The translations under genes were made by a program, and so were the position numbers. A stretch of DNA of 64,000 bases from a virus (Duplodnaviria; Caudoviricetes), in the IMG/VR virus record IMGVR_UViG_3300027887_000012, positions 397-64,396 of that record, one strand, 5' to 3'. Below the pieces are notes generated by a model, which was not told where the DNA came from, did no database searches, and was given only the letters and a program-made list of their open reading frames with translations. This document shows, piece by piece, positions 1 through 64,000 of this stretch. Each line of letters starts with the position of its first letter. Positions within the stretch are counted from its first letter, which is position 1.

Positions 1-21
1 ATTGCAACAACAACAACCCCA

Positions 22-570
22 ATGACAGTATCAGAGTGTAAAGACATTCTGAATCTGTCTGGCACAACCTATGATAATTTCTTCTCTGCAAATCTATACT
101 CGGTTGCAAAATACGTGAACGATTGGTCAAACAACGGACTTGCATATAAGTGGGACCCGACACTTTCAGGATATACGCAATTGCAGTCTTCAGGAAGTGC
201 AACCTCATCGAGTGCAATCCTCATGCCATGGTTAGTTGAAGGTTCGGTGGTTGTCTTCTCATCTGCGCAGGCAAAACGATACACTGAAGACCACGACTAT
301 GAGGTAAACTACGAACTTGGCACTTTGTGTTATCTTACAGGTTCAACCTATGGCACTTCAACAGGCGGGTATGCATTGATACACTATGAATTCATTTACC
401 CAAGAGGCGGAGCGAAAACCGTTGTTGCAAAACTCTTAAAACAGTCGTATGATTACGACCCAAGAATAACGTCGGAATCCGTTGGTGGATTATCGCGTTC
501 TTATTCAGGAGATATGCCTGCCGAGTATGTAAGACTCTTAAAGCCTTATCGAAAGGCGCGGTTCAGGTGA
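22..570 (+). CDS. head-tail connector/adaptor protein
   Basis: 182 aa; C-terminal SRSYSGDMPAEYVRLLKPYRKARF is typical of gp6/gp15-like adaptors; first gene of the head-completion block. Confidence 0.6.
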   Translation: MTVSECKDILNLSGTTYDNFFSANLYSVAKYVNDWSNNGLAYKWDPTLSGYTQLQSSGSATSSSAILMPWLVEGSVVVFSSAQAKRYTEDHDYEVNYELGTLCYLTGSTYGTSTGGYALIHYEFIYPRGGAKTVVAKLLKQSYDYDPRITSESVGGLSRSYSGDMPAEYVRLLKPYRKARFR

Positions 571-701
571 TTATCATTCCACTTAAACCCGGAAAGGCAA
601 ACATCGGGAAAAATATCAAGGAGTTGATGCGATCAGGACGACCAAAAAAAGAGGCAGTCGCGATTGCATTAAGTAAGGCAAAAGGAAAACAACGCAGGTG
701 A
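567..701 (+). CDS. small basic virion-cluster protein (44 aa)
   Basis: Not in ORF track; GTG start overlaps the upstream stop; translates MIIIPLKPGKANIGKNIKELMRSGRPKKEAVAIALSKAKGKQRR, resembling the small phage PLKxG...AVAIA family. Confidence 0.55.
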   Translation: MIIIPLKPGKANIGKNIKELMRSGRPKKEAVAIALSKAKGKQRR

Positions 702-1033
702 TTATCATTCTTAACGACACACTCATAAAATGGTCAAAAAACACATTACTGGTGCGACCGTTTTTGGGATTTGACGAATTCGCATCCCCTTCGTGGGCAT
801 CATCAACGGCTGAAGTGTCATACCCATCACTAATTAATAACACCGCGCGCATGATACGCGATCAAAAAGGCGTATTGGTGACTTCTCCCACGCAGATATA
901 TCTTGCAGGAAGTCCGACGATTCGGATGGAGGACAAGATTACGCTCCCAGATGGAAGTCAACCACTTATTCAATCGATACAGTATAACGATGATTTTGAT
1001 GGGAATCCTTGTTACATTGTAATTTTCACGTAG
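698..1033 (+). CDS. head closure/stopper protein
   Basis: 111 aa after adaptor; ITLPDGSQPLIQSI...YIVIF pattern typical of head-closure proteins. Confidence 0.55.
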   Translation: MIIILNDTLIKWSKNTLLVRPFLGFDEFASPSWASSTAEVSYPSLINNTARMIRDQKGVLVTSPTQIYLAGSPTIRMEDKITLPDGSQPLIQSIQYNDDFDGNPCYIVIFT

Positions 1034-1041
1034 GAGGAGTC

Positions 1042-1353
1042 ATGACCGACAGGGATGAAATCGAAAATTTTGAAAAGGAACACAACTGCTCGCAAGGTGC
1101 AACGTTGGCGGTAATTTGTGAAAAACTGGAACGCATTGAAGGCGCAATTATCAAAATCGAAAAGAAACAAGACGCATATATAAGTAAACTCAATGAGATT
1201 GCAGTTAACGATGCGAAATACCCCCCCGCAGATCAGATGAGTGTAATGGTAAGAACACTTGAACGCCACAACACCTATTTCACGATCTTCGGTGCGGCAC
1301 TCGTTTCTGCGTGGGGATTGTTAATTGTCATTATCAGTAAACTTTGGAGTTAA
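1042..1353 (+). CDS. coiled-coil protein with C-terminal transmembrane helix (holin/XhlA-like?)
   Basis: ATG 1042 after GGAGGAG; heptad region then hydrophobic YFTIFGAALVSAWGLLIVIISKLWS. Confidence 0.45.
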   Translation: MTDRDEIENFEKEHNCSQGATLAVICEKLERIEGAIIKIEKKQDAYISKLNEIAVNDAKYPPADQMSVMVRTLERHNTYFTIFGAALVSAWGLLIVIISKLWS

Positions 1354-1356
1354 CCT

Positions 1357-1830
1357 ATGGGCCGTTGGTATCCAGATCATCTTGAAATCACAATTTCGGG
1401 AATCGATGATGCGAAGGCATTACTGACAAAATGGTTGGCATCTACACCACAGTTGGTTAAAGATGCAGTGCATGATGAAATGGTTGATCTCATGAAAGAA
1501 TCTCAAAAAGAATGTCCTTATGATTATACCAACGATCACACAAAAGACCCAAACGTTCCATATCACCTGCGCGACACTGCGTTGGTCACACAATGGAGCG
1601 AACCTGATGATTATCGCATCATAACCACCGGTTCTTATGACACTCCATATGCCGTTTACGTTCATGAAATCCTTGAATATCATCACTTGCCACCAACAAA
1701 GGCAAAATTCTTGGAGGATGTTGTTAACCGCAGAGAAAACGAGTGGTTGGGGAACATCATGGAACGCGTCGGGGATTTCTACAAAGAGGCACGACCACTA
1801 TCACAGATGCAAGGAGGCAGATTCGTATGA
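1357..1830 (+). CDS. HK97 gp10-like tail completion protein
   Basis: SQKECPYD...LRDT...YAVYVHE...KAKFLED pattern; position between stopper and terminator. Confidence 0.6.
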   Translation: MGRWYPDHLEITISGIDDAKALLTKWLASTPQLVKDAVHDEMVDLMKESQKECPYDYTNDHTKDPNVPYHLRDTALVTQWSEPDDYRIITTGSYDTPYAVYVHEILEYHHLPPTKAKFLEDVVNRRENEWLGNIMERVGDFYKEARPLSQMQGGRFV

Positions 1831-2234
1831 CTTGGATACAGGATATTGCATGGACGTTAAATCAATCGACACTCAGCGTTGGATTCTCATCTACTTCAAC
1901 CAGTGCGCGCACAATCTACCTGCAAGGCAGACCGTCAACCTCTGGTTCGTTCATAGTGTTATATCCTTATGCCGGTAGAGTTCCCGAATGGACACACGAC
2001 AGAAAACGCACTGCACGCCCACGATTGAACGTGTTGGTCGTATCGACCGCAAGTGATGGAGGTTATCAGAAATCTCTTGATGTGATCACATGTCTGGACA
2101 AAATCGAAAACACCAAACTTGCACCATCTTCGGTGTTCTATCGATCTATTGATGCATTGCAAGAACCCGAATGGTTAGGTAAAGATGAAAACGGAAATGG
2201 AAATTTCGTTATTAATTTCCAAGTAATTTATTAA
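1827..2234 (+). CDS. tail terminator/minor structural protein
   Basis: ATG overlaps upstream stop; RPRLNVLV...LGKDENGNGNFVINF; directly upstream of tail tube genes. Confidence 0.55.
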   Translation: MTWIQDIAWTLNQSTLSVGFSSTSTSARTIYLQGRPSTSGSFIVLYPYAGRVPEWTHDRKRTARPRLNVLVVSTASDGGYQKSLDVITCLDKIENTKLAPSSVFYRSIDALQEPEWLGKDENGNGNFVINFQVIY

Positions 2235-2251
2235 GATAAAGGGAGGAAAAC

Positions 2252-2701
2252 ATGGCAGCTTCAGCGGCTAGAGGAAGTTTTGGTGCGTTGTTCGCAGTAA
2301 GTACCGTGGCAACATCTGCGGGCACGTTGGTGGCGATAGGTGAAATTACGACACTTACCCCACCGACATACACTGCAAACACGATCGACGTAACCAATCA
2401 AAACACCACAGAGTATTTCAAAGAGTATGTTGTAGGCGTGCGTGACGGTGGTTCATTATCATTCACTGCGAACTATATCAGTTCATCAAGTGGGCATACT
2501 GATAAGATACCCAACGCGTTCTACAACGGATCAAAACTTGGGTGGAAGATTACACTCGCAGGTGCGTCGTCAATGAACATCTGGTACGGGTATGGATACA
2601 TCACTTCATATCAGATGCAGAGCCCGCCTGATGGTGCAGTCACATTCGCATGTTCGATGAAGATTACCGGGAAACCCGTGGGTCCCGCGGATTCAACGTG
2701 A
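2252..2701 (+). CDS. tail tube (major tail) protein 1
   Basis: IGEITTLTPP...IDVT...KEYVVGVRDGGSLSF...VTFACSMKITGKP, lambda gpV/Phage_tube-like. Confidence 0.8.
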   Translation: MAASAARGSFGALFAVSTVATSAGTLVAIGEITTLTPPTYTANTIDVTNQNTTEYFKEYVVGVRDGGSLSFTANYISSSSGHTDKIPNAFYNGSKLGWKITLAGASSMNIWYGYGYITSYQMQSPPDGAVTFACSMKITGKPVGPADST

Positions 2702-2710
2702 GGTAAATAA

Positions 2711-3190
2711 ATGGCAGCTTCAGCGGCTAGAGGAAGTTTCGGTGCGTTGTTCTATGTTGGGTCAACAGTCTATGCCTCAACCTTATACGCAACAACAACC
2801 GCAACATGGACGGCAGTAGGGGAAGTCCTGACCGTATCAGCGCCGTCATATACGGCAAACGTCATTGATCTGACAAATCAGAACACCACAGAATATTTCA
2901 AGGAATCACTTGTCGGTGTTCGTGATCCCGGGTCATTGACCGTAACATGCAACTATCTATCAACATCAGTCGCGCACATGTCGATTCCCAACTTCTATTT
3001 CTACAACGGATACAAGTTGGCGTGGGGATTGAACTTGTCGGGAACATCGTCAATGAACACGTTTGGTGGGTTTGGATATATCACAAACTATCAAGTCACC
3101 AGTCCACCCGATGGTGCAGTTGGATTCACCTGCACAATCAAAATCACAGGAAAACCCGTGGGTCCAGTTAGTGGTTCGTCATTCTGTTAA
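2711..3190 (+). CDS. tail tube (major tail) protein 2, paralog
   Basis: Same motifs as 2252-2701; 41 of the first 42 nt are identical. Confidence 0.8.
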   Translation: MAASAARGSFGALFYVGSTVYASTLYATTTATWTAVGEVLTVSAPSYTANVIDLTNQNTTEYFKESLVGVRDPGSLTVTCNYLSTSVAHMSIPNFYFYNGYKLAWGLNLSGTSSMNTFGGFGYITNYQVTSPPDGAVGFTCTIKITGKPVGPVSGSSFC

Positions 3191-3202
3191 AGAAGGTGTA
3201 TC

Positions 3203-3814
3203 ATGTATTCCACCCTTCTTTTTTTAGATAGACCGCGTCATTTAAGATATGACATTCAGGCGGTTGTTGATCTCGATCAACTTTTACCAGAGGGGTTTAA
3301 AACAATCTTCAAGATGAGTGCAAACATGGACTCATTAAAAATTATATTCTGGGCAGGATTAAAACACGAAAACAAGGATTTGACCTTTGATGAGGTTAAG
3401 GGATATATAACTCATGCAATTGAGCAAGGAACTACAATAGAAAAACTACTTGAAATGTTCACACGCACAATTTGGGATCAGGGGTGGTTATCAAAATCGC
3501 AGGAAAAAAGTGTTAACCCGATTGATATTGAATCATTAATCTTACAGATGGAAGAAACAAACTATAAATTATTACATCTAACCCCAAAGGATTTCTATGC
3601 GCTCACACCGCAGGAATTCATTAAATTAGTTGAGTTTTGGAACGAACATGACAATAGAAACACCGCGTTAATCTGCGCGACAATTTGCAATGCGATGGGC
3701 GCGACAAAAACTGGTAATATTCAGTTTACGGTTGAGGATTTCTTACCAAAGACAAAATCAAAATCGCAGACCCCGGAACAGATGAAAAATATTTTGATGG
3801 GAGCGTTTGGATAA
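3203..3814 (+). CDS. tail assembly chaperone (gpG- and gpT-like parts in one ORF)
   Basis: N-part LRYD...IIFWAGLKH...LTFDEV; C-part LTPKDFYALTPQEF...EDFLP...QTPEQM; between tube and tape measure. Confidence 0.7.
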   Translation: MYSTLLFLDRPRHLRYDIQAVVDLDQLLPEGFKTIFKMSANMDSLKIIFWAGLKHENKDLTFDEVKGYITHAIEQGTTIEKLLEMFTRTIWDQGWLSKSQEKSVNPIDIESLILQMEETNYKLLHLTPKDFYALTPQEFIKLVEFWNEHDNRNTALICATICNAMGATKTGNIQFTVEDFLPKTKSKSQTPEQMKNILMGAFG

Positions 3815-5685
3815 TGGCGACTGAACAAGAGATCGGGACATTGGTTACAAAATTTGTTGCAGATTTAACTTCATTACAACAAGGTGTGGCTGAATATGAC
3901 AAGGAAATGGATAAAGCTGCGGCATCTACTGCAAAAACAACAACTGCAACAGATCAAGCTAAAAAATCAACGGGATCATTAAATACAGAAATGGTAAATC
4001 TTGCGGCGTCATTATACAACGCACAGTTTATATACAATATTACCACGCAGGAACTACAAAAATATATCGATAAAACGGTTGAAGCTTACGACGCCGTATG
4101 GGCATTTCATCGTATGACAGGGATATCGGTAGAACAATCAGGACGATGGAAAGAAGCTCTTGAACCAATTGGATTGAGTCTGGATAGTTTAACAATGAGT
4201 TATCGATTGTTCTCCAATCAGATGCAATCTGCGCAAACGGGAACGGGGCAAGCCGCGGACGCATTTAGAGAATTGCATGTTAATCTTAAAGACGCAAACG
4301 GGCAGTTTAAAGACAGTAACACCTTGATGATTGAAACAATCTCCGCGTTAGAGAAACTACCAGATGGTCAACAGAAAAACGCACTTGCAATGGACATATT
4401 TGGTAGGAGTTATATGAACATCAACAAACTTTTAGAACATGGTGTTGACGTTCAAAAAATGTTAAATGAGGCAAACTCTGATGGATATTCAGACAAAAAC
4501 TTACAGGCAGTTAAAGATTATGAAACGGCAACCAACAAATTAAACTCTACAATCGACACTCTTTATCGTAACGTAGGCGAAAAACTTTTACCGGTATTTA
4601 CTAACCTTACAAATTTTATTACCAATTCGTTTATACCTTCTATGACAAACGCGTTAGACCCCCTCTTTAAACACATTGAGTATTATGGATACATGTGGAA
4701 AGAGATAGGTCAGGGGAAAACCATAAAGGACATGTTCTCATTTGATGAATACTTCACGCAACAAAAAATTAATACGGCAAGTGAGAAACAACAAACCTCT
4801 GAAACCCCGACTACACCAAAAAAGACAACTTGGGCAGATTATACTACCTCACCCACTGGTTCCGCGGGCAGTTCGCCACCAGATGATTTTCTTTTATCAA
4901 AAGGTGAAGTTGGGATACGAGCTGCTGGTAAAGAGATTAATCCTGCAACAGGGAAACCATGGCTTACCCAAGAGGAGGTTACAAAATATATACTTGCATA
5001 TCACAAAATCATGGAAGGACGCGTTGCCACTGATATGGAGGAATTACAAATACTGCAAAACATATTAAATCAACAGAAACGCGATAATGAAGATTACGCG
5101 CAGACCAAAAAAGATATTGATAATAAGGTTGCAGAAACCACGATCGATGTTGCACGAACTCAAAACAAAACACTTATAAAAGAATGGGATGGTGTTGCGA
5201 AGGCAATCGCGGCAAATCCTGCAAACGCAAAAATCATAATAACAACAGAGTATGGTTCAGGAGGAGGAGGCACGACAACGCCAACCTCAAACACAGTATG
5301 GAACGGGCCCGTTCCCGCAGGAGAACCCGCAGGAGGGTGGGCGGCATCTACGGATTATCAATTATGGATGGCTTCCGCATACGCTTCTAATACTGTTACG
5401 TATCAACAGGCGATTGAGGCGTGGGCACGTGGGGAATGGTTACCAAACGTGGTATCAGTTTTCAAACACAAGGCATTGGGTGGACCCGTTACTGCGGGAA
5501 TGCCATATGTCGTTGGCGAATCGGGCCCAGAAATATTCGCGCCTGATACCAATGGAACAATCTTACCTAACATGTCAACTGGTGGTACTGCGAACATCTA
5601 CGTTGAGCTTGACGGTGATATAATCGCGCAGAAAATAGCTGCACCTTTGGTCAGTGAAATCAGAGTGAGGACGGGAATAAGATGA
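3814..5685 (+). CDS. tail tape measure protein
   Basis: 623 aa; EIGTLVTKFVAD start, helical A/Q/E-rich body, ALGGPV...YVVGESGPEIFAP C-terminal motif. Confidence 0.85.
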   Translation: MATEQEIGTLVTKFVADLTSLQQGVAEYDKEMDKAAASTAKTTTATDQAKKSTGSLNTEMVNLAASLYNAQFIYNITTQELQKYIDKTVEAYDAVWAFHRMTGISVEQSGRWKEALEPIGLSLDSLTMSYRLFSNQMQSAQTGTGQAADAFRELHVNLKDANGQFKDSNTLMIETISALEKLPDGQQKNALAMDIFGRSYMNINKLLEHGVDVQKMLNEANSDGYSDKNLQAVKDYETATNKLNSTIDTLYRNVGEKLLPVFTNLTNFITNSFIPSMTNALDPLFKHIEYYGYMWKEIGQGKTIKDMFSFDEYFTQQKINTASEKQQTSETPTTPKKTTWADYTTSPTGSAGSSPPDDFLLSKGEVGIRAAGKEINPATGKPWLTQEEVTKYILAYHKIMEGRVATDMEELQILQNILNQQKRDNEDYAQTKKDIDNKVAETTIDVARTQNKTLIKEWDGVAKAIAANPANAKIIITTEYGSGGGGTTTPTSNTVWNGPVPAGEPAGGWAASTDYQLWMASAYASNTVTYQQAIEAWARGEWLPNVVSVFKHKALGGPVTAGMPYVVGESGPEIFAPDTNGTILPNMSTGGTANIYVELDGDIIAQKIAAPLVSEIRVRTGIR

Positions 5686-7757
5686 GTAACCTGAATTTGT
5701 TGATTGGGGGTGCGCAATATTATCCTGTAATGAATACGTTACAGATTAACAATTCTTTGGGTACGCGAGGTGTTGCGCAGTTTCAGGTATGGGACCCGGG
5801 TTCCACAATGTCATTTTCAATCGGTGAAAACATACAGATTATTAATAGTTCAACTCCTATAACTACAACCACATATTATCCCCCGGCATATTCAAGCACT
5901 TATGTTAAAGCAACGACTGAACTAGCAACATTTGAAGCCTATAATGGGGTAGACCCTTCAAAATCATTGGTTGGACTTGGTGGGGGTGTTAGCTGGTGTT
6001 CGACATTAGCTAGTAATATTAATCAAAGATTTCACATAGATTTGGGTAGTGCGATTGTAATCAATCAACTCTGTTATGAAAACCGACATGCAACGGGTGG
6101 GCAAACCGATCAGGGTGTGAAAAATTTTACTGTATGGGGGAGTAATACTGCCGCATCATTCGCTGATTTGGACTATACCCATGACGCGAATTGGACGCAG
6201 ATAACTACAGATTCAACACGCTTTGAACCCCATATGGCTATTGACCAACCCGATCCAAGATATATTCTACTCAATAACACAACCGCATATCGGTATTATT
6301 GCCTGAAATTTGCGGATACGTGGCTTACTGTATCCTCGGCATATATGAGCATACGTAGATTAAGCTTCCAATATGCCCCAAGGTATATTTGGTCAGGTGT
6401 TATCCAGAAAATGAATAAAAAACTCCCTGCCGATAATGGCATTATGCACAAAATCACCGGAGTAACTTGGGATTATGCGGTTGATAAACGGCGGGTCGTT
6501 GCGGGATATAATGTTGCCGCGCCAACATCTACATCCTACATGGGAATGGCAGGATGGTCATCTCAATTATCTGCCGATGTTGTCATTCTGGATATGATAA
6601 ATAATGTTTTATATAGTGAAGGAATCTATCCCGGCGTGATATCATCAGGGGCAACACTTAATAGCGCAGTCTATAATTATATTAAACCCTCACAAATCCT
6701 TGATAAATTAGCCGATTTATCAGGGTATATATGGCAAATTAATCCAAATAAAACACTGGATTTCAAACCATATGATTTCATGACATTCCCTTTCACCTTG
6801 GGTTCATCAGATATGATTAAGGAATCTGTTACCCTTGAAACTGGAAGCCCTCAATACCGCAATACTCAAATTATTGTGGGGGGGTTACAACTTACTTCAT
6901 CCACACAAAGCGAATATCAATATGGGGATGGTAAAAAACAAGCCTTTGTTATCCCCTATCAGGTGATGAAAGCCCCGGATATCTACGTGGTTGCGGGAGC
7001 TCCGGCAACAAGTTCCCAACAGACCGTAGGGATTCAAGGGATTGATACAACTGCTCAATGGTATTGGTCAAAATACTCAAATATAATCAGTCAAATCACA
7101 AGTGGAACTGCATTATCTACAGCACAACAACTACATATTAATTATACAGGGGGATTTCCTTGTATAGCGCGCGCGGATGATTTCGCATCACAAGCCACAT
7201 TACGGGCGATTGAAGGCGGATCGGGTATTGTTGAAGATGTTATCCTTGAAAATTCATTTACTTTATACCCAGATAATATCACTTTAGCATCACAAATGTT
7301 ATCAAAATATTCCACTGATAATGACACAATGCGATTTAAAACATATAATACCAATCTCACTGCCGGAACAATTCTAATCGTAGACGCAACGCAATTTGGA
7401 TATACATCAGAACAATTTTTGGTCAAGGACGTTTCCATCACCGAAGAAGATGCCTCATATTTAAAAAGTGATGTAACCTGCATATCTGGGTATGATATGG
7501 GGGGATGGAGTAAATTCTTCAGTAATATATTGTTAAATTCCATTGAAAAAGATATTTGGGAAGGGGCTGTAACCGGGGATTATATATCCGTATCAAACTC
7601 TGTTGGTGAAGGTGAGGCGTGGGGAGAAACAGTTGCGCAATCAACATTTGCATGTCCTATCCCAACATCGGTCACATCTTCAGATGCCGCATATCACAAC
7701 TACCCAACATCTTCAAATGAAGTATGGAGTACAAATGTTGTGGGATATCCGTGTTAG
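5682..7757 (+). CDS. tail tip/hub protein with inserted discoidin (F5/8-type)-like domain
   Basis: 691 aa after TMP; hub motifs (QILDKLADLSGYIWQINPNKTLDF, YRNTQII); insert with FHIDLGSAIVINQL...KNFTVWGSN...YRYYCLKF. Confidence 0.6.
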   Translation: MSNLNLLIGGAQYYPVMNTLQINNSLGTRGVAQFQVWDPGSTMSFSIGENIQIINSSTPITTTTYYPPAYSSTYVKATTELATFEAYNGVDPSKSLVGLGGGVSWCSTLASNINQRFHIDLGSAIVINQLCYENRHATGGQTDQGVKNFTVWGSNTAASFADLDYTHDANWTQITTDSTRFEPHMAIDQPDPRYILLNNTTAYRYYCLKFADTWLTVSSAYMSIRRLSFQYAPRYIWSGVIQKMNKKLPADNGIMHKITGVTWDYAVDKRRVVAGYNVAAPTSTSYMGMAGWSSQLSADVVILDMINNVLYSEGIYPGVISSGATLNSAVYNYIKPSQILDKLADLSGYIWQINPNKTLDFKPYDFMTFPFTLGSSDMIKESVTLETGSPQYRNTQIIVGGLQLTSSTQSEYQYGDGKKQAFVIPYQVMKAPDIYVVAGAPATSSQQTVGIQGIDTTAQWYWSKYSNIISQITSGTALSTAQQLHINYTGGFPCIARADDFASQATLRAIEGGSGIVEDVILENSFTLYPDNITLASQMLSKYSTDNDTMRFKTYNTNLTAGTILIVDATQFGYTSEQFLVKDVSITEEDASYLKSDVTCISGYDMGGWSKFFSNILLNSIEKDIWEGAVTGDYISVSNSVGEGEAWGETVAQSTFACPIPTSVTSSDAAYHNYPTSSNEVWSTNVVGYPC

Positions 7758-7766
7758 GAGGTAAAA

Positions 7767-8222
7767 ATGTATAGTTGGTTTGAGAATATTTTAATTGAAG
7801 TGCGTAATGAAAAAGGGATTATTGTTGATACAACTCAACATAGTAACAAGGTTATGAATGGTGGGTTAAACTGGATTGCAGATTCGTTGAGAAGTACTGC
7901 ATTCACTCCGAAAATCACCTATCTCGCGATAGGGGGTACAAGTTCGGCGATTTCAAGCACACAAACTGCATTATCCACGGAGACTTTTAGAAAACTGGTT
8001 ACCAATCAAACAAGCGGTGCGGTAGGTGTATGCAACACGATAACCTATATCGCACCATCCGAGGCACTTGGAACAATCGCAGAACTGGGTTGGTTCGCGG
8101 GAACCTCTGCCACCGCAGTTGCAGGCTCTGGTTGTATGATTTCGCGATATCTTTACGCACACACAAAAACCGCACTGGAAAGTATCACCGTGACACGAAC
8201 AGACACATTCACCGCAACGTGA
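7767..8222 (+). CDS. baseplate/tail fibre-associated protein
   Basis: YLAIGG...TALSTETFRKLV...ELGWFAG...TKTALESITVT, a family seen next to fibre genes. Confidence 0.5.
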   Translation: MYSWFENILIEVRNEKGIIVDTTQHSNKVMNGGLNWIADSLRSTAFTPKITYLAIGGTSSAISSTQTALSTETFRKLVTNQTSGAVGVCNTITYIAPSEALGTIAELGWFAGTSATAVAGSGCMISRYLYAHTKTALESITVTRTDTFTAT

Positions 8223-8232
8223 GGTAAAAACA

Positions 8233-8856
8233 ATGACCGTTTACGTAAAAACCGCATGGAGTACATCAACCGCACCCGGGATATCCGCAGGTAATCTCAA
8301 CAATCTTGAAACACAATATGATTGTTTTGTATCTTCATATTCAACAAACACACCATTACCCGATTCGACAACACCAACAACAGGCACATCTTCCTATTGG
8401 TCGCAGGGTGATCACGTTCATCAAGTCCCGATGTTGTTCTGGAAAACAACAGTATCAGACACGTTGATATTGAGTACAGATTCCTCGGGGAGTTACGATA
8501 CTGCTGGTGCGTGGGTTGCAGTGCGTTCGTTCACTATCCCACCACAGGTTGTTATAGGTAGTTCGTTCCGATTCAAAGTAGATATCGGTGCCTATTCAAG
8601 CGCGGTTGATTACTCGTTTTACAGGGGAAAGATCGGTGGTTCGTTTGCATCGACAGAAACATACGCGTGGGATCGGTCAACCGACTGGTTAACCGGTACT
8701 TTTGATGTGACATACAACGGACCCAACGTGGCGGCGGGATATTACGGGCAAGCGATACTTTATGTGTATAATGTCGCGGGTCAGGGTGCGTGTTGTTATC
8801 GCAATTTCAGAATGTATGGTGACACAACCGCGGGTGTACCATCATTGTGGGGGTAA
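8233..8856 (+). CDS. tail fibre/receptor-binding protein paralog 1
   Basis: MTVYVKTAWSTSTAPGISAGNLNNLETQYD N-terminus shared with next ORF; S/T-rich. Confidence 0.6.
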   Translation: MTVYVKTAWSTSTAPGISAGNLNNLETQYDCFVSSYSTNTPLPDSTTPTTGTSSYWSQGDHVHQVPMLFWKTTVSDTLILSTDSSGSYDTAGAWVAVRSFTIPPQVVIGSSFRFKVDIGAYSSAVDYSFYRGKIGGSFASTETYAWDRSTDWLTGTFDVTYNGPNVAAGYYGQAILYVYNVAGQGACCYRNFRMYGDTTAGVPSLWG

Positions 8857-8859
8857 AAT

Positions 8860-9441
8860 ATGACAGTTTACGCAAAAACTACATGGGTGGCATCAACGGC
8901 ACCCGGGATTAGTGCGACTGCACTTAATAATCTTGAAACGCAATACGATGACGCAATGACGCAATATTCAACATATGTCCCGATTGCCGCATCAACAACA
9001 CCAACAGTAGGTTCGACAACACATTGGGCGCGCGGGGATCACGTTCATAATATCCCAAACCTATTCCAAAAAACGACTGCATCCAACACACTTCGATTAA
9101 GTAACGATACAGAAATTGTTGTCGCGTCAACTGCGGGAGCCGTGGAGAAAACACTACTCATACCACCGCATATAGTATTGGGTAGTTCGATACGCGTGAA
9201 ATTTGAAGGGTATAGTACGAGTGATGGGACGGTGAGTTTCAGCGGTGCGGTAGTTTCAACAGGTGTTCAAATGACTGCAACGGCAACCTATTCGACATAC
9301 TCATATGACTTGACCTATGTGGCATTCGGTACGATAAATCTTAATCTAATGAGTCCGTTTAATACATGGTACACGCACATAAGAAACTTCAGAGTTTACG
9401 CAGAAACAACCCCCGCGTTCCCCGCAACCTCATGGGCATAA
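8860..9441 (+). CDS. tail fibre/receptor-binding protein paralog 2
   Basis: Shares STAPGISA.xLNNLETQYD, GDHVH, KTT.S.TL.LS and RNFR.Y with 8233-8856; central part diverged. Confidence 0.6.
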   Translation: MTVYAKTTWVASTAPGISATALNNLETQYDDAMTQYSTYVPIAASTTPTVGSTTHWARGDHVHNIPNLFQKTTASNTLRLSNDTEIVVASTAGAVEKTLLIPPHIVLGSSIRVKFEGYSTSDGTVSFSGAVVSTGVQMTATATYSTYSYDLTYVAFGTINLNLMSPFNTWYTHIRNFRVYAETTPAFPATSWA

Positions 9442-9474
9442 TCTTTATTAATATGCGCGATCAACACTAATATA

Positions 9475-9590
9475 CCATCGAATCACTCCCGATGGCATCA
9501 ACTCCGGACAATCCCCAGATCAAGGGATGCCGTATCTCAACGGCATGTCCTCTTTTTTATTTTTTCTTGTTTTTTCTTATTTTTCCTCAT
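9475..9590 (+). terminator. three hairpins followed by long T-rich tract ending the tail operon
   Basis: ccatcg/cgatgg, atccc/gggat and atgccg/cggcat stems, then repeated T5-T7 runs to ~9590. Confidence 0.55.
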
Positions 9591-9625
9591 AACGTTTATT
9601 AATGTGTTACACATAACAGTAATAC

Positions 9626-9805
9626 ATGAAGTTTAAATGTGAAGATACCCCTCACACCGTGAGGTTGACTGCGCGCGAACAAAACATCGTTCGGGTGTTG
9701 ATGGAATCAGAGGGTCAGACCTTCAGCGAAATTGTAAGGAACGCAATTGTGAAATATGGCAGTCAAAAAAAGGTGAGGACTGATAAAGATGGCAACATTG
9801 TGTAA
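9626..9805 (+). CDS. ribbon-helix-helix transcription regulator (59 aa, apparently leaderless)
   Basis: Not in ORF track; MKFKCEDTPHTVRLTAREQNIVRVLMESEGQTFSEIVRNAIVKYG...; TVRL strand and TFSEIVRNAI helix are CopG/Arc-like. Confidence 0.65.
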   Translation: MKFKCEDTPHTVRLTAREQNIVRVLMESEGQTFSEIVRNAIVKYGSQKKVRTDKDGNIV

Positions 9806-10193
9806 ATCCTTTCAATCCTCACCAGAAAGAAAGGAAGGTGGTTGGGTTGCATATAATACCAAAGGAGAAGAAGTGCCTGCGGGACCATGGAGCGAGAATT
9901 TAAAAGGGTGGTGTAGGTATATATCACCAAAGATTGGTGAAGGTTGTCCTTACAAGAACGATGAAAAGGTAGAATGCCCGATCAAGTGATTGTGTGTACA
10001 ATCTGCGGAGATTTCGCGATCGCATCATGGAATCAGTTTGGCATGAAGATAGGAACATGTCACAGGCACGCAGAACTTCTTACCAGTAAAGATGACCTGC
10101 GATCTATCACTCGTTTTTTTAACGGAACATCACCATGGAACTGGGAAGGCAAATGGTATCTTCCTAAATTCTATCAGTGATTTTTCAGACAAT

Positions 10194-10233
10194 AAAGTAT
10201 ATATCCTTACACGTTGATTATGAATTGTAATAC
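10194..10233 (+). promoter_or_regulatory. early-type promoter (A-rich BRE, TATA, TTGTAATAC)
   Basis: aaagTATATA at 10198, TTGTAATAC at 10225-10233 (spacing 27). Confidence 0.75.
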
Positions 10234-10243
10234 AGTGAAGTGA

Positions 10244-10435
10244 ATGACAATGAACGTCAAAGATTTGGAGTATGAGGTTGACAGGAAAGGTGAATTAAAA
10301 ATGGTAACAAAAGAAGAACACAAAAAAATAGTGGAAAGAGATCAGAAAGAATATTCAGATCATCTAAAAAAACTCGGAATAACAACAGATTATTACTTTG
10401 ATCATAATGGTAATTTTATTAAAGTTTATTATTAA
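10244..10435 (+). CDS. small hypothetical protein (alternative start 10301)
   Basis: ORF behind promoter; internal aggaaaggtgaattaaaaATG identical to 10731-10751. Confidence 0.6.
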   Translation: MTMNVKDLEYEVDRKGELKMVTKEEHKKIVERDQKEYSDHLKKLGITTDYYFDHNGNFIKVYY

Positions 10436-10528
10436 CCCCTTTTTCTATTATCGGATAGATGCCGGTTCATAACCGGAAAAGGGAATCCCTTGAAAGGAAA
10501 GGGAAATAAGGAAAGGTGAAAAAAAATG
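10431..10528 (+). repeat. ~98-bp structured intergenic repeat, copy 1
   Basis: Near-identical to 10653-10751; folds ccctttt/aaaaggg, tctat/ataga, ccggtt/aaccgg; ends in RBS+ATG. Confidence 0.9.
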
Positions 10529-10657
10529 GTAAAAATAACAGAATTTAATACCGGCGATCGATTCAAGGATTATAATTTAGCTGATAAGTACATTAATGAA
10601 TATGGCGGAGAAATTATCGGTTTCCCCGATTGTGTTATTGTAGTAATTGAAGATTAA
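10526..10657 (+). CDS. 43-aa hypothetical protein between the repeats
   Basis: MVKITEFNTGDRFKDYNLADKYINEYGGEIIGFPDCVIVVIED; strong AGGTGA RBS. Confidence 0.6.
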   Translation: MVKITEFNTGDRFKDYNLADKYINEYGGEIIGFPDCVIVVIED

Positions 10658-10751
10658 TCCCTTTTTCTATTATCGGATAGAACTGAGCTCATAACTCAAA
10701 AAGGGAATCCCTTGAAAGGAAAGGGAAATAAGGAAAGGTGAATTAAAAATG
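10653..10751 (+). repeat. ~98-bp structured intergenic repeat, copy 2
   Basis: As copy 1, but third stem is tgag/ctca (compensatory changes). Confidence 0.9.
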
Positions 10752-10925
10752 AACTGCAAGATTCTTGAAGAAATGGAAAAGGATATTGATCACTTTCACA
10801 TAAACAAAATTTTGGCCGGTAAAGGTTTAGAAGATGATCCCGAATGGGTGCAGAAATTTGAACAAATCATCGATAAATATGAACATGTCGATGACCTTGC
10901 AAAAGAGGATTTCGATGACTATTAA
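10749..10925 (+). CDS. 58-aa acidic hypothetical protein
   Basis: MNCKILEEMEKDIDHFHINKILAGKGLEDDPEW...DDY; RBS supplied by repeat copy 2. Confidence 0.6.
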   Translation: MNCKILEEMEKDIDHFHINKILAGKGLEDDPEWVQKFEQIIDKYEHVDDLAKEDFDDY

Positions 10926-11033
10926 GAGAATCCCACGCATTGACGCTCCCGCGTTAAAACAGGAGATATGCCCGCAGTGTAAACAGAAATCTCTTGTCGA
11001 TGTTTACGAGGTGTTTGGGTTACCCTCAAATGT

Positions 11034-11312
11034 ATGGAAGATGTGCGGAAGATGTGGATATCAAGAGGAAGTATGAACAAATATTTTACTTGGCAAGAGG
11101 CATCTGCAAAGATGGGAAGACGTATCAGGACAAAGGTTTACTTTGCCGATGTGCCTGCTGGAACTGAAGGTGTTGTCTGCAATTGGTATCCAATGGGCGA
11201 TCGCAGAAAACAAGAGGCAGGAGTTGAAATCAACTGGCGCAGGTGGATTGGTGACTCCTTAAAGGATGGATTCTCAAAGGATGAATATCAGGACTATCTT
11301 GAAGAAATCTGA
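11034..11312 (+). CDS. hypothetical protein
   Basis: ORF track; SH3-like VPAGTEGVV segment. Confidence 0.45.
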   Translation: MEDVRKMWISRGSMNKYFTWQEASAKMGRRIRTKVYFADVPAGTEGVVCNWYPMGDRRKQEAGVEINWRRWIGDSLKDGFSKDEYQDYLEEI

Positions 11313-11317
11313 AGAAT

Positions 11318-11359
11318 AAACTATATATACTTTTGAGTTCTACATATTACTTGTAATAC
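11318..11359 (+). promoter_or_regulatory. early-type promoter
   Basis: aaacTATATA at 11322, TTGTAATAC at 11351-11359 (spacing 29), then CAGGAGTGA RBS. Confidence 0.8.
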
Positions 11360-11381
11360 GAAAACAGGAGTGAGAAACAAC

Positions 11382-12041
11382 ATGCCAATCGTTTGGAACT
11401 ACAACGGGAAACGCGATGAGAAATACATCGGTGCGGTTCTCGCAACCCGTGAGCGGAATTACTATGATGATAGTGATTTCTATGCGGTCGTCTGGGATGA
11501 GGAAGACCAGTGCGTCAAACAAGTTGAGTATGCGACCACGCGATTTGGAGGCGGTGGAGTTGCGTGTGTTGATGCAACTCCTGAAGTCATTGAGAAGGCA
11601 AAAAAGTTCTATGCCCCAATCCTTGCGAAAGGACTGATACGGGACAGTCAGAACGATTACGAAAAACGTGTCAAAGAGTTCAAAGAGTTTCATACCGGCA
11701 CTGTCGTTCGTGTTAAACGCACTATCAAGAGTCGCAAACAAGGTCTAATCCCAGAGGGATATACGGGAGTTCTTGTCTGGCAGGGTGCAGGATACGCATA
11801 TCACGACCCACCACGATATGGGGTTAAGAATGTCGAAACCGGGCAATGTGTGTTCGTGAGCGGGCGCGACCTTGAATATGCGGGTCCCGAGCCCACACCA
11901 GAGGACATACCATTACCACTGACTGATGCAGATTACGATCGCATCTTTGAGAAGGTCACCGAGGCATACAAGAATGTCAGTACCTACTACCTCGGACGCA
12001 CGTATGCCGCCTTGAACCCGCGCGGCAATGTGGTGATGTAA
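11382..12041 (+). CDS. hypothetical early protein
   Basis: ATG after GGAGTGA; YYDDSDFYAVVWD motif; C-terminal SH3-like segment. Confidence 0.7.
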   Translation: MPIVWNYNGKRDEKYIGAVLATRERNYYDDSDFYAVVWDEEDQCVKQVEYATTRFGGGGVACVDATPEVIEKAKKFYAPILAKGLIRDSQNDYEKRVKEFKEFHTGTVVRVKRTIKSRKQGLIPEGYTGVLVWQGAGYAYHDPPRYGVKNVETGQCVFVSGRDLEYAGPEPTPEDIPLPLTDADYDRIFEKVTEAYKNVSTYYLGRTYAALNPRGNVVM

Positions 12042-12217
12042 ATGGACTGTCCTAACTGTGGCGCAATCGAACATTCGGTGTGCAACAACAAATCTCAAAG
12101 ATTTTTGGGAAAAAGACAGTCACTTATCAGTATGACATATACCTGTCTAAAATGTGGGATGAGATTTAAGGATTGTTCAAAAGAACCGCATCAGTTCTTT
12201 ATACGGAGGAGTAACAA

Positions 12218-12547
12218 ATGACAGAAACCCCAAACATTCACGCATTGAGAATCGCAGCTAAACAGAAAGAAAAAGAACTTTTTGACCTGCGCAGACAGAT
12301 TGAGGACAACAAACGCACAATTCATGGAAAGATTATCATTGACCCCCCCAACCAGTATAACTGCAAGACCTGTCATAACGAGTCCTGCATCTTTCATCCA
12401 AGATTCTTCAGACAAAAAGAGTTTGTCGCACCGATTCGTGCGTTCACTGTCTTATACGGGTGTTTGAGCTGGTTGCCAGAAAAAAGTATAAATACTCATG
12501 AGTCAATGACTAATTGTAATACAGGAGTGAAAAAAGATGAATTATAA
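12218..12547 (+). CDS. hypothetical Cys-containing protein
   Basis: GGAG RBS; CKTC..C...GC pattern shared with 28.8-30 kb family. Confidence 0.55.
   Translation: MTETPNIHALRIAAKQKEKELFDLRRQIEDNKRTIHGKIIIDPPNQYNCKTCHNESCIFHPRFFRQKEFVAPIRAFTVLYGCLSWLPEKSINTHESMTNCNTGVKKDEL
12481..12522 (+). promoter_or_regulatory. early-type promoter
   Basis: aaaagTATAAA at 12487, TTGTAATAC at 12514-12522 (spacing 27). Confidence 0.75.
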
Positions 12548-12791
12548 AGTCAGTAAATTCCAAGGCGGATTCAAAGGCGCGGTCTATACCTGCGTGGTCT
12601 GCGGTAAAAAGACGCGGGAGACTGGCGATGGCGAATCTTCCTGCAACCTTTGTAAAAAATGTTATTACGAAGGTGGGCTGGAGAACGAACACAGCGATAA
12701 TGATGGGGAACATGTCATAGGACTTAACCCAGACGGTTCGTTCGTGTTAGGAAAACACCCAGACTGCCCAATCTGCAAGGCAGGACTATGA
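12537..12791 (+). CDS. zinc-finger hypothetical protein
   Basis: CVVC...CKKC...CPIC; GGAGTGA RBS. Confidence 0.6.
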   Translation: MNYKVSKFQGGFKGAVYTCVVCGKKTRETGDGESSCNLCKKCYYEGGLENEHSDNDGEHVIGLNPDGSFVLGKHPDCPICKAGL

Positions 12792-12903
12792 GCGCGTGTG
12801 ATAACTGTCCTCCCGGGGACTATTGTAAAAACTGTGAATGTCGAAAGTGCAAACACAAAAAGGATTGCGCAGGACTACACGAATGCATCTATGAGGTGAA
12901 GAA

Positions 12904-13254
12904 ATGAACGCACGCGAATCTGCCGCACTTGATAACTACATCACCGGGCACTGGGGAGAAGACCAGTTCTCTGGTGAGGCAGATTATGAGGAGTTCGTTG
13001 ATGAGGTCTGCGGCAAGTGTCCGGACTACATTCAAAAACACTGCCCATCGAATACAGGAGAAAATGTGGTCTGCCTATATATCCTTGACGCACTTGATAA
13101 GTCTGATACCAGACTACAAGAAAACAACTACCCAGAAATCTGCATGTGTTGTGATGAAGATCACAAGACCTGCACCAAAGACCCATCTGAATGTGAGTCT
13201 GACCAGTGGGAAGAATATGCACGCGAACAGTTTGAGGGTGTGAGGGAACGATGA
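12904..13254 (+). CDS. hypothetical Cys-rich protein
   Basis: GAGGTGA RBS; ALDNYITG motif. Confidence 0.6.
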   Translation: MNARESAALDNYITGHWGEDQFSGEADYEEFVDEVCGKCPDYIQKHCPSNTGENVVCLYILDALDKSDTRLQENNYPEICMCCDEDHKTCTKDPSECESDQWEEYAREQFEGVRER

Positions 13255-13404
13255 TACAGAACCACAAACCAAAATGTAAGACCTGTGAGTATAACACTCA
13301 CTGCGGAACACCAGATGTGTGTGATGCGGGCGAAATACCTCTTGAATATGAGGATGTAAAAGACGAACCGGCGCACATCTATTGCCCAGAGGATGAGATA
13401 CCTT

Positions 13405-13848
13405 ATGACTGAAATGAACGGAAAAATCACTGCAATCGACTACACCAAAAAGACGGTGACGTTGAAGGATGAACTGGGTGCAATTCACATCTATCAATGG
13501 GAAACCACCCCACAGGATGAGTACTTCAAGAAACAACTTGTCGGATACTATCAGACCATCAAGTATGATCCTGATACTTACAAGATTCAGGGTGCGCATT
13601 ACTGGAAAGAAGGTAAAGACGTAATGGCGAAACTAAATGAAAATAAGCCAACCTTCATGCCACGCAAACCAAGGGTTACCGTTGGGTTCACGATCGCGAT
13701 CGCACAATACGAGAACATCAAGGTGGAAGTTGAAGGAAAGGACATTGCCGAGGTTAAGACCCTACTTGGAGAAGCTCTTGACTCACTTGCACCGAACCAT
13801 GAACCGACAAAAGACCTGATACAGAGATTCAAAGGAAGATTATTATGA
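13405..13848 (+). CDS. hypothetical protein (possible OB-fold)
   Basis: GKITAID...VTLKDELG beta-rich N-terminus. Confidence 0.5.
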   Translation: MTEMNGKITAIDYTKKTVTLKDELGAIHIYQWETTPQDEYFKKQLVGYYQTIKYDPDTYKIQGAHYWKEGKDVMAKLNENKPTFMPRKPRVTVGFTIAIAQYENIKVEVEGKDIAEVKTLLGEALDSLAPNHEPTKDLIQRFKGRLL

Positions 13849-14026
13849 AATACTACTGTGGATTAAAAACTGAAATCTGTGGGAAGAAGGGGCCCAACCC
13901 CTGTCAGTTCTCTGATGAGAATTGCCCCAGAGAAATGGTTGATAGAAGATACGTTCTATCGGTAAGGAATCTTGATTGCAAATCGACTGGCAAGAAAATC
14001 TTTGAAAGTCTATACGAGGCAAAAGA

Positions 14027-14275
14027 ATGAAACTTGGAATGATTGAAGTATCTGGCATCAAGCGCGTTGTTGAAGACCACAAAGTTGTTTGGGAACGATA
14101 TCCCAACAGGTGGGTCAAATACGTGAAAGGTATCGCGCGCACTGGTATGAGTGAAATTGAAATGACCGAATACCTTGATGATAAAGTCTGCGCGCATCTG
14201 CGTAATGGGACATTACGAAAAGGGTATCGTGTGTGGGTTCACAATGAAACCATTAATGTGGAGAAGGTACGATGA
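14027..14275 (+). CDS. hypothetical protein
   Basis: Stop/start-coupled ORF. Confidence 0.5.
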   Translation: MKLGMIEVSGIKRVVEDHKVVWERYPNRWVKYVKGIARTGMSEIEMTEYLDDKVCAHLRNGTLRKGYRVWVHNETINVEKVR

Positions 14276-14389
14276 AGTGCAAAAACTGTATCTATCAAGA
14301 GGTGTGTTTTCCTTTATTGAAGTTCATGCACGAAACGTTCAACTCCACATGCCTGCAAGGTAGAAAAATACCGGTAAAAAAAGAGGTAG

Positions 14390-14617
14390 TTGATGCCGAA
14401 ACCCCCCCAGTCGAAAACATCTGATAATATCAGAAACATCGTAAAAACCCTTTTTAAGAAACGAAAGAAGGGTGATAGTATCACGTTGGAGGCGATGATT
14501 ACAAAAGTTCGTGGGGTTAAAAAGACCTATCATATCTCAGCGAATCGTATGGCGAATATCATTAAGTGTATTGACGGTATAGAGCCCGATAGAAAGGGCG
14601 GATGGAGGAAAATATAA
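14390..14617 (+). CDS. basic putative winged-helix protein
   Basis: ITLEAMITKV...SANRMANIIK...GGWRK. Confidence 0.45.
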   Translation: MMPKPPQSKTSDNIRNIVKTLFKKRKKGDSITLEAMITKVRGVKKTYHISANRMANIIKCIDGIEPDRKGGWRKI

Positions 14618-15037
14618 ATGCCTAAAGGCGTCTATGAACGAACCCCTGCACACAGGAGAAAACTATCAGAACTCGCACTTAAAAGTGGGTTCGCACAAAA
14701 GAACACAGAAAAAGACAAGATTGACAAAATGGTCACAACCAAGTTCATGAAAGTCCTGCAAGACAAAAAACCACAAACACCACAGAATCGTACCAAAACC
14801 CCGTATGAATACAAAAAGAGTCGGCGCGCGGCAATCTTTGAAAAACTCAAAGAGGTAATCGGTGCAATGAAACCGGGAGATACCTTTGATACCCTATCGA
14901 TGTGCAAAAGATTGGGCAAAGTGCGCGGGCATGAAGTCGATCGCACAAAACTCCGTGTATTCCTGCGCGAATTCCCGGTCAAATATCATCACAAATCAAA
15001 CGATTCATACTATGAGGTCATAGAGGATGCGCAGTAA
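14618..15037 (+). CDS. basic putative DNA-binding protein
   Basis: MPKGVYERTPAHRRKLS (NUMOD3-like) start; wHTH-like C-terminus. Confidence 0.45.
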   Translation: MPKGVYERTPAHRRKLSELALKSGFAQKNTEKDKIDKMVTTKFMKVLQDKKPQTPQNRTKTPYEYKKSRRAAIFEKLKEVIGAMKPGDTFDTLSMCKRLGKVRGHEVDRTKLRVFLREFPVKYHHKSNDSYYEVIEDAQ

Positions 15038-15310
15038 TCCTTTTTACTCATCTATCTGTTGGGTAAGGTTCGGAATGCATGGCAGAACTAAATGTTGGTC
15101 ATGCCCAAAAGAACCTGACTGTAATAATCATTACAACGAAACGACAGGGGAATGGACGTATCCTAAAGAGATAATATCGAAACCATACTGCGCGCCGTAT
15201 AAGATAAATTTCAAAATGCCTGACTGGTTGAAGGAGATTTAACAATGCGCGTCACAACCTTTTTCCTGTGAAAGAACACACTATTATTTCCTCATTTTGG
15301 AGTGATTTTT

Positions 15311-15619
15311 ATGAGATATAAGTGCCACACCTGCCACATGATAATCGAACTTGAATCAAAAATAGAATGCCCAAACTGCGGCGAAACACACTTGCAACCA
15401 ATGTGCGAGCTTGATCATATCTGCAATTGTCCTGAAGAAGTGACCAGTGGAATCCTCTTTTGCTCAAAATGTAAACAACCAATGTGTCCTTGCGGGTCCC
15501 ATGATGTTGTGCAAATATCAAGAGTTACGGGATATTTGAGTGATGTTGGGGGTTGGAACAAGGCAAAACTCGCAGAATTAAAAGACAGATCGCGATACAA
15601 TATCAGCGATTATCAATAA
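15311..15619 (+). CDS. stand-alone NrdD C-terminal (Zn-ribbon + glycyl-radical) protein
   Basis: CPCGSHDVVQISRVTGYLSDVGGWNKAKLAELKDR is the class III RNR C-terminal RVxGYL motif; multiple CxxC. Confidence 0.8.
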   Translation: MRYKCHTCHMIIELESKIECPNCGETHLQPMCELDHICNCPEEVTSGILFCSKCKQPMCPCGSHDVVQISRVTGYLSDVGGWNKAKLAELKDRSRYNISDYQ

Positions 15620-15652
15620 GAATCTTCATGAATCTCCATAAGAAGTCAAGGT

Positions 15653-15874
15653 GTTCAGTCGGAGAAAGGGGCGTGTTGGCGTTGACGGAAACTTAAAAAG
15701 TATATCCTGTCAAAATTCCCTTAAAAAATTCCTGAATAAAAAAGATATAAAAAAATGTCCTGTTGTAAGCTTGGAATTAATACTATATAAAACCACAACT
15801 ATCAGTCGTTAGTAATAATTATTTAAAGGTATCAGTGATAGGTTGAGAGTTCCATCAGCAATGAAGGGGGGGGT
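15653..15874. other. candidate replication origin (ORB-like boxes flanking AT-rich segment)
   Basis: GTTCAGTCGGAGAAAGGGG (15653-15671) and GTTCCATCAGCAATGAAGGGGGGGGT (15849-15874) flank an AT-rich stretch in a long ORF-free region. Confidence 0.35.
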
Positions 15875-16256
15875 GTTCATGTCGAATGACCATTATTTCC
15901 CCTGAAGATTTATATGCAATAAGAGTTCACAGTAATACTAATGACGGACAACGGTTGTTCTTTTTGTAAACTTGGTGGTCAGTTCTACCAAGGTGGAGTT
16001 GAGTATAAAGATATCAGGGTTGACGGGCATTTCTGTTCCCCAACGTGTTTTAAAAAATGGGTCAACTGGAAGGTTGCACTCATTGAGTTTCAGTTAAAAA
16101 CTGCGGGGTCAACATGACCAATTATGTGTTCACCTGCCCAACCTGTGGTGAACGAAAAGACATGTCAAACTTCAAAAGTGATATGTTATACTCACAATGG
16201 AAATGCCTGCAATGCAAACAGACCGCATCGATCTATGATAATGTGAGGCGGGAATA

Positions 16257-16652
16257 ATGTTATTCAAAAGATATCATGTATTCCCCATGTGGATGGGAAT
16301 CAAACAATACACGCGCAGGTTCAGCGAATTTCATCCAAAGGTGGGGTCAACCTACAAATGCAGGCACGATTACACCGCATTTTCATTCGGCACTATCAAA
16401 ATCCTTGATGTATATCGTCAACCACTGGGCATGATGACAGAGAAAGATGCGTATCAGGAAGGCGGATACACTCTTGACCAGTATAAGAAGACACTTGAAA
16501 TGATTACGAAAAAACCTTGGGATCCCGAGGCAGGGGTGTGGGTGATTAAATTTCAGTTCGTTCCATCAGATGTTCTTGATCCCAACGGAGGCACTCATGA
16601 TTTTGATGAGTATCGAAAACTATATTACCAACATCTAAAAGAGGTATCTTGA
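16257..16652 (+). CDS. ASCH domain protein
   Basis: GIKQYTRR...KVGS...IKILDV...L..MTEKDAYQEGG...VWVIKF. Confidence 0.8.
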   Translation: MLFKRYHVFPMWMGIKQYTRRFSEFHPKVGSTYKCRHDYTAFSFGTIKILDVYRQPLGMMTEKDAYQEGGYTLDQYKKTLEMITKKPWDPEAGVWVIKFQFVPSDVLDPNGGTHDFDEYRKLYYQHLKEVS

Positions 16653-17633
16653 ATGACTCGGTGTAAAGAATTCTACAACAAATGGGAAGAATGCGGTGAT
16701 GATTGGTGCGAGAAGGCAGCCAGCTCTGTGTCAGAGATTAACGCATATCTCGGTATCATAGGAGAACTTGAAAAAGATGGTATCCCAAGAGAGTTCGCAT
16801 TTGCGAATTTCAAAGAGGGTGCCGCGCGACCTATCTATCGTTCTCGTAAAGAGGGTGTGCGCACAAAGGCGATTGAGGCGGTCAAAGAACGATTAAAGAA
16901 ACGTGTGACTCTGAATGATGGCAACAAAGATATGCCGTTTGAAACAAAATTGACGCATTCCGAAGTGCAGTCGATAGTAAACGAGATCGAACGCGCGCCA
17001 CATAAAGAGGAGATGAAGAAACGCGGCGAGTTCTATGCCGATGACAAGACTCAACTATTCTGCGCAGATTTCCTAAAGGATTATCAAAAACTTGAACCGG
17101 AAAGTGTGGACTGTATCATCACCGACCCACCATATGTCAAAGAATGGTTGGACAATTACAGTGCGTTCGCACTTGCCGCAGAATATGTCTTAAAACCCGG
17201 GGGATTCCTGATATCATATGTCGGTCACATTCACCTTGACAGAATCCTATCGGACATGACTTCAGACTTGGAGTATTTCTGGATTGCGTGTTTACTGCAT
17301 AAAGGCACTACATCCGCGGTTCATTCACGATCTGTACAATGTGGTATGAAACCCATCTTAATCATGAACAAACCACCAAGGGCGCAACCTAAAAGGTATT
17401 TTGGTGATGTGATTCAAGGAAGCGGCAAAGAGAAATCAAAACACGAATGGCAACAGGGTGAAGAAGAATTGCGACAACTCATTGAACCGTTCACTGATCC
17501 CGGTGATATCATCCTTGACCCATTCATGGGCAGTGGCACAGTCATATCTATGGCAAAGAAGATGAACCGACGCGCGATTGGATTTGATATCCTGCAAGAG
17601 AACGTGGACACGGTCAAAGGCAGGTTGTCATGA
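16653..17633 (+). CDS. DNA N6-adenine/N4-cytosine methyltransferase (beta class) with N-terminal helical domain
   Basis: DCIITDPPY (motif IV) before ILDPFMGSGT (motif I). Confidence 0.9.
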   Translation: MTRCKEFYNKWEECGDDWCEKAASSVSEINAYLGIIGELEKDGIPREFAFANFKEGAARPIYRSRKEGVRTKAIEAVKERLKKRVTLNDGNKDMPFETKLTHSEVQSIVNEIERAPHKEEMKKRGEFYADDKTQLFCADFLKDYQKLEPESVDCIITDPPYVKEWLDNYSAFALAAEYVLKPGGFLISYVGHIHLDRILSDMTSDLEYFWIACLLHKGTTSAVHSRSVQCGMKPILIMNKPPRAQPKRYFGDVIQGSGKEKSKHEWQQGEEELRQLIEPFTDPGDIILDPFMGSGTVISMAKKMNRRAIGFDILQENVDTVKGRLS

Positions 17634-18139
17634 ACTCTGGATACAACTTTGACCCGAAACGCAGAGATAACCCCGAAGTTGTTTGGGCAAGAGAACAAAA
17701 GTGTATTGATATTCTCAATCAATACCTGACAAAAGACAAGATAATCCATCATCCTTTATCAGAGTGGGACAGACCGGTTGATGGTAGGTTCAGAGATTGT
17801 TTCATCGAACTGGAAGAAAAAGAACGCGGGGTTATTAAGAATGATAATTACATGTTCAAAAGAGGACTATCTGCATTAAGTCGCAAGGTCATTGAATCTT
17901 CAGACCCAGATCATGTCATCTATATCATCTATGGATATGACAATGATAATCTCCTGTATGGATACGCGCACACGTATGGCAAATTCAAAAAAGATGGTGT
18001 GCGTGAGAACTATGGTGACCGCAAGGACGATTATGTGTATCTGAAGAAAGAGAAGTCCGGGCCCCTCCTGACCTCGCAGAAACTTGCCGAACGCGTGAAA
18101 TTCCTTGGCAGTGGCACACAGTTAACATTACCATTATGA
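17630..18139 (+). CDS. hypothetical protein, possible PD-(D/E)XK nuclease
   Basis: PVDGRF...FIELEEK pattern. Confidence 0.35.
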   Translation: MNSGYNFDPKRRDNPEVVWAREQKCIDILNQYLTKDKIIHHPLSEWDRPVDGRFRDCFIELEEKERGVIKNDNYMFKRGLSALSRKVIESSDPDHVIYIIYGYDNDNLLYGYAHTYGKFKKDGVRENYGDRKDDYVYLKKEKSGPLLTSQKLAERVKFLGSGTQLTLPL

Positions 18140-18729
18140 CCGATACGAACCCAAATCACGTTACCTGCCCGCAGAAACGCAGAACTGGTGGGAGAAGAAA
18201 GAACCTGTCGAAATGGCGATCGCACAAACTCTGGAAGGATTTGGTTGAGGCACACGCGCACGCGCCCGATGCAGAGTGTGTTTACTGCCTCAAACATCAC
18301 AACGAACTGCGCAAAAACAAATTCGTTTACCTCACTATCAATCATAAAAGCCGAAGACTCTATGAAAGTGAGGAACTTCACTCAACATGGAATCCAGAGC
18401 TTATGGAAATCTGTTGCACCGTATGTAACAGGCAGATTGAGAAGGGCAGAATCCCATGTCCTGTGTGTCATAATGTGTATATTTCGGTGTTCGATGCGGA
18501 CAGGATGTGCAGGAAATGTTTTTATGATGCGAACCCAAAACTTAAAGAGATACACGATCATAGGATGGAACTGATTAAAATCTCACAAAAGAACGCGAAG
18601 GATGCCGCAAAGAAAAAAGAGAAAGAACGACTCAAACCATTAATTGAGGCGAAAAAGGCAAAAGACAAGGCATTTCGCGCGACACTCAAAAAGGGAGCCA
18701 AAAGTAAAGGAATTGGTAAAGTCAAATGA
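18136..18729 (+). CDS. HNH/zinc-finger endonuclease-like protein
   Basis: CVYC...LTINH...CCTVCN...CPVC...CRKC; basic tail. Confidence 0.55.
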   Translation: MTDTNPNHVTCPQKRRTGGRRKNLSKWRSHKLWKDLVEAHAHAPDAECVYCLKHHNELRKNKFVYLTINHKSRRLYESEELHSTWNPELMEICCTVCNRQIEKGRIPCPVCHNVYISVFDADRMCRKCFYDANPKLKEIHDHRMELIKISQKNAKDAAKKKEKERLKPLIEAKKAKDKAFRATLKKGAKSKGIGKVK

Positions 18730-19096
18730 GATTACTGCGCGTGTTTGAAAATGACGAGTGGGTAAAAGTGGTCGAGTTGGCAAAACTCAATCGCGAACAT
18801 CACCCAAACGAGGCGGTAGAAATCCTGCGCAGGAACAACAGAATAGAGGTATGGCATGAGTAATTGGGTATCAATGCCTGTTTACAGGTTGCAACGCATA
18901 TTAAGAATCCTTCAGGCAATTCCTGAAAAGACCGATGAGATCAACGCAGAAATTATTAATCTGTTGACGATCTTGGACGAGGAATAATCATGACAGGACA
19001 AGAGTTTTTCTTTGCGTATTGCACCGCGATATTCATATTCCTGATAGGCAGTTTCTTTTATTTCTGTTGGGCGCAAATGAAACAAGGTGAGTATGA

Positions 19097-19369
19097 GTGA
19101 TCGATGCAATTGCGGCGATATTCGGTGCGTTAGGGTCAACACTGAATATGACCTTATCCCCTAAAAATCAGATATATGGGTTGGTCTGTTGGTTGATTGC
19201 AGATATCATTATCATTGCCTTCCTGTGGGGTATTAGCTGGTGGTTAGTAGGATTGAACTGTTATTACATCTTCACATGTTGTTATGGGATATATCATAGA
19301 AACAATTTAATAATCAATAACAACAATACTACTTCACAAACTCTTTTAAAGAATTTAAAGAAGTGGTAA
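19097..19369 (+). CDS. small multi-pass membrane protein
   Basis: Three hydrophobic segments; upstream of peptidase. Confidence 0.55.
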   Translation: MIDAIAAIFGALGSTLNMTLSPKNQIYGLVCWLIADIIIIAFLWGISWWLVGLNCYYIFTCCYGIYHRNNLIINNNNTTSQTLLKNLKKW

Positions 19370-19371
19370 AT

Positions 19372-20544
19372 ATGAGAGGGAATCCAGTTTTAGACCCAAA
19401 ACCTTCTGGTAAGGCGCATGATTTTTCATGGCGAAAGATTCAGGCAATCGCACCAACCCCAGTAAGACCATCATCATGGAAGAATCCTATGGCAAAACTC
19501 ACCTGCCCGCGCGATCAGGATAAACGCGGCACGTGTGTTGGTCAAAGTACCGCCTATTGTTTTGACATTCGATATATGATGTTAACGCAGGACATACCAG
19601 AGGATGCAGACAAGGCAATGTTCAAGAAAGATGTGGTTGACTCAATCGGGACCCGTCATGATGAAATGTACCCAACATCTGCAAGTGCAGAGATGTTCTA
19701 TCAGATGAGTCGATATCTTGGGAACGTCACCTATCCAGAAGGAAGTGAAACGCGGTTCAGCGCGCGCAGTTGGATAAAGAACGGGATGAACCTTGAATCA
19801 CAATGGCATACTGATAAAGAAGGTAACTGCGTTTGGATGTATCCACCCGGTGTGCGTTCGCAGGCAAATGGAGGTATCACACCAGATCAAGCCAAACAGT
19901 TCGCATCTATGCACGTTGCCGAAGGATGGGCTATGGTTGGTGACGAATACGGTAACGCGACCTTTGATGAAGTATGTGACGCGATCTATGCAAAAGGATT
20001 CGTTCTTGGTGCAATTCCTGTCTATGAGAACTATTCTACAATGCAAGGTGGCGATGGATCGTTCCCAGAACCAAGCGGAGATATCGCTGGATATCACGCG
20101 TTATGTTTTTATGGGTATGACACAGATACCTTATATCTCCTGCACTCATGGGGGGATTACTGCGGGAGATTCGGGTCAACGTCAAAACACTATTTCAATA
20201 ACACCATTCAGGAAAGCTCATATCTCGTTGTCCTTGACGCAAACGAAACCAAGATCGCGCACGAAATCTACAAGTCAATGGAGATAATCGTGACTGATAC
20301 ACAGAAAAATCCACTTGCGGCAGATATCAAAGTCAACGGAGTGTTGATTGGCAAGTCACCACAACGCATTGCCGTTGATTCCACAAAGACGTATGAGATT
20401 GAAATATCAATGAATGGTTATGTGACTCAAAAAAAGTATTCGGATGGGAGCGGGGGGACGATTTACGTCACGCTCGACAATACGCCTAAAACCTTCTGGG
20501 AAAAAATAATTGAATTCATCATGAAATTACTTGGGATGAAGTAA
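19372..20544 (+). CDS. papain-like C1 cysteine peptidase with PEGA-like domain (lysis candidate)
   Basis: RDQDKRGTCVGQS (Gln/Cys), GYHALCFYGYD (His), HSWG; IKVNGVLIGKSP...YEIEISMNGY PEGA-like; amphipathic C-terminus. Confidence 0.85.
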   Translation: MRGNPVLDPKPSGKAHDFSWRKIQAIAPTPVRPSSWKNPMAKLTCPRDQDKRGTCVGQSTAYCFDIRYMMLTQDIPEDADKAMFKKDVVDSIGTRHDEMYPTSASAEMFYQMSRYLGNVTYPEGSETRFSARSWIKNGMNLESQWHTDKEGNCVWMYPPGVRSQANGGITPDQAKQFASMHVAEGWAMVGDEYGNATFDEVCDAIYAKGFVLGAIPVYENYSTMQGGDGSFPEPSGDIAGYHALCFYGYDTDTLYLLHSWGDYCGRFGSTSKHYFNNTIQESSYLVVLDANETKIAHEIYKSMEIIVTDTQKNPLAADIKVNGVLIGKSPQRIAVDSTKTYEIEISMNGYVTQKKYSDGSGGTIYVTLDNTPKTFWEKIIEFIMKLLGMK

Positions 20545-20629
20545 CATGGATGAAAAAACGGGTAATTAACATAATCTCCGATGATTCCTGAAAAGGATGA
20601 GGAAAGTTGCAACTTTCAAGAGGTAAAAT

Positions 20630-21277
20630 ATGGATGAACTAATAACTCTGATATTGTATGCAATCTATATCGCGATCGCATACGGGCTTATCGGATTCGT
20701 TGGCGGCTGGCTTAAAAGTGGCGAGGCGTTTGATTTCCGAAGGCTGGCATCCACGATTATCTATTCGATATTCGTTGGGTTTATGGGAGTTTATACCGGT
20801 ATTCTCAATTTTGAGAACATAAACTTCCTGCAATTTGATCAACTCTTTGCATCTTATGTCACGATCTTACTCGTTATTAATAAAGTCATTGACGGTGTTT
20901 GGGCGTGGTATAAACAGATGCACGCATCAAAAAAGGCGGGTTCTGTACCAGTCGATTTCTCAATTACACCCTCCCCATCAAAAGTGGGAGAACTTGTTAC
21001 CTTTACTGATGTGACCGTGGATAAAACCATTTACCTATGGGATTTCGGTGATGGTGCATTGAGTAACGACAAACTTACTACCACGCATACGTATAAGAAG
21101 GCAGGCACATTCAAAGTTGGTGCAATTGCCAGCTTTAATGGTGCGCCGGGTGCGTTGTATAAAGAAATTGTCATCACTGGTGAAACACCGCCGCCTACAC
21201 CAACCCCTGTGAAAGGGTATTGGGAACAACTCTGGGCAGCCATTGTTGACATTATCAATGCCATTTTTGGCAAATAA
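20630..21277 (+). CDS. membrane protein (holin-like) fused to PKD domain
   Basis: N-terminal TM helices; VTFTD...YLWDFGDG...THTYKKAGTFKV PKD signature; TPPPTPTP linker; amphipathic C-terminus. Confidence 0.75.
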   Translation: MDELITLILYAIYIAIAYGLIGFVGGWLKSGEAFDFRRLASTIIYSIFVGFMGVYTGILNFENINFLQFDQLFASYVTILLVINKVIDGVWAWYKQMHASKKAGSVPVDFSITPSPSKVGELVTFTDVTVDKTIYLWDFGDGALSNDKLTTTHTYKKAGTFKVGAIASFNGAPGALYKEIVITGETPPPTPTPVKGYWEQLWAAIVDIINAIFGK

Positions 21278-21346
21278 ACCTCTCTTTTTTCGCCCTCTTT
21301 CTTGATGATCGTCATGAGGAGATACCAACTCCAAGAGGGCAAACCC

Positions 21347-21388
21347 GAAAACTATATATTCTCCTGCGTTAATTAGTAATTGTAATAC
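21347..21388 (+). promoter_or_regulatory. early-type promoter
   Basis: aaaacTATATA at 21353, TTGTAATAC at 21380-21388 (spacing 27); T-tracts upstream at ~21279-21302. Confidence 0.8.
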
Positions 21389-21401
21389 AGGAGTGAGTGA
21401 A

Positions 21402-21695
21402 ATGAAGAAAAAACTGTATAAAACCATCCAGTTAAAATCTGGGCTCAACTTGCCGAAAGGCGCATATGTTGATGTTGAACCACATCCCGATCACGAACGG
21501 TTAGCGATTGTGACGTATGAAGGTCAACCGCATATTCTTCGGTATTCCTCGGTGATCAAACATCCCAGTGTCAAGACTCTTGAAAAATGGGAAGATGAAG
21601 GACACTGCAAGACACCGGCAGGAAAATTCACAGAACCGGACGGTCATGATGATGAAGGATTCCCCAGCTGGTTATTAATCCTCGGATACATTTGA
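21402..21695 (+). CDS. hypothetical early protein
   Basis: GGAGTGA RBS; EPDG...GFPSWLLILGYI motif. Confidence 0.7.
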   Translation: MKKKLYKTIQLKSGLNLPKGAYVDVEPHPDHERLAIVTYEGQPHILRYSSVIKHPSVKTLEKWEDEGHCKTPAGKFTEPDGHDDEGFPSWLLILGYI

Positions 21696-21706
21696 GGTGA
21701 ACAAAA

Positions 21707-21898
21707 ATGGCATCAATTCAACCGCGAGATGGGGGAGGATACTACTATCCAGAATGTCCTCATGCAGACAATGAGGATGTTTACATCAGGAATTGTAAAT
21801 GCAAGGCACTTTCAAATCACACTGGCGCCGCATCAGGAGTTTATTGGTGTGGAGTTGCACAGGATTTTGATCGATGCCCGTTTGATAGGGAGGTTTGA
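21707..21898 (+). CDS. Cys-rich small protein, paralog A
   Basis: YPECP...C...YWCG...CPFDRE. Confidence 0.65.
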   Translation: MASIQPRDGGGYYYPECPHADNEDVYIRNCKCKALSNHTGAASGVYWCGVAQDFDRCPFDREV

Positions 21899-21900
21899 AA

Positions 21901-22101
21901 ATGACAAGAGTTGAAATGTCACGATGGGGCGGCGGGGTTCACGAAGGTTTAACCTATCCCGAATGTCCTTACATGAGGAATTACAATGAGGAATATCATG
22001 ACGGTATATGCACTGCGCCGTGTGATGAGGGGTATTGTGGTTACTGGTGTGGGACCCGTCAATACGCGGGTGATAACGAATGCCCGTTTGATAAGGAGTA
22101 A
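21901..22101 (+). CDS. Cys-rich small protein, paralog B
   Basis: YPECP...C...YWCG...CPFDKE. Confidence 0.65.
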   Translation: MTRVEMSRWGGGVHEGLTYPECPYMRNYNEEYHDGICTAPCDEGYCGYWCGTRQYAGDNECPFDKE

Positions 22102-22133
22102 AGAGGTGAAAAACTACGAAACAAGAAATCAAA

Positions 22134-22367
22134 ATGCCCGGCGGTAAGCTGCCACAGTATCCAGACTGTAAGAATGCAGAAATCGATCGCGATCACTATT
22201 GGCAGGAAACCGTTGATGGTGTGACGCACGAAATACCGATGGTCAGGTGCAAACTGATGAGCAAAGGATATCAACGCGTGAATCAACGCGTGAAACCAGA
22301 GTTGTGCATCTCGGTCAACGAACGTGATGCATGTCCTAATCCAGACGCACGCGACCAATCAATCTAA
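22134..22367 (+). CDS. Cys-rich small protein
   Basis: YPDC...C...C...CP; distant relative of the two upstream ORFs. Confidence 0.5.
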   Translation: MPGGKLPQYPDCKNAEIDRDHYWQETVDGVTHEIPMVRCKLMSKGYQRVNQRVKPELCISVNERDACPNPDARDQSI

Positions 22368-22382
22368 CCTTTTTTCAAGACA

Positions 22383-22425
22383 GAAACTATATATACTTAC
22401 GAGTCTTACATATTGATTGTAATAC
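22383..22425 (+). promoter_or_regulatory. early-type promoter
   Basis: gaaacTATATA at 22388, TTGTAATAC at 22417-22425 (spacing 29); preceded by T7 tract. Confidence 0.8.
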
Positions 22426-22877
22426 AGGAGTGAGTGAAAATGGCATACTACCTTACCAGAAATTGCGAGGTTGGAACGTGGGTGGATTTACTCTGCCTTG
22501 AATGTGGGAACAACCCGCGGGGATATTACGGGCGAATACCGGTTCGATGCCGCAAGTGCGGTGGACTGTTGGTGAATAAGAAAAAGGAGTTGAACATAAA
22601 ATGATAACTGCAATAGGAATCCCGGGCGATATCGTGTTAATCCCCGATATCGGAACTGCGAACCCATATGAGGTTCGGGCGCATCTGTTGATTGCGAACT
22701 ACAATGCACTTGATATCACGAAACACACACTGCCGCATGTCTTTGGAGTTGCAACATGAACGATTTTGTGAAGGAACACATCTTCTTTGTCGGGATACCA
22801 AATCACTTCAAGGTTAACGACAAGAAATACGTTGAGGTAACGAACGCACAGGAACAAAAAAAGGAGTGGGATGAGAA

Positions 22878-23141
22878 ATGACAGGATACGGGATATTCAA
22901 AGAGGCGACCCTTGAAGGGTATGTCGGTGAGTATTTCCCAGTGAATCTGCGCACAAAACCAGATTTTAATGGGAATAAATTACTCTTAAAAGTCACACCA
23001 AAACCCCCGTGGAAAGGTATAACCGCAGGTGTGTTTGACGCACTAAAAGACAAATATGATCTCGTTGGTGTAATTATCACCGACTTCGGGACATTAGAGG
23101 CAACCTTTGTTGAGAAGGACAAACCTTGGGAGAAAAAATGA
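22878..23141 (+). CDS. hypothetical protein
   Basis: GGAG RBS; ORF track. Confidence 0.55.
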   Translation: MTGYGIFKEATLEGYVGEYFPVNLRTKPDFNGNKLLLKVTPKPPWKGITAGVFDALKDKYDLVGVIITDFGTLEATFVEKDKPWEKK

Positions 23142-23301
23142 CCGAAATTAAAGAAGTTGACGATGAGTGCAACATCTTCTATGATGACGGTACTATGAAA
23201 ACCTGTTCGTATCGTCCGACCATGACATTTCAGGACTGCGAGCCGGGATATGGTGCGCATGGATATTGCCCGAAATATGATTACTATCATAAGGATGGAA
23301 A

Positions 23302-23571
23302 ATGATAACCAAATTTATCAAGTATGAGGATATCGACCCGAAGTTGACAGGTTCAAACTGGAACGTCATCTGGACAAAGAAGGTTGAGATTATCAACGAT
23401 GAGGTATATTCCGATGTGCCAAAGGATCATTGGTTCTCAAAAGTTGTTGAGAGGCACGGGCAGTTTACGACCCTTGGGTTTTATACGAACCCTGCGTATC
23501 CAAACGAGTTGATTCGGGTTGCAGGACTCGCACCAGATTTACAGGTAATCTTGTTTACCAAAAAGGAGTGA
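23302..23571 (+). CDS. hypothetical protein
   Basis: ORF track; coupled to neighbours. Confidence 0.55.
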   Translation: MITKFIKYEDIDPKLTGSNWNVIWTKKVEIINDEVYSDVPKDHWFSKVVERHGQFTTLGFYTNPAYPNELIRVAGLAPDLQVILFTKKE

Positions 23572-23721
23572 AAATGACAACATGGAAATGCACCGCGTGT
23601 GAATACCCTTGCATGATTCATCGTGACTCGGTGTTCAAACCAACGTGTGGGTGTATCTACTCGTTGGACTTAAAGGCGAATGGAGTTAAGACCGCAGACT
23701 GGAAAAAAGTGGAGGAGTGAA

Positions 23722-24021
23722 ATGACAACAATCTATCGGGGAATTATTGAGTCCTTCAGCGGGAGCTGGGGCAGTGGGATTGCCACGTTAAGGATTTCAG
23801 GAAAATCGATACCGTGTGATAACGGTCAGACCGTCCGCGCACTGCAAGAGTGTTTCGGTAACGCAATTGGTGAAGGTCATACTGTCAATCAGAAAGGGTT
23901 TGTCGGGCAGGATATCATTTATGTCTATGATGATATGGGATTGGTTCTGGGCGGGTTCGTGCCAACTGATGAATATACTGGTGAGATACCAGAGATTGGC
24001 GGGAGCTTGGATACAGAATGA
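23722..24021 (+). CDS. hypothetical protein
   Basis: ATG 23722 after GGAGGAGTGA. Confidence 0.6.
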   Translation: MTTIYRGIIESFSGSWGSGIATLRISGKSIPCDNGQTVRALQECFGNAIGEGHTVNQKGFVGQDIIYVYDDMGLVLGGFVPTDEYTGEIPEIGGSLDTE

Positions 24022-24148
24022 ACTACCTGCGATTATCATTTTTGGGGCAGTCGGTCTATACAGAGTGGTGTAACAGTCCTGATTATGAGGACTGCACGAA
24101 TTATACCTGCGAAGGACACTGCAAACACCTCGTAAGAAAACACGAAGG

Positions 24149-24190
24149 GAAAAGTATATATTCTGATGAGTAGATGACTAATTGTAATAC
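24149..24190 (+). promoter_or_regulatory. early-type promoter
   Basis: aaaagTATATA at 24155, TTGTAATAC at 24182-24190 (spacing 27). Confidence 0.8.
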
Positions 24191-24474
24191 AGGAGTGAGA
24201 AAAAACCATGTACCAACCAGATAACCAAGATTGGGATGCGTTCATTGCGTGGGCGTTATCCACAGAACAAAAAGAGTTTGAGGCACAGGTAAAAGACTAT
24301 GAGCGAGAACACAAAAACCACTAAAAAAACACCATGCGATACTCGCAGGTGCCGGCAGGAAGGAACTATCAAACACGGTATGTTCAATTTCTGTCAAAAA
24401 CACTGGGAGGAATTCGTAATCGGGTATCCTATTGAAACGAAAGGCGCAAAAACAAGTCCAAGAGGTGGAAAATA

Positions 24475-24855
24475 ATGCAGGAACAACTAACAAAAGACAG
24501 TCCCGAAATGTCGAAACTCAAAGGCGACTTATCAGGATATATCGGTACAGAACAGTATTGGAAGGGTGCGTTCACTCTTGACTATACTGATGGTGTGAAA
24601 GGACTCATTGAGTTGGCAAACTGTTACTGGTTGATCACTGACCTGTCAATTGTCAGTAAGATGAAGTTCAAGAACGTGCCGTTTCAGGTGTGGACATTGA
24701 CTGTAAAAGAAGATCATACCGCAGTCCTGAAGATGCAGGAAGATACGGGCGAGCCTGTTAAGTATCGACAGGAGTATGGATACACTGATTTCCCAGTTGG
24801 TGCGTTCAATCTCTATGCGATTGATGGGGTTCTATTATTACCATCGGAGTACTAA
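24475..24855 (+). CDS. conserved hypothetical protein (DUF6876-like)
   Basis: YIGTEQYW...YTDGVK...ANCYWL...QEYGYTDFP...LLLPSEY. Confidence 0.7.
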   Translation: MQEQLTKDSPEMSKLKGDLSGYIGTEQYWKGAFTLDYTDGVKGLIELANCYWLITDLSIVSKMKFKNVPFQVWTLTVKEDHTAVLKMQEDTGEPVKYRQEYGYTDFPVGAFNLYAIDGVLLLPSEY

Positions 24856-24856
24856 C

Positions 24857-25353
24857 ATGAAAACAAAATACTACTGCGAAACGTGTTTAAGTGAAGATCA
24901 CAAAATAAAACACAAAGGATGTAAGTTGAAAATGAACGGGCGTTCAGGAGTCGATCACGGTTTCCCATCAACCTGTGTGATTGGTGGAGATTGCAGGTGG
25001 CGTGTCACAGGAGAAACCCCATGAAACAAATCTATGAATGTGATCATTGTTACGCGCCGTGTCAAATGACGGTTGACTGCGGGAGGATGATCGACAAGAA
25101 ATTCAAATCTTTGGTTGATGAAGAAACCTTAAATCGGTGCCTTCTTTATCCAACAGAAAAGGCAAACTTCAAAAGGGTGAAATAAATGAAACAAAAATAT
25201 ACCTGTAAAAACTGCAAACCCGATGAGCCATGTCATATTATCATTCACACTGATAATGAAACAACGACCAATGATCTGATAGGTTCGGCAGCTAAAAAAC
25301 AATGTGTGGTATTGAGTAATGATCAGACTGCAAACTTCAAGAGGGTATCATGA
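24857..25353 (+). CDS. three tandem small CxxC proteins (24857-25024, 25021-25185, 25186-25353)
   Basis: MKTKYYCETC, MKQIYECDHC and MKQKYTCKNC starts; last two end ANFKRV. Confidence 0.6.
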
Positions 25354-25543
25354 CCGAATACTGTAAATGCGTAATCGTTCCAAAAAAGAACTTCGATGGC
25401 AAATATTCCACAACAGTAAAATACTGGTTACCAGATATCTATATCATCCCGTTCATGGAGAAGAATGAATGGAAAGACCTGCCTGTGTATAAAGGCAGTT
25501 ATCATCAGCGATTAGAACGCCAATTCGCGATCAGGAACGACCT

Positions 25544-26515
25544 ATGAAAAAGATACGACCATTAGGTAATCAAACACCGTGGGGGTGGGGCATAGAGCCC
25601 GTCCACGGTTGTAACCTGCGGTGCGGGCATTGTTCAACACGACTCTATGAACCGGGCGTGCGATCATATATGACAAAAGAAACGTGGATAAACGCGTTCA
25701 ACATTATCAAAGAAGTATCGCCAATGTGCAGAATTGATCTATGTGTTGCAGGTGAACCAACACTGCACCCAGACCTGCCGGAGTTCCTGAAGATCGCGCG
25801 TGAAATCAGTCCGATGAGTCAAATACAGATCACGACAAACGGCACACAACTCGCAAGTGGGGCAGTCACGCATAAACAACTCCTATCCGCTGGTGCCAAC
25901 ATCATTTACGTTGACATGTATAATCCAAAGGAACTGCACATAAAACTGGCTGAGGAGTCGGGGTACCCTTTCTATGAGTATTATAAAAGTGACAATCGCG
26001 ACAAGTTAAGCCCGTGGGTATATCATGGCGATCCCAACCTGAAAATGATAGTGTTGCAGGAACAACCCGACAACTGGCCCAAATCCAGATACCGCGCAGG
26101 ACTCCTTGGCACATGGTATAATCACCTTGACTGGGAGGCGGCGGCAAAGTATGGATTGAAACCTGTTACGCAACCAATCACGCGCAGGTGCAATCAACCA
26201 TTCTGTTACGTACCGGTACACCAGTCAGGGAATTACCTGTTATGTTGTCAGGACAACTGGGGAGAAACCGCAGGACTCTTGGGCAATGTCAGTGAAGGTG
26301 TTGAAGGGTTCAAAAAATACTGGTTCGGGAAAAAGATGCAGACTATCCGAAGACGATTAAGAAACAAGGATAGGGCAGGCACGACCTATTGTTCCAGATG
26401 TTGTATAACGTTCTCACGATGCGATCTGAAATACTGGTCAGATGAACTGGTGAACGTTTATTACGATGGAAACGAAACTAAACCATTAGGTGACAGTGAT
26501 GAAATGCACGCTTGA
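25544..26515 (+). CDS. radical SAM enzyme with SPASM/twitch domain
   Basis: EPVHGCNLRCGHC (CxxxCxxC), AGEPTLHP, TTNG, RRCNQPF...LLCCQD...CSRC. Confidence 0.9.
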   Translation: MKKIRPLGNQTPWGWGIEPVHGCNLRCGHCSTRLYEPGVRSYMTKETWINAFNIIKEVSPMCRIDLCVAGEPTLHPDLPEFLKIAREISPMSQIQITTNGTQLASGAVTHKQLLSAGANIIYVDMYNPKELHIKLAEESGYPFYEYYKSDNRDKLSPWVYHGDPNLKMIVLQEQPDNWPKSRYRAGLLGTWYNHLDWEAAAKYGLKPVTQPITRRCNQPFCYVPVHQSGNYLLCCQDNWGETAGLLGNVSEGVEGFKKYWFGKKMQTIRRRLRNKDRAGTTYCSRCCITFSRCDLKYWSDELVNVYYDGNETKPLGDSDEMHA

Positions 26516-26792
26516 CGGGTTTGTTGAAGATTTACCGCCCGCAGATAAAGAGATCGACAGTGCCGAATATTGGCAGGATATGCCAGAGTTTGTGCAGGAG
26601 AACAAGGAAGGATACAAATCTTTTATTGTTCACTTTGAAACCAAAGAGGCATGGGAACAATTCCAGAGAACAAAAAGATTGGAGTTTAAAGGAACAATCA
26701 CTGATAAAACAAAATATTGTTGGCAACCAGAACACGAAATCCAGAATCTTGCAGAATGGGTTTACGCGTGTGAGGATAAGGAAAACCCTTAA
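26499..26792 (+). CDS. small acidic partner upstream of GT-A glycosyltransferase
   Basis: ATG 26499 after AGGTGA; WQDMPEFVQE...FIVHF...ITDKTK..W.P pattern. Confidence 0.65.
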   Translation: MKCTLDGFVEDLPPADKEIDSAEYWQDMPEFVQENKEGYKSFIVHFETKEAWEQFQRTKRLEFKGTITDKTKYCWQPEHEIQNLAEWVYACEDKENP

Positions 26793-26809
26793 CCCGCCCC
26801 AGATATCCG

Positions 26810-27685
26810 ATGTATATCGTATCGAAGGGGCGTTGGGAGTCAAGGTTAACCGGTAAGGCGTGTGACAAGATAAACGTGCCGTATTATATGGTCATCAATG
26901 AAAACGAGTATGATCAATACGCAAAGGTCATGGATGAAAAGAAAATCCTTGTAATGCCGCAGAAATACTATGATGAATATGACACGTTTGACAATCTTGG
27001 GAGTTCAAAGGCAAAGGGGCCCGGTGCCGCGCGCAATTTCTGTTGGGATCATTCAATAGGACTCGGTGCGAAACGTCACTGGGTATTCGATGATAATATC
27101 GGTGACTGGTATTGGTTCAATAGGAACAAACGGATACGCGTTGCAGATGGGGCAATGTTCAGCTTAATGGAAAACTGGGTAGAACGGTTTACGAACGTGG
27201 CGATCGCGGGACCCAATTACAGGTTCTTTGTAGTGCCAACGCAAATCTATCCACATTTCATCACTAACACGCGCATATATTCCATGTTATTAATCAGGAA
27301 CGATCTGCCCTTCAGGTGGAGAGGCAGGTATAATGAAGATACGGATTTATCATTACGAGTCCTGAAATCTGGGTTATGCACAGTGCAGTTCAACGCGTTT
27401 CTTGGTGACAAGGCGTGGACGCAAACGGTGAAAGGCGGGAACTCTGCGCAGTTTTACGATAAAGATGTAATCGGTGCGTGGGATGGAGGAACATACCCAA
27501 AATCAAAGATGCAGGTTGACATGCACCCAGATGTATCAAAGATAGTGTATCGATTTCAGCGATGCCATCACTTGGTAGATTATTCCTCATTTGTCAAGAA
27601 AAACAAACTGGAATATGTACAAGGAATCGAAATCCCGCAAGGAACAAACAACCACGGGGTAATATTAAAGAAAGTTGGTGATTAA
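26810..27685 (+). CDS. GT-A glycosyltransferase, GREB1/TET-associated (DNA base-modifying) type
   Basis: YIVSKGRW, GPGAARNFCWD, HWVFDDNI (DxD), TRIYS, WRGRYNEDTDLSL, VKGGN. Confidence 0.8.
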   Translation: MYIVSKGRWESRLTGKACDKINVPYYMVINENEYDQYAKVMDEKKILVMPQKYYDEYDTFDNLGSSKAKGPGAARNFCWDHSIGLGAKRHWVFDDNIGDWYWFNRNKRIRVADGAMFSLMENWVERFTNVAIAGPNYRFFVVPTQIYPHFITNTRIYSMLLIRNDLPFRWRGRYNEDTDLSLRVLKSGLCTVQFNAFLGDKAWTQTVKGGNSAQFYDKDVIGAWDGGTYPKSKMQVDMHPDVSKIVYRFQRCHHLVDYSSFVKKNKLEYVQGIEIPQGTNNHGVILKKVGD

Positions 27686-27686
27686 C

Positions 27687-28295
27687 ATGAACGAAAAAGA
27701 TGAAAGTGAAAAAGACGAAAGTCCATTCAGCGCAAAGTCAACAAAACAAAGGGATTTAGAGGGGAATATCATCCCAGATAAAAAAGAATTGACCCTATGG
27801 GAGCAATTGGAATGGGATACCTATAATCACATCAAAGAGAAAATAGGCAATCTCCTTGAAGCCAATGGGTATCACTTGATATACAAAGAAAAAGAAATCC
27901 TCAATAGGTTATTGAGTTTGAAAGCTACTACCACCGATGCAGATATAATCATCTATCATGACAACGTGGTTGATGTTGCAATATCCTGTAAAACAAGCGG
28001 TCGCGATAGGACTGATGGGTTGGTACATGCAAAGAGTAGAATTGAATCGTTGCACCCGCAGGTTCTATTTGTCTGGTCGACATGTGATAACGGCATTCTT
28101 TATCAGAACGGGCATTCGGAATTTAGACCGAGTGTTAAAACATATCGACAGGTTAAGGAAAATGCAATTCAGGTATATTCATTCAATCCAGAAACGCCGT
28201 TTGATCATGTGAACGTTCACTCACACACAAAATTGATTGGTGCAATTAAGAAACATTTGTGTTTAAAGGAAGAAAATAAATGTTTGGCGGTCTAA
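27687..28295 (+). CDS. PD-(D/E)XK restriction-endonuclease-like protein
   Basis: DADIII...AISCKTSGRDR. Confidence 0.6.
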   Translation: MNEKDESEKDESPFSAKSTKQRDLEGNIIPDKKELTLWEQLEWDTYNHIKEKIGNLLEANGYHLIYKEKEILNRLLSLKATTTDADIIIYHDNVVDVAISCKTSGRDRTDGLVHAKSRIESLHPQVLFVWSTCDNGILYQNGHSEFRPSVKTYRQVKENAIQVYSFNPETPFDHVNVHSHTKLIGAIKKHLCLKEENKCLAV

Positions 28296-28779
28296 AATGA
28301 ACTATCTATGCACAAACTGTTATCGCAATTGTCTGATACAGATCACTTCAAACCCAGACGAAAAGAATAATCTCCTAAAACATCCAAAGAAATGTATCTG
28401 CAAAGAGAAGTATCAACGCGCTAACTTTCACGCGGTAGGTGAACCATGACACAATTTGTTAAAGGCGAATGGGATTATCTCAATTATATTGCTCTTGCGA
28501 TTCTTGTGATCGCGGTGATCACAATCTGGGTTGTGAAAGGGATGCCAGTTCTTTCAATTTACGTTCCGGGAGTTGGGCGGTTACCATGACGGCATCGTTC
28601 ACATTAGGTAAGGTAACAATAAAGCAAATATCTAATAAAGAATGGAACGAGATGCAGAAAAATAGCATCAAAGAGTGGCATTTTGAACGAAGTGGTGATG
28701 GAGTAGTACCGGTAAAAGGCAAATGTGATCCAAACAATCCTGACCACATCCCAATTCGTAAAGTAGTGAGGTGTCATCC

Positions 28780-29082
28780 ATGACAGATCAGAACAAATAC
28801 CGGTGTGAAACATGTGGGTATTACCAAACACACCATATAAAGAGTTGTGATTTGATTGAAAGGATGTTAGATACTGGAGAGATAGCTCTCATATCAAAAT
28901 TGGGTTGTGCCAGTCACAGTGACTTCCAGAGCGAGCGGGATAAGGTGCTGGATGAACTGGATACATATCTCGATGTAGAGTTAGAGAGAGCATCCCAATT
29001 TAATGCGATGAGAAATTTTGCGTTACTCGAAGTAAAAAGAAAAATCAAAGAACCCCGGCAGCAGGCAGGTGAGCAGGGATGA
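28780..29082 (+). CDS. modular small protein, array unit 1
   Basis: KYRCETC / GCASHSDFQSERDKVLDE / RQQAGEQ blocks. Confidence 0.75.
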   Translation: MTDQNKYRCETCGYYQTHHIKSCDLIERMLDTGEIALISKLGCASHSDFQSERDKVLDELDTYLDVELERASQFNAMRNFALLEVKRKIKEPRQQAGEQG

Positions 29083-29417
29083 ACCAGTATAGATGTGAAA
29101 CATGCAATAAAGATCCTTGTATAGTAGGATTTGAAGCGTGTCCAATATGGTCAAAAATGATATATGAAGGAGAAGAATTTAGAGACTATAAAATAACTTT
29201 GCTTGGACAAATGAGAGTAACAACCCAATATACAGGGTGTACAAGTCACAGTGATTTCCAGAGCGAGCGGGATTTAGACGATTATTGTAAAATTGGTTTA
29301 TATTGGTATGTTCATGGCGATGAAGAATCAGAAGATGTCGGATTGTGCAGAGGAAAATCTTGTAATTATTGTGGCAGATATAATGAAGAACTCCGGCAGC
29401 AGGCAGGTGAGCAGTAG
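29079..29417 (+). CDS. modular small protein, array unit 2
   Basis: MNQYRCETC / GCTSHSDFQSERD / ELRQQAGEQ. Confidence 0.75.
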   Translation: MNQYRCETCNKDPCIVGFEACPIWSKMIYEGEEFRDYKITLLGQMRVTTQYTGCTSHSDFQSERDLDDYCKIGLYWYVHGDEESEDVGLCRGKSCNYCGRYNEELRQQAGEQ

Positions 29418-29711
29418 ATGAACCAGTATATCATTACCGAGAAAGAAATACAAATGTGGGAAAACGACCTTGATTCAATAGATGAGGAATGGGGATTGGG
29501 GCGTGGGCGTGGTACAGATTATCATACTATTCAACAAACTAAAATAATTAATAAGATACGTTCCCATCCCTACCAGATCGAGCGGGATAAGGTGCTGGAT
29601 GAAGTGTTGAAGAAGATTGATTGGAGATTTAACGATACAGAACGTGGTAGAAGAGTTATTGAAGTTTGCAAAGGAATTATCGAAGAACTTAAGCAGGCAA
29701 GTGATCGGTGA
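29418..29711 (+). CDS. modular small protein, array unit 3
   Basis: MNQY / SHPYQIERDKVLDE / ELKQA. Confidence 0.75.
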   Translation: MNQYIITEKEIQMWENDLDSIDEEWGLGRGRGTDYHTIQQTKIINKIRSHPYQIERDKVLDEVLKKIDWRFNDTERGRRVIEVCKGIIEELKQASDR

Positions 29712-30025
29712 TGAACCAGTATCGCTGTGAAACATGCAGGAAAAAATGTAGAATAACCGTGATAGATGCGGAGGATGGTAAATCAATATCTTTCAACCCA
29801 CAAGATCCTTTTGAAAAAACACTATGGTTTGTTCAGGGCATATCGCAAGTTGGTTGTGCCAGTCACAGTGACTTCCAGAGCGAGCGGGAGATGGTGCTGA
29901 ATGAACTTCAATATAAACTACGTAGAAAAATGCAGTGTGCGCCCTCTCAACACACTATGATTCTCGATATGAAGGATGTTGATGCGATATTTATAGAACT
30001 CCGACAGGCAGGTGACGTATCGTGA
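29711..30025 (+). CDS. modular small protein, array unit 4
   Basis: MNQYRCETC / GCASHSDFQSERE.VL.E / ELRQAG. Confidence 0.75.
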   Translation: MNQYRCETCRKKCRITVIDAEDGKSISFNPQDPFEKTLWFVQGISQVGCASHSDFQSEREMVLNELQYKLRRKMQCAPSQHTMILDMKDVDAIFIELRQAGDVS

Positions 30026-30341
30026 TCGCGTGTTATTTCCTGCACGGGTCAGATTATAAATGTCTATTAAGAAACATCGAACCAAAAATGCGGTGTCCTG
30101 ACAGAACAAAAAACGACAATTGTAGATTGGTAAACAGATTAGTAAAGATTGATAAAAAAGTCGGAGGGGGTGGTATATGAGGTAAAAGGTAAAGTCGCAT
30201 TGTTTCTCTCATCATGACGTTTTCCTGTCCATAATAATCATCCCAAACAGCTCACTGTGGTTCATGACCACCGCTCAGCTTGGCGATAAAGTGTTTGGGA
30301 TAACAATACTTTTATAAATATCAAGAGTGTAATACTAAAAC

Positions 30342-30557
30342 ATGAAATACACAACCTCGGTAAAGGATTCGGTTGAGTTGGAAGTAAGTACTGAAAGTGA
30401 TGGGAGCGGGCTTGTTTCTGTCAACGGTATAGAAATCCTGCGATTGACAACTGGTGGTAAACTCGCACGCATCATTCATGATACATCTGTCGTGCAGTCA
30501 AAACTCAAAAGAATTGGAATACAGGTTGATAAATGCGGTTCAATTGAGATGGTGTAA
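30342..30557 (+). CDS. hypothetical protein
   Basis: ORF track; TATA-like element upstream. Confidence 0.5.
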   Translation: MKYTTSVKDSVELEVSTESDGSGLVSVNGIEILRLTTGGKLARIIHDTSVVQSKLKRIGIQVDKCGSIEMV

Positions 30558-30559
30558 TC

Positions 30560-31129
30560 ATGTCAAACAAAAATGTATTCTTAATCCTTGCAGTAATCTT
30601 CACGATCTTATGTGTAGGTTGTTTTCTCGGTGCGTGGTGGACTGATATGACCACGGTCAGTTACAATTACAGAAACACGGTTCACAGTCACATGGAGAAC
30701 GCATACTATTCTTCAGACCCAACCACAATGAAAACAGAATTGTATCTTGCAATTCAGGGAATGCACGATCTCAACCTGAATGACAATATGTATGGTGTCT
30801 GGTTACCATGGAACAAAGTGCCTAACAATCAAATGAAATGGCAATACACTCATATGAACAGTGTATTGACCAGAGTTGACGAATGGCAGAAATGGGAGAT
30901 ATCACAATCGAATACTGGGTCACAACAGATGCAGGACGTTAACACGCAGAAACTTGATAATGTAAGGCACTTCATCAAGGATGACGGCGGTTGGTCAGAT
31001 GATATTGCGCAAGGTGCATACGTGATTAACTATTATTTCTATCTGATCATGATGGAAATGATGGGATTCGTGTTCCTTGTCCTTGCAGTAATCTTTGTGT
31101 TGGGGTGGATGTTCTCAAACGAATATTAA
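30560..31129 (+). CDS. membrane protein with two terminal TM helices
   Basis: Hydrophobic N- and C-termini flanking a soluble loop. Confidence 0.7.
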   Translation: MSNKNVFLILAVIFTILCVGCFLGAWWTDMTTVSYNYRNTVHSHMENAYYSSDPTTMKTELYLAIQGMHDLNLNDNMYGVWLPWNKVPNNQMKWQYTHMNSVLTRVDEWQKWEISQSNTGSQQMQDVNTQKLDNVRHFIKDDGGWSDDIAQGAYVINYYFYLIMMEMMGFVFLVLAVIFVLGWMFSNEY

Positions 31130-31166
31130 ACAAATATTAATATACTTTAACGTAGTATAATCATCT

Positions 31167-31275
31167 GGGGCAAGCGTTAATACAGTAAAACATCTTCAAG
31201 AAAGAATCAACGAAACGCGCGATAGGTCGGTAGAATCTCTTGAAGAAGAAGTGGGTTAAAATCCCACCTGCCTCG
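31167..31275 (+). ncRNA. tRNA-like RNA lacking a normal anticodon loop
   Basis: Acceptor GGGGCA/TGCCTC, D stem GTT/AAC, T arm GTGGG-TTAAAAT-CCCAC, extended TCTTCAAGA/TCTTGAAGA stem around a long insert. Confidence 0.5.
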
Positions 31276-31280
31276 GATTT

Positions 31281-31373
31281 GTCGGTGAAGTATCTGTTGG
31301 TTCGATACGCGGAGCCTGTAATGTGTAAACACAGGTAACTCCGAGGTCGCATGTTCAATTCATGCCTCCGACT
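31281..31373 (+). tRNA. tRNA-Thr(UGU) with 17-nt canonical BHB intron (31321-31337)
   Basis: Cloverleaf GTCGGTG/CTCCGAC, GTAT/ATAC, CGGAG/CTCCG, GCATG-TTCAATT-CATGC; CCTG/CAGG central helix with two 3-nt bulges. Confidence 0.75.
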
Positions 31374-31393
31374 TGGCAGTTTAAACCCAGATA

Positions 31394-31463
31394 AAAAACG
31401 GTAACGATTCGGCGTAATAACTGAATCGGGTGCGTGGGTGCCGTGTGTTCCCGAAACCGTTTC
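31394..31463 (+). ncRNA. structured three-way-junction RNA candidate between tRNAs
   Basis: aaacggt/accgttt closing stem, gattcgg/ctgaatc hairpin, ggg.../...ccc hairpin. Confidence 0.4.
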
Positions 31464-31474
31464 TGCACCTTTTT

Positions 31475-31547
31475 ACTCCCGTAGTGTAGTAGTCAATCAC
31501 ATCGGGATTTGGACCCGAAAACATCAGTGCAAATCTGTTCGGGAGTA
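31475..31547 (+). tRNA. tRNA-Gln(UUG)
   Basis: ACTCCCG/CGGGAGT acceptor (archaeal A1-U72), TCGGG-ATTTGGA-CCCGA anticodon arm, TGCAAAT T-loop. Confidence 0.85.
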
Positions 31548-31606
31548 TTATCAATTATATTTAAATATTACTAATCTCTAATCAGTATATCACTGGTGGT
31601 TCTTTT

Positions 31607-32122
31607 TTGAAGAAGGTAAAAAGGGTTGAAAAGAAGGCGGTCGGTCGCATTTCAAAATACGAACCGAAAATACATGATAATCTTGCAAAATGGTTAGCGC
31701 GCGATGGATACAATAACGAACAGATTGCCGCGCGATTTGAAATTAATCCTTCTACCCTTCAGCGATGGATAAAAGAGTATCCTAATTTGAAAGAGTGTTT
31801 AAGGAAGGGTAAAGAAGAAGTCAGATATGAAGTGGAAGACACATTGATAAAACGCGCGATGGGATACGATTATTCAAAAGAAGAAATCGAAGTGCATGAT
31901 GACGGGTTCCAGAAGAAGAAGATTACCAGTATGCATGTGGCAGGAGATGTAAACGCAATTATCTTCTACCTGCGAACACAATGGAAAGAGAAATATGGTG
32001 ATCAACTGGTTGACCTGACAAAACAATTCGGTGAGGCAGCCGCGATGACTGCGAAACTGGAAGAACTTGCAATCCTTGAAAAACAGGCGCGTGACTTGAA
32101 TGTTGGGACCACCTCTGGGTAA
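31607..32122 (+). CDS. terS: terminase small subunit
   Basis: GRISKYEP, HTH (GYNNEQIAARFEINPSTLQRW), EDTLIKRAMGY, AIIFYLR; upstream of terL. Confidence 0.85.
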   Translation: MKKVKRVEKKAVGRISKYEPKIHDNLAKWLARDGYNNEQIAARFEINPSTLQRWIKEYPNLKECLRKGKEEVRYEVEDTLIKRAMGYDYSKEEIEVHDDGFQKKKITSMHVAGDVNAIIFYLRTQWKEKYGDQLVDLTKQFGEAAAMTAKLEELAILEKQARDLNVGTTSG

Positions 32123-33326
32123 GGCGTTAATCTCATATGTAGATTCAACCGCGCGTATGAATCTATGGGAAGGCAGTGTATCATCGGGAAAAACAATTAC
32201 GGTAGATTATCGATGGGAACGATTCGTAAGAGAATATCCTGATCCTTCAGCGAACTTCTTATTGGTAGGTAAGACAGAACGCACACTTAAACGCAACGTG
32301 ATTGACCCATTAATCGAGATGTTCGGGCCCGCGGTTATCAATACAACAGGCATGGTAGGTCGCCGGGAAATCAAAATCTGGGGTAAGAGGTGTTATCTCG
32401 TAGGCGCGAACGATGCAAAGGCGGAAAGTAAAATACGTGGGTTGACTCTTGCAGGTGCATATTGCGATGAAATGACCTTATACCCAGAAGATTTCTTCCA
32501 GATGTTAATCACGCGTTTAAGAGAACCGGGCGCGAAACTGTTTGGTACAACGAACCCAGATAATCCTAATCATTGGTTGAAGGTCAACTATATCGATAAG
32601 AAGAATCCTGATACCAAAGTATTCAAACTGACCATTGACGATAACCCATATCTTGATCAGGCATACGTCAAACATATCAAATCAACGTTTACAGGACTCT
32701 ATTACCGCAGATATATTCTTGGTGAATGGTGTTTGGCTGAAGGTGCAATCTATGATATGTTTGATGAAAAGGTGCATGTAGTGAGTAACGCACCGTTCCC
32801 ACTTGATTCAAGAACGAAATGGTATGTCGGCATCGACTATGGAACGAACAACCCCACATCATTTCTTATGATTGGCATTAATAATGGGATTGCATATTGT
32901 GTAAAGGAATACTATTTTGACTCGTTAAAGGCGAAACGACAGAAAACAGATGAAGAATATAGTCAGGATTTAAAAACATTTATAGGAAGTCAAAAGATTT
33001 ATCAAATCATTATCGACCCCAGTGCCGCGTCATTTAAATTACTTCTTAAAAGACAAGGATATTTTGTTAGAGATGCCGATCATGAGGTTATCAATGGCAT
33101 ACGCACTGTGGGAACTTTATTGGGTACAAGAAAGTATTATATAAATCATGCGTGTAATAATCACATATCAGAATTCAGTGGATATGTGTGGGATGAAAAA
33201 AGTGTTGAACGTGGTGAAGATAAACCCAAAAAGGAAAATGATCACACGTTGGATGCATGTAGATATGTCCTGCACACCGTTCTTGGGAGCGGTCACGGAA
33301 TGAAGGTGATTAGGAGTATAACATGA
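32100..33326 (+). CDS. terL: terminase large subunit (PBSX-like)
   Basis: EGSVSSGKT Walker A, AYCDEMT Walker B, TTNPDNPNHW, IDYGTNNP, NDHTLDACRY nuclease motifs. Confidence 0.95.
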   Translation: MLGPPLGKALISYVDSTARMNLWEGSVSSGKTITVDYRWERFVREYPDPSANFLLVGKTERTLKRNVIDPLIEMFGPAVINTTGMVGRREIKIWGKRCYLVGANDAKAESKIRGLTLAGAYCDEMTLYPEDFFQMLITRLREPGAKLFGTTNPDNPNHWLKVNYIDKKNPDTKVFKLTIDDNPYLDQAYVKHIKSTFTGLYYRRYILGEWCLAEGAIYDMFDEKVHVVSNAPFPLDSRTKWYVGIDYGTNNPTSFLMIGINNGIAYCVKEYYFDSLKAKRQKTDEEYSQDLKTFIGSQKIYQIIIDPSAASFKLLLKRQGYFVRDADHEVINGIRTVGTLLGTRKYYINHACNNHISEFSGYVWDEKSVERGEDKPKKENDHTLDACRYVLHTVLGSGHGMKVIRSIT

Positions 33327-33409
33327 AATGTAATAAATGTGGTTACGAATCCAGTGAACGATTTGCGTTTGATGAACATCATATCGATGGGAATGATGGT
33401 GGGTTATGA
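33323..33409 (+). pseudogene. truncated HNH endonuclease remnant
   Basis: MKCNKCGYESSERFAFDEHHIDGNDGGL then stop; CxxC...HHIDGN present but second half of HNH missing. Confidence 0.4.
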
Positions 33410-33853
33410 GATTACTTGGTGATTTGGCAACCATCTGTTTTATCCTTGCGACGATCCTATGTGCAATCGTGATCGCGGTTCTCTATTACGGTGCAATCAT
33501 ATACGTGATCCTCTGGTTACTGCATCATTTCGGAGTGATTTAAATGAAAGGAATGTATCCAAGTGTTGTAAGAACTTTATTTCTTGCATTACTACTGATC
33601 ATAATAACCATCATAATAATGGCAGGACTGTTGTATTGGGTGTTGATGTATCTATGAACAAATATCAACAGGCACTTGACGCGATCATCCCCAAATATGT
33701 TAAAATGTTGCAACTCTTAAAAGACATGGAATGGTCAGGACTGCATACCGACTATGAAGATTCTTGGGCGGTCATGACGCGCGCGTGCCCGGTATGTATG
33801 AATGATAAAAGAGATGGGCATAAACCCACATGCAGATTAAAGGAGTTGATTAC

Positions 33854-34900
33854 ATGATCGTACCATTCATGCGCCCACGATTCTGGGGCAATGATATCGA
33901 TGTGGTGCAGGATATCATGACCGAAGGCAGGAACATATCATCGGGACCCGAACGCGATAAGTTTGAAATGATGTTTGAAGATTACATCCATTGCGATCAC
34001 GCACTCGCGGTATGCAACGGAACTGTTGCCCTTGAAATGATTTGGGAAACACTGATACGCGACAAGAAACTACATAAAGGTGATTATGTAATCTGCCCAT
34101 CGTTTACGTTCGTGGCAGTGGCAAATGCGATTGTCAATGCAGGACTCAAACCGTTCTTTGTTGATGTAAAAAGTCATGGATATAATATGGAGATACCGCA
34201 GAACATTACTCTCAAAGGTAAACTTGGGGCAGTCTGCGCGGTTCACACTTATGGAAAACCATGCGATTTAAGCGAGATTGTGAACTATTGTGACGATCAC
34301 GACCTCATCTTGGTTGAAGACTGCGCAGAGGCATGTGGTGCCGATTACAACGGGAAAAAAGTAGGTTGTTTCGGTCACGCATCCGCGTTTTCATTCAATG
34401 CAACAAAGAACCTGACAACGGGAGAAGGCGGTATGGCATGTTTCAATTACGATACAGGAACACCGCAGGCAATCAGAGAACACGGTGACTTATATCATAC
34501 TCGCAATGCGTTAGTGGTTGGGCATAACTATCGGTTATGTAATATCTTATGCGCGCTTGGGTTATCGCAACTTGAATCTCTTGATGTAAGGAACGCACTG
34601 CGCAGGATCAAGGCACAAAAGTATATGGACAACTTCTATAACAAGAAAGTTGCACCCGGGCACGTTTATCAATTGTTCCCGATTGTGGTGAACGATCGCG
34701 ATCGTATCCTCAAACATCTATGGGATAATGGGATTGAGGCAAAGAAGTATTTTGACCCACCAATTCATCATCAGACCGCGCACAGAACAGAGAAATACCT
34801 GCCAAATACCAATTACGTGGCAGAACATGTCATCTGTTTGCCGTTCGATGAACACATCACTGATGACGAAATCAAATGGGTGTGCGAATGCCTGAAATGA
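33854..34900 (+). CDS. DegT/DnrJ/EryC1/StrS sugar aminotransferase (LegC/PseC-like)
   Basis: AVCNGTVAL, PSFTFVA, VEDCAEA, SFNATKNLTTGEGG (PLP Lys). Confidence 0.92.
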   Translation: MIVPFMRPRFWGNDIDVVQDIMTEGRNISSGPERDKFEMMFEDYIHCDHALAVCNGTVALEMIWETLIRDKKLHKGDYVICPSFTFVAVANAIVNAGLKPFFVDVKSHGYNMEIPQNITLKGKLGAVCAVHTYGKPCDLSEIVNYCDDHDLILVEDCAEACGADYNGKKVGCFGHASAFSFNATKNLTTGEGGMACFNYDTGTPQAIREHGDLYHTRNALVVGHNYRLCNILCALGLSQLESLDVRNALRRIKAQKYMDNFYNKKVAPGHVYQLFPIVVNDRDRILKHLWDNGIEAKKYFDPPIHHQTAHRTEKYLPNTNYVAEHVICLPFDEHITDDEIKWVCECLK

Positions 34901-35286
34901 ACGATAAAGGTGAATGTGATTATATATTTATAATCATGATGGTTGCAGTATTCGGAATATTCCTTACAATAATGGTGGGAGGTTCCATACCGATTGATCC
35001 TTATACAATTCAGATCAAAAGTCTTAACGATGGTTCACAAATCAGCGGGCATTTCACACTCGGCTCTGGATATATTAAACAAGACCCAGTGTTTATTGTC
35101 TATGAACGATTGCAAAACGAGGGGTATGTCTTAAAGACACTTCCCGCAGACGATACGATAATTTATGAAGATAACCCATCGATTCCTTATATTCGTGTAT
35201 CGGGGTGCGCGTTTAAACTGGAATATGAAATTCATGTGCCATCCGAGTCAATCATTCAACAATATGCACTGGACGGGAAGTTATAA
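34897..35286 (+). CDS. membrane-anchored hypothetical protein
   Basis: N-terminal TM; GHFTLGSG motif. Confidence 0.6.
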   Translation: MNDKGECDYIFIIMMVAVFGIFLTIMVGGSIPIDPYTIQIKSLNDGSQISGHFTLGSGYIKQDPVFIVYERLQNEGYVLKTLPADDTIIYEDNPSIPYIRVSGCAFKLEYEIHVPSESIIQQYALDGKL

Positions 35287-36014
35287 TGCCCGAAATGAGC
35301 GATTTCTTTCAACAGTGTATTATAGGCGATTGTGTTGAATCTCTTGCGGTATTCCCAAACGAATACGCGCATCAAATCATTACAGTACCCCCTTCAGGAG
35401 ATAGTTGGTCGTATCAGGGATATGATGTAACTATGGGTGAGAAATCAGAATACGATTTCCCACTTCTGGTAAAAGAAATGTATCGTGTATTAGTCAACGG
35501 TGGGGTATTATGTTGGAACGTAGGTGAATCGTGGCATACCGAACCAGATAAAACGAAGTATGAAAACAACGCGCCTGCACGACAATTACTTCAGTTCAAA
35601 AAAGAGGGGTTTTTCTGCCACGCCACAATCGTTGTGAATAAACGCGTGCGCACTGACCCAAATTACCCAGAGGGGTTTGAATATGTGTTCTGCATGTCAA
35701 AAGGAACACCGCGCGTATTCAATCGACAAAATACATCTAAAATCTGGTCGGGACCCAGTAGGATTGAAGAAGATTTAATGTATTCGATTGATAATCATCA
35801 CACGCACGTATCCGCAATGCATCAATCACCAACGCGCATATGGTTGATCAAGGATTTAATGTTGACCTACACAAACGAGAACGATATTGTTATTGACCCG
35901 TTCTTGGGGAGTGGTACTACTTTGCAGGTCGCGCGTGCATTAAAGAGGAACGCGATAGGGATTGAGAAGAATGAAAACTATGCAGGACTTTATCAAATGG
36001 AGATAGATGTATGA
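35286..36014 (+). CDS. N4/N6 DNA methyltransferase-like protein with degenerate catalytic motif
   Basis: IIGDC, IITVPPS in place of (D/S)PPY, VIDPFLGSGTT, AIGIE. Confidence 0.75.
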   Translation: MPEMSDFFQQCIIGDCVESLAVFPNEYAHQIITVPPSGDSWSYQGYDVTMGEKSEYDFPLLVKEMYRVLVNGGVLCWNVGESWHTEPDKTKYENNAPARQLLQFKKEGFFCHATIVVNKRVRTDPNYPEGFEYVFCMSKGTPRVFNRQNTSKIWSGPSRIEEDLMYSIDNHHTHVSAMHQSPTRIWLIKDLMLTYTNENDIVIDPFLGSGTTLQVARALKRNAIGIEKNENYAGLYQMEIDV

Positions 36015-36682
36015 CTTACATAATTGCAGATGCGTGCGTCAACTGGAGAAACCTACAAGAAGCTGATGCACTGATTGAAGGATGCGCGGAGGCAGGTGTT
36101 AACGCTGTTAAGTTTCAGGCGTTCTTACCAGAACGGACTATGCCAAAGGAACTTATTGCAATCACTCTGAATCAAGAAAAAATTGCATATCTCTATTATC
36201 GTTGTCTGCATCACGGTGTAGATTTCCTCTGCACACCTATGTATCCAGAGGCGGTTGATATGATTGCACCTTACGTTAAACTTTGGAAAGTAAGGTTCAA
36301 AGATCATGACAACCTTGATATACTACAAAAGATATACGCTCTCAATCAAAACATCTTAATATCCACTGATAAAGTTGGCACACATCCCAACGCGTTCTAT
36401 CTTTTTTGTGTTCCCGAATACCCGCCAAAGGCAATTCCTGATTTGAGTTGTTTTACTGAATTCGATGGGTATTCATGTCACATCCCGATAGTTAATCATG
36501 TGGTGTTAGCGAACAAACTGCACAACTTCAAATATATCGAAGTACACGCGATGTTGGACTGGTACGATTACGAACCACTTGACCAAAAAGTATCGTTCAC
36601 GATACGCGATTTGGAACAACTGGTCGATCGCATACAGGCACATGACGGAGGACTTCTCAACGATGATAAAAATTGGGTATGA
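36011..36682 (+). CDS. neuB: nonulosonate synthase (NeuB/PseI/LegI family), no SAF domain
   Basis: AGVNAVKFQ, DFLCTP, GYSCH, IEVH...DQKVSF. Confidence 0.8.
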   Translation: MTYIIADACVNWRNLQEADALIEGCAEAGVNAVKFQAFLPERTMPKELIAITLNQEKIAYLYYRCLHHGVDFLCTPMYPEAVDMIAPYVKLWKVRFKDHDNLDILQKIYALNQNILISTDKVGTHPNAFYLFCVPEYPPKAIPDLSCFTEFDGYSCHIPIVNHVVLANKLHNFKYIEVHAMLDWYDYEPLDQKVSFTIRDLEQLVDRIQAHDGGLLNDDKNWV

Positions 36683-37187
36683 GGCGATCAGGTGAAATGG
36701 ATGAAAAAGAGGAGTGTAAAGAAAAGGTCTTCCTTGACCTGATAGAAATCGGACAAATCTATCAAGATATGGGTGACCCAAACGCGCAGGCAGTCCTTAT
36801 CTTTGGTGGTCGCGCATATTGTATTGATATCAACCTATTAACAAATCGTTTACTCAAATACGATACGGAAACCCTTGAAGTAACCGAAATGCGGAGGTAT
36901 TAATGGCAGAATACTGTAATTATTGTGTTGAAGATGAAATGCGCACGCCGATTGAGGAAAGACCCGGTGTTTGGGAAGTGGTCCCGTATTTCTATTGCCA
37001 GCTTGAAGAAGATTTTAACCTGCAATGCCCATATCCTGCAAGAGTATGTGGGTATAAAGATCAAAGAGAAGAATTCACCAATTCTATCATGAAAATCGCA
37101 AAAGACGCATTGGACGAGTGAATCCGACGCAACCTTTATATCCATTGCGATAATAAAGAGTATTTAAAGACATTTTATAGGTGACGA

Positions 37188-38036
37188 ATGGCGAGTAAAA
37201 TATCTGATAAACAACGAAATGCACGCAGAAATATTGACAAGAAACATTTTGATGATAAAAAGTGGCGAGATACACATCCGCCGCGCGTTCGTGACAACGT
37301 TTCTTATTCTGCCGAGTTGGATGAACGCAGAAATCCTCTTGATATATCCTGTAATAACGCACTAATCACCAGTGATTTTCATTTACCCTTTGTCGATTGG
37401 GAACTATTCAAAAACATGGTGACTGTTGGTAAACAGTATGGTATCGACTCTCTTTTTATTTCTGGTGATATGTGGGATTGCGACAACTATACAAAGTTCA
37501 CGCGATTAACCCCAATGGAGGCATTTGAAGAAGAAGTCGAATCGGTCAGATTCCACTTAAAAATTCTCATGCAGGAGTTCAAGGACATTTATATCTGCCG
37601 AGGCAATCACGAAAAGAGATGGATTGATATGAACGCTGGCAGGATGGGTATGAAAGAACTGTTTAAACTCGCAATACCCGGTAACTATTCTGAAGATTAT
37701 TTTAACGATCATGTGCATATCACGATGGACGATCATATGCATTTAAATCAAGGAGATAATTGTTGGTTATTGTGTCACCCAAAGAACTTCAGGATCATTA
37801 ACCTGTCAGTAGTGCGTGATCTTGCGGCGAAATATCATTGCAACGTAATAGGCGCACACGGTCATCAAATGTGTCAAGGTTGGGATAAATCAGGATGGTA
37901 CCGCATCTGTGATGGTGGAGGACTGTTCGATAAAAACGCGTTGGAATACCTGCGTGATACCAATTGTTATCCTGAAACAAGAAGTGGGTTTTATACACTG
38001 ATTGATAACAGAATACTGCCCTATGAGGGTAAGTAA
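37188..38036 (+). CDS. calcineurin-like metallophosphoesterase
   Basis: SDFHLP, GDMWD, GNHE, AHGH. Confidence 0.88.
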   Translation: MASKISDKQRNARRNIDKKHFDDKKWRDTHPPRVRDNVSYSAELDERRNPLDISCNNALITSDFHLPFVDWELFKNMVTVGKQYGIDSLFISGDMWDCDNYTKFTRLTPMEAFEEEVESVRFHLKILMQEFKDIYICRGNHEKRWIDMNAGRMGMKELFKLAIPGNYSEDYFNDHVHITMDDHMHLNQGDNCWLLCHPKNFRIINLSVVRDLAAKYHCNVIGAHGHQMCQGWDKSGWYRICDGGGLFDKNALEYLRDTNCYPETRSGFYTLIDNRILPYEGK

Positions 38037-38111
38037 CTCTCTTTTAAATAAATCTTTAAATAGTATCACATAGTAATTTATAAATACTATGATTGATGTT
38101 GTCAAACGCAG

Positions 38112-38198
38112 GCGCGGTAGTTGTGCATACAGGCGGCGATATTTTAACTGCCTTGCATGGTGGATTGGATGTTACGATCATTCAAGTATGCGCGCGCG
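38112..38198 (+). ncRNA. structured RNA candidate
   Basis: gtgcatac/gtatgcgc closing stem, aggcgg/ctgcct hairpin, second imperfect hairpin; TTTATAAAT at ~38077. Confidence 0.35.
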
Positions 38199-38210
38199 TT
38201 ACGGTGAACA

Positions 38211-38516
38211 ATGAAATGGAATCACATTATCATTGAAGGATATTGCGCCCGCCTCTGGAAGTATCGTTCAAAAAATTCAAAATGGGTATATCGATATGTG
38301 CCCGATACAGAATCGTTTAAGACGGTAAAAGAACCAAACCCGCATTACGACCCGAATGTAAAAAAACCTCAACGACCAAAGTTTTGTAAGAAACGTATCT
38401 GTATCAATTGCATTAAATGTAAATACCTTGCGATTTCCAGTGTTGAGGATGAACTAAAAAGACGGTTCAATAAAATGTATCGTGAATATTGTGGTGAAAC
38501 GGAGGATGAAGATTGA
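38211..38516 (+). CDS. hypothetical protein
   Basis: ORF track. Confidence 0.55.
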   Translation: MKWNHIIIEGYCARLWKYRSKNSKWVYRYVPDTESFKTVKEPNPHYDPNVKKPQRPKFCKKRICINCIKCKYLAISSVEDELKRRFNKMYREYCGETEDED

Positions 38517-39334
38517 AAACATGTTTGGTAACAGGAGGGGCAGGAAGTCTTGGCAAAATCTTATGTCAAAAACTACTCCTACTTGGATATAAGGTAAGAT
38601 GCATGGATATCAGCGAATCTGCACTCGCAACTATAAGTTGTTCCGATAAATCCAGATTCACTGCGATATATGGTGATATCCGCGACTATACGCGCGTGAA
38701 CTTTGCGATGACAGGGTGTGATTATGTAATCCACACTGCCGCAATGAAAAACCTGAATGTCACTGAAAAGAACATCCCCGAAATCAATAAGACCAACATC
38801 ACAGGAACAGAAAATGTGATGGAGTCTGCGATTCAACAGAAAGTCAAGTCTGCGGTCATGATTGGCACAGATAAGGCAGTCGATTCAACCAGTGCGTATG
38901 GTGTATCAAAGTCTGCGGCTGAATGGTTGTGGACGCATGGTGGTAGGATATCTGATTACACCAAGTTCTTTATTGTGAGGTCAGGTAACTTCTGGATAAG
39001 TGCGGGCAACGTGTTTGAAGTCTGGGATAAACTCTATGCGCAAGGCGAACCGCTCCCGCTGACCGATTCGCGCATGATGCGATACTTCATTAAAACGGAG
39101 GATGTAGCTGATCTTGTCATTAACTCTTTATCGTTTGGCAAGACGGGGGATATCATCGTTCCCAAGATGCAGGAATATAACATGAAGGAATTACTTGACA
39201 AAATGTATCCGAACGCAGAGATATCGATTACAGGATTACGTCCCGGAGAATGTTTGAGTCACAATCTCGTAAACCCAGATGAAACATTAATAAGTGATTA
39301 CAACTCTTATTCGATTTATAGAAAAGGTGTATAA
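38513..39334 (+). CDS. UDP-GlcNAc 4,6-dehydratase (PseB/LegB/CapD-like)
   Basis: TGGAGSLG, GDIRD, HTAAMK, GTDKAVD...YGVSK, VRSGN, MMRYF, GLRPGE. Confidence 0.9.
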   Translation: MKTCLVTGGAGSLGKILCQKLLLLGYKVRCMDISESALATISCSDKSRFTAIYGDIRDYTRVNFAMTGCDYVIHTAAMKNLNVTEKNIPEINKTNITGTENVMESAIQQKVKSAVMIGTDKAVDSTSAYGVSKSAAEWLWTHGGRISDYTKFFIVRSGNFWISAGNVFEVWDKLYAQGEPLPLTDSRMMRYFIKTEDVADLVINSLSFGKTGDIIVPKMQEYNMKELLDKMYPNAEISITGLRPGECLSHNLVNPDETLISDYNSYSIYRKGV

Positions 39335-39336
39335 GA

Positions 39337-39954
39337 ATGGTTGGTACAGAAACATCAGGAAATTATGGTCATGCGGGCAGACCCGGAGAAGTCGGAGGCA
39401 GTGCGCCGGGTGGTGCCGCACCAAACCCACACCAAAACGTTGACGGGTTGGGAGAGGATTCTTATGGCGAATCAAACTATCGCGGGATAAAATTGATATC
39501 TTATGATAATATTGGTGATAAAGACAAAGCGTTTCAAAATGCGCATGATATAAAAAACGCGTTAGATAAAGCCCCTCAAAAAGATTACGAAGGATTAAAA
39601 GAACTTTACGTAACTGGTGGGGGGAGTTGGTTAGGTTCATCCTGTTATTTCCCAGAACATGATAGTCTGCTCTTAATGGATGGGTGGTTATCAAAAACAT
39701 CAGATGAAAGAGAGCGATCGTTACTTCACGAAATCGGGCATCGTGCGCAGTTTGTGACACGCAAACAGGACTTTGTTGATTTTCGCACTCATGGACTTAA
39801 AAAATACTTTTATGATGTTATTGACTCAAAATATTCTGATAATTATAAACCATCACAACACGCAGGGGAAACATTTGCGCAATCTTACGCATTATATCTT
39901 TGTAATATAAAACAACCAGAAGAATTAAATCAATTTTGGAGGGATAGGTTATGA
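39337..39954 (+). CDS. N-tagged zincin metallopeptidase effector
   Basis: MVGTETSGNYGHAGRPGEVGGS tag; LLHEIGH plus GETFAQSY. Confidence 0.75.
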   Translation: MVGTETSGNYGHAGRPGEVGGSAPGGAAPNPHQNVDGLGEDSYGESNYRGIKLISYDNIGDKDKAFQNAHDIKNALDKAPQKDYEGLKELYVTGGGSWLGSSCYFPEHDSLLLMDGWLSKTSDERERSLLHEIGHRAQFVTRKQDFVDFRTHGLKKYFYDVIDSKYSDNYKPSQHAGETFAQSYALYLCNIKQPEELNQFWRDRL

Positions 39955-40088
39955 AATTTGATAGTGTTCCCATAGAAGAATTCCCAAAAGAGCTGCGAAA
40001 AAAACTTATTGATAAAGTAATGGGTAAAAAAACAGTTATAGACTATGCGGTATCAAAGCCGATAGATAATAGACTGGTGAAAGAATGA
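39951..40088 (+). CDS. 45-aa partner with C-terminal PIDNRLV tag
   Basis: Not in ORF track; ATGA overlap; MKFDSVPIEEFPKELRKKLIDKVMGKKTVIDYAVSKPIDNRLVKE. Confidence 0.7.
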   Translation: MKFDSVPIEEFPKELRKKLIDKVMGKKTVIDYAVSKPIDNRLVKE

Positions 40089-40924
40089 AGGCGAAAGTTG
40101 AAAAGACCACAAAGAAAGAACCGAAAGAACCAAAAGATTCAAAAAAGGATATCCCGATGATAGATATTACTGATGAACACGATATTTACCGTGGAGAAGT
40201 CGAAACGCCGCGTGTATTGTGTATCATACCCGCGCGTGCAGGTAGTAAAGGCGTTCCCGACAAAAACATCAAACCTCTTTGGGGCAAACCACTTGTCTGG
40301 CACAGTGTGGAAGCTGCGAAAAACTGCGGGTATCCGTTGCAAAGAATTGTGGTATCAACAGAGTCACAACAGTATGCAGACATTGTGGAAGGATGGTGCG
40401 GTAAAGGATTGGTGCCGTTCTTACGCCCATCAGAGCTGGCGCACGATACAACCCCAACCTATCCAGTTATCATTCATACACTGGACACACTCAAAGAACG
40501 GTTCGGTGAAACCTATGATGTTGTCCTATTACTTGAACCAACCTCGCCACTGCGAACAGGACAACAGATCAATGAGGCATTGACCGCGTTGTTCCGGTCA
40601 AAGTATCGATCGATGGTATCTGTCTTCAAATCAGAACAATGTCATCCCGTTCTTGCGTTTAAGAAGGGCAGAGATGACCAGTTGCAACCATATGATGGTG
40701 CAGAATACCCCGCACACCCGCGCAGGCAGGCATTAAGCCCTGTCTATTTCATGGACGGGTCACTCTATGCATCATTCGTTGATACCTATCGACAAAAACA
40801 GAGTTTTGATCATGAGGACACTCTTGCATATGTCATGGAGGAATGGCAATCGTTTGAAGTCGATCACATCTGGGATTTCTATGTGATAGAAGGTATCCTG
40901 AAATGGAGGTCGGTGCCCGGATGA
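40085..40924 (+). CDS. neuA: acylneuraminate cytidylyltransferase (CMP-nonulosonate synthetase)
   Basis: IIPARAGSKGVPDKNIK, VVSTES, RPSELA.D, LEPTSPLR, DGSLY, SFEVD. Confidence 0.92.
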   Translation: MKAKVEKTTKKEPKEPKDSKKDIPMIDITDEHDIYRGEVETPRVLCIIPARAGSKGVPDKNIKPLWGKPLVWHSVEAAKNCGYPLQRIVVSTESQQYADIVEGWCGKGLVPFLRPSELAHDTTPTYPVIIHTLDTLKERFGETYDVVLLLEPTSPLRTGQQINEALTALFRSKYRSMVSVFKSEQCHPVLAFKKGRDDQLQPYDGAEYPAHPRRQALSPVYFMDGSLYASFVDTYRQKQSFDHEDTLAYVMEEWQSFEVDHIWDFYVIEGILKWRSVPG

Positions 40925-41145
40925 TACTTTACACGTTAACCGACTGCCCGAACTGCGATAACGTCAAAAGAATGTTGCACGCCGCAGGATATGAGTTTGA
41001 GGAGAAAGACATGTCCTCACCAGAATCGATTACTGAAATGCGGTTCAACGGGTGTTTTGAAATGAACGCTCCCGTGTTGCAGATTGAAGATAAATTCTAC
41101 AACTACGATCAACTCAAAGATGGTAAGATTTCAGAGGCGATTTAA
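40921..41145 (+). CDS. glutaredoxin/NrdH-like redoxin
   Basis: YTLTDCPNC...APVLQI; resembles methanogen NrdH-like proteins (from memory). Confidence 0.8.
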   Translation: MILYTLTDCPNCDNVKRMLHAAGYEFEEKDMSSPESITEMRFNGCFEMNAPVLQIEDKFYNYDQLKDGKISEAI

Positions 41146-41431
41146 AATGTGTGATAACTGTAAAGATAAATGTTCAAATTATCTCCCAACTGGGAAAAAG
41201 AGTTGTTATAAGAACAAATGTCATACGTGCGAATGCAGATGTTGCCCTGATAACTACGATTGCGAAACGCGCATTGCGAAATGTTGTTACTGTCAACACA
41301 CACCACAAAGGACTACATGGACATATACCTATCCCCCCACACCGTATTATTCAATCACATCAAATCAGTCAAACACACTATGAGGTGAGGTTACGAGTAA
41401 ATTTGTAAGTTATCGGGACGCACAAAAAATC

Positions 41432-42658
41432 ATGCCGGGTGGCAATGGACTTCTCTCAAAACGACCAGAGTTAAAGAGTGCGAACTATCCACAGTATGCC
41501 GATCGCGCGCATGGGTGCGAGATTGTTGCACAGAACAAAAAGTATCTTGACTTCCACCTGATGGGTATCGGGTGTTGCACTCTTGGATACTCGGATGAAG
41601 ATGTTGATGATGCAGTCAGAGAATGTATCCGTGACGGCAACATGACCTCTTTAAACTGTTATGAAGAATACGAACTGGCGGAACTCCTCTTAAAGACCAA
41701 TCCTGCAATGCACATGGTCAGGTTCAGTCGATTGGGTTGTGATGCACTATCACAGGCGATCAGAGTCGCGCGCGCGCATACAGGTAAATCTAAAATCCTA
41801 CATTGGGGATACCACGGGTGGCACGACTGGTATATGGCGGGTTCGTGTGAGTTTGACGCATCATTATATATGGGACCCAACGGGCAACCAAATGCAGGTA
41901 TCCCAAAATGCCTGAAGAAAAAGATTGGGCAGTTTGAACTTGATGCAGACCTGTCAAACGTTGCCGCGGTGATTCTTGAACCCGCACTGTTCACCACAGA
42001 TTTCTTGAATGAGGCGTGCCAAAAAACATATGATGCAGATGTGCCGTTGATCTATGACGAAATCACATCTGGGTTCAGGACACATCTTGGTGGCACGTAT
42101 CTTGACATAACGCGCAACTGGGACCCGGATATCGTGGTCTATGGGAAGGCGATGGGTAATGGGTATCCTATCTGCGCGATCGTTGGGAACGAACATGTTA
42201 TGAGTGCATATAATGACACGTTCGTATCGTCAACCTTCAACACAGAACGCACAGGATTTTGTGCCGCGATTGCCACTATTGAGAAGATGCAAAAGAATCG
42301 TGTGCAGGACACATTGGTTCGTAACGGAGGAGCTGTAAAGAAACTCTGGAAAGAAGCTGCGAAGGAATGCGGACTTAAACTTGAAATAACCGGCATTGAC
42401 CCGCTTGCGACCTTTGAATTCATTGAGGACGAACGATTTGATTATATTGATAAAGACGTATATGCAACTCTTTATCAACAAGAAATGGTGAAAAAAGGAT
42501 TTCTTGCAGGTAGTCAATATTACGCATCAGTCGCACACGACTTTGAGAAATCGGTTAAGTTTGAACTTGCAGTGCATGAAGTGTTCCACGACATTACCGA
42601 AAAAAACATGTATCCTGACAACGCACACATAATAAAACGCGGGGTCAAACACACATGA
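41432..42658 (+). CDS. class III aminotransferase (GSA-aminomutase-like)
   Basis: RAHGC...YLDF, VRFS..G, LIYDEITSGFR, DIVVYGKAMGNG, SSTF. Confidence 0.9.
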   Translation: MPGGNGLLSKRPELKSANYPQYADRAHGCEIVAQNKKYLDFHLMGIGCCTLGYSDEDVDDAVRECIRDGNMTSLNCYEEYELAELLLKTNPAMHMVRFSRLGCDALSQAIRVARAHTGKSKILHWGYHGWHDWYMAGSCEFDASLYMGPNGQPNAGIPKCLKKKIGQFELDADLSNVAAVILEPALFTTDFLNEACQKTYDADVPLIYDEITSGFRTHLGGTYLDITRNWDPDIVVYGKAMGNGYPICAIVGNEHVMSAYNDTFVSSTFNTERTGFCAAIATIEKMQKNRVQDTLVRNGGAVKKLWKEAAKECGLKLEITGIDPLATFEFIEDERFDYIDKDVYATLYQQEMVKKGFLAGSQYYASVAHDFEKSVKFELAVHEVFHDITEKNMYPDNAHIIKRGVKHT

Positions 42659-43278
42659 AAATCTTGGTAACAGGTGGGTCAGGGTTAATTGGTACTGCAA
42701 TTCGTCATCATTTAGTACCGAACACCATTATCAATTATGATCTCTATTTTGACTATGATGATTATATTGGTTGTAGTGCGCGCGTTGATGCGCGTATCCC
42801 ATTACACAAATATATGTATCCTGATCTTGATGTATTCATCGACTGCGCGCGATATGGCAAACCATCAGAACAGTTCATAACATGGAACACGGTTATCAAT
42901 CACTTTAAACAACAGGGTAAAGGCAAAATGATCCTGTTTTCATCAATCTATGGTCACAAGGTACCCGATTTCTCAATCTATCAAGATACAGAAATTGAAG
43001 AAACACCGATTGAATACGCGATCTGGAAGGCAGGCACAGAACACGCAACACGATTCTTGGCGCAGAAACTTAAACCTTATTACATTCAAGTTAATTGCAT
43101 TGCACCCGGTGGTGTTCATGATAAACAATCACTTGCGTTCCAACAACTTTATAAGGAAAGTGGTGGTGTATCGATGATCACAACAAAGAATATATTACCT
43201 GTTATTGATATGTTGTTACACAAAGACAACGCGATCAACGGGCAGGTAATAACGATCGATAAAGGATGGTCGTTATGA
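42655..43278 (+). CDS. short-chain dehydrogenase/reductase (PtmA-like)
   Basis: TGGSGLIG, FSSIYG, YAIWK, VNCIAPGG, GQVITIDKG. Confidence 0.85.
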   Translation: MKILVTGGSGLIGTAIRHHLVPNTIINYDLYFDYDDYIGCSARVDARIPLHKYMYPDLDVFIDCARYGKPSEQFITWNTVINHFKQQGKGKMILFSSIYGHKVPDFSIYQDTEIEETPIEYAIWKAGTEHATRFLAQKLKPYYIQVNCIAPGGVHDKQSLAFQQLYKESGGVSMITTKNILPVIDMLLHKDNAINGQVITIDKGWSL

Positions 43279-43974
43279 TTGATATGATATCAGACACACC
43301 ATATAAATGCCCGAAATGTAATCTGGTAGGTGTAGTAATGAAACGCGAACCACGAATACTGCATATGAAATGTGGTCGATGCGGTGCAACGTGGCAATGT
43401 AAAGAGGTGACTGGGAATTGAGTAACGATCAACCGTTCTTATGTGAAATCTGCGGGAAAATAGGTCGTGTAATGTGTGAACGACCGCAGATTGGTGGTGG
43501 TGTGACGTATGAAATGCGATGCGAATGTGGGAACGAATGGGGAGTCAACCGGTGGGTTCATGACAGGACATGACTATGACAACAACGGATAAATACGAAC
43601 TGTTTGAAATGCAGGACTTTGGGAAAGGCAGACTCATCATGGTTTCTCCCGGGTTTGATACTGTGAAAACCTATTATCTGCACCTGCGTAAAGACTCACC
43701 AGAGATGAAACTGCAAATCTTACGAACAAAAAAAGAAGTCGTGGATATGAGTGATTGGGAATGAGGAAAGAGTGGGATATGTTTGAGGGAATGTTTGAGT
43801 TTTTTTCGTTTGGATATATATTATCAACATTTACTACTACATTCGCATTTATTTATATGATTATTGAACCATCGATTAAAACTTTTACAATCATGATTTT
43901 ACTTGCTATTTTTGGTGCAATCTGTTGTTTGGCATGGGATGATCTCAATCGTTTCAGGATATGGTGTTTTGTGA

Positions 43975-44862
43975 ATGGTTAAAATACTTGTACCTATTGG
44001 TTGTCGAAGCGATGAGGGATTATCTGCACCTGTTATCAAACGGATGAAATCGGCAGGGTTTGAGGTAAAGACAATTCGACTTGATGCACAACAGTTCATA
44101 CCATCGTATCAGGTTGTTGACTTGATGTGCAGAGGACAGAATCATGTTGGCACATTTGCGTGGAAACCAGACCTTGTTTTCATTACAGGTGATCGTGTAG
44201 AAATGTGCGCGGCTGCGTGCGCCGCATTTCATAACAAGATCAAGATCGCGCATTTCTACGGAGGAGTGGTGAACATCCCTATAACCACCTTCGATGATAT
44301 TGATCGTCACTGCATCACACTCTGGTCAGACATTCAATTTGTTGAAAGTGATGAATGCGCGGATGTTGTTGCAGATTTACGAAAAAACTTTCATTTGATG
44401 AATTCGAGGCACAATATTCACGTTGTGGGTATTTCACACATGGATGATTTGGAGGTTGACGAATCACTGGTGCCGCATTCCTGTTTTCCAGAATGTCACA
44501 AACAGGAATATGATCTGGTTCTGATGAATGGTGAAACAATACTGCTGACCGCAGGATGGATATGGGATCATAAACGTCACGAAATTCAGATAGGATCAAA
44601 TCCAGATAAAAATATTGGCAGACTTGTGGGTGTTGATACCTATTATGAGAATCTACCCAGACCGCAATTTCTCGGACTCTTAAAGAACTGCACGCGATTC
44701 ATCACCAATTCGTCCTGCGCGATCTACGAAGCTCCCTATTTCCTTAAACCCGAACAGATCGTAATGATAGGTGATCGTAACAAGAATCGAACAAAGGGAT
44801 CCTTTGAAATCGGTGCCAGTGATAAAATTGTAAAGATATTGAGGGAAAAATATGGAACATGA
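43975..44862 (+). CDS. neuC: UDP-N-acetylglucosamine 2-epimerase (hydrolysing NeuC/LegG type)
   Basis: GCRSD, TGDRVE, AHFYGG, DDIDRHCIT, VGISHMD, ITNSS...EAP, IGDRN. Confidence 0.85.
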   Translation: MVKILVPIGCRSDEGLSAPVIKRMKSAGFEVKTIRLDAQQFIPSYQVVDLMCRGQNHVGTFAWKPDLVFITGDRVEMCAAACAAFHNKIKIAHFYGGVVNIPITTFDDIDRHCITLWSDIQFVESDECADVVADLRKNFHLMNSRHNIHVVGISHMDDLEVDESLVPHSCFPECHKQEYDLVLMNGETILLTAGWIWDHKRHEIQIGSNPDKNIGRLVGVDTYYENLPRPQFLGLLKNCTRFITNSSCAIYEAPYFLKPEQIVMIGDRNKNRTKGSFEIGASDKIVKILREKYGT

Positions 44863-45292
44863 CTTTGTATTCAAACAATTAATCGTTCATCCGGGCGGGT
44901 ATCACGTAAAATATACTTGCGTGAATCCGGGATGCGATATCTCATTCGAATTGCCAATGGATGACCCTGATGCAATAGACCCCTCTGTTAAACGGAATTA
45001 CAGGTCTATCAAACAGATGATAAAAGGGAATTATCCTGATTGCCCGTATACCTGCGATACCGATCCATTCAAACAGGCGCGTGAAGATAATATTAAGGAT
45101 TCCACATGAAACATAATTGGGTATTCACCGAAGCAAAACATGAGGATGGATGTACTGAACTGATTTTCAGGTGTTCAAATACAGGATGCACAAAATTCGC
45201 GTCATTCGCAACAGGCTCCCGGTATATCAGCCGAACCCTAAAATTCGGATTGGAAAAACTCAATAAGACCGAAACAAAATGGGATGTTTGCC

Positions 45293-45670
45293 ATGTGGAC
45301 GAAGCCAAAAATAATCCATAATCGCCCTACTAAATGGAACTGGATGGTATGCAGACCAGAATATCTCACTTTAGGAAACCATGTGGATATCGGGGCATTC
45401 TGTTATCTTCAGGCACAACAGGGCATCACTATTGAGGATGACGTTCAAATCGGTTCGCATTGTTCTATCTATACAGTATCCACGATCGATGGTAAACAAG
45501 GAAAAGTATTGATTAAGAAAAACGCGCGTATAGGCACACACTCAACAGTCATGCCCGGGATAACTGTTGGGATAAACAGTGTGGTTGGTGCGCACTCTTT
45601 TGTAACACGCGACATTCCTGATAACGAGATGTGGTTCGGTGTCCCAGTGCATTTTCACAAAATTATTTAA
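45293..45670 (+). CDS. hexapeptide-repeat acyltransferase
   Basis: LGNHVDIG...IEDDVQIG...IKKNARIG...VMPGITVGINSVVGAHSFVTRD...WFGVP. Confidence 0.85.
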   Translation: MWTKPKIIHNRPTKWNWMVCRPEYLTLGNHVDIGAFCYLQAQQGITIEDDVQIGSHCSIYTVSTIDGKQGKVLIKKNARIGTHSTVMPGITVGINSVVGAHSFVTRDIPDNEMWFGVPVHFHKII

Positions 45671-45708
45671 TGATTGTAGTCGTTTATATTGATATAAAGG
45701 GGTGTAAT

Positions 45709-46125
45709 ATGGATGCGAACACTGCGATAGTAATTGCAACAATCTATTATATTGTTGTCATGTATTTGATGTTTCTGGAATTGGTAAAGCCGGTTCCTCA
45801 AACGGGCACCGTTAAGGGTACTGTATCCTACGGTGGCGATGTTGAGAATGTAACGATGACTCTTGAAAAGGACGGGGTTGTTGTTGCGAGTGTTGTCACT
45901 GATGCAACCGGGGCATATGCGTTTGTTGACGCACTTGCCATTGGAGATTATCTCCTGAAGGCACATAAGGATGTTGCGGAAGGATTCCTTACCGCTGAAA
46001 CGTATATCTCCATCATTGGTGGAGAGAACATCGAAGCCGACTTACCACTGGTAAAAACATCAAACCTGCGTGCGCACCCAAAACCCTCTTTTAACACCAA
46101 ATCTCTTGGTATTTACAAATCGTGA
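45709..46125 (+). CDS. membrane-anchored carboxypeptidase-regulatory-like (Ig-like) protein
   Basis: N-terminal TM; GTVKGTV...TDATGAYAF...GDYLL. Confidence 0.65.
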   Translation: MDANTAIVIATIYYIVVMYLMFLELVKPVPQTGTVKGTVSYGGDVENVTMTLEKDGVVVASVVTDATGAYAFVDALAIGDYLLKAHKDVAEGFLTAETYISIIGGENIEADLPLVKTSNLRAHPKPSFNTKSLGIYKS

Positions 46126-46148
46126 CCCAATCTGACTCCAGATTGACA

Positions 46149-46204
46149 GAAACTTATATTACCTCATAGGTCAATTAGTAATTGTAATACTGTCAACAGT
46201 ATTA
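46149..46204 (+). promoter_or_regulatory. early-type promoter with overlapping palindrome
   Basis: aaacTTATAT at 46154, TTGTAATAC at 46182-46190; TAATACTG-TCAA-CAGTATTA at 46185-46204. Confidence 0.75.
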
Positions 46205-46217
46205 TCGGAGTGATATC

Positions 46218-46460
46218 GTGAAGAAAACACCAGACATTCTCCGTCCAGTGGGCGGGGTATATCGTGTGCCTCTCCGCAGAGTCTTTAACAAGACTCACAA
46301 AGAGGATGAGGACTGGGGCAAGGTGTATGGCGATAAGAAATGCCTGAAGTGCAAAAAACATTTTCAGGAAGGTGACGCATATACGATCGTCACACAGTGG
46401 AAAGGAACAACTGGTACAGTGCCAGTGCAGAAAGGACAACATGTGGAGTGTGTGAAATGA
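46218..46460 (+). CDS. small Zn-ribbon hypothetical protein
   Basis: GGAGTGA RBS; CLKC...HVEC. Confidence 0.55.
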   Translation: MKKTPDILRPVGGVYRVPLRRVFNKTHKEDEDWGKVYGDKKCLKCKKHFQEGDAYTIVTQWKGTTGTVPVQKGQHVECVK

Positions 46461-46572
46461 AGAAAAAACTTACTGAATCCGAGGAGTTTGAAAAGAAATT
46501 TCGCAGACTTTTAAATAGAGATCGTGTGTTTGTACGTAAATGTGGAGAAGATTATTTTAAGAGTGATGAAAA

Positions 46573-46956
46573 ATGATCGATGAATCTTTTGTTTGGAGAA
46601 CTATCAGGGAATATGCACCGAAGTTAGGTATTGACTGCCCAGTAGATTTGCGTATCAGGAGATTACGCGGGTCTTATGGAACATGTGGGTTACTTCTTCC
46701 TTCAAAATATAAGATGACGTTGGGATATAAACCAAAACCCGAACCGTATCAACGACCGTATATTGAACTCACTCTTGATCACGATCTTGTCTGCGGGAAA
46801 TATGGGATGGATAAGCTGCGTGACGTAATTATTCATGAACTGATACATGGCACAGGCAATCACACACACAACAAACATTTCTATGAAACCGCATTATCAT
46901 TAGGCATAGAGCTTGATCATGGGTCATACGAGAAGTTTGCCGCGTGTCATAGATAA
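46573..46956 (+). CDS. SprT-like metallopeptidase
   Basis: GTCG...IIHELIH...HNKHFY. Confidence 0.75.
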   Translation: MIDESFVWRTIREYAPKLGIDCPVDLRIRRLRGSYGTCGLLLPSKYKMTLGYKPKPEPYQRPYIELTLDHDLVCGKYGMDKLRDVIIHELIHGTGNHTHNKHFYETALSLGIELDHGSYEKFAACHR

Positions 46957-47023
46957 TTATTAATAATATCACAATCAAATATAATCCATCTATTTTTCCT
47001 CTTTTGCGCGCGGGGGTGCGTTC

Positions 47024-48601
47024 GTGAGTAAAGTAACTGTGGTTTTAAATGCATTAAATAATGGTGCGGAGATTGACGGTGCGATGATTGCCGCACTCGT
47101 TCAATCAAACAGAGATAATCGCAAACGCATGACCGACATGCATGGGCGATATATCGGGTCAAAAGAATCGATACCTGTGTTCAGTCGCGAATTCCTTGAC
47201 CAATCAAAAATAAACTCAAAACTCAATAATGATTTCTTCAGTGATATCGTAGATACCAAAGTCGGGTATCTTCTTGGTATTCCTGTAAGTTATACCTATC
47301 GTGAACCAGAACCCGACGAATCAACGGGTCAACCAAATCCTATTGAGGCACAAAACAAAAAGATCATTGATGAGAAACTTCAGGACTTCGCGCGCAGAGA
47401 GAATCTTTCAGAGGTCGATGCAGAAACCGCAAAGTTCGCCGCAATATGTGGGTTCGGTGCGCGACTGTGTTTTGTCGGCGAGGATGGCGATGAACATGTG
47501 CAGAACGTGTATCCGTGGGAGTGCATTTTCCTTGTCGATGACAATGACATTCAACATCCAGATTACGCATTGCGATATTGGGAAGAGGAGGTCGCAATCA
47601 GTGGGATAGATAACACTCAAACGATTTACAAGTGCGAGTTTTATGATGAGAAGAATATCTATTACTTCATACAGGTAATCGATACTTCCAATACTAACCC
47701 ATCACCAACCGCCTCACAAATGGTGACGTTTACATTAGACCCCAACAAACCACCTCAACCGCATATGTTCGCAACCTGCCCATTAATAGGATTCCCGAAC
47801 AATGATGAAATGATTGGTGACTGCGATAAAGTGTTGTCATTAATTGACGCATACGATCGCACACTCTCTGATCTATCTTCAGAACTGGAACAGATGCGGC
47901 TGGCATACATGGCAATCTATGGTGTAAGACCAGATGACGATTTCCTTGCACAAATCAAAAAGACTGGTACAATAGGGTTTGACGACCCGGAAGATCGTGT
48001 TGAATTTATCCAGAAGAATCTTAACGACACAGTAATTGAAAATCACTTGAATAGGTTGTGTGAAGATATCTATTATTTCAGTGGGTCGCCGAATTTCAGA
48101 GATCAGGCGTTCGCAGGTAATATCTCTGGGGTTGCACTGAAGTTTAAACTATTCAAACTGGAATCAAAATGTATATCAGCGGAACGTGAATTCCAAGTTG
48201 CACTGCATCAGATGTTTGAAATCGTTGGTACCAAATGGCAGATTGAAGCTGTTGACTTTGAACCAGATGATGTGGAGTATAAGTTTAAGAGAAACTTCCC
48301 ATTGAACCTTGCAGATGAGGCGTCCACAACCTCAATGTTGGCAGGACTTGTATCTGAAGAAACCAGACTCAAACAATTATCGTTCGTTCCAGACCCTAAA
48401 AAGGAGTTGGAATTAATGAAGGCAGAACAACAGGAACAGATTAACCTTCAACAATTCGCAAATGCGAATGCCCAGAACCCACAGGAACAACCTGCACAAC
48501 CCAACGCACAGGATCAAGGACAAAATCAAGTACAACCTCAACCGGGAGATTATAATTCTCCCGTGGGGTATCGACAGATGGATTATCAGGGGGTAAAGTA
48601 A
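47024..48601 (+). CDS. portal protein (SPP1 gp6-like)
   Basis: NDFFSDIVDTKVGYLLGIP, NNDEMIGD...LIDAYD, GNISGVALKFK, FKRNFP. Confidence 0.93.
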   Translation: MSKVTVVLNALNNGAEIDGAMIAALVQSNRDNRKRMTDMHGRYIGSKESIPVFSREFLDQSKINSKLNNDFFSDIVDTKVGYLLGIPVSYTYREPEPDESTGQPNPIEAQNKKIIDEKLQDFARRENLSEVDAETAKFAAICGFGARLCFVGEDGDEHVQNVYPWECIFLVDDNDIQHPDYALRYWEEEVAISGIDNTQTIYKCEFYDEKNIYYFIQVIDTSNTNPSPTASQMVTFTLDPNKPPQPHMFATCPLIGFPNNDEMIGDCDKVLSLIDAYDRTLSDLSSELEQMRLAYMAIYGVRPDDDFLAQIKKTGTIGFDDPEDRVEFIQKNLNDTVIENHLNRLCEDIYYFSGSPNFRDQAFAGNISGVALKFKLFKLESKCISAEREFQVALHQMFEIVGTKWQIEAVDFEPDDVEYKFKRNFPLNLADEASTTSMLAGLVSEETRLKQLSFVPDPKKELELMKAEQQEQINLQQFANANAQNPQEQPAQPNAQDQGQNQVQPQPGDYNSPVGYRQMDYQGVK

Positions 48602-48799
48602 ATGGGTGGACCCGGTAGTGGACCCAGACCCGGTAGTGGCAAACGACATTCACCGAAGAATCTTGTCACAACTGGTACAAAGAAAGTATCGACAAAGACT
48701 ATGAAATCAAACTGGCAATCGAACAACCCTTGGACTTCAGGCAGGAGAATCCCGCCAATGGAAGGTTCAAGGTCAAGAGTATTGAAATCAAAGAAGTGA
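48602..48799 (+). CDS. small basic peptide with MGGPGSG tag
   Basis: MGGPGSGPRPGSGKRH...; starts directly after portal stop. Confidence 0.65.
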   Translation: MGGPGSGPRPGSGKRHSPKNLVTTGTKKVSTKTMKSNWQSNNPWTSGRRIPPMEGSRSRVLKSKK

Positions 48800-48808
48800 G
48801 GACGAATC

Positions 48809-49645
48809 TTGGGTGGTGCAGGTAGTGGTTGGTTCGCATCGGCAGGACACGTATCCCATAAAACCGTTGATGTTTTACAGGTAGGACGCATTGACAAAGA
48901 GTATGCGAAAATCCCCAACAACTACGAGATCGAACATATTAATGGGCATTATGATAAGGACGCGTTTGAATCAATTGGCGCATATACCAATGCAAGTGGT
49001 GACTATACAACCATCAATAAAATAATGCGCGGTATTGATCCCAGTGACGAGAAGTATGGTCATCCAGATCAGATTTGGGTATATCGAACGCACGGACTTA
49101 TCCCGAAGGATGAGGCAATCATGCAGGCACAAAAAGATATTGAAAATCTCAATCGCGCAATGGAGAAAACCCCATTAAAAGGAGATGTGAAAGTATATCG
49201 CGGAGTACCAGAATATCTGGCAAACACTTTAATATCAGGAAAAACAATAACTGATAACGCATTTCAGTCCACTTCTTTATCATTGCGTCCAGCGTCAAAG
49301 TTCTCCTTTGTGTATTCAAACAACAACAACTCCAAGACGATCGATGTTTTGGAATTCGTTGCAAAGAAAGGTGAACCATCGATTTTTTCTGAAGATTATG
49401 GTGAGAAAGAACTGATCCTGAAAGGCGGTCAGTATAAAGCGATATCTTACACTCTTGCAACGACTCTCAAAGACCCAGATGGTGAAATTCCTACTTATTA
49501 CAAACCAACGCGCATTATTCAGGTAGAACGTATCCCAAAGACAGGACAACAAACCACGTTCGTTAAAACCGACCCCGGCAATCCTGCATTAGATTTCGCA
49601 AAACAAGTTGAGTCATCGAAGATCGCTGGTGCAACTCCCGCATGA
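48809..49645 (+). CDS. N-tagged ADP-ribosyltransferase (R-S-E clade)
   Basis: TTG start; MGGAGSGWFASAGH tag; YT...YTTIN, VYRG, FQSTS, GEKELIL. Confidence 0.85.
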   Translation: MGGAGSGWFASAGHVSHKTVDVLQVGRIDKEYAKIPNNYEIEHINGHYDKDAFESIGAYTNASGDYTTINKIMRGIDPSDEKYGHPDQIWVYRTHGLIPKDEAIMQAQKDIENLNRAMEKTPLKGDVKVYRGVPEYLANTLISGKTITDNAFQSTSLSLRPASKFSFVYSNNNNSKTIDVLEFVAKKGEPSIFSEDYGEKELILKGGQYKAISYTLATTLKDPDGEIPTYYKPTRIIQVERIPKTGQQTTFVKTDPGNPALDFAKQVESSKIAGATPA

Positions 49646-49670
49646 CTTTTTCCCAAGGAGGGGATACATT

Positions 49671-50213
49671 ATGGCAGCTACAATGTATATTTCAGAATCG
49701 AACGGTACGACGCCCACAGTTACGCAAAGTGTAACTTCACTTAACTTTGGGTATTCGTTGACAACCGCGGCAGATTTGACGAATCTGACTGCGAACTTAT
49801 ATCCTATACCCGCGGCAACTTCACTCGGCAGATCGTTTGAAAAGTGGGTCAGGTTCAACATGTCAACACTCGGTGGGTCAACCTATTGTTACAACTTCAA
49901 AGTATATTGTTCATCATCACTCGGTGCGAGTGCAGAGATCAGGACGAATGCAAGTTCAACAACTGGTGCGGCTCTTACGTTCCCAACAAGCTCGGGACCC
50001 AGTACCCTGTCAAGAGAAACAACATATTACTACAACGTGGTTCTATCAACAGTCATCCCAGCGAGTAATAACGTGATGATTTCAGGCACATCTTCATGGT
50101 TGTCAGGATCATCTGGGTTCTCGGACTACGTTGTGTTCCAGCTCTATGCAAGTTCAAGTGCAACAGTCGGGCAGACAGTGACACTCTCATTCCAATATGA
50201 TGAAGTCGCATAA
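49671..50213 (+). CDS. S/T-rich structural protein of second fibre module
   Basis: SFEKWVRF...SDYVVFQL...TLSFQYDE. Confidence 0.6.
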   Translation: MAATMYISESNGTTPTVTQSVTSLNFGYSLTTAADLTNLTANLYPIPAATSLGRSFEKWVRFNMSTLGGSTYCYNFKVYCSSSLGASAEIRTNASSTTGAALTFPTSSGPSTLSRETTYYYNVVLSTVIPASNNVMISGTSSWLSGSSGFSDYVVFQLYASSSATVGQTVTLSFQYDEVA

Positions 50214-50223
50214 GGTGATTTGA

Positions 50224-50367
50224 ATGGGTGGACCCGGTTCAGGTAGAAAGGCAACAGGTCGTGCCGCAAAACCCGCAGGAAAAAAGAGTATTCCTGATAA
50301 GGAACGCACGCACGTACCCAAATATTTTGGGTTTGGTATTGGATTCAGAATGGTCAAACGAAAATGA
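50224..50367 (+). CDS. 47-aa basic peptide with MGGPGSG tag
   Basis: Not in ORF track; AGGTGA RBS; MGGPGSGRKATGRAAKPAGKKSIPDKERTHVPKYFGFGIGFRMVKRK. Confidence 0.65.
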   Translation: MGGPGSGRKATGRAAKPAGKKSIPDKERTHVPKYFGFGIGFRMVKRK

Positions 50368-50403
50368 ATATCTATCATACCACGATAGAGGGCGGTCAAT
50401 ACA

Positions 50404-50817
50404 ATGACACACTATTTTTATCAGGACGGAAAAGAACCGATTGAAATCGCACCAGAGCGATGGCAATGGGAAATCTATTACGATGACGGATCGGTTCTCA
50501 AACAGTTTGACGATGAAGGTAAATATCATCCTTTTTCTGATATAAATCAGGCACGACCAATCAATAAAGTTCAGATGGTCACTGACAATAAAGCCCCGAT
50601 TGTCATTTACTGGAAGACAGGATATAAACTAATACATTTTCACACAAAGAACGTCATGCGCGTACAGGTGGGTGTTGATATCGAAATGCAACCTCTTGAA
50701 TCATTCCGCATTTACGTTTTTGGATATCAATACGGTCACGAAAAAGTCATGTTAGCCATAATGCCTGACGATGGAGTGATTGTCATTGACGATATAGAAC
50801 GATTACAGGTGAGTTAA
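50404..50817 (+). CDS. conserved phage hypothetical protein
   Basis: ERWQWEIYYDDG..LKQFD..G.YH...IYVFGYQ. Confidence 0.65.
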   Translation: MTHYFYQDGKEPIEIAPERWQWEIYYDDGSVLKQFDDEGKYHPFSDINQARPINKVQMVTDNKAPIVIYWKTGYKLIHFHTKNVMRVQVGVDIEMQPLESFRIYVFGYQYGHEKVMLAIMPDDGVIVIDDIERLQVS

Positions 50818-50819
50818 CT

Positions 50820-51581
50820 ATGGTGTTAAGTACTGCACACGGCGCATCAACTCTTTTTGCCGCAGAATGGAATGATATGATCTACGCACTCAATCACGCA
50901 GATTCAACGGTAGATCATCAGGCAATGTCAAGTAACACGAACTGGAACGCGACAACTTCCGCACACGGATATCTCCCGTCATTGGATACATTCTCAACCA
51001 AATTCCTCACATCAACAGGTGGGTGGGCAGCTCCCACAACTGCAAACACCAACCTGATTTCAACAGGCAATCTCCCGACAGAGATGTGGAAGGCATATAC
51101 CACCGGTACTGCAACGACAATGTTTGCAGAGTTATCAACATTTGTCGGTGCGTTGGCAACCGTAACCTCATGGGCATACCCGATCTATTCAGTCAGAATC
51201 CCCAATTACGTTTTACCGAGTAAAGTCGATGTAACCGTAACCGCGGCAACCTGTTCCACAAATGTTGTAAATACCTCTGTTCTGTTATTCGTTCAAGCTG
51301 CACCAAGAGCAGGGTCAAACCAACCGGTTGACTTTAAAACGACTGCAACACTTTCAACGAAAATGCCGGGTGTGATTTTTGGGATATTCCCCTCATGTTC
51401 AAGTTGGGCGGTATTCTCAACTATAATGACGATCGCGGGTGGAGAAACTTATACGTTCTACGCATTATCAACAACTGCACCACTCGTTAAAATAAAAGAC
51501 TTTAAGTTCATAGGAACAACCGCAGTCCCACAATACCCCGCGGATGTGTGGACAACTGCATACGGGTCAACGGTGGGGTAA
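50820..51581 (+). CDS. fibre-like S/T-rich protein
   Basis: AAEWNDMI N-terminus; H(G)YLP..STKFL..GGWAAP fibre motif. Confidence 0.55.
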   Translation: MVLSTAHGASTLFAAEWNDMIYALNHADSTVDHQAMSSNTNWNATTSAHGYLPSLDTFSTKFLTSTGGWAAPTTANTNLISTGNLPTEMWKAYTTGTATTMFAELSTFVGALATVTSWAYPIYSVRIPNYVLPSKVDVTVTAATCSTNVVNTSVLLFVQAAPRAGSNQPVDFKTTATLSTKMPGVIFGIFPSCSSWAVFSTIMTIAGGETYTFYALSTTAPLVKIKDFKFIGTTAVPQYPADVWTTAYGSTVG

Positions 51582-51592
51582 AGGAGAACATA

Positions 51593-51958
51593 ATGGCAAC
51601 TATTGACAAGAATTCGATAACCGTAACAAAAACAAATGACAATTCGGTATTTAAAGTAGATTTCGATTTCACAGATAGTACTACTCTTGATATTAATCAG
51701 GGGTGGTTAGTACCGTGGCTACATGCAAGTTTTATGTCAGGCATTGAGGTATCACCCCCAGAATTTAACGAAGCTGGATTGGCGGCAATGGCATACGCGC
51801 GACGTTCAACTATTGAATCTGGATTTGAATCATATCTACGTTCAAACTACGGGGCATCTGTTATCCGTTCACAGAATCCCACATCACAAATCTATCAAAA
51901 GATTCAGATCATGGCAGTATCATCCACAGTCATTTTCAATACGGTGGTGGCAACATGA
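51593..51958 (+). CDS. hypothetical structural-cluster protein
   Basis: GGAG RBS; coupled to neighbours. Confidence 0.55.
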   Translation: MATIDKNSITVTKTNDNSVFKVDFDFTDSTTLDINQGWLVPWLHASFMSGIEVSPPEFNEAGLAAMAYARRSTIESGFESYLRSNYGASVIRSQNPTSQIYQKIQIMAVSSTVIFNTVVAT

Positions 51959-52344
51959 CATTCACAAAAACAATATACCATACGCTTAGTACCGTAACCA
52001 TAGCAACATCATCGGAATATGGTTCAACCGCGTGTACTTGGATTGATATGTCTGAAGCAGTATTAGCCGAAGCTCAATGTCAGGTAGTCTACAGCACATT
52101 AGGAACAACCGGGGCAATCTGTAAAATTTACAGTTTGGATACATCATCGCCTTTCACATCCACAACAGCATCTTATTCTGCGGTAGATCAATTCACCTTA
52201 CCCTTTGCATCGTCAAGTATTATGCGGATTATGAATAAACCCTTTATTCCATCGGGCAAATGGATGACCGGAACTATTTATAATCCCGATACAACGAGTA
52301 TCACGTATGCAACGGTAAAACTTATCGTTCAGAAATCAACATAA
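51955..52344 (+). CDS. S/T-rich beta protein (structural cluster)
   Basis: Jelly-roll-like alternating pattern. Confidence 0.5.
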   Translation: MTFTKTIYHTLSTVTIATSSEYGSTACTWIDMSEAVLAEAQCQVVYSTLGTTGAICKIYSLDTSSPFTSTTASYSAVDQFTLPFASSSIMRIMNKPFIPSGKWMTGTIYNPDTTSITYATVKLIVQKST

Positions 52345-52358
52345 GGGGGTAACTCCTT

Positions 52359-55241
52359 ATGGCATACTTCTATCCTCAATGGAAATTTGTTCAAAGGATA
52401 GCGGTAGCTAATCCCCCTACAACAACCGGATATCAGGTAAAAATCACTATTCCTTGGAAACCCGGTATGCGGGATGATTTCGCAGACCTACGTTTTTCAG
52501 ATTATAAAAGAATATTACCATATTGGATAGAAACCACTTCGACAACAACCCGCGTATCGGCTGTTGTATGGGTAAAATTAACCGAAACTAATAATAACGC
52601 AATAGAATTTTTCTGTTATTACGGGAATGGTACTGCAACTTCAGAATCTACGGGGTCAATCTTTGAACTGTTTGACGATTTTACGGGGTCATCTCTTGAT
52701 ACTACATTATGGACGAGGATTGATGGAACAGATGATACGATATCAAATTCTGTTTTTAAGACAACGCTTGCCGATCACACAGGAGTTTATGAGGGTATCC
52801 GTACCAATTCAGCAGTCGCGGCGACATGTAGATTAGTCTTTTATGAAAAAGTATATATCAATGGGTCAAGCGAAACACATCACGGATTCTATATCGGGGA
52901 TGGAGCCTCGAATCTTTACTTTACCGGATGGGCAGATCCTGATGTTTATTGGGATGGGGTAAGTACCAATTATTACACCGGGATAACTTCAGGCGTTTTT
53001 GCACGATATGAATGTATCCGTAATGGAGCAACGAACACACTGGTTTATTGTAATAACGTTTATCTGGGAGCTGATACAGTAGGGGATACTGGGGAACATC
53101 AAGTCGGATTCTTGTGTGATACCAGTACTGGAATAAACAACGCATTTGAATTAGATTGGGTATTCGTTACAAAATATCAGGGAGCTGATCCTGTTTGTAC
53201 CCCTGCACAAATACTCATTAACCCCCCATATTATCAATCGTTAATCGGTCAAAAACTTGCATTAGCCCCTTCAGCCCCCGGCACATCCAATCCATTAGTT
53301 CTTGATTCGGGTACACTGGATAATGATTATCTTGACATTCAACGGACAACATCTACCGTAACTAAAACTGCATCCTATGACATTTTACGGGCAAGTCAAA
53401 CCGTTAGTAAATCAGCGGCATATAAAATCGCGCGGGTAACAGCCGCGATTACGAAAACATCCGCGTATAAAATCCAAAGGGTAACGCAAACAGTAACAAA
53501 AACAGCCACGTATGATATTTTAAGAACAACCTCTGCGGCGATCACAAAATCAGCCGCGTATAAGATTGCCCGCGTAACAGCCGCAATTACAAAAACCGCG
53601 TCATATGATATTCAACGGATTAGTCAATCGGTAACAAAAACCGCAACCTATGATATCTTACGGGTATCCCAAACAGTTTCAAAAAGCGCGGCGTATAAAA
53701 TTTTACGGATAACCCCTTCAACAATCACAAAGACCGCACAATATGAGGTTACTCCCGCTACTACTACGGGAACGGTAACGGTTACAAAGACTGCGGCATA
53801 TAAAATCGCGCGGGTCATAACAACAATCACAAAGACCGCGAACTACGATATTCAACGGATAACCCAGACTATTACTAAAGGTGCGGCATACAAGATTCTA
53901 TCCTCCCTGACCGTAGCAAAACAGGCAAGTTATGATATCCTCCGCCCTACCCAGACCCTTACGAAACAGGCAAAATATAATATCATCCCGATAGGCGCAA
54001 CAGTTACACTCACAAAGAACGCGGCATATAAGATTGCCCGCGTTACTTCAGCGATTACCAAAACTGCGACCTACGATATCTTACGGATTACACTGGCAGT
54101 TCAAAAGGCGGCGGCTTATAAAATTTTAACCTCGCCAACATTAACGAAACAGGCGGCATACCGCATCCTACGACTTACCCCCTCAACCATCACTAAATCA
54201 GCCACGTATGATATCCTACGGATTACTCCTGCGGTCATTACGAAACAGGCGGCGTATAAAATCGGCAGGGTAACATCTGCGCTTACAAAAACTGCCAATT
54301 ACGATATAATCAATACAAAGACAATCTATGTTTCAGCATCCTATTGGATTTTAGGACAATCCACAAACACACAAACGGTTACAAAGAGCGCGGCATATAA
54401 AATTCAGCGCATACCGCAGACTGTAACAAAGACTGCGAAGTATAATATTGCCCTGCTTGCCTCCCCCTTCACAGTATCAAAGAGTGCCGCGTATAAAATC
54501 GCAAGAGTAATTACCGCAATCACAAAATCGGCAGACTACCACATTCAGAGAATCTCACAATCAGTTACAAAATCCGCAACCTATGATATTCAAAGGGTAT
54601 CCCAAACAGTAACAAAATCTGCGGCATATAAAATCCAATCCAGTAAAACGATTACGGTATCGGCAACATACTGGATTTTTGGTCAGGGAATAGGTAGTCA
54701 AACCATTACTAAATCAGCCGCGTATAAGATTCAACGGATATCCCAGACAGTTCAAAAGACGGCGCAATATAAGATTAGTAGTTCTGTAGCGGTAGTTAAA
54801 TCTGCATCCTATAAAATATTAAGGATTACAACAGCCCCGGTTACAAAGGCGGCTCAATACCTCATTCAAAGGATTACCCCTACTACCATCAGTAAATCAG
54901 CGCAGTTTAAAATAGCGGTAAGTAAAACAGTATCTAAACAGGCATCATATAAGATTAAGATCACAGGTGGTTCAGGTGGCGGAGGGGGTACAGGAGATTA
55001 TTCTGGTCTTATACAAGTCGATGCGAAATATCAGATCACGCCCGCTGGGTCAAACATTGTCTTTACTACTGCAACATATAAGATTAAACAGACCGGCGGG
55101 TCGGGTCCCGGTGGGTCAAAGGTTATTCAAGTGACTGCATCATATGGTATTATCAATCCTAACTGGCACGAACCTTACTGGTATGAACGCGCATTCCATG
55201 AAAAAGAAATGGTCTGGAATATAAGACAGAGGCGATCATAA
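52359..55241 (+). CDS. DUF2341-type adhesin with ~38 short tandem repeats
   Basis: DFADLRFSD...LPYWIE...VWVKL...YYGN...FELFDDF N-terminal domain; repeats of [TS]K[TSQ]AxY[KD]IxR. Confidence 0.75.
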   Translation: MAYFYPQWKFVQRIAVANPPTTTGYQVKITIPWKPGMRDDFADLRFSDYKRILPYWIETTSTTTRVSAVVWVKLTETNNNAIEFFCYYGNGTATSESTGSIFELFDDFTGSSLDTTLWTRIDGTDDTISNSVFKTTLADHTGVYEGIRTNSAVAATCRLVFYEKVYINGSSETHHGFYIGDGASNLYFTGWADPDVYWDGVSTNYYTGITSGVFARYECIRNGATNTLVYCNNVYLGADTVGDTGEHQVGFLCDTSTGINNAFELDWVFVTKYQGADPVCTPAQILINPPYYQSLIGQKLALAPSAPGTSNPLVLDSGTLDNDYLDIQRTTSTVTKTASYDILRASQTVSKSAAYKIARVTAAITKTSAYKIQRVTQTVTKTATYDILRTTSAAITKSAAYKIARVTAAITKTASYDIQRISQSVTKTATYDILRVSQTVSKSAAYKILRITPSTITKTAQYEVTPATTTGTVTVTKTAAYKIARVITTITKTANYDIQRITQTITKGAAYKILSSLTVAKQASYDILRPTQTLTKQAKYNIIPIGATVTLTKNAAYKIARVTSAITKTATYDILRITLAVQKAAAYKILTSPTLTKQAAYRILRLTPSTITKSATYDILRITPAVITKQAAYKIGRVTSALTKTANYDIINTKTIYVSASYWILGQSTNTQTVTKSAAYKIQRIPQTVTKTAKYNIALLASPFTVSKSAAYKIARVITAITKSADYHIQRISQSVTKSATYDIQRVSQTVTKSAAYKIQSSKTITVSATYWIFGQGIGSQTITKSAAYKIQRISQTVQKTAQYKISSSVAVVKSASYKILRITTAPVTKAAQYLIQRITPTTISKSAQFKIAVSKTVSKQASYKIKITGGSGGGGGTGDYSGLIQVDAKYQITPAGSNIVFTTATYKIKQTGGSGPGGSKVIQVTASYGIINPNWHEPYWYERAFHEKEMVWNIRQRRS
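53361..55160 (+). repeat. intragenic ~13-20 aa tandem repeats (about 38 counted)
   Basis: e.g. TVTKTASYDILRASQ, TVSKSAAYKIARVTAA. Confidence 0.9.
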
Positions 55242-56785
55242 TGGCATCACCATCACAAAACCCATATCAGACTGCGCATTTGCAGGATGTATTCAAACAC
55301 CTTGCAGATTACGCGCAGACTCGTATGGCAGACTTTGAAAAGTTGTCGGCACCAGATTACGCGCGCGCAATGCAGGAAGTCAGAAACGTTGTTGCAGATG
55401 CATATGGGCAATACGGTCAAGCTGGTACACTTACTTATGCAGAAATGCAACGGTACAATCGTATAGGTAAACTAAAATCGGAAATCGAATATGCAATAAA
55501 AAACAACCTGCGTGAAGTTGCACCGAAGGCACAAAAGATACTCACAGATACCGCAAATTACTCTTATAACGGGAGTGCGAATATTGCGGCGCAATTGACA
55601 ACCATAAAACTACCAAAACTATCTGCGCAGGAAGTATCTGACATTATCAACAAATCACCGGGAATTGGGCCCGGCATGTCGTTTATTGACCGCATGAGAT
55701 TACGACAATCTGATACCATTGTGCGTATGCAAAAAGACGTGATGCGTCAACTCATGAAACCAGACGGCGCGCCGTTAGAGGACACATGGGCATCAATTCA
55801 ATCATCAATGGAAAAGACATATCTGCGAGATATCGCCGCATTAAAAGACGAGGCGCATCATGTATCTCAAAGTGCGATTGATGCAAGTGTGAAATATGGG
55901 ACCGATGCAGGACTCAAACCCGTTAAAATCTGGATGACCGCTGGTGATGAGAAAGTAAGACCTGCACACGCGGCACTTGATGGGCAGGTAAGAGATGCCA
56001 ACGAACCGTTTACTGTTGGTGAAGATACAACCTTTGCAAGCGGGTCTGGTACAGAATGGGATGGGTATCAGGCAATGGCACCAATGGAGTTTGGTGAACC
56101 TGCACTTGACTATAATTGCAGGTGTTGGATAGTGGCAGATTGGAGAGATTCTGGTGAAGAATCGGTTGATCCTGATATTCGTGTAGAAGCTGCAACCAGA
56201 CACGCGGACGCGGTTGATCGTTCTGATAGTATCATGAACCTCTTTAATAAGATCGTTAGTGATTATGGCGGTGACATTAACGGAGATTACAATCTTACAA
56301 ATTATCGAACAAAGAGCGAACCTTCTATCGCAGAGAAAATCTCGCGCAAAATGGATATGGCAAATCGATATAACGAGCCCATGACCGTTCAAGAAGCTGC
56401 CGACAGTATCAAAGATTATTCACGATTTACCGCAGAATTCCCCCCAGATATTTACACTGAAGGTTATTATATGACCTACGATTCACTTTTAAAAGAAGGG
56501 TGGGAACCAGTTGATGTTGAAAACAAATGGGTATCGAACCCAGAATATCATGGGATTAACACACAATGGAAACTACCAGACGGTAATTATGTAGAAGTGC
56601 AGTTCCACACACCAGAAGGATCAAACTATATGCAGGGGACAGGACATAAATTATATGAGGCGTATCGGACAAGTGACGATCTCTATACAAAATGGTCACT
56701 ATGGTCACAAATGGTTGACAACTGGGAATCAATCGACCAACCCCCCGGGATTGATGAGATCACTGATTATAAGGGAGGCGCATAA
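55241..56785 (+). CDS. MuF (SPP1 gp7-like) minor head protein fused to RelA/SpoT-like nucleotidyltransferase
   Basis: KIWMTAGDEKVRPAH..LDG...NCRC MuF motif; RTKSEPSIAEK...KDYSRF...YHGIN...EVQFHT C-terminal domain. Confidence 0.85.
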   Translation: MASPSQNPYQTAHLQDVFKHLADYAQTRMADFEKLSAPDYARAMQEVRNVVADAYGQYGQAGTLTYAEMQRYNRIGKLKSEIEYAIKNNLREVAPKAQKILTDTANYSYNGSANIAAQLTTIKLPKLSAQEVSDIINKSPGIGPGMSFIDRMRLRQSDTIVRMQKDVMRQLMKPDGAPLEDTWASIQSSMEKTYLRDIAALKDEAHHVSQSAIDASVKYGTDAGLKPVKIWMTAGDEKVRPAHAALDGQVRDANEPFTVGEDTTFASGSGTEWDGYQAMAPMEFGEPALDYNCRCWIVADWRDSGEESVDPDIRVEAATRHADAVDRSDSIMNLFNKIVSDYGGDINGDYNLTNYRTKSEPSIAEKISRKMDMANRYNEPMTVQEAADSIKDYSRFTAEFPPDIYTEGYYMTYDSLLKEGWEPVDVENKWVSNPEYHGINTQWKLPDGNYVEVQFHTPEGSNYMQGTGHKLYEAYRTSDDLYTKWSLWSQMVDNWESIDQPPGIDEITDYKGGA

Positions 56786-57372
56786 TGGTAGGCGGGCCCG
56801 GGTCAGGTAATTTTGGTCATGCAGGACGACCGGGAGAGGTTGGTGGCAGTGCGAGTGTAGGCAGTGCGCCGAAATCTTCACCAGAAAGTAAAAACATAGG
56901 TCATGGGTCACGATTGAATGGTCATCCTAAAACAGAGGCAAAACGCATTAAAGAAGGTGTGCCAAAAGAAGTCAAAGAACGAAAACATGGGATAGAAGAA
57001 ATCACGTATGCCTATACTGGGTTGAGTGAAATGAAAGTCGATGCACCAAAAGTCGATCGTTCAAACATCCCAAAGAACGATATCGAACGACAAGGCAGAT
57101 GTTTTGAACTTGCAGGCAGGTTTGTTATGGATAATCCCGATTGGAATATCGTTCATGCGACCTTATACCCACGACTTGGAAATTTCGGTGACAGTATTTA
57201 CTTTCATGGGTATGCGCAAAAAGATAAGATTATCTTTGACCCGGTGTTTAATCAGTTCTTTAATGCAGACAAACACGAAAAATATTATACGACAACAGAT
57301 AAACGTATATACGATCACACAACGGCAATGAAAATGATGTTAAAATCTGGCAATTATGGGCCATGGGAGTAA
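56785..57372 (+). CDS. N-tagged papain/transglutaminase-like effector
   Basis: MVGGPGSGNFGHAGRPGEVGGS tag; GRCFELA...HGY...IFDP putative Cys-His-Asp triad. Confidence 0.6.
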   Translation: MVGGPGSGNFGHAGRPGEVGGSASVGSAPKSSPESKNIGHGSRLNGHPKTEAKRIKEGVPKEVKERKHGIEEITYAYTGLSEMKVDAPKVDRSNIPKNDIERQGRCFELAGRFVMDNPDWNIVHATLYPRLGNFGDSIYFHGYAQKDKIIFDPVFNQFFNADKHEKYYTTTDKRIYDHTTAMKMMLKSGNYGPWE

Positions 57373-57374
57373 CT

Positions 57375-57668
57375 ATGGAATCAACTGATACCGCACCAGT
57401 TTATGAGGTTAAATCTCAACAGTCTTTTTTAACAAAAGAAGATGCAATAAAACTCATGATGAAATCGGCGCAATATTATAAACAACGCCCAGTGTATTCA
57501 GGAATAAAAAAGGATATAATAATAAAATTCGATGGTAATTTCTCATACTGGTCACCATTAGATCAGATGTGGATAAAAGACGATTACCTGTTTAAAGAGT
57601 GTATGCAAGGACATATGGAACGAATCACGTATGATGAGGCAATGAAAATGATTGAGGAGTTGAAATAA
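57375..57668 (+). CDS. small protein, candidate immunity protein
   Basis: YY...FSYWS...W..DDYLF...ERITYDEAMKMIE; lies in toxin cluster; untagged. Confidence 0.45.
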   Translation: MESTDTAPVYEVKSQQSFLTKEDAIKLMMKSAQYYKQRPVYSGIKKDIIIKFDGNFSYWSPLDQMWIKDDYLFKECMQGHMERITYDEAMKMIEELK

Positions 57669-58414
57669 TGGGTGGTCCCGGTAGTGGATGGTTTGCGAGT
57701 GCAGGACATGTACCGCATGTAACTGAACTGGTATCTGGTATGCGATATGCACCAGAGGTAATGAACACGATAAATCAAAAGTTCGCACGACAACCGAAAG
57801 GTCAAGGAAAATCTGTTCCGTTAAAAAAGGATGAACTCAACGCTGTCCTTAATGCGGGAAAATATGGGTTGGTCAGTGCGGGACCCAACACGAAAGAAAC
57901 TGATGCAGGCGCGAAAGATAAGGATAAAGACGAACAGTATTTCCGCGATCGTCACGATCAACTTAAATCATCACTGAATGAAATGGGATATCAATATACT
58001 GAAGTCGTTGGGAAATATGGAGAGATAGAAGATTCGTTCCTCATAATGACTCACGAAACTGATAAGGCAGACCTGATGAATCTCGGTATGAAATTCAATC
58101 AGGACAGTGTGATTTATGGTGAAGGTGGTAAACAGGAGATGATCTACACTTCAAAATCCTATTACGAAATCGGTGAGAAAGGCGATCCTAATTACAAGCG
58201 TATCCCAGTAACAATCGGTGACGCGCATGTTGGTACAGGATTCGATACCGTTGATTTAGAGGCAAATAACTATTATACTGAAGTGCCAACTCCTGAAGGC
58301 AAAGTCAGGTTCAGTTTGCATTATGATTTTGAGAAGGTGCAAACTTCAACCCTTGGTGATTATAAATCAAAGGATTATCAATCATCTTCACCGATTGATA
58401 ACAGGCAGGTGTGA
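57668..58414 (+). CDS. N- and C-tagged SAM-lyase-like (T3 SAMase/DUF3293-like) protein
   Basis: MGGPGSGWFASAGH tag; YGLVSA...RHDQL..SL...GKYGEIEDSF...FNQDSVI; ends PIDNRQV. Confidence 0.6.
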   Translation: MGGPGSGWFASAGHVPHVTELVSGMRYAPEVMNTINQKFARQPKGQGKSVPLKKDELNAVLNAGKYGLVSAGPNTKETDAGAKDKDKDEQYFRDRHDQLKSSLNEMGYQYTEVVGKYGEIEDSFLIMTHETDKADLMNLGMKFNQDSVIYGEGGKQEMIYTSKSYYEIGEKGDPNYKRIPVTIGDAHVGTGFDTVDLEANNYYTEVPTPEGKVRFSLHYDFEKVQTSTLGDYKSKDYQSSSPIDNRQV

Positions 58415-58415
58415 T

Positions 58416-59063
58416 ATGGGCGGTGAAGGTTCTGGTAACTTCGGTCACGCAGGCAGACTCGGTGAGGTAGGAGGATCATCAACCGAAGGATCATCATTAT
58501 CATCAGACCACGTCAAACAAATAAAAGAGAATTCAAAGGATTTCGCACAACGAGATTATAATAAGGCGGATTATGAACATATGATTGCATATAAAAATGG
58601 GAATTATACCTACGAATCAAAAACGCATGATAGGGCAAGTTGTCAAATTGCCGAAGATATTGATGATATGGATTTGGTACACAATCACCCGGGAGGATCA
58701 CCAGCCTTATCTGCGCCAGATATTTTCGTGTCTGCATATCAAAACGTATCATCAATAACGGCAATGAATCGTAAAGGAGAGGCATGGACAGTATCACGAC
58801 CAAAAGAAGGTTGGGCGAAATGGGCAGATGATAAGTTTGGTATGAAAGTTGACACATCTGAATTTCAAAAAACCGTGCGATCTCAATTTGATAAGACCTC
58901 GGATGAAGTATTTGATTTACCAGAAATGCAACCACTTCATCTTGCGTTTACCAGAGGAGAGATTGATTTAAATGGGGTGGAAGTTATATTTGCAAACAAG
59001 ACCTCTGAAACATTCTGTAAAAAGTATGGTTTGACAGTGACAAAACATGGTGGTGCAAAATGA
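58416..59063 (+). CDS. N-tagged JAB/MPN domain effector
   Basis: ATG 58416; MGGEGSGNFGHAGRLGEVGGS tag; LVHNHPGGSPALSAPD (HxH...S..D). Confidence 0.7.
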   Translation: MGGEGSGNFGHAGRLGEVGGSSTEGSSLSSDHVKQIKENSKDFAQRDYNKADYEHMIAYKNGNYTYESKTHDRASCQIAEDIDDMDLVHNHPGGSPALSAPDIFVSAYQNVSSITAMNRKGEAWTVSRPKEGWAKWADDKFGMKVDTSEFQKTVRSQFDKTSDEVFDLPEMQPLHLAFTRGEIDLNGVEVIFANKTSETFCKKYGLTVTKHGGAK

Positions 59064-59185
59064 TTCTTGATGAAGATGAATTCTGGAGGAAGATGCAGGA
59101 AAAATATCTTGAAAAAGTGCGCATCTGGCAAAAAGAACGATCGAAAACAAAATCAGAACCGATTGACAATCGACAGGTGAAATAA
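59060..59185 (+). CDS. 41-aa partner with C-terminal PIDNRQVK tag
   Basis: Not in ORF track; MILDEDEFWRKMQEKYLEKVRIWQKERSKTKSEPIDNRQVK; overlaps both neighbours. Confidence 0.7.
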   Translation: MILDEDEFWRKMQEKYLEKVRIWQKERSKTKSEPIDNRQVK

Positions 59186-60507
59186 TGGGTGGTGAAGGTT
59201 CGGGTAACTTCGGTCATGAAGGTAGACCGGGATTAGTAGGCGGGTCGGGGGAAGGCGGGCCCGGTGTAGGTGCGGCAGGTGCAAAGTTCGATCGTGCCTC
59301 TTATGAGAAAATGTCAATGGGTGACCGACGCGCATCTTGGGATAAATTATCTGTTGCAGATCGTGACAAACTCGCAGACGCGCGATACAGTGTTGACAGT
59401 CGCGTAAAAGGACTGGTATCAACCATGGGTGCATGGCAGAATACTGGTGATCTTGAAAAGGATGTGCAGGCGCGCGTTGACAGTGCAAAAGAAGAAATGT
59501 CACAGAGTTCAAACAATCTTGTTTCATATACCGCAACCATTTATGATGACTCGTTAAAGGCGGCAGGAGTTGATGACGAATCTCGCGGCAAACTGGTATG
59601 CCTTGCAACAGATTACTTAATCGCACAGGAAATGGAAACCCAGAACCGACAGTTAGGAGATCATGGTGTTCATCATATCGCTGGGGATATCGACCGCGCA
59701 TTCCAGATTGCATCGGTCTTACCCGAAGGATTGAGTAGTCAACAGAAATGTGAGATTATTACTGCAAGTGTGTTTCATGATGCAGGATACTTAACAGACC
59801 CGTCACGAATATTCTTGGATGAAGGTCATCCGCGGTGGTCTGCGCAGAACTATGATCAGAACATCGCACCGGTGATTTCTGCCGCGTTCGGGAAAGATGT
59901 TGCAGATAATGTTGGATATTACATACGCACGCATGATAGTACCGATATCAACTGGAAAGAAGACCCTGTGGGAAGTAGTGTAAGAGTATCAGATAACACC
60001 GCGTTGTTTGAAGTCGATAAACTACCCGGGGTTTTCAGAGATGTAAAAGGAACATATCAGACTCTATCAGATTTCAATGCAGGAAAAATCAATCTGGAAG
60101 ATGCGAAATCGAATATGATGACCGACATTCATAACTCCGCACTATCCGACTCGTTAAAATCGCGGTATATGAACGCGGTCACTGAAATGACCGACTATAC
60201 CCCAAAATCTACACTTGGGATGAAAGGCGGTGACATTTACGATATCACTTGGGCAGGAGATCACGTTGCGATTACGTTAAAATACAACGAACAGAAAACA
60301 CAGGATCAAAAACTCCTTGATCTGGGGCAGGCACAATTCGCAAAGTTCGCGAAGGCATATGGCAGTGACCCATATTCATTCAAAACCACCCTTGGTTTTA
60401 CGTTCGATAAGAACGGTCAGGTTCTACTTGAAGGAAGAATCTATGACCCAGATAAACCACTAACTGCGGTGTATTCAGAACCGATTGATAACAGGCAGGT
60501 GAAGTGA
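59185..60507 (+). CDS. N- and C-tagged HD-domain phosphohydrolase
   Basis: MGGEGSGNFGHEGRPGLVGGS tag; DHGVHH...VFHDAGY...H...RTHD...DN; ends EPIDNRQVK. Confidence 0.8.
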   Translation: MGGEGSGNFGHEGRPGLVGGSGEGGPGVGAAGAKFDRASYEKMSMGDRRASWDKLSVADRDKLADARYSVDSRVKGLVSTMGAWQNTGDLEKDVQARVDSAKEEMSQSSNNLVSYTATIYDDSLKAAGVDDESRGKLVCLATDYLIAQEMETQNRQLGDHGVHHIAGDIDRAFQIASVLPEGLSSQQKCEIITASVFHDAGYLTDPSRIFLDEGHPRWSAQNYDQNIAPVISAAFGKDVADNVGYYIRTHDSTDINWKEDPVGSSVRVSDNTALFEVDKLPGVFRDVKGTYQTLSDFNAGKINLEDAKSNMMTDIHNSALSDSLKSRYMNAVTEMTDYTPKSTLGMKGGDIYDITWAGDHVAITLKYNEQKTQDQKLLDLGQAQFAKFAKAYGSDPYSFKTTLGFTFDKNGQVLLEGRIYDPDKPLTAVYSEPIDNRQVK

Positions 60508-61238
60508 TGACAGATGAGGCAGATGGGATCTGGGTAACAATGAATGGGAGGCATGTCTTTATTCCCGGTGAGAATATTAACGAATCGTCTGAAGTCACCA
60601 TCAATGTGCCAGACGATTCTGAAATATGTAAGTTTGATCTTGGCACAGGAGGGGTTGTTGACGTTGTTGATAAAAACAAGGAAAATCAACGCAATGCCAT
60701 AGGTTGGTGGAAAGGCAGTGGGTTTGAGGTCATACAAAAGGCAGTCAAGACTCCAAACGATTTGTTTAAACCAGATCGCGAAAAAGGATTGGAGGCATCC
60801 AAACATATTGATAATGTTCTATCAAAAAGTAAGATAGAACAGGATACCACAGTATATCGTGGCATATCAAGTAGAACCGCATACCAGATAATGGAGAATG
60901 GCGCATTTGAGAACAAAGGATATACCGCGACCTCGGTTGCAATGGGTGACGCAATGGGATTCGCTCAACACATGCCATTAAAGATGGAAGATTCTTACGT
61001 TCCCGGAAGAGATTTGCAAAGTGTGATAATGTTCAATGTTCCTAAAGGATCGAGCGGGTTTTATTTTGGAAGAGGTAGGGAAAGTGAAGTGTTATTACCA
61101 CGCAATCTCAAATTAAAACTCACAGGTGTTCGCACATACACAAAAACATTAAATGTGAAAACAATAACGGATACAGGAAGATTACGACAACAAACATATG
61201 GCCCAGTGAGGATATACACAATGGAGATGCAGAAATGA
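60507..61238 (+). CDS. ADP-ribosyltransferase (R-S-E clade) with WVTMNGRHVFI leader
   Basis: VYRG, GYTATS, RESEVLLPR. Confidence 0.85.
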   Translation: MTDEADGIWVTMNGRHVFIPGENINESSEVTINVPDDSEICKFDLGTGGVVDVVDKNKENQRNAIGWWKGSGFEVIQKAVKTPNDLFKPDREKGLEASKHIDNVLSKSKIEQDTTVYRGISSRTAYQIMENGAFENKGYTATSVAMGDAMGFAQHMPLKMEDSYVPGRDLQSVIMFNVPKGSSGFYFGRGRESEVLLPRNLKLKLTGVRTYTKTLNVKTITDTGRLRQQTYGPVRIYTMEMQK

Positions 61239-61408
61239 TTGAACGATTCTTTGAAGATTCTACTGATGGGCTCATCTTTATAAAATCAAAGATTACTCCT
61301 GAAGAAAGAAAACGCAGTAAAGAGTTATTGAGTATCATCTACCCAGTGAACCGCGAATCACAAAAAGAATCGGTAAAATCTGGTGCGATTGATAACAGGC
61401 AGGTATAA
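61235..61408 (+). CDS. 57-aa partner with C-terminal IDNRQV tag
   Basis: Not in ORF track; MIERFFEDSTDGLIF...SVKSGAIDNRQV; ATGA overlap. Confidence 0.7.
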   Translation: MIERFFEDSTDGLIFIKSKITPEERKRSKELLSIIYPVNRESQKESVKSGAIDNRQV

Positions 61409-61699
61409 ATGACGCTCACAAAAGAACAACAGGAAGAAACATTGCAACATGTAATGGAATACTTCACCAAAAAGGAAGTAGAACGCATGGACGAAATCTT
61501 TTTTGATTTCGATGATATGCGATGCACATCAAAATCGGTTCTGGATTTTCTTGCGAAGGTCAAAGAGAAATATGAAGAAGATCATAATATCCTGATTGCC
61601 GCGATTCTTTACGGCATAAAACTGGGAGAACTTGGGTATTCATACCCAAAACAAGATTTCAGTGAGAAAAAATTACCAGAGTATGGACATGCCTGTTAA
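61409..61699 (+). CDS. hypothetical protein
   Basis: ORF track; follows last tag. Confidence 0.55.
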   Translation: MTLTKEQQEETLQHVMEYFTKKEVERMDEIFFDFDDMRCTSKSVLDFLAKVKEKYEEDHNILIAAILYGIKLGELGYSYPKQDFSEKKLPEYGHAC

Positions 61700-61840
61700 T
61701 TAAAAAGTATATATAGTATCACCAAATCTTTCTGTTCACACTATGGTTTACACTTGGATTACATGGACAGGGTTGTTGAGGGAGATCACAAGTGTTTGAA
61801 CTACTACAACTCAAACCTTGATTAACCTTTTTTGTGACAA

Positions 61841-61883
61841 TAAATTATATATACTTACAACTCCTACATATTGATTGTAATAC
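61841..61883 (+). promoter_or_regulatory. early-type promoter
   Basis: taaatTATATA at 61846, TTGTAATAC at 61875-61883 (spacing 29); downstream gtaatacgaaaacaggagtga as at 11353. Confidence 0.8.
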
Positions 61884-61904
61884 GAAAACAGGAGTGAAAA
61901 GAAC

Positions 61905-62295
61905 ATGCAACAGTTTGTGAATGCGGGAGGACTTGCGCAGGATTTAGATTTTGGGTTGGTCGAATTTCTGACATTCAAAATCGACTCTGATTGGTTCAGC
62001 GATACCTTTGAGTTCGTTGAGAAGAACAAGAATTTCAAACCAACTCTTGCGTGGTTGAAACCAACTTATGCAGGATATAAAAGTCATTATGGAGTGATCT
62101 AAAATGGTAAAAAACATAGACCTTGAAAACGATAACAATCTGACTTATATCAATGTCAGTGGGAAGTTCGGAGATTACAGCGTCTATATTCAGCTTGGGC
62201 GCGTAACTGTCATCCCGATTGACAATCAGAAAACCAGCGTGTATGTGAACAGTCAAGCCGAGGAGATCAAAGGCATTGTTGTAGGTGATCACTGA
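61905..62295 (+). CDS. two small hypothetical proteins (61905-62102, 62104-62295)
   Basis: Behind early promoter with GGAGTGA RBSs. Confidence 0.55.
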
Positions 62296-62696
62296 TGGCA
62301 TACATTTCCGCAGAGGATGTAAAGAAGATACGCGATCAGATTAAGGCGGCGTATCCTCAATACAAGTGGTCGATTACACGCGAACATTCAATGGCGGTCA
62401 CTGTCGCACTGATGGAGTCCGACATTCAGTTCAAGAGTGACTACGATCAGGTCAATCATTACTGGTACAAGGAACACGATTATCCTGTCAAGGCAAAACT
62501 CGTATTCCAACATGTCCTTGAAATCATCGATGTGATCAAACACAACTACGATCGCAACTTTGGTAACCCATATGCAGACTACGGTGACAGTAATTACTTC
62601 ATACACCTGCACGTTGGGAAATGGGATAAGAAACACAAATATGTACCACATGGAACGAATGTGAACAAAAAGGAATTAGAGGTGATTCAGATATGA
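62295..62696 (+). CDS. LPD29-like protein
   Basis: IRDQIKAAYPQYKWSI...NHYW...DYGDSNYFIHLHVGKWDK. Confidence 0.55.
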   Translation: MAYISAEDVKKIRDQIKAAYPQYKWSITREHSMAVTVALMESDIQFKSDYDQVNHYWYKEHDYPVKAKLVFQHVLEIIDVIKHNYDRNFGNPYADYGDSNYFIHLHVGKWDKKHKYVPHGTNVNKKELEVIQI

Positions 62697-62966
62697 AGGA
62701 GAAACTTGTAGGCAATCAGATCGAATGCCCAAACTGTACCTGCAAACATTTCCGTATCGTTGAGGTATATCCTTATACAGAAAAAACCATCCAATGTGTT
62801 GAGTGCAACGAAATTGTCTTAAAACTTTAAGATACTTTTTTATACTATCAATAATAGATAAGTATAACTGTTATAATGGGAGGGGCGATTGCCCAATCCA
62901 AGTCTATTTTGAACTTTGTCTTTTAACAAAAGGGCAATGCAATCGCAACTCTTTGGAGTTAAATTT

Positions 62967-63578
62967 ATGTCTGAAGAAGCCAAGACTGAAACCAAGACGC
63001 CCGTTGAACCTGCAAAAACAGGGGCGACCGACGCGCAGACTGTTGATGAGAAGAAAGTATCTTTGAATCAAGAGGATGTTGATCGTATTGTAAAGTCCGC
63101 TGTTCAATCTGCGGAAGATCGCGTTCGTGGTGATCTCTATACGAAAATCCGAGCGAAGGAATCTGAAATTGAGGAACTTAAAAAGTCCAAGATGACAGAA
63201 ACCGAGGTGCGGAAGTATAAAGAGGAACAACTGGCAATGCGGGAAAAAGAACTCGCACAAAAAGAGCTCTCCCTTGCAGCCGTTGATGCCTTACGAGAAG
63301 CCAATCTTAAAGTCGATTACAGGGATTTCGTTCTCGCTGATACCCCAGAGGCTATCAAAGAGAAAATCGCAAAACTGAAATCACTTTATCAAAAAGACGT
63401 TGAATCCGCAGTGCAGGAGAAATTCAAAGAACACGGCGTTACACCGGGAAGAGGTCAACCGGCAGATCAGAAAGGAAAAATCTATACGCGCGAACAGATC
63501 AAGGCAATGAAACCAGAAGATATCCAAAAGATTCTACCTGATCTTCAAGCCGCGATGCAAGAAGGGCGTATCAGATAA
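62967..63578 (+). CDS. capsid scaffolding protein (DUF4355/SPP1 gp11-like)
   Basis: LNQEDVDRIVK, coiled coil, K/E-rich, TPGRG; directly upstream of MCP. Confidence 0.85.
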   Translation: MSEEAKTETKTPVEPAKTGATDAQTVDEKKVSLNQEDVDRIVKSAVQSAEDRVRGDLYTKIRAKESEIEELKKSKMTETEVRKYKEEQLAMREKELAQKELSLAAVDALREANLKVDYRDFVLADTPEAIKEKIAKLKSLYQKDVESAVQEKFKEHGVTPGRGQPADQKGKIYTREQIKAMKPEDIQKILPDLQAAMQEGRIR

Positions 63579-63624
63579 TTCGCAAATGCGAACAACAATC
63601 TATTCTCTATAAGGGGATGATATT

Positions 63625-64000
63625 ATGGCAATTGACAACTTTATACCCGAAATCTGGGCGGCACAAGTCTTTCAGGATTTCGACAGAGCAAGTATTGTAG
63701 GTGGATTATGTAACCGTGACTACGAGGGGGATATCGCCAATGGTGGAGATACCGTGCGCATTACTGCAATCGGGCCCGTCACAGTAACTTCCTACACAAA
63801 GAACAGTACCGCGTTCCTTTCAGTTCAAACACTGACCGACGCGCAGACAACCCTTGTCATTGATCAACAGAAGTACTTTAACTTCCAGATTGATGATATC
63901 GACAAGGCGCAACAGAAACCCAAGATTATGGGTGAGGCAATGCGCAAAGCCGCAGTCGCGATGGCGCAGACTGTTGACACGTATTGTGCCGCACTCTATC
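63625..64000 (+). CDS. major capsid protein (P22 gp5-like), truncated by window end
   Basis: MAIDNFIPEIWAAQV...NRDYEGDIANGGDTVRI...LVIDQQKYFNF.IDDIDKAQ. Confidence 0.92.
   Translation, partial: MAIDNFIPEIWAAQVFQDFDRASIVGGLCNRDYEGDIANGGDTVRITAIGPVTVTSYTKNSTAFLSVQTLTDAQTTLVIDQQKYFNFQIDDIDKAQQKPKIMGEAMRKAAVAMAQTVDTYCAALY

Follow-up and report, generated by a model that had tools for sequence, protein, structure and literature searches.

A virus-borne gene cassette predicted to make a CMP-nonulosonate, between the terminase and portal genes of a probably archaeal siphovirus-like family

The window, a 64,000-nt stretch of the linear IMG/VR virus record IMGVR_UViG_3300027887_000012 (estimated completeness 79%), carries a CMP-nonulosonate gene set placed between the large terminase (TerL) and an SPP1-type portal (Table 1). 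All eight genes named in an earlier sequence-only reading are recovered by profile matches, at the coordinates it gave or a few codons away, and the same matches and coordinates confirm that they lie between terminase and portal, mixed with unrelated ORFs. The latter include a DNA methylase, whose gene shares 4 nt with the NeuB start, a metallophosphoesterase, a glutaredoxin and many small Cys-rich ORFs; homologues of the metallophosphoesterase, ~50% identical, are found outside the cassette in related contigs L002, L061 and L066, and this enzyme is probably not part of the pathway. Small-terminase homologues precede TerL in L002, L059 and L062-L065. The cassette ends with a membrane-anchored β-sandwich protein (45631-46125) and, downstream of it, a predicted promoter that begins the portal operon. 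This is one of eight plus-strand TATA-N20-27-GTAATAC sites in a search that would yield 0.31 by chance, and no promoters of the main (TATA/initiator) type are found between 24190 and 46190.

Table 1. Features of the terminase-portal interval and the profile matches that define them.
Feature	Position	Strand	Match
Small terminase-like HTH protein, first in the packaging and sugar gene string	31607..32122	+	HTH_23/HTH_28
Large terminase, left border of the cassette	32100..33326	+	Terminase_3/6N
DegT/PseC/LegC-type sugar aminotransferase	33830/33854..34900	+	PF01041 2.6e-82
N6/N4 DNA methyltransferase, interleaved non-pathway gene	35286..36014	+	PF01555
SAF-less minimal NeuB-family nonulosonate synthase, 223 aa	36011..36682	+	PF03102 1.9e-15
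Metallophosphoesterase, interleaved	37188..38036	+	PF00149, weak
UDP-GlcNAc 4,6-dehydratase, PseB/CapE/FnlA (Polysacc_synt_2) class	38513..39334	+	PF02719 4e-62
CMP-nonulosonate synthetase (NeuA)	40085..40924	+	PF02348 2.5e-20; PseF 123 bits
HemL-like class III aminotransferase, core cassette member	41432..42658	+	PF00202 6e-28
Shortened PtmA/PRK09186-like SDR, core cassette member	42655..43278	+	PRK09186 125 bits, PtmA 80 bits
NeuC/LegG-type hydrolysing UDP-sugar 2-epimerase, 295 aa	43975..44862	+	PF02350 6e-26; TIGR03568 101 bits
Minimal left-handed β-helix N-acetyltransferase	45284/45293..45670	+	Hexapep; NeuD_NnaD 72 bits
TATA-box/initiator promoter motif (predicted); ends cassette, begins portal operon	46155..46190	+	TATA-N20-27-GTAATAC match
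SPP1-type portal, right border of the cassette	47024..48601	+	PF05133 1.4e-82

Among solved structures the dehydratase is closest to Helicobacter pylori FlaA1/PseB (141 bits), followed by CapE (125), FnlA-like enzymes (124) and PglF (81-90), and its TDK and YxxxK motifs line up with those of its PDB relatives. NeuC finds LegG (5XVS) as its best PDB match; its AF2 model is of low confidence (pLDDT only 64), and GDRxE, H93, DDxxR, NSS and RN..R are invariant across nine viral copies. The acetyltransferase corresponds to the C-terminal part of NeuD/PglD only (NeuD_NnaD profile positions 115-201), without the N-terminal nucleotide-sugar-binding domain, and is encoded in the records of four of five relatives, being missing from the complete G406. 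NeuA carries a Lys/Glu-rich N-terminal extension of 44 aa, and its residues 44-275 align with the CMP-NeuAc synthetase 6IFD (125 bits). No match to PseG or to PseH (GNAT) is found in the record. Since all cassette enzymes score far under the NCBIfam equivalog cut-offs, e.g., 173 versus 408 for the PseB model and 53 versus 400 for the NeuB model, these matches are at the level of family, not orthologue, and most of the proteins are 15-40% shorter than cellular forms. The earlier claim that the match of six genes to canonical Leg/Pse steps is "established" is overstated, as none reaches an equivalog threshold; the closest class for the dehydratase is that of the inverting PseB/CapE/FnlA enzymes, whereas NeuC and the acetyltransferase are Leg-type.

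The DegT-type aminotransferase shows a PLP lysine context in its translation and scores 193 bits with the PseC model and 190 bits with the LegC-family model, both under cut-off. It is accessory, present in only some family members and missing from the records of five relatives, one of them complete. The class III aminotransferase, by contrast, is present in nine of nine relatives, and five other viral loci (L074, L082, L088, L107 and L116) combine it with a dehydratase and NeuB without DegT. With the aminotransferase half of one such fusion to a cytidylyltransferase (P0345) it shares 43% identity, and cells carry cytidylyltransferase fusions with this class III subfamily. The SDR, 27-60% identical to those of relatives, matches PRK09186 and PtmA over its C-terminal half only and displays TGxxGxxG and YxxxK motifs. 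The conserved core thus contains the SDR and the class III enzyme but not DegT, which the earlier reading had counted among the canonical steps, so that the class III enzyme is probably the C4 transaminase, in place of PseC/LegC.

NeuB is indeed short, as the sequence-only reading had noted, with a PF03102 match confined to profile positions 1-120, but it represents a distinct SAF-less family and is not a damaged gene. The viral protein belongs to a large, widespread family of 200-260 aa proteins without a SAF domain, in 40 members of which the catalytic and metal residues KFQ, T75, K93, D98, S118, Y137, S155-H157 and E177-H179 are invariant. It is confidently predicted to fold as an eight-stranded barrel (AF2 pLDDT 94), and a Foldseek search with this model returns 6NCS, PseI and NmNeuB as best matches. 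Leptospira borgpetersenii NeuB (6NCS), which also lacks a C-terminal SAF domain, is the best match by sequence (87 bits) and, for the modelled fold, by structure (query-normalised TM-score 0.81). We counted the missing domain against pathway function, Arg314 of N. meningitidis NeuB being contributed by SAF (PMC8208679); SAF-less enzymes are known and make up ~10% of KEGG NeuB sequences (PMC8208679). Compared with the SAF-less NeuB of environmental bacteria, the viral proteins are another 40-90 residues shorter and constitute a separate family, whose members sit mainly on contigs of viral size, while 401 sampled archaeal genomes hold only long NeuB (280-622 aa, mostly 337-400 aa).

The arrangement TerS-TerL-[NeuB-dehydratase-NeuA-class III AT-SDR-NeuC-(acetyltransferase)]-portal recurs in no fewer than nine further IMG/VR contigs. 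The TerL-cassette-portal order is kept in L002 and L059-L066, which come from different metagenomes and include one DTR-complete genome and one integrase-bearing provirus; TerL is 48-61% and the portal 44-58% identical to those of the relatives. Mean pairwise identities of 48-61% for cassette proteins versus 57% for TerL put their conservation on a level with that of the terminase. Short proteins, scores under threshold and unrelated ORFs in between would be expected of decaying morons or a misassembled, functionless host fragment, but we regard this as highly improbable: the identical order in independent viral contigs rules out misassembly, which we rejected on that ground, and the invariance of catalytic residues (short NeuB, n=40; NeuC, n=9) rules out degenerate enzymes. 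The pathway genes are also free of stops and frameshifts, GC is uniform, 4-nt start/stop overlaps tie pathway genes to viral genes, and the predicted NeuB fold is a confident one.

The locus holds a biosynthetically complete gene set, in keeping with the near-complete pathway first proposed for this late region, and we think it likely that the cassette is a self-contained, functional CMP-nonulosonate pathway and a hallmark of a probably archaeal, temperate siphovirus-like family. Its place between TerL and portal in all family members suggests expression with the morphogenesis genes. Drawing UDP-GlcNAc, PEP, CTP, acetyl-CoA and glutamate from the host, the PseB-like enzyme would carry out 4,6-dehydration, followed by C4 transamination (class III aminotransferase, DegT, or both), N-acetylation by the mini NeuD-type enzyme, UDP release with 2-epimerisation by the NeuC/LegG-type enzyme, PEP condensation by the SAF-less NeuB and CMP activation by NeuA, with the PtmA-like SDR perhaps tailoring some step. 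We infer this order and the class III role from family assignments; the product would be a CMP-linked 5,7-diamino-3,5,7,9-tetradeoxy-nonulosonate of the legionaminic/pseudaminic class. In gene content this is a hybrid pathway, whose dehydratase is PseB-like but whose later steps are of the LegG/NeuD type, and which lacks PseG and PseH. Its logic and late enzymes resemble the UDP-linked CMP-legionaminic pathway (PglF/E/D-like steps, then LegG, LegI and LegF) of Legionella, Acinetobacter and Halorubrum sp. PV6, with which it shares a hydrolysing 2-epimerase, a NeuD/PglD-family β-helix acetyltransferase, a NeuB-family synthase and a CMP synthetase. It differs in that the dehydratase is nearer PseB/CapE/FnlA than PglF, the conserved aminotransferase is class III and not DegT, NeuB lacks SAF, the acetyltransferase is the β-helix part only, and the genes are virus-borne. 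Compared with the PseB-PseC-PseH-PseG-PseI-PseF pathway of Helicobacter and Campylobacter, the dehydratase, DegT and cytidylyltransferase have PseB, PseC and PseF as best NCBIfam models, while an epimerising NeuC-type hydrolase and a NeuD-type acetyltransferase take the place of PseG and PseH.

A different product seems improbable, though several features accommodate it. The CapE/FnlA scores of the dehydratase nearly equal its PseB score, the window has two aminotransferases, and the core contains the SDR and class III enzyme, with DegT and the acetyltransferase dispensable; an FnlA/B/C-like dehydratase, SDR and NeuC-family epimerase might then yield a 6-deoxy-hexosamine that NeuB extends, with class III enzyme and SDR aminating elsewhere to give an unusual or triamino nonulosonate. 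Yet the best solved NeuC relative is the hydrolysing LegG, and L074 has the class III aminotransferase with PseB-, PseH-, PseI- and PseF-like genes and no SDR, which fits a simple replacement of PseC.

As to the acceptor, no nonulosonate transferase is recognised in the window or five close relatives, nor any Maf/MptE-like match in the record, which bears out the earlier failure to see a sialyltransferase or Maf-like enzyme; the record being linear and incomplete, such a gene could sit in the missing part. In the reading that we favour, a transferase of the host, or one that escapes recognition, would attach the sugar to virion proteins. The S/T-rich virion fibres invoked before hold up roughly, in that Ser+Thr makes up 20-33% of several structural proteins, the median being 12%. 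Alternatively, and with lower probability, the viral CMP-sugar may feed a host glycosyltransferase and so alter the glycans that an infected cell or a lysogen bears on its S-layer, archaellum or pili, which, if true, would mask the receptor and lead to superinfection exclusion or prevent re-adsorption to debris. In support of this, the family shares no conserved viral transferase, a membrane-anchored protein closes the cassette, and lysogens could express the genes, given that at least one member is a provirus with an integrase. A precedent is the host-made N-glycan of Halorubrum capped by legionaminic acid, which decorates the S-layer as well as spike VP4 of HRPV-1 and affects adsorption (PMC6137143); HRPV-1 has no genes of the pathway, whereas here the virus encodes the whole predicted route to the CMP-sugar. 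Against host remodelling, the genes stand within a packaging and morphogenesis string and not a lysogeny or early module, and the unrelated virus L003, whose cassette is homologous, has directly upstream of it a PF01973 gene of the cytoplasmic Maf/PseD type, akin to the nonulosonate transferases of flagellin glycosylation islands, which points to direct protein O-glycosylation.

The host is likely an archaeon. The less likely but still plausible reading is an ordinary bacteriophage that carries a sugar cassette and infects, e.g., an anaerobic Gram-positive: the portal shares 39-40% identity with those of Bacillus and Staphylococcus phages and was not found in 401 sampled genomes of the phylum with Methanospirillum, TerL is 40-47% identical to Bacillus, Corynebacterium and Streptomyces phage or prophage terminases, effectors typical of bacterial phages are encoded (MuF, ADP-ribosyltransferase and SAM lyase), and most named relatives of the class III aminotransferase come from bacteria. 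The Gram-positive-phage-like packaging genes thus tell against the "archaeal virus" of the earlier reading, which promoter geometry and DegT make plausible. In favour of an archaeon, eight coding-strand predicted promoters place a TATA box ~26 nt before a conserved initiator, with a purine-rich stretch before the TATA box and oligo-T runs, a spacing that misfits sigma-70; sigma-70 promoters and intrinsic terminators are no commoner than chance, and no peptidoglycan hydrolase is found among ~60 window ORFs scanned. The nearest named DegT relatives are all archaeal (Methanolobus, Bathyarchaeia and Natronorubrum), and a contig with short NeuB and DegT is binned with Methanolobus.

The IMG/VR record holds 64,396 bases, of which the window is everything after the first 396, and is linear, with a completeness estimated by CheckV at 79%. 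Nearly all window genes lie on the + strand and GC is even throughout (0.40-0.45), with a tape-measure and tail module at the start, small and large terminases, an SPP1-type portal and a MuF protein in the middle, and, at the end, a scaffold gene and an ORF that is cut off and open on its 3' side; the virus is tailed and siphovirus-like, and the break in its contig falls within the head gene region. We find that all eight sugar genes named in the sequence-only reading are present between the large terminase (TerL) and the portal. All the enzymes fall short of their NCBIfam equivalog cut-offs, so that assignments are to families and not to orthologues. Interleaved with them are a DNA methylase, a metallophosphoesterase, a glutaredoxin, a tagged HEIGH-motif protein and many small Cys-rich ORFs, with 4-nt start/stop overlaps at several junctions, including methylase/NeuB and aminotransferase/SDR. 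Five small, mostly Cys-rich ORFs among the sugar genes (33459-33857, 34876-35286, 38211-38516, 41084-41383 and 45106-45321), which may be accessory zinc-ribbon proteins, have homologues in the related viral locus L065 (full record G408), and one of them lies directly upstream of the acetyltransferase in both viruses.

Cassette genes, flanking genes and promoter-like elements in the window
Feature	Position	Strand	Remarks
TerL	32100-33326	+	left side of cassette
DegT	33830 or 33854 to 34900	+	PF01041, 2.6e-82
NeuB	36011-36682	+	223 aa; first half of Pfam model only
Polysacc_synt_2 dehydratase	38513-39334	+	
Cytidylyltransferase (NeuA)	40085-40924	+	PF02348
Class III aminotransferase	41432-42658	+	
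SDR	42655-43278	+	
NeuC	43975-44862	+	TIGR03568
Hexapeptide acetyltransferase	45284-45670	+	NeuD_NnaD
SPP1-type portal	47024-48601	+	right side of cassette
Promoter-like elements, ~37 nt	10198-10233, 11322-11359, 12487-12522, 21353-21388, 22388-22425, 24155-24190, 46155-46190, 61846-61883	coding strand	

Scans of IMG/VR with the window NeuB, and then with a 40-sequence NeuB alignment, place relatives on at least 87 viral contigs. Nine of these (L002 and L059-L066) share the small terminase (TerS) and TerL with the window, with TerL identities of 48-61% and, where the locus extends that far, portals 44-58% identical to that of the window; their order is TerL, NeuB, dehydratase, NeuA, class III aminotransferase, SDR, NeuC, usually the acetyltransferase, and portal. 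The cassette is compact in most relatives and swollen by insertions in the window and L065. One relative's full record (G406) carries direct terminal repeats (DTR) and is a complete genome of 44.6 kb, and another (G407) is classed as a provirus, with a tyrosine integrase at its start; L066 corresponds to the provirus record IMGVR_UViG_3300035455_000118. The same genes in the same place in nine viral contigs contradict the misassembly that the sequence-only reading had raised against itself and, as read from gene content and order, the cassette is a hallmark of a virus family and not an artefact. The cassette proteins equal TerL in conservation among these viruses (mean pairwise identity 48-61%, versus 57% for TerL), and congruence between TerL and cassette-protein pairwise distances is not significant (r 0.13-0.31, p 0.1-0.3). 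A homologous cassette is found in L003, a DTR-complete 55-kb virus without the window's portal type, in the order Maf-like gene, DegT, NeuB, dehydratase, NeuA, NeuC, acetyltransferase and, last, a PEGA-domain protein of 847 aa. Scanning viral contigs with P0004 (a NeuB relative, 82% identical) gave no matches. In G409, the 39,962-nt full record of L060, matches to the acetyltransferase gene occur at either end, a sign that the assembly may be circularly closed.

The cassette enzymes are consistently 15-40% shorter than their cellular counterparts, and because this shortening is common to the relatives we take it as a selected feature and not as decay. The short NeuB family (200-260 aa) yields 3,965 matches (E<=1e-10), and contigs of 40-135 kb carry many of them; the KFQ motif, T75, K93, D98, S118 and Y137, together with both metal-binding motifs (S155-x-H157 and E177-x-H179), are invariant across 40 members. 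An AlphaFold model of the window NeuB (pLDDT 94) has eight strands, and in structure it comes closest to 6NCS (the SAF-less NeuB of Leptospira), PseI and the NeuB of N. meningitidis. The protein is a NeuB-family synthase with a TIM barrel and both metal-binding histidines; the SAF domain is absent. SAF-less NeuB proteins occur in environmental bacteria (PMC8208679), and 401 sampled archaeal genomes hold long NeuB forms only, in open frames of 280-622 aa, mostly 337-400. The dehydratase aligns full length to H. pylori PseB, with TDK and YxxxK motifs present, and NeuA aligns end to end with CMP-NeuAc synthetases (6IFD, 1EYR). All nine viral copies of NeuC retain GDRxE, the histidine of HxxGG, DDxxR, NSS and the RN..R motif, the structural model of NeuC being weak (pLDDT 64, from a shallow nine-sequence alignment), and PLP-lysine or Rossmann/YxxxK motifs are visible in the translated DegT, class III aminotransferase and SDR. 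With catalytic motifs intact, and with the invariant residues and confident model of NeuB, the earlier concern that these enzymes might be degenerate is not borne out.

Profile and structure comparisons were used to place the pathway. Against solved structures the dehydratase scores 141 bits with PseB, 125 with CapE, 124 with FnlA and 81-90 with PglF, its best solved relative is FlaA1, and its best model is PseB (173 bits, cut-off 408), versus only 51 bits for the LegB model; these scores, from which stereochemistry is not readable, put it closest to the inverting PseB/CapE/FnlA class. DegT finds its best models in PseC or LegC, the LegC-family model giving 190 bits, below its cut-off of 420, and the best for NeuA is PseF. 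NeuC scores 101 bits against TIGR03568 (cut-off 236), with LegG 5XVS as its best solved relative, and the acetyltransferase 72 bits against NeuD_NnaD (cut-off 161), over the C-terminal beta-helix part only. The UDP-type CMP-legionaminic pathway thus finds its DegT C4 aminotransferase, NeuD/PglD-family acetyltransferase, LegG/NeuC, NeuB and CMP synthetase all matched in the window, whereas for the CMP-pseudaminic pathway neither the PseH GNAT (TIGR03585) nor the PseG hydrolase (TIGR03590) has a match at E<=1 in the whole record. The gene set is a hybrid of a PseB-like dehydratase, a LegG-type NeuC for the release of UDP and a NeuD/PglD-type acetyltransferase, and we therefore call its predicted product only a 5,7-diamino-tetradeoxy nonulosonate of the legionaminic/pseudaminic (Leg/Pse) class, assigning it no particular stereochemistry.

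Family-level matches to the six canonical steps first assigned to this region are all present in the window, but these six are not the conserved core, which includes the class III aminotransferase and the SDR, both found in every family member; DegT and the acetyltransferase are missing from some relatives. Among the fetched loci DegT occurs in the window and L003 only, the records of five relatives (a DTR-complete one included) give no PF01041 match, and the acetyltransferase is missing from the complete G406. DegT-bearing variants probably exist, since DegT homologues 70-75% identical lie on small contigs (13,551 and 3,698 nt) of the same sizes as contigs with close NeuB relatives. A dehydratase, NeuB and class III aminotransferase, again without DegT, are found in the unrelated viral loci L074, L082, L088, L107 and L116. 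Cellular relatives of the class III enzyme are widespread (~436 aa, 41-46% identity), and this subfamily is linked to CMP-sugar pathways by its cytidylyltransferase fusions. From this co-occurrence, the simplest reading is that C4 transamination falls to this HemL-like class III enzyme, which replaces PseC/LegC, with the window DegT as an added or second aminotransferase. Two cellular proteins (P0296 and P0345, 680-693 aa, one from a Planctomycetes MAG) have the same aminotransferase subfamily fused to an SpsF/NeuA-like cytidylyltransferase domain. L074, a phage contig with a DnaB helicase, encodes at 8161-16791 a PseB-like protein, a SAF-less short NeuB, a GNAT, a cytidylyltransferase and a class III aminotransferase, then QueC, and looks like a Pse-like cassette without PseC.

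Promoter structure and protein relatives were used to assess the host. The pattern TATA-N20-27-GTAATAC occurs at eight coding-strand sites versus 0.31 expected by chance, and at none on the other strand. Each of the eight elements, which are nearly identical, consists of a TATATA box, a spacer of 22-23 nt and then ATTGTAATAC, the box beginning 29-30 nt upstream of the conserved initiator; most often there is a purine-rich stretch upstream, an oligo-T run before the initiator and a GGAGTG ribosome site after it, usually with a start codon. The arrangement agrees with archaeal TATA/initiator promoters and, at a spacing of 22-23 nt, not with sigma-70; over 37 kb, hairpin terminators and promoters of the sigma-70 type are no more frequent than chance predicts. 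The named proteins among the top 120 DegT relatives are all archaeal (a Methanolobus MAG, Bathyarchaeia on contigs up to 1.45 Mb, and Natronorubrum), and a 51.9-kb Methanolobus contig with a DegT relative (the contig of MDP2217204.1) carries a short NeuB too, P0034, which is among the closest NeuB relatives. An archaeal host is, in our estimate, probable. The promoters, the chance-level bacterial signals and the archaeal DegT relatives all speak against a bacterial host, which nevertheless keeps an appreciable, lesser probability: the portal and TerL are 39-47% identical to Gram-positive phage versions, the effector set is phage-like in look, named relatives of the class III enzyme are mostly bacterial, and no related provirus was found in the genomes searched. 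A search for the portal in 401 sampled genomes from the phylum of Methanospirillum gave no match, and a TerL scan of genome contigs gave only ~45% identical prophage-like matches in Streptomyces, Clostridia, a Synergistaceae MAG and a Methanospirillum MAG, none of which has more than three genes in common with the window or points to a host.

The cassette comes after TerS and TerL, no promoter of the main type lies between 24190 and 46190, and the element at 46155-46190 opens the portal operon; the enzymes are thus probably produced late in infection, together with the packaging proteins, and would turn host UDP-GlcNAc into CMP-nonulosonate. Several structural proteins contain 20-33% Ser+Thr versus a median of 12%, including a 960-aa repeat protein, in keeping with the Ser/Thr-rich virion fibres described earlier. 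Late timing, the Maf gene of L003 and these structural proteins lead us to favour glycosylation of virion proteins. A serious rival is that the viral nonulosonate remodels the host surface, as a temperate lifestyle and the lack of a viral transferase conserved across the family would suggest. The 960-aa protein (52359-55241), probably a fibre that might accept glycans, has an N-terminal DUF2341 followed by ~25 copies of a Thr/Lys-rich repeat of ~20 aa (..TKTA.Y.I.R.TQ..).

Candidate transferases were sought by Pfam/NCBIfam scans covering window ORFs of at least 200 aa, bar 3203-3814 and 27675-28295, and ten unknown ORFs in the relatives' cassettes. The L003 gene upstream of the cassette matches PF01973 at 1e-25 and the Maf-family model PseD, so that in one virus at least a cassette of this type is coupled with what would be direct protein O-glycosylation; the Maf-like protein has no sequence match in the PDB. 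Maf/MptE-like proteins (PF01973/DUF115) have no match in the window record or five relatives, and the scanned ORFs contain no glycosyltransferase besides a TET-associated one at 26810-27685. As a nonulosonate transferase this TAGT-like enzyme was rejected, having no homologue in the fully fetched G406 and G408. It follows a radical SAM/SPASM enzyme (25544-27685 for the pair; PF20691, 3.6e-36, for the glycosyltransferase), and it probably serves DNA modification, apart from the sugar cassette. ORFs previously put forward as glycosyltransferases have other identities: 30560 encodes a membrane protein with two TM segments, 34876 a small protein with a TM segment, 37188 a metallophosphoesterase found outside the cassette in relatives, and 38211 a Cys-rich protein of 101 aa. 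The ORFs at 39337 (HEIGH metalloprotease motif) and 59185 (HD motif) were likewise discarded.

Nonulosonic acids cap surface glycans that decide recognition among cells, viruses and immune systems. Our literature search found no description of a complete virus-encoded nonulosonate pathway; nonulosonates are absent from the text of a giant-virus glycan review, and pseI appears in the abbreviation key of one review's table on phage redirection of host metabolism. HRPV-1, the only archaeal virus known to bear a sugar of this kind, takes it from the host pathway (PMC6137143). Among 50,697 deposited phage records the window NeuB has no match, the window NeuC finds only a Moritella viscosa contig in that collection, and a canonical archaeal NeuB finds the same contig and two uncultured viral records. 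Set against the many NeuB-bearing IMG/VR contigs, this near absence from deposited phages and the literature indicates that virus-encoded nonulosonate pathways are recurrent in metagenomes and essentially undescribed. This case stands out by its miniaturised enzymes, by a core that includes a class III aminotransferase, by a conserved location between terminase and portal, and by a host that is probably archaeal.

Taken as a whole, we offer only tentatively the reading that a temperate archaeal tailed-virus family encodes a miniaturised Leg/Pse-class pathway, in which a HemL-like class III enzyme replaces DegT-type PseC/LegC and NeuB works without SAF, the sugar passing onto the virion or the host S-layer via a transferase of a hitherto unrecognised kind; this full reading is rather unlikely. 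If true, Archaea would gain their first virus-encoded system of nonulosonate glycosylation, and C4 amination a new enzyme solution. A cassette conserved in a whole virus family offers a testable case for a virus-made sialic-acid-like coat or a rewritten host coat, and its naturally minimised enzymes (a 200-aa NeuB barrel, a 128-aa acetyltransferase) could be of use in enzymology and chemoenzymatic synthesis. The class III aminotransferase is a candidate non-orthologous replacement of PseC/LegC, and such replacement may explain unannotated 'HemL-like' genes in cellular nonulosonate clusters.

Elsewhere in the window, a non-coding stretch of ~340 nt (31130-31474) before tRNA-Gln(UUG) contains T-arm-like fragments; the 300-nt leader ahead of the tRNA folds no better than shuffles (z -1.6), and the tRNA is the sole Rfam match, with none for the stretch itself. 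The head-morphogenesis region encodes two ADP-ribosyltransferase-exoenzyme-like proteins (48809-49645 and 60504-61238) and one SAM-lyase-like protein (57668-58414). A Gly-rich N-terminal tag (GN.GH.GRPG.VGGS) is common to the HEIGH-motif protein at 39337-39954 and the HD-motif protein at 59185-60507, and the C-terminal motif PIDNR.V ends the latter and the ORF at 39951-40088.

Follow-up and report, generated by a model that had tools for sequence, protein, structure and literature searches.

What could one short peptide be doing at the start of eight otherwise unrelated genes of a tailed virus? In the window (the whole 64,000-nucleotide stretch of DNA analyzed here; Table 1), seven plus-strand ORFs begin with (M/MV/L)GGxGSG and an eighth carries a degenerate form of this tag. 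The tags form three diverged subclasses. The long class-1 tag, GGxGSGNFGHxGR(P/L)GxVGGS, opens ORFs 56785, 58416 and 59185 (ORFs are designated by their first position), and the degenerate tag of ORF 39337, MVGTETSGNYGHAGRPGEVGGS, lacks the GGxGSG core. The class-2 tag, GGxGSGWFASAGHV, opens ORFs 48809, which has a TTG start, and 57668, while MGGPGSG and a basic tail make up ORFs 48602 (65 aa) and 50224 (47 aa). The motif GG.GSG occurs 7 times in the window, compared with a mean of 0.09 and a maximum of 1 in 200 shuffles, and no further tag copies were found in the six reading frames of the window. All GG.GSG copies lie at most 7 residues from an ORF start, and each start has a Shine-Dalgarno-like sequence, such as AGGCAGGTG located 6 nt upstream of ORF 58416. 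A double-glycine leader of the C39 peptidase/ABC exporter type was ruled out, as the record has no PF03412 match, nothing precedes the GG in the window, and the conserved part follows the GG rather than preceding it.

The nine ORF starts of the original prediction were all confirmed, and so was its argument from synonymous codon differences that the tag is conserved at the protein level. Among the tagged ORFs of the window, codon choice differs in 63% of same-residue pairs in the tags, with TCN/AGY and CGN/AGR switches among the differences, and nucleotide identity averages 69%. The synonymous sites are therefore scrambled, and selection acts on the peptide. The cargoes behind the common tag are unrelated, as had been proposed: with the tags removed they have no mutual similarity, the best BLASTP match (E 0.1) coming from a shared C-terminal tail. 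The names originally given to the cargoes stand for both ADP-ribosyltransferases (ARTs; PF03496) and for the SAM lyase (PF23780), whereas the papain/TGase-like label of ORF 56785 is unsupported, and an AlphaFold2 model of this ORF gave no usable structure. The JAB assignment of ORF 58416 is backed by an exact JAMM motif, HNHPGGSPALSAPD, although its RadC match is weak (E 0.083). Sequence motifs are the basis for the zincin (HEIGH) and HD assignments. The zincin ORF, 39337, had no match in Pfam or PHROG; a comparable zincin in L031, one of the lineages listed below, likewise has a degenerate tag.

Table 1. Tagged ORFs, their untagged neighbors and head genes of the window.
Position	Strand	Feature	Match
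39337..39954	+	Degenerate class-1 cassette MVGTETSGNYGHAGRPGEVGGS, Gly/Ala/Pro linker, domain with HEIGH zincin motif	
39951..40088	+	45-aa ORF after the zincin cassette, C-terminus PIDNRLVKE (shared tail)	
47024..48601	+	Portal protein, SPP1 gp6 type	PF05133 E 1.4e-82; phrog_64
48602..48799	+	MGGPGSG and basic tail, 65 aa	
48809..49645	+	Class-2 tag LGGAGSGWFASAGHV, TTG start, ADP-ribosyltransferase	PF03496 E 6.9e-9; phrog_3895
50224..50367	+	MGGPGSG and basic tail, 47 aa	
55241..56785	+	MuF (SPP1 gp7-like) minor head protein, C-terminal extension, untagged	PF04233 E 6.4e-9; PHROG head-morphogenesis families
56785..57372	+	Class-1 tag MVGGPGSGNFGHAGRPGEVGGS, Ser/Pro linker, domain without family match	
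57363..57668	+	Untagged 101-aa ORF between cassettes, without family match	
57668..58414	+	Class-2 tag MGGPGSGWFASAGHV, SAM-lyase-like domain, C-terminus SPIDNRQV	PF23780 29.5 bits (cut-off 28)
58416..59063	+	Class-1 tag MGGEGSGNFGHAGRLGEVGGS, JAB/RadC-like domain with JAMM motif HNHPGGSPALSAPD	RadC E 0.083
59060..59185	+	41-aa ORF, C-terminus EPIDNRQVK	
59185..60507	+	Class-1 tag MGGEGSGNFGHEGRPGLVGGS, Gly-rich linker, 400-aa domain with HD-like motifs, C-terminus EPIDNRQVK	
60507..61238	+	ADP-ribosyltransferase, alternative header WVTMNGRHVFI GIWVTMNGRHVFI	PF03496 E 6.1e-10
61235..61408	+	57-aa ORF, C-terminus AIDNRQV	
62916..63578	+	Head scaffolding protein	phrog_172 E 1.6e-20
63625..64000	+	Major capsid protein, N-terminal part, cut by record end	phrog_267 E 3.9e-31

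The head module of the window is SPP1-like and includes portal, MuF, scaffold and capsid proteins. Seven of the 8 tagged ORFs are flanked by the portal (47024) and scaffold (62916) genes and surround MuF, and the expected clustering with these genes thus holds for most of them. ORF 48602 is in frame with the next cassette, ORF 48809, with a single TGA between them.

The peptide is specific neither to N-termini nor to this virus. In the form GGxGSGNFGHxGRPGxVGGS it separates the modules of phage polyvalent proteins, each of which has 2-10 copies, and was found in more than 115 IMG/VR contigs. A profile of the tag matched 4,984 representative proteins, many of them fusions with MuF or portal domains. 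Of 26 tag-bearing records, 19 have MuF. The connection to MuF toxins and polyvalent proteins, which had been suggested from their domains, is now direct, since the same peptide separates their modules, MuF and portal fusions included. Domains of tagged polyvalent proteins include ART-PolyVal, MuF, portal, Zeta, Fic, GNAT, NUDIX and 2H/Acb1. At a single 24-kb locus adjoining portal and MuF, six genes together contain 16 tag copies. In every case a flexible linker and then a module come after the tag, with a median spacing of 239 aa between copies and a median of 230 aa from the last copy to the stop. The original description of the tag as an N-terminal feature does not generalize, as outside the window it is mostly internal or behind a leader of 10-100 aa. 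Stand-alone tagged genes do occur in independent lineages (G014, L029-L031, L083, L087 and L127), where a pure inter-domain separator would not need keeping. Even a custom profile detected no MuF in 4 of 12 near-complete tag-bearing genomes, and the capsid-protein family of the window was found in none of the 26 other tag-bearing records. The peptide matched no PDB chain; no cultured phage with the tag was found, nor any mention of the motif in the searchable literature.

Polyvalent proteins of phages and conjugative elements were described by Iyer, Burroughs, Anand, de Souza and Aravind (2017; PMC5512222), whose paper makes no mention of the tag peptide. They share with the window a repertoire of ART, zincin, RadC/JAB, HD and SAM-related domains, a position beside virion genes, the occurrence of MuF or portal fusions among relatives, and a proposed packaging and injection; the tag here is their junction peptide. 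The conflict-type repertoire is represented in the window by two PF03496 ARTs, a PF23780 SAM lyase and JAMM, HExxH and HD-like motifs, and 7 of the 8 tagged ORFs are found among late/virion genes. Polyvalent proteins have at least two unrelated effector domains per polypeptide; this is seen in the relatives (2-10 modules) but not in the ORFs of the window, where each unit is a separate gene and not part of one polypeptide. The window thus holds the stand-alone version of the polyvalent arrangement, with one tag and one cargo per ORF. Processing by a zincin, MPTase, has been proposed for polyvalent proteins (PMC5512222), but MPTase-PolyVal is absent from all 26 tag-bearing records. The MuF polymorphic toxins of temperate phages (Jamet et al. 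2017; PMC5576092), for which no conserved junction motif was described, also have a MuF head protein whose toxin-like domains are swappable, with small genes downstream, and in the window MuF (ORF 55241) is directly followed by cassettes. Unlike these toxins, the tagged proteins lack a MuF domain, and PF04233 matches ORF 55241 alone.

We favor, with a probability of about 0.5, the reading that the header is an address label on the mature unit, marking a polyvalent-type enzyme as head cargo. Because eight unrelated genes beside head genes share the peptide with some 5,000 polyvalent clusters, it is probably a hitherto undescribed label for proteins carried in virus heads. A unit comprises a header peptide and one enzyme joined by a flexible Gly/Ser/Pro linker, and each tagged ORF would be one polyvalent-protein cargo unit written as a separate gene. 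In most phages such units follow one another behind a MuF or portal domain, while in this virus each has its own ribosome-binding site and start codon. The header may act in loading, in procapsid retention or in exit with the DNA, and the enzymes would travel to the next host together with the genome. Fused units are probably freed by a lineage-specific cut just before the GG; here, translation initiation followed by Met removal would yield the same GG end without a protease, methionine aminopeptidase being known to remove Met before Gly. For the suggestion that this end is a ligation nucleophile, nothing was found in favor other than the Gly-Gly that Met removal would expose. T4 Alt and the T4 internal proteins, P1 Dar and SPP1 gp7 are examples of proteins that are packaged in heads and ejected. 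The make-up and spread of the tag, its selection at the protein level, its linkage to head genes and its exchange with a second header are observed; capsid loading is the best reading of them, with packaging, injection, any cutting and a reader of the tag inferred. Against the label, the cassette of ORF 39337 sits outside the head module, 7 kb away among sugar-pathway genes, and no conserved tag reader was found: MuF and the capsid-protein family of the window are both lacking from tag-bearing genomes as given above, and no protein family is common to more than 6 of 13 such genomes.

It is also conceivable, but in our judgment unlikely, that the peptide is mainly a proteolytic processing signal separating the units of cargo polyproteins, and that the stand-alone copies are a leftover of a recent polyprotein split or direct the removal of a short leader. 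The peptide occurs at every module boundary, in up to 10 copies per protein, and many stand-alone homologues have a leader of 8-60 aa before the tag. A gene of the DUF2213 type, a putative head protease (PHROG label: head maturation protease), lies beside MuF in 16 of the 26 tag-bearing records. The residue before the GG is Asp in 17 of 28 tag copies in these records, compared with 2 of 17 where the gene is absent. In DUF2213-bearing lineages the tag may thus serve mainly for processing; the Asp pattern follows lineage, however, and so is not independent evidence. A near-invariant peptide of 20 residues is far longer than a protease site, and the residue in front of it is variable. No recognized head protease was found in the window and in 5 of 12 near-complete tag-bearing genomes. 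None of the families S78, S78_2, S77, S49, ClpP, Mu-like_Pro and DUF2213 was matched in the record of the window, where the scaffold is a separate gene, which argues that the tag is more than a protease site; a protease could be hidden among the five ORFs without assigned function between portal and MuF. Furthermore, the eight stand-alone genes keep the peptide under protein-level selection in three subclasses, which is hard to reconcile with a leftover.

That the tag acts after delivery in the infected cell, binding a universal partner (nucleic acid, ribosome or chaperone) or holding the enzyme inactive or unfolded until it is required, with no packaging role, appears quite improbable. No phage structural protein approaches the conservation of the tag, which extends over genomes with 30-65% GC and contigs binned with many bacterial phyla; this suggests a partner that is very conserved or not of phage origin. 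The GGPGSG core, which we take to resemble phosphate-binding glycine loops, may hint at such a role. However, a net charge of about zero and a Glu at one conserved position fit nucleic-acid binding poorly, no partner was found, and no post-delivery role is needed to account for the strong association with portal and MuF, both in the genome and by fusion.

There is very little likelihood that the peptide serves as a recombination joint, or as a hinge that is structurally inert, and is kept because it allows cassettes to shuffle between genes and phages. Cassettes are clearly exchanged, with the same cargo under different headers, and the gene junctions of the window also bear a repeated DNA element. 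However, with scrambled synonymous sites and only 69-75% nucleotide identity the tags are poor substrates for homologous recombination, and the invariance of N, F, H, R, P and V does not fit an inert hinge. Co-translational or self-catalyzed chain separation (a prokaryotic 2A counterpart or Asn-mediated autocleavage) deserves hardly any credence: the N-F-G-H spacing matches the N-P-T-H autocleavage loop of FlhB/YscU, and a long invariant peptide at polyprotein junctions, conserved independently of phage lineage, would be compatible with a constraint from the ribosome or from its own chemistry, but the peptide is kept at the extreme N-terminus of stand-alone proteins, where there is nothing to separate, and the class-2 tag has Trp in place of Asn.

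A second header, WVTxNGxHxFI, behaves like the GG tag and was found in 23 viral contigs at both N-terminal and internal positions. The leader WVTMNGRHVFI, noted originally on the second ART, is a genuine alternative header that swaps with the GG tag on an orthologue: the HD-like protein of ORF 59185 has orthologues in the related virus L031 (45% identity), with the WVT header, and in G025, with a GGxGSG core after a leader of about 40 aa. More tentatively, the GG tag and WVTxNGxHxFI could in parallel form a general transferable cargo signal of tailed viruses, read by a structurally conserved feature of the HK97-type head or of the packaged DNA, such that any bearer would be loaded and injected.

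Other close parallels are the capsid targeting sequence (CTS) of T4 internal proteins and the cargo-loading peptides of encapsulins. Found in IPI-III and Alt and confined to T4-like phages, the CTS has about 10 residues and is cleaved off by the gp21 protease at L/I-x-E. Like the tag, it is a short N-terminal peptide, portable in principle, on unrelated proteins including an ADP-ribosyltransferase; head packaging, known for T4, is here predicted. The sequences are unrelated, and the tag, unlike the CTS, seems to be kept on the mature unit and spans very different phages. No match to a gp21-type S77 protease (PF03420) was obtained in the record at E<=1, and no L/I-x-E consensus lies before or after the tag. 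Family 1 encapsulin peptides are C-terminal and have demonstrated shell binding, directing enzymes into an HK97-fold shell; for the tag such binding would be a prediction. Both are short, conserved, Gly-rich peptides with a flexible linker on diverse enzymes, and both are conserved across distant lineages, but they differ in sequence and terminus, and capsid-protein families vary among the tag-bearing phages.

If the header marks head cargo, it would allow the proteins injected by uncultured phages to be listed from sequence alone, including many enzymes without assigned function that possibly act against host defence, and it might serve as a handle with which proteins of choice are loaded into phage particles in laboratory strains. 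Were it a general cargo signal, it would be the phage counterpart of encapsulin targeting peptides, and a catalogue of injected effectors would already exist in the roughly 5,000 tagged protein clusters. The split form in the window is informative in this respect: single-enzyme genes have kept the peptide in a virus without a recognizable head protease, and a label function would therefore be separable from a cutting function.

The shared C-terminal tail is also found on short untagged ORFs beside the cassettes (Table 1). ORF 57363 is possibly a partner or immunity gene. The start context of ORF 50224 recurs at 48577-48616 (repeat family D17).

Re-reading of the window ORFs confirmed the starts given for the tagged ORFs in the original prediction. 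The window is close to the entire 64,396-bp IMG/VR virus record, with almost all genes on the + strand. GG.GSG occurs 7 times in its six frames, against 0.09 expected by shuffling, and all copies lie at ORF starts, each with a Shine-Dalgarno-like sequence upstream. The long form of the tag is called class 1 here and the WFASAGHV form class 2. The cargoes, i.e., the enzyme parts behind the tag, had been called unrelated, and they show no mutual similarity once the tags are stripped. Their names fared unevenly. Pfam matches support the two ADP-ribosyltransferases (ARTs) and the SAM-lyase-like domain, and an exact JAMM motif supports the JAB domain of 58416; zincin and HD are motif-only labels, and "papain-like" for 56785 is without support from Pfam, PHROG, the ESM Atlas or a structure model. 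For the 56785 cargo, the ESM Atlas gave nothing beyond viral clusters without names and weak YunG-like leads. Single-sequence AlphaFold2 models had a mean pLDDT of 32 for the 58416 ORF and 41 for the 56785 ORF, too low to be of use.

The proposed clustering with head genes is also seen, seven tagged ORFs being located between the portal and scaffold genes; the 39337 cassette is placed among sugar-pathway genes. Tail genes are found at the start of the window. A 960-aa protein between portal and MuF may be a head fibre or adhesin; it contains a DUF2341 domain, and a 45-nt (15-aa) repeat (..TK.A.Y.I..) occurs in it more than 13 times. Directly upstream of the portal gene is a small untagged ORF with a HELIH zincin motif and weak SprT/WLM-like matches.

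Coordinates of head genes, tags, headers and other features in the window and in other tag-bearing loci
Feature	Location	Strand	Remarks
tRNA-Gln(UUG)	31474-31548		single tRNA in window
Terminase	32100		
Degenerate tag MVGTETSGNYGHAGRPGEVGGS	ORF 39337	+	N-terminal reading
Small untagged ORF	46573-46956		
Portal	47024	+	head module, SPP1 type
MGGPGSG plus basic tail	ORFs 48602 (65 aa), 50224 (47 aa)	+	
Class-2 tag GGxGSGWFASAGHV	ORFs 48809 (TTG start), 57668	+	N-terminal reading
960-aa protein	52359-55241		
MuF	55241	+	head module
Class-1 tag M(V)GGxGSGNFGHxGR(P/L)GxVGGS	ORFs 56785, 58416, 59185	+	N-terminal reading
Shared C-terminal peptide	40045-40087, 58377-58419, 59145-59187, 60467-60509, 61371-61404		
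Scaffold	62916	+	head module
Major capsid protein	63625	+	head module, beginning only
WVT-header genes	L031 (related virus) 4628-5716, 7223-8596		
DUF2213 (PF09979) gene	L222 17706-19310		directly after MuF
Short KGG-type leaders	P0037, P0051, P0062, P0075		tagged proteins found elsewhere
Short KGG-type leaders, G014 cargo genes	L164 7471-8619, 18003-19532; L167 12108-12749		

With residues 1-40 of the 56785 ORF as query, we searched 5.8 billion proteins. Matches of similar length included 86 proteins with a near-invariant GGxGSGNFGHAGRPGEVGGS on very different cargo, such as topoisomerase I, PI3/4-kinase-like, Fic, GNAT, Zeta, DRAT and ART domains; in most of them the tag stands behind a leader of 10-100 aa and not at the start codon. 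The 321 matches among longer proteins have 2-7 tag copies each and are typical polyvalent (multi-module phage) proteins with ART-PolyVal, MuF or portal domains. A tag profile built from 53 sequences and searched against 1.84 billion proteins identified 4,984 representative proteins, 829 of them at E<=1e-10, with up to 10 copies in some. The tag consensus is a variable residue and then GG[PK]GSGNFGH[AS]GRPG[EQK][VI]GGS, with a stretch rich in Ser, Gly, Pro and Asp behind it. The module is always downstream of the tag, with a median of 230 aa from the last copy to the stop and a median copy spacing of 239 aa. One JGI contig carries 16 copies over six genes adjoining portal and MuF. By exact-pattern scan, at least 115 IMG/VR contigs carry the tag, as do 23 genome contigs that were placed in bins of Clostridia, Dehalococcoidia, Omnitrophota, Elusimicrobia, Acidobacteria, Eggerthellaceae, a gammaproteobacterium and one Methanomassiliicoccales MAG; Lachnospiraceae, Oscillibacter and Desulfosporosinus contigs are among the matches. 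The earlier interpretation is supported in part: a modular tag system linked to head genes does exist and is widespread.

Many stand-alone tagged proteins begin with a minimal leader of 7-10 aa, hydrophobic-x-(I/L)R(L/F)KGG (MELVIRLKGG, MKLTLRFKGG), which resembles the tail of ubiquitin, LVLRLRGG.

Other viral contigs also contain the WFASAGHV form, both internally and at MGG starts, and the tag-bearing locus L032 has this form and a class-1 copy within one protein. A further form is GGPGSGRHPGG. As read from these sequences, the common core of these forms is GGxGSG. A different leader had been noted on the second ART (60507), and it is a member of a second header family of the same kind, WVT. 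In L031, a distant relative of the window virus (portal identity 45%), the orthologue of the 59185 HD-like protein begins MPEYDESEGTWVTINGNHIFI in place of the GG tag, and the zincin has the same WVT header; the G025 orthologue, from another tag-bearing genome, has the GGxGSG core behind a leader of ~40 aa. Since orthologous HD-like cargo carries either the GG tag or the WVT header, the headers are interchangeable on the same cargo. The WVT pattern, [DE]G.W[VI]TI[ND]G.H[VI]FI, heads modules in phage cargo proteins (L031; L201-L221) and was found by DNA pattern scan in 23 viral contigs, at N-termini and internally; L210, L212, L214 and L220 have proteins in which it occurs twice. A protein search with this header returned nothing significant.

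Conservation at the protein level, as originally predicted, is borne out by codon usage. Within the window and two other tag-bearing loci, L004 (16 copies) and L061 (9 copies), ~60% of same-residue codon pairs differ in codon, including switches between TCN and AGY for Ser and between CGN and AGR for Arg. What is conserved is therefore the peptide and not its coding DNA. In an all-against-all BLASTP of 12 near-complete tag-bearing genomes (GC 30-65%) and the window, no family was present in more than 6/13; thus the 20-mer is far better conserved than the structural proteins of these viruses.

No phage partner conserved to the same degree was found. MuF is enriched (19/26 tag-bearing records) and is missing from four near-complete tag-bearing genomes, a custom profile included. 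The capsid-protein family of the window and MPTase-PolyVal were each found in 0/26 records, and portal families differ among tag-bearing proteins. With the tag so strongly conserved and no conserved phage partner seen, there are three possibilities: that the tag is read by a structurally conserved feature of the head, that its partner is DNA or another universal partner, or that it has an intrinsic chemical role. Capsid loading is the likeliest function, and we put the probability of this putative role at about one half.

Proteolytic processing bears on how the tag might work. The window record was searched for S78, S78_2, S77, S49, ClpP, Mu-like_Pro and DUF2213, and none of the seven matched; five head-module ORFs have no family assignment. 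The 26 tag-bearing records are all 40 kb or longer; of the classical prohead proteases, S78 was found in 0/26, ClpP in 1/26 and S49 in 0/26. A general rule that tag-bearing phages lack head proteases does not hold in view of the putative protease family DUF2213, present in 16/26 records and in 7/12 of those at least 90% complete; as judged by these family searches, protease-free status is limited to the window and some lineages. Relatives of DUF2213 are labelled head maturation protease in PHROG, and the 84.5-kb contig holding the tagged protein P0092 has a DUF2213 (PF09979) gene after MuF. Asp precedes GG in 17/28 copies from DUF2213-positive records; records without DUF2213 have Asp there in 2/17 copies and otherwise K, L, N, H or the start Met. 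The Asp pattern tracks lineage and so is suggestive only. Together, the location after MuF, the PHROG label and the Asp make DUF2213 a candidate processing enzyme and the position before GG a candidate cut site. On this picture a lineage-specific enzyme would cleave fused units immediately in front of GG, and the invariant peptide would remain on the released unit.

In the window, in the complete genome G014 and in other lineages, the units are encoded separately and retain the peptide; one stand-alone cargo of G014, starting MKLTLRFKGG..., adjoins the terminase. Methionine aminopeptidase removes Met before Gly, which in the window units would expose the same GG end. Because separately encoded units keep the peptide and Met removal would give the same end, we regard the peptide as a label carried by mature cargo, and not only as a scissile linker.

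The cargo idea for polyvalent proteins and MuF toxins (Iyer 2017, PMC5512222; Jamet 2017, PMC5576092), in neither of which the peptide is described, is similar in working, but the window ORFs are single-domain and without MuF. The T4 capsid targeting sequence also works similarly, but the window has neither an S77 protease nor an L/I-x-E site. By its sequence features, the window system belongs to neither class. Encapsulin targeting peptides would be the closest functional analogy to the tag. A literal-string literature search with the tag and WVT motifs found no relevant paper, and no PDB chain matched the tag by sequence. Among cultured phages (INPHARED), the head region had no match by megablast, nor had the tag by tblastn, where it was possibly masked as low complexity; a polyvalent protein query gave two weak domain matches only. 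As to the host, the window portal had no match in 22 Methanomassiliicoccales genomes, none of the window proteins matched the archaeal MAG contig L019, and the aminotransferase gave no pointer in the ESM Atlas.

Five window ORFs share a second, C-terminal peptide, ending in (S/E/K/G)(P/A)IDNR(Q/L)V(K)(E). The carriers are the cargo proteins 57668 and 59185, together with three small ORFs (41-57 aa) located after cargo genes. Its DNA (GATAACAGGCAGGTG) also provides the following gene with a ribosome-binding site, and the peptide is kept through synonymous changes (AGG to CGA, ATT to ATA). Other tag-bearing loci, 2.2 Mb in all, do not contain it.

At 48602-49645 the 65-aa tag-plus-basic ORF is in frame with the ART cassette, with a single TGA, at 48797-48799, between them (..KSKK*GRILGGAGSG..). 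RILGG fits the consensus before internal tag copies, so readthrough of this TGA could yield a two-tag fusion; alternatively, the ART cassette (48809) would have its own initiation, at a TTG with a GAGGA Shine-Dalgarno sequence. Readthrough of the 50224 ORF into the next is ruled out by two intervening stops. The 59 called window genes end in TAA (30), TGA (27) or TAG (2).

Follow-up and report, generated by a model that had tools for sequence, protein, structure and literature searches.

A short peptide tag, S-x-[PA]-I-D-N-R-[QL]-V, closes five plus-strand open reading frames in the window, that is, the whole stretch of 64,000 nucleotides of viral DNA that was analysed, and it lies 0–3 residues before the stop codon. 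The core of the tag, S-x-P-I-D-N-R with Ala as the alternative to Pro (S-x-[P/A]-I-D-N-R), is maintained by protein-level selection. The tag is best explained, tentatively, as an address label that is read by one partner and that probably loads split polyvalent cargo into the capsid, either directly or via small adaptors.

Occurrence and conservation of the tag

From Ser to Val, the tag codons occupy positions 40053-40079, 58385-58411, 59153-59179, 60475-60501 and 61379-61405, all on the plus strand. When I-D-N-R-[QL]-V is written as degenerate DNA, it matches only these five sites in the window, and no match was obtained in 100 dinucleotide-preserving shuffles. The Ser located two residues ahead of the Pro is invariant and hence belongs to the motif. 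These five ORF ends are those of the original prediction, which had placed the tag on a partner of 41–57 amino acids in three cases and on the enzyme itself in two, with ATGA overlaps at 39951, 59060 and 61235 and with differing D-N-R codons; all of these features are present as described.

A look-alike, L-I-D-N-R, is found seven residues before the stop of the ORF 37188-38036 as a weak sixth case. It is probably due to chance, since a six-frame translation of the window contains [IVL]-D-N-R 12 times.

The codon usage of the tag was compared in 18 distinct DNA versions from the window and seven related metagenome contigs (designated below by L numbers). Ser, Asp, Asn and Arg are invariant in all 18 versions, yet they are encoded by four, two, two and six codons, respectively, the Arg by all six of its codons, and every copy sits 0–6 residues from a stop. 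Families that are 42–65% identical overall still keep the tag core as their most conserved part, with Ile replaced by Val in one HD copy. Selection at the peptide level, earlier suggested from the codon differences within the window, is much strengthened by this census.

Cassettes carrying the tag

The tagged units, all encoded on the plus strand, mostly open with a Gly-rich junction motif (N-motif), which is widespread in phage polyvalent proteins and is internal in multi-module proteins elsewhere. The cassette 1 enzyme (39337..39954, 205 residues) contains this N-terminal motif and a zincin-like HExxH motif, the latter read from the sequence only; the protein has no Pfam or PHROG family match. 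On one side of the cassette is a gene for a sugar dehydratase/epimerase, on the other a NeuA-like gene. Its tag is carried by a 45-residue partner (39951..40088), which overlaps the enzyme by ATGA and ends with S-K-P-I-D-N-R-L-V followed by K-E-stop, this stop overlapping the start of the NeuA-like gene. A homologue search with the 45-residue ORF gave none, and its coding status is taken from the tag and the coupling alone.

Cassette 2 is a single 248-residue SAM-lyase-like/DUF3293 protein (57668..58414; Pfam PF23780, 29.5 bits against a cut-off of 28) with a variant N-motif and the tag on the enzyme itself. Its homologues in L040, L004 and L070 carry the same terminal tag.

The cassette 3 enzyme (58416..59063, 215 residues) contains the N-motif and the H-x-H...S-x-x-D signature typical of JAB/MPN-like proteins, and its sole family match, to RadC-like JAB, is sub-threshold. 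It is coupled by an ATGA overlap to a 41-residue tag partner (59060..59185). The L071 homologue of the enzyme is 68% identical and has the same two-ORF layout, and the partner shows a dN/dS of 0.12 against its L071 orthologue.

Cassette 4 is a mostly helical HD/PDE-like enzyme of 440 residues (59185..60507) with a conserved H...HD, the N-motif and the tag on the enzyme. Its AF2 model has a pLDDT of 84, and residues 1–32 and 428–440, which hold the N-motif and the tag, are below 50 and surround a confident core; Foldseek matches to HD/PDE folds are weak. The tag is kept in close homologues, and distant ones (at most 46% identity) are tagless and end about 20 residues sooner. The tag lies on a disordered C-terminal tail in the model, and the shorter distant homologues mark this tail as appended.

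The cassette 5 enzyme (60507..61238) is an ADP-ribosyltransferase (Pfam PF03496, 6e-10), in which the Arg, S/T-rich and E-x-E positions are conserved in alignments. This copy does not have the Gly-rich N-motif. Its 57-residue tag partner (61235..61408), coupled by an ATGA overlap, belongs to a family found in this lineage only, with a dN/dS of 0.15, and when modeled alone in AF2 it forms one helix, the remainder being of low confidence.

The 41- and 57-residue ORFs are real genes, because their dN/dS values are 0.12–0.15 and their ATGA coupling to the same enzyme family is stable. The small ORFs are thus under purifying selection, which answers the concern raised with the original prediction that they are untranslated and the motif is conserved as DNA only. 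The one-ORF or two-ORF layout is fixed within each family across the relatives.

Location in the head module

The gene order of portal, MuF, array, scaffold and capsid places the array in a virion head setting. An SPP1-type portal, a 65-residue Gly/Lys-rich ORF with the N-motif and the first ADP-ribosyltransferase (together 47024..49645, plus strand) are untagged and lie in one reading frame. The array is opened by the MuF-domain head protein (55241..56785, plus strand; Pfam PF04233), which has a C-terminal extension but no tag and whose gene is at the same position in L067. It is followed by a tagless cassette (56785..57668, plus strand) made of a 195-residue N-motif protein and a 101-residue ORF, which directly follows MuF in the relatives as well and is never tagged.

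At the other end, in all loci that show where the array stops (window, L004, L020 and L071), the last tagged cassette is followed by a 96-residue gene (61409..61699, plus strand) that matches no family or fold. The region 62295..63578 of the plus strand contains a solo LPD29 gene (62295-62696, PF18847) and the gene for a DUF4355 scaffolding protein (62916-63578), which locate the array within the head-assembly module. The record ends inside the major capsid gene. Cassette 1 sits 17 kb off among sugar-biosynthesis genes, outside the head module, which counts against a role of the tag in loading.

Cassette exchange among relatives

The order of the cassettes differs between the window, L067+L071 and L004+L040. 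The shared modules are 72–84% identical (L067) or 42–65% identical, and reordering is seen even between viruses that are ~77% identical. Between the dehydratase and NeuA-like genes, the window has the HExxH cassette, and L005 has the HD-like one in the same slot. What is reshuffled among the related viruses is the cassette, from N-motif to tag. Homologous cassettes of the relatives carry the tag, the absence of which would have spoken against the original prediction. The tag was not found outside this narrow lineage, which comprises uncultivated viruses from wetland, soil and sediment-type metagenomes and is represented by related contigs only, nor in the literature searched. As all copies come from this one lineage, they are not independent.

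Alternative explanations for the tag

Two alternatives would place the constraint on nucleic acid. Conservation at the RNA level, with the tag acting as a translation-coupling element (a Shine-Dalgarno sequence and an upstream enhancer) for the next gene, is very improbable, even though the next start codon is 5–20 nt past the Arg codon in every copy and GGTG, GGTA or AGTG, which match the Shine-Dalgarno words enriched upstream of the genes of this genome, are always found at positions +5/+6. It accounts for Q-V only, the least conserved part of the tag, which overlies the Shine-Dalgarno sequence of the next gene (GGTG/GGTA) and is replaced when that sequence moves. In copies with CAA as the Gln codon and a lost Shine-Dalgarno sequence, a new one arises downstream, and the peptide is retained. 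The amino acids of the S-x-P-I-D-N-R core survive changes in first and third codon positions, as in AGG, CGT and CGA, and the codon census largely refutes an RNA-level reading of the core. The overlap of R-Q-V with the next ribosome-binding site, part of the original prediction, therefore holds for Q-V, the core being constrained as a peptide instead. Exchange between cassettes, the other nucleic-acid alternative, had also been proposed and is indeed seen in the shuffled order and the swapped slot. An identical stretch of 19–20 nt common to three of the window copies is likewise in line with the tag being mainly a boundary, which together with the N-motif would provide short homology for exchange, the peptide itself being functionless. 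Yet this is improbable: fixed amino acids with free synonymous sites are the opposite of selection for DNA identity, so that homology alone fails to explain the motif, DNA identity over 34 nt is below 80% for most copies, and phage gene boundaries are ordinary mosaic joints that need no conserved peptide.

The remaining alternatives act on the peptide. It is unlikely, though less so than the two above, that the tag is a recognition site (sequon) whose invariant Ser or Asn is the point of cleavage, ligation or covalent modification of the tail by a protease, a viral radical SAM/SPASM enzyme or a glycosyltransferase using the nonulosonic acid made by the virus. S, D, N and R, the invariant residues, are all polar, which together with the [P/A] alternative is sequon-like; a nonulosonic-acid pathway (NeuB, NeuA-like, DegT) is encoded, with one tagged cassette inside its cluster, and a radical SAM/SPASM protein is encoded at 25544-26515. 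The tag loosely resembles the sulfatase maturation motif [C/S]-x-[P/A]-x-R, which is read by a radical SAM/SPASM maturase. However, it does not qualify as a motif of this type, as its Arg is at +6 from the Ser rather than +4 and a sulfatase-maturase model is absent among the best 25 NCBIfam matches listed for the radical SAM protein. The latter adjoins a TET-associated glycosyltransferase, which suggests DNA modification, and a sequon requires neither a strictly C-terminal site nor separate carriers of 41–57 residues. A non-exhaustive scan of the ORFs from portal to scaffold revealed no prohead protease, which also counts against processing. Control of stability or activity is again improbable; here the tag would be a degron or a protease/chaperone handle limiting toxic effectors, and the small ORFs would be immunity proteins or antitoxins. 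The enzymes are potentially toxic (ADP-ribosyltransferase, HD-like, JAB-like), and in MuF polymorphic toxin loci a small gene directly after a toxin gene is typically one for immunity. The tag, though, marks neither toxin nor antitoxin consistently, since two families have it on the enzyme and three on the small ORF, and a free C-terminal degron is unlikely given the variable residues that follow the core (nothing, K, KE, P, VK, ATG, T). Moreover, the partners of 41–57 residues look largely unfolded and are small for immunity proteins. The tag is not an immunity mark, since the enzyme itself is tagged in two families, and the idea that it labels antitoxin partners was not borne out: each family keeps its own form, and the HD-like and SAM-lyase-like enzymes are self-tagged in every relative.

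A proposed label for capsid loading

The preferred explanation, an address label, regards the tag as a short linear motif borne by a flexible C-terminal tail, which would be read by one common protein partner, most likely bringing effector enzymes into the assembling capsid for delivery with the DNA. As the tagged enzymes are unrelated (SAM lyase-like, ADP-ribosyltransferase, JAB-like, HD-like), a common destination would explain the tag better than a common substrate. Capsid loading is suggested by the position of the array between MuF and scaffold and by its set of domains (ADP-ribosyltransferase, MuF, LPD29 and the HExxH protein), which is characteristic of packaged polyvalent cargo (PMC5512222). 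In other phages, the Gly-rich junction motif links like modules covalently, so that they form polyvalent proteins fused to MuF or portal. In this lineage each module has its own gene, and the tag would act as a non-covalent substitute for this link. For three enzyme families, it would come in trans, by binding of their translationally coupled adaptor of 41–57 residues. The cargo of the head module is partly untagged, the cassette of 195 and 101 residues and the first ADP-ribosyltransferase being without tag in every virus seen, indicating that the tag is no universal requirement for loading.

Even without a known function, the locus is a clean natural case of a peptide motif and the ribosome-binding site of the next gene on shared nucleotides, with the two constraints separable codon by codon. 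As a loading label, if it is one, the tag would be a handle of seven residues by which arbitrary proteins could be directed into the capsid of a tailed virus, straight or via a small adaptor, and cargo loading could be tested by simple fusions. It would also illustrate how phages can switch between covalent (polyvalent) and non-covalent carriage of their anti-host toolkit.

Comparison with known systems

Encapsulin cargo-loading peptides are short conserved motifs at the extreme C-terminus, which follow a flexible linker, are common to unrelated enzymes and dock the cargo inside an HK97-fold shell. The tag is similar in that unrelated presumed cargo bears it as a short, conserved motif at the C-terminus, behind a disordered linker, as far as sequences and models can be compared. 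The two peptides are unrelated in sequence, the shell here is proposed to be that of a DNA-packaging tailed virus, and some of the cargo would be tagged in trans.

The MuF polymorphic toxins of temperate phages also have a MuF head protein with a C-terminal effector extension and small genes downstream, but in the present virus MuF is tagless and the tagged enzymes are encoded apart from it. The internal proteins and Alt of phage T4 are packed into the head and injected, and a terminal peptide is shared by these unrelated proteins, which include an ADP-ribosyltransferase (introduction of PMC5512222). This capsid-targeting sequence lies at the N-terminus, where the prohead protease removes it, whereas the tag is C-terminal.

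The phage-type polyvalent proteins (Iyer, Burroughs, Anand, de Souza and Aravind 2017, PMC5512222) are similar in their repertoire, which includes ADP-ribosyltransferase, MuF, zincin-like HExxH and LPD29 domains; in the present virus PF03496 (twice), PF04233 and PF18847 (LPD29) score above cut-offs. Their genes also lie beside portal, MuF and scaffold, with a predicted role as enzymes injected with the DNA, and the Gly-rich motif that opens the present cassettes is an internal junction in the multi-module proteins. A term search of the PMC5512222 text gave no match for a C-terminal tag. In contrast to the multi-domain polyvalent proteins, there is one module per ORF here, with stops and frame changes at the junctions, and most modules are closed by the lineage-specific tag. 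It is possible, if rather doubtful, that this virus took apart covalent polyvalent cargo and loads the separate enzymes via an encapsulin-like C-terminal peptide, some of them on tag-bearing adaptors, the cassettes forming a re-orderable plug-in library.

Occurrence of the tag and the cassette enzymes

The C-terminal peptide (P)IDNRQV, hereafter the tag, was originally predicted to end five ORFs of the window, three of them as 41–57-aa ORFs coupled to an enzyme ORF by an ATGA overlap. Six-frame translation of the window finds five copies of the peptide, all on the + strand and all 0–3 residues from a stop, a degenerate DNA pattern recovers the same five sites and none in 100 shuffles, and the three overlaps are real in the window sequence; the observation is therefore confirmed. 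Scanning the array for promoters and terminators gave nothing that clearly exceeds shuffles (32 promoter-like sites versus 22.7 ± 4.7 expected).

The cassette at 39337 encodes a putative HExxH protein, named from a motif read from the sequence only, and that at 57668 a SAM-lyase-like/DUF3293 protein, with a Pfam score barely over the cut-off. These are joined by a JAB-like protein at 58416 (a sub-threshold match), a 440-aa helical HD/PDE-like protein at 59185 (a good AF2 model with weak fold matches) and an ADP-ribosyltransferase (ART) at 60507, assigned by Pfam. Most cassettes begin with a Gly-rich motif of ~20 residues, the N-motif. In the wider database this motif separates the modules of multi-domain proteins in which MuF, portal or ART domains also occur, with up to four copies per protein. 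When the 440-aa protein is modelled with AF2, the pLDDT falls below 50 solely at the N-motif (residues 1–32) and at the tag (residues 428–440). The ART at 60507 has no N-motif, yet its cassette is tagged. Three members of the head module are never tagged: the MuF protein, the 195+101-aa cassette next to it on the downstream side, and the ART that comes first behind the portal.

The gene following the tag is an N-motif gene at some places and an unrelated one (the NeuA-like gene or the 96-aa gene) at others, and its frame relative to the tagged ORF is 0, +1 or −1, varying by junction. Because the junction frames differ, fusion of cassettes by recoding or read-through is ruled out; the standard code leaves the long ORFs all open.

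Genomic context

The window covers nearly the complete span of a 64,396-nt IMG/VR virus record with a completeness estimate of 79%. The virus is tailed and carries almost all its genes on the + strand. Tail genes occupy the left end, followed by the large terminase (32100), a nonulosonic-acid sugar cluster (DegT, NeuB, NeuA-like), the SPP1-type portal (47024–48601, + strand), the MuF protein (55241–56785, + strand) and the DUF4355 scaffolding protein (62916–63578, + strand); the capsid gene is incomplete, as the end of the record falls inside it. The tagged cassettes sit in the head-assembly module, except for one outlier at 39337–40088. The same virus (at least 99% identity, identical cassette order, hardly any variation) occurs in several sequencing runs of soil and wetland, dated 2012–2017.

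Between the portal and MuF genes is an insertion made of five ORFs with no family match and a 960-aa protein (52359–55241), in which a DUF2341 domain precedes a 15-residue (45-nt) unit repeated ~40 times. The portal, a 65-aa Gly/Lys-rich ORF starting with the Gly-rich N-motif and the first ART share one reading frame (47024–49645), divided only by single stops at 48599–48601 and 48797–48799, and this stretch looks like a split, possibly read-through, portal-cargo fusion. The 65-aa ORF (48602–48799) and a 47-aa ORF (50224–50367) are very basic; each opens with the initial portion of the Gly-rich motif but lacks a recognisable body. Around their starts a 22-nt stretch matches at 82% identity, inside a 40-nt repeat (D18) at 73%.

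Among genomes, the HD-like family finds its best match in a 45% identical module of a 2411-aa polyvalent protein encoded by an unclassified archaeon MAG (locus L060, 4290–11525), with weaker matches in Patescibacteria MAGs. In the archaeon MAG a 1831-aa ORF comes after the polyvalent protein gene.

Selection on the peptide

Homologues of the HD-like protein with 59–64% identity share the terminal tag; those with 46% identity or less are without it and end ~20 residues sooner. A census of the tag in the window and seven related contigs, which came from the contigs of homologues and from one pattern scan of a metagenome collection, gave 18 distinct DNA versions. Four residues, the Ser two positions N-terminal of the Pro and the Asp, Asn and Arg, are unchanged in all 18, while 4, 2, 2 and all 6 synonymous codons are used for them, respectively. 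Ala is the sole substitute for Pro, and Met and Val are the only ones for Ile. Since the four residues are fixed while their codons vary, the tag core is evidently kept by selection on the protein, as had been proposed from codon differences among window copies.

The final two positions behave otherwise: they are mostly Q-V, and also L-V, M-V, R-V, R-stop and G-stop. Their nucleotides always include GGTG, GGTA or AGTG, 5–10 nt ahead of the next start codon, and these are Shine-Dalgarno words enriched upstream of genes genome-wide. In copies where Gln is encoded by CAA, so that this word is weakened, a new GGGGT appears farther downstream and the ORF is longer by three residues. The suggested overlap of R-Q-V with the ribosome-binding site of the next gene thus stands for Q-V. 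Because these positions vary and track the neighbour's Shine-Dalgarno, the functional peptide is S-x-[P/A]-I-D-N-R, with Q-V largely shaped by the ribosome-binding site.

Small tag-bearing ORFs

The ORFs p41 and p57, coupled to the JAB-like enzyme and the ART, respectively, are evidently genes: they have orthologues in a virus ~77% identical, with dN/dS of 0.12 and 0.15, respectively. Members of the p57 family lie next to the ART in every relative, with a 4-nt overlap throughout. An exhaustive p57 profile search of 1.8 billion representatives returned only members of its own lineage and two weak, partial matches. Folded alone, p57 is predicted to form one helix with low-confidence flanks. For the 45-aa ORF at 39951 no homologue was found. 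Fission or fusion events that shift the tag from an enzyme to its partner, or back, were not seen.

Cassette order

Cassette order among relatives, whose comparison was suggested along with the original prediction, takes three forms. In the window MuF is followed by the 195+101-aa cassette, SAM-lyase-like, JAB-like with p41, HD-like, ART with p57 and the 96-aa gene (61409–61699). In L067 and L071, two contigs of one sample with modules 72–84% identical, it is followed by 198+98 aa, ART with p56, a ~220-aa tagged protein not present in the window, HD-like, JAB-like with p41 and the 96-aa gene. The contigs L040 and L004 carry SAM-lyase-like, two ART-partner pairs, HD-like, the ~220-aa protein and the 96-aa gene. 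The cassettes evidently move as units, the two-ORF cassettes always together. The idea that the HExxH protein and the 45-aa ORF of the window are a split form of the ~220-aa protein is ruled out, the bodies not being homologous.

The content of the slot between the dehydratase/epimerase and NeuA-like genes also differs in two viruses, being an HExxH cassette in the window and an HD-like cassette in the related contig L005, both running from N-motif to tag. This gap among the sugar genes (window 38513–40924, L005 1–2325) serves as a second site where effector cassettes land.

Possible role of the tag

It is rather probable that some single protein, a candidate reader, recognizes the tag. The fuller proposal is more tentative: the tag, a motif that is short, polar and invariant and lies on a disordered tail at the terminus, may be an address label that a single partner reads. 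It is common to unrelated enzymes and for some of them is borne by a small coupled partner. The label would direct tagged enzymes to the assembling capsid and substitute for the covalent link used in other phages. The capsid would be the most economical destination because the enzyme substrates differ and the genes sit between MuF and the scaffold. The 96-aa gene, considered as a candidate reader, matched neither a family nor a fold.

An unlikely alternative to such a label is a site recognised by an enzyme that modifies or processes the tail. Nothing was found in support of the radical SAM/SPASM (twitch) protein (25544–26515, in the 25544–28295 region) as the reader. Its immediate downstream neighbours are a TET-associated glycosyltransferase and a possible nuclease. 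It is quite improbable that the tag is a pure recombination boundary: cassette shuffling is real, but the free variation of synonymous sites in the tag contradicts this reading. A stability or immunity handle is comparably doubtful, and an RNA-level coupling element, which holds for Q-V and for nothing beyond it, is least probable.

Distribution and comparison with known systems

No DNA match to the window was found in phage GenBank records. Searches of IMG/VR with the HD-like protein, the portal and the HExxH protein returned no relatives, and two tag DNA patterns gave there either zero matches or chance internal ones. The metagenome pattern scan returned 49 loci, with genuine terminal tags in three contigs only, all of this lineage. 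Tag and N-motif strings are absent from the searchable literature.

Phage polyvalent proteins (PMC5512222) are like the window in domain repertoire and genomic position, but in the window the modules are cut into separate genes. LPD29, a domain whose other descriptions come from large polyvalent proteins, is encoded by a solo gene (62295–62696) shortly downstream of the array, with neither N-motif nor tag. Terminal labels common to phage cargo are known from the T4 capsid-targeting sequence, and C-terminal loading peptides from encapsulins. The tag is new and so far confined to a narrow uncultivated lineage, but terminal cargo labels, the kind to which it may belong, are known.
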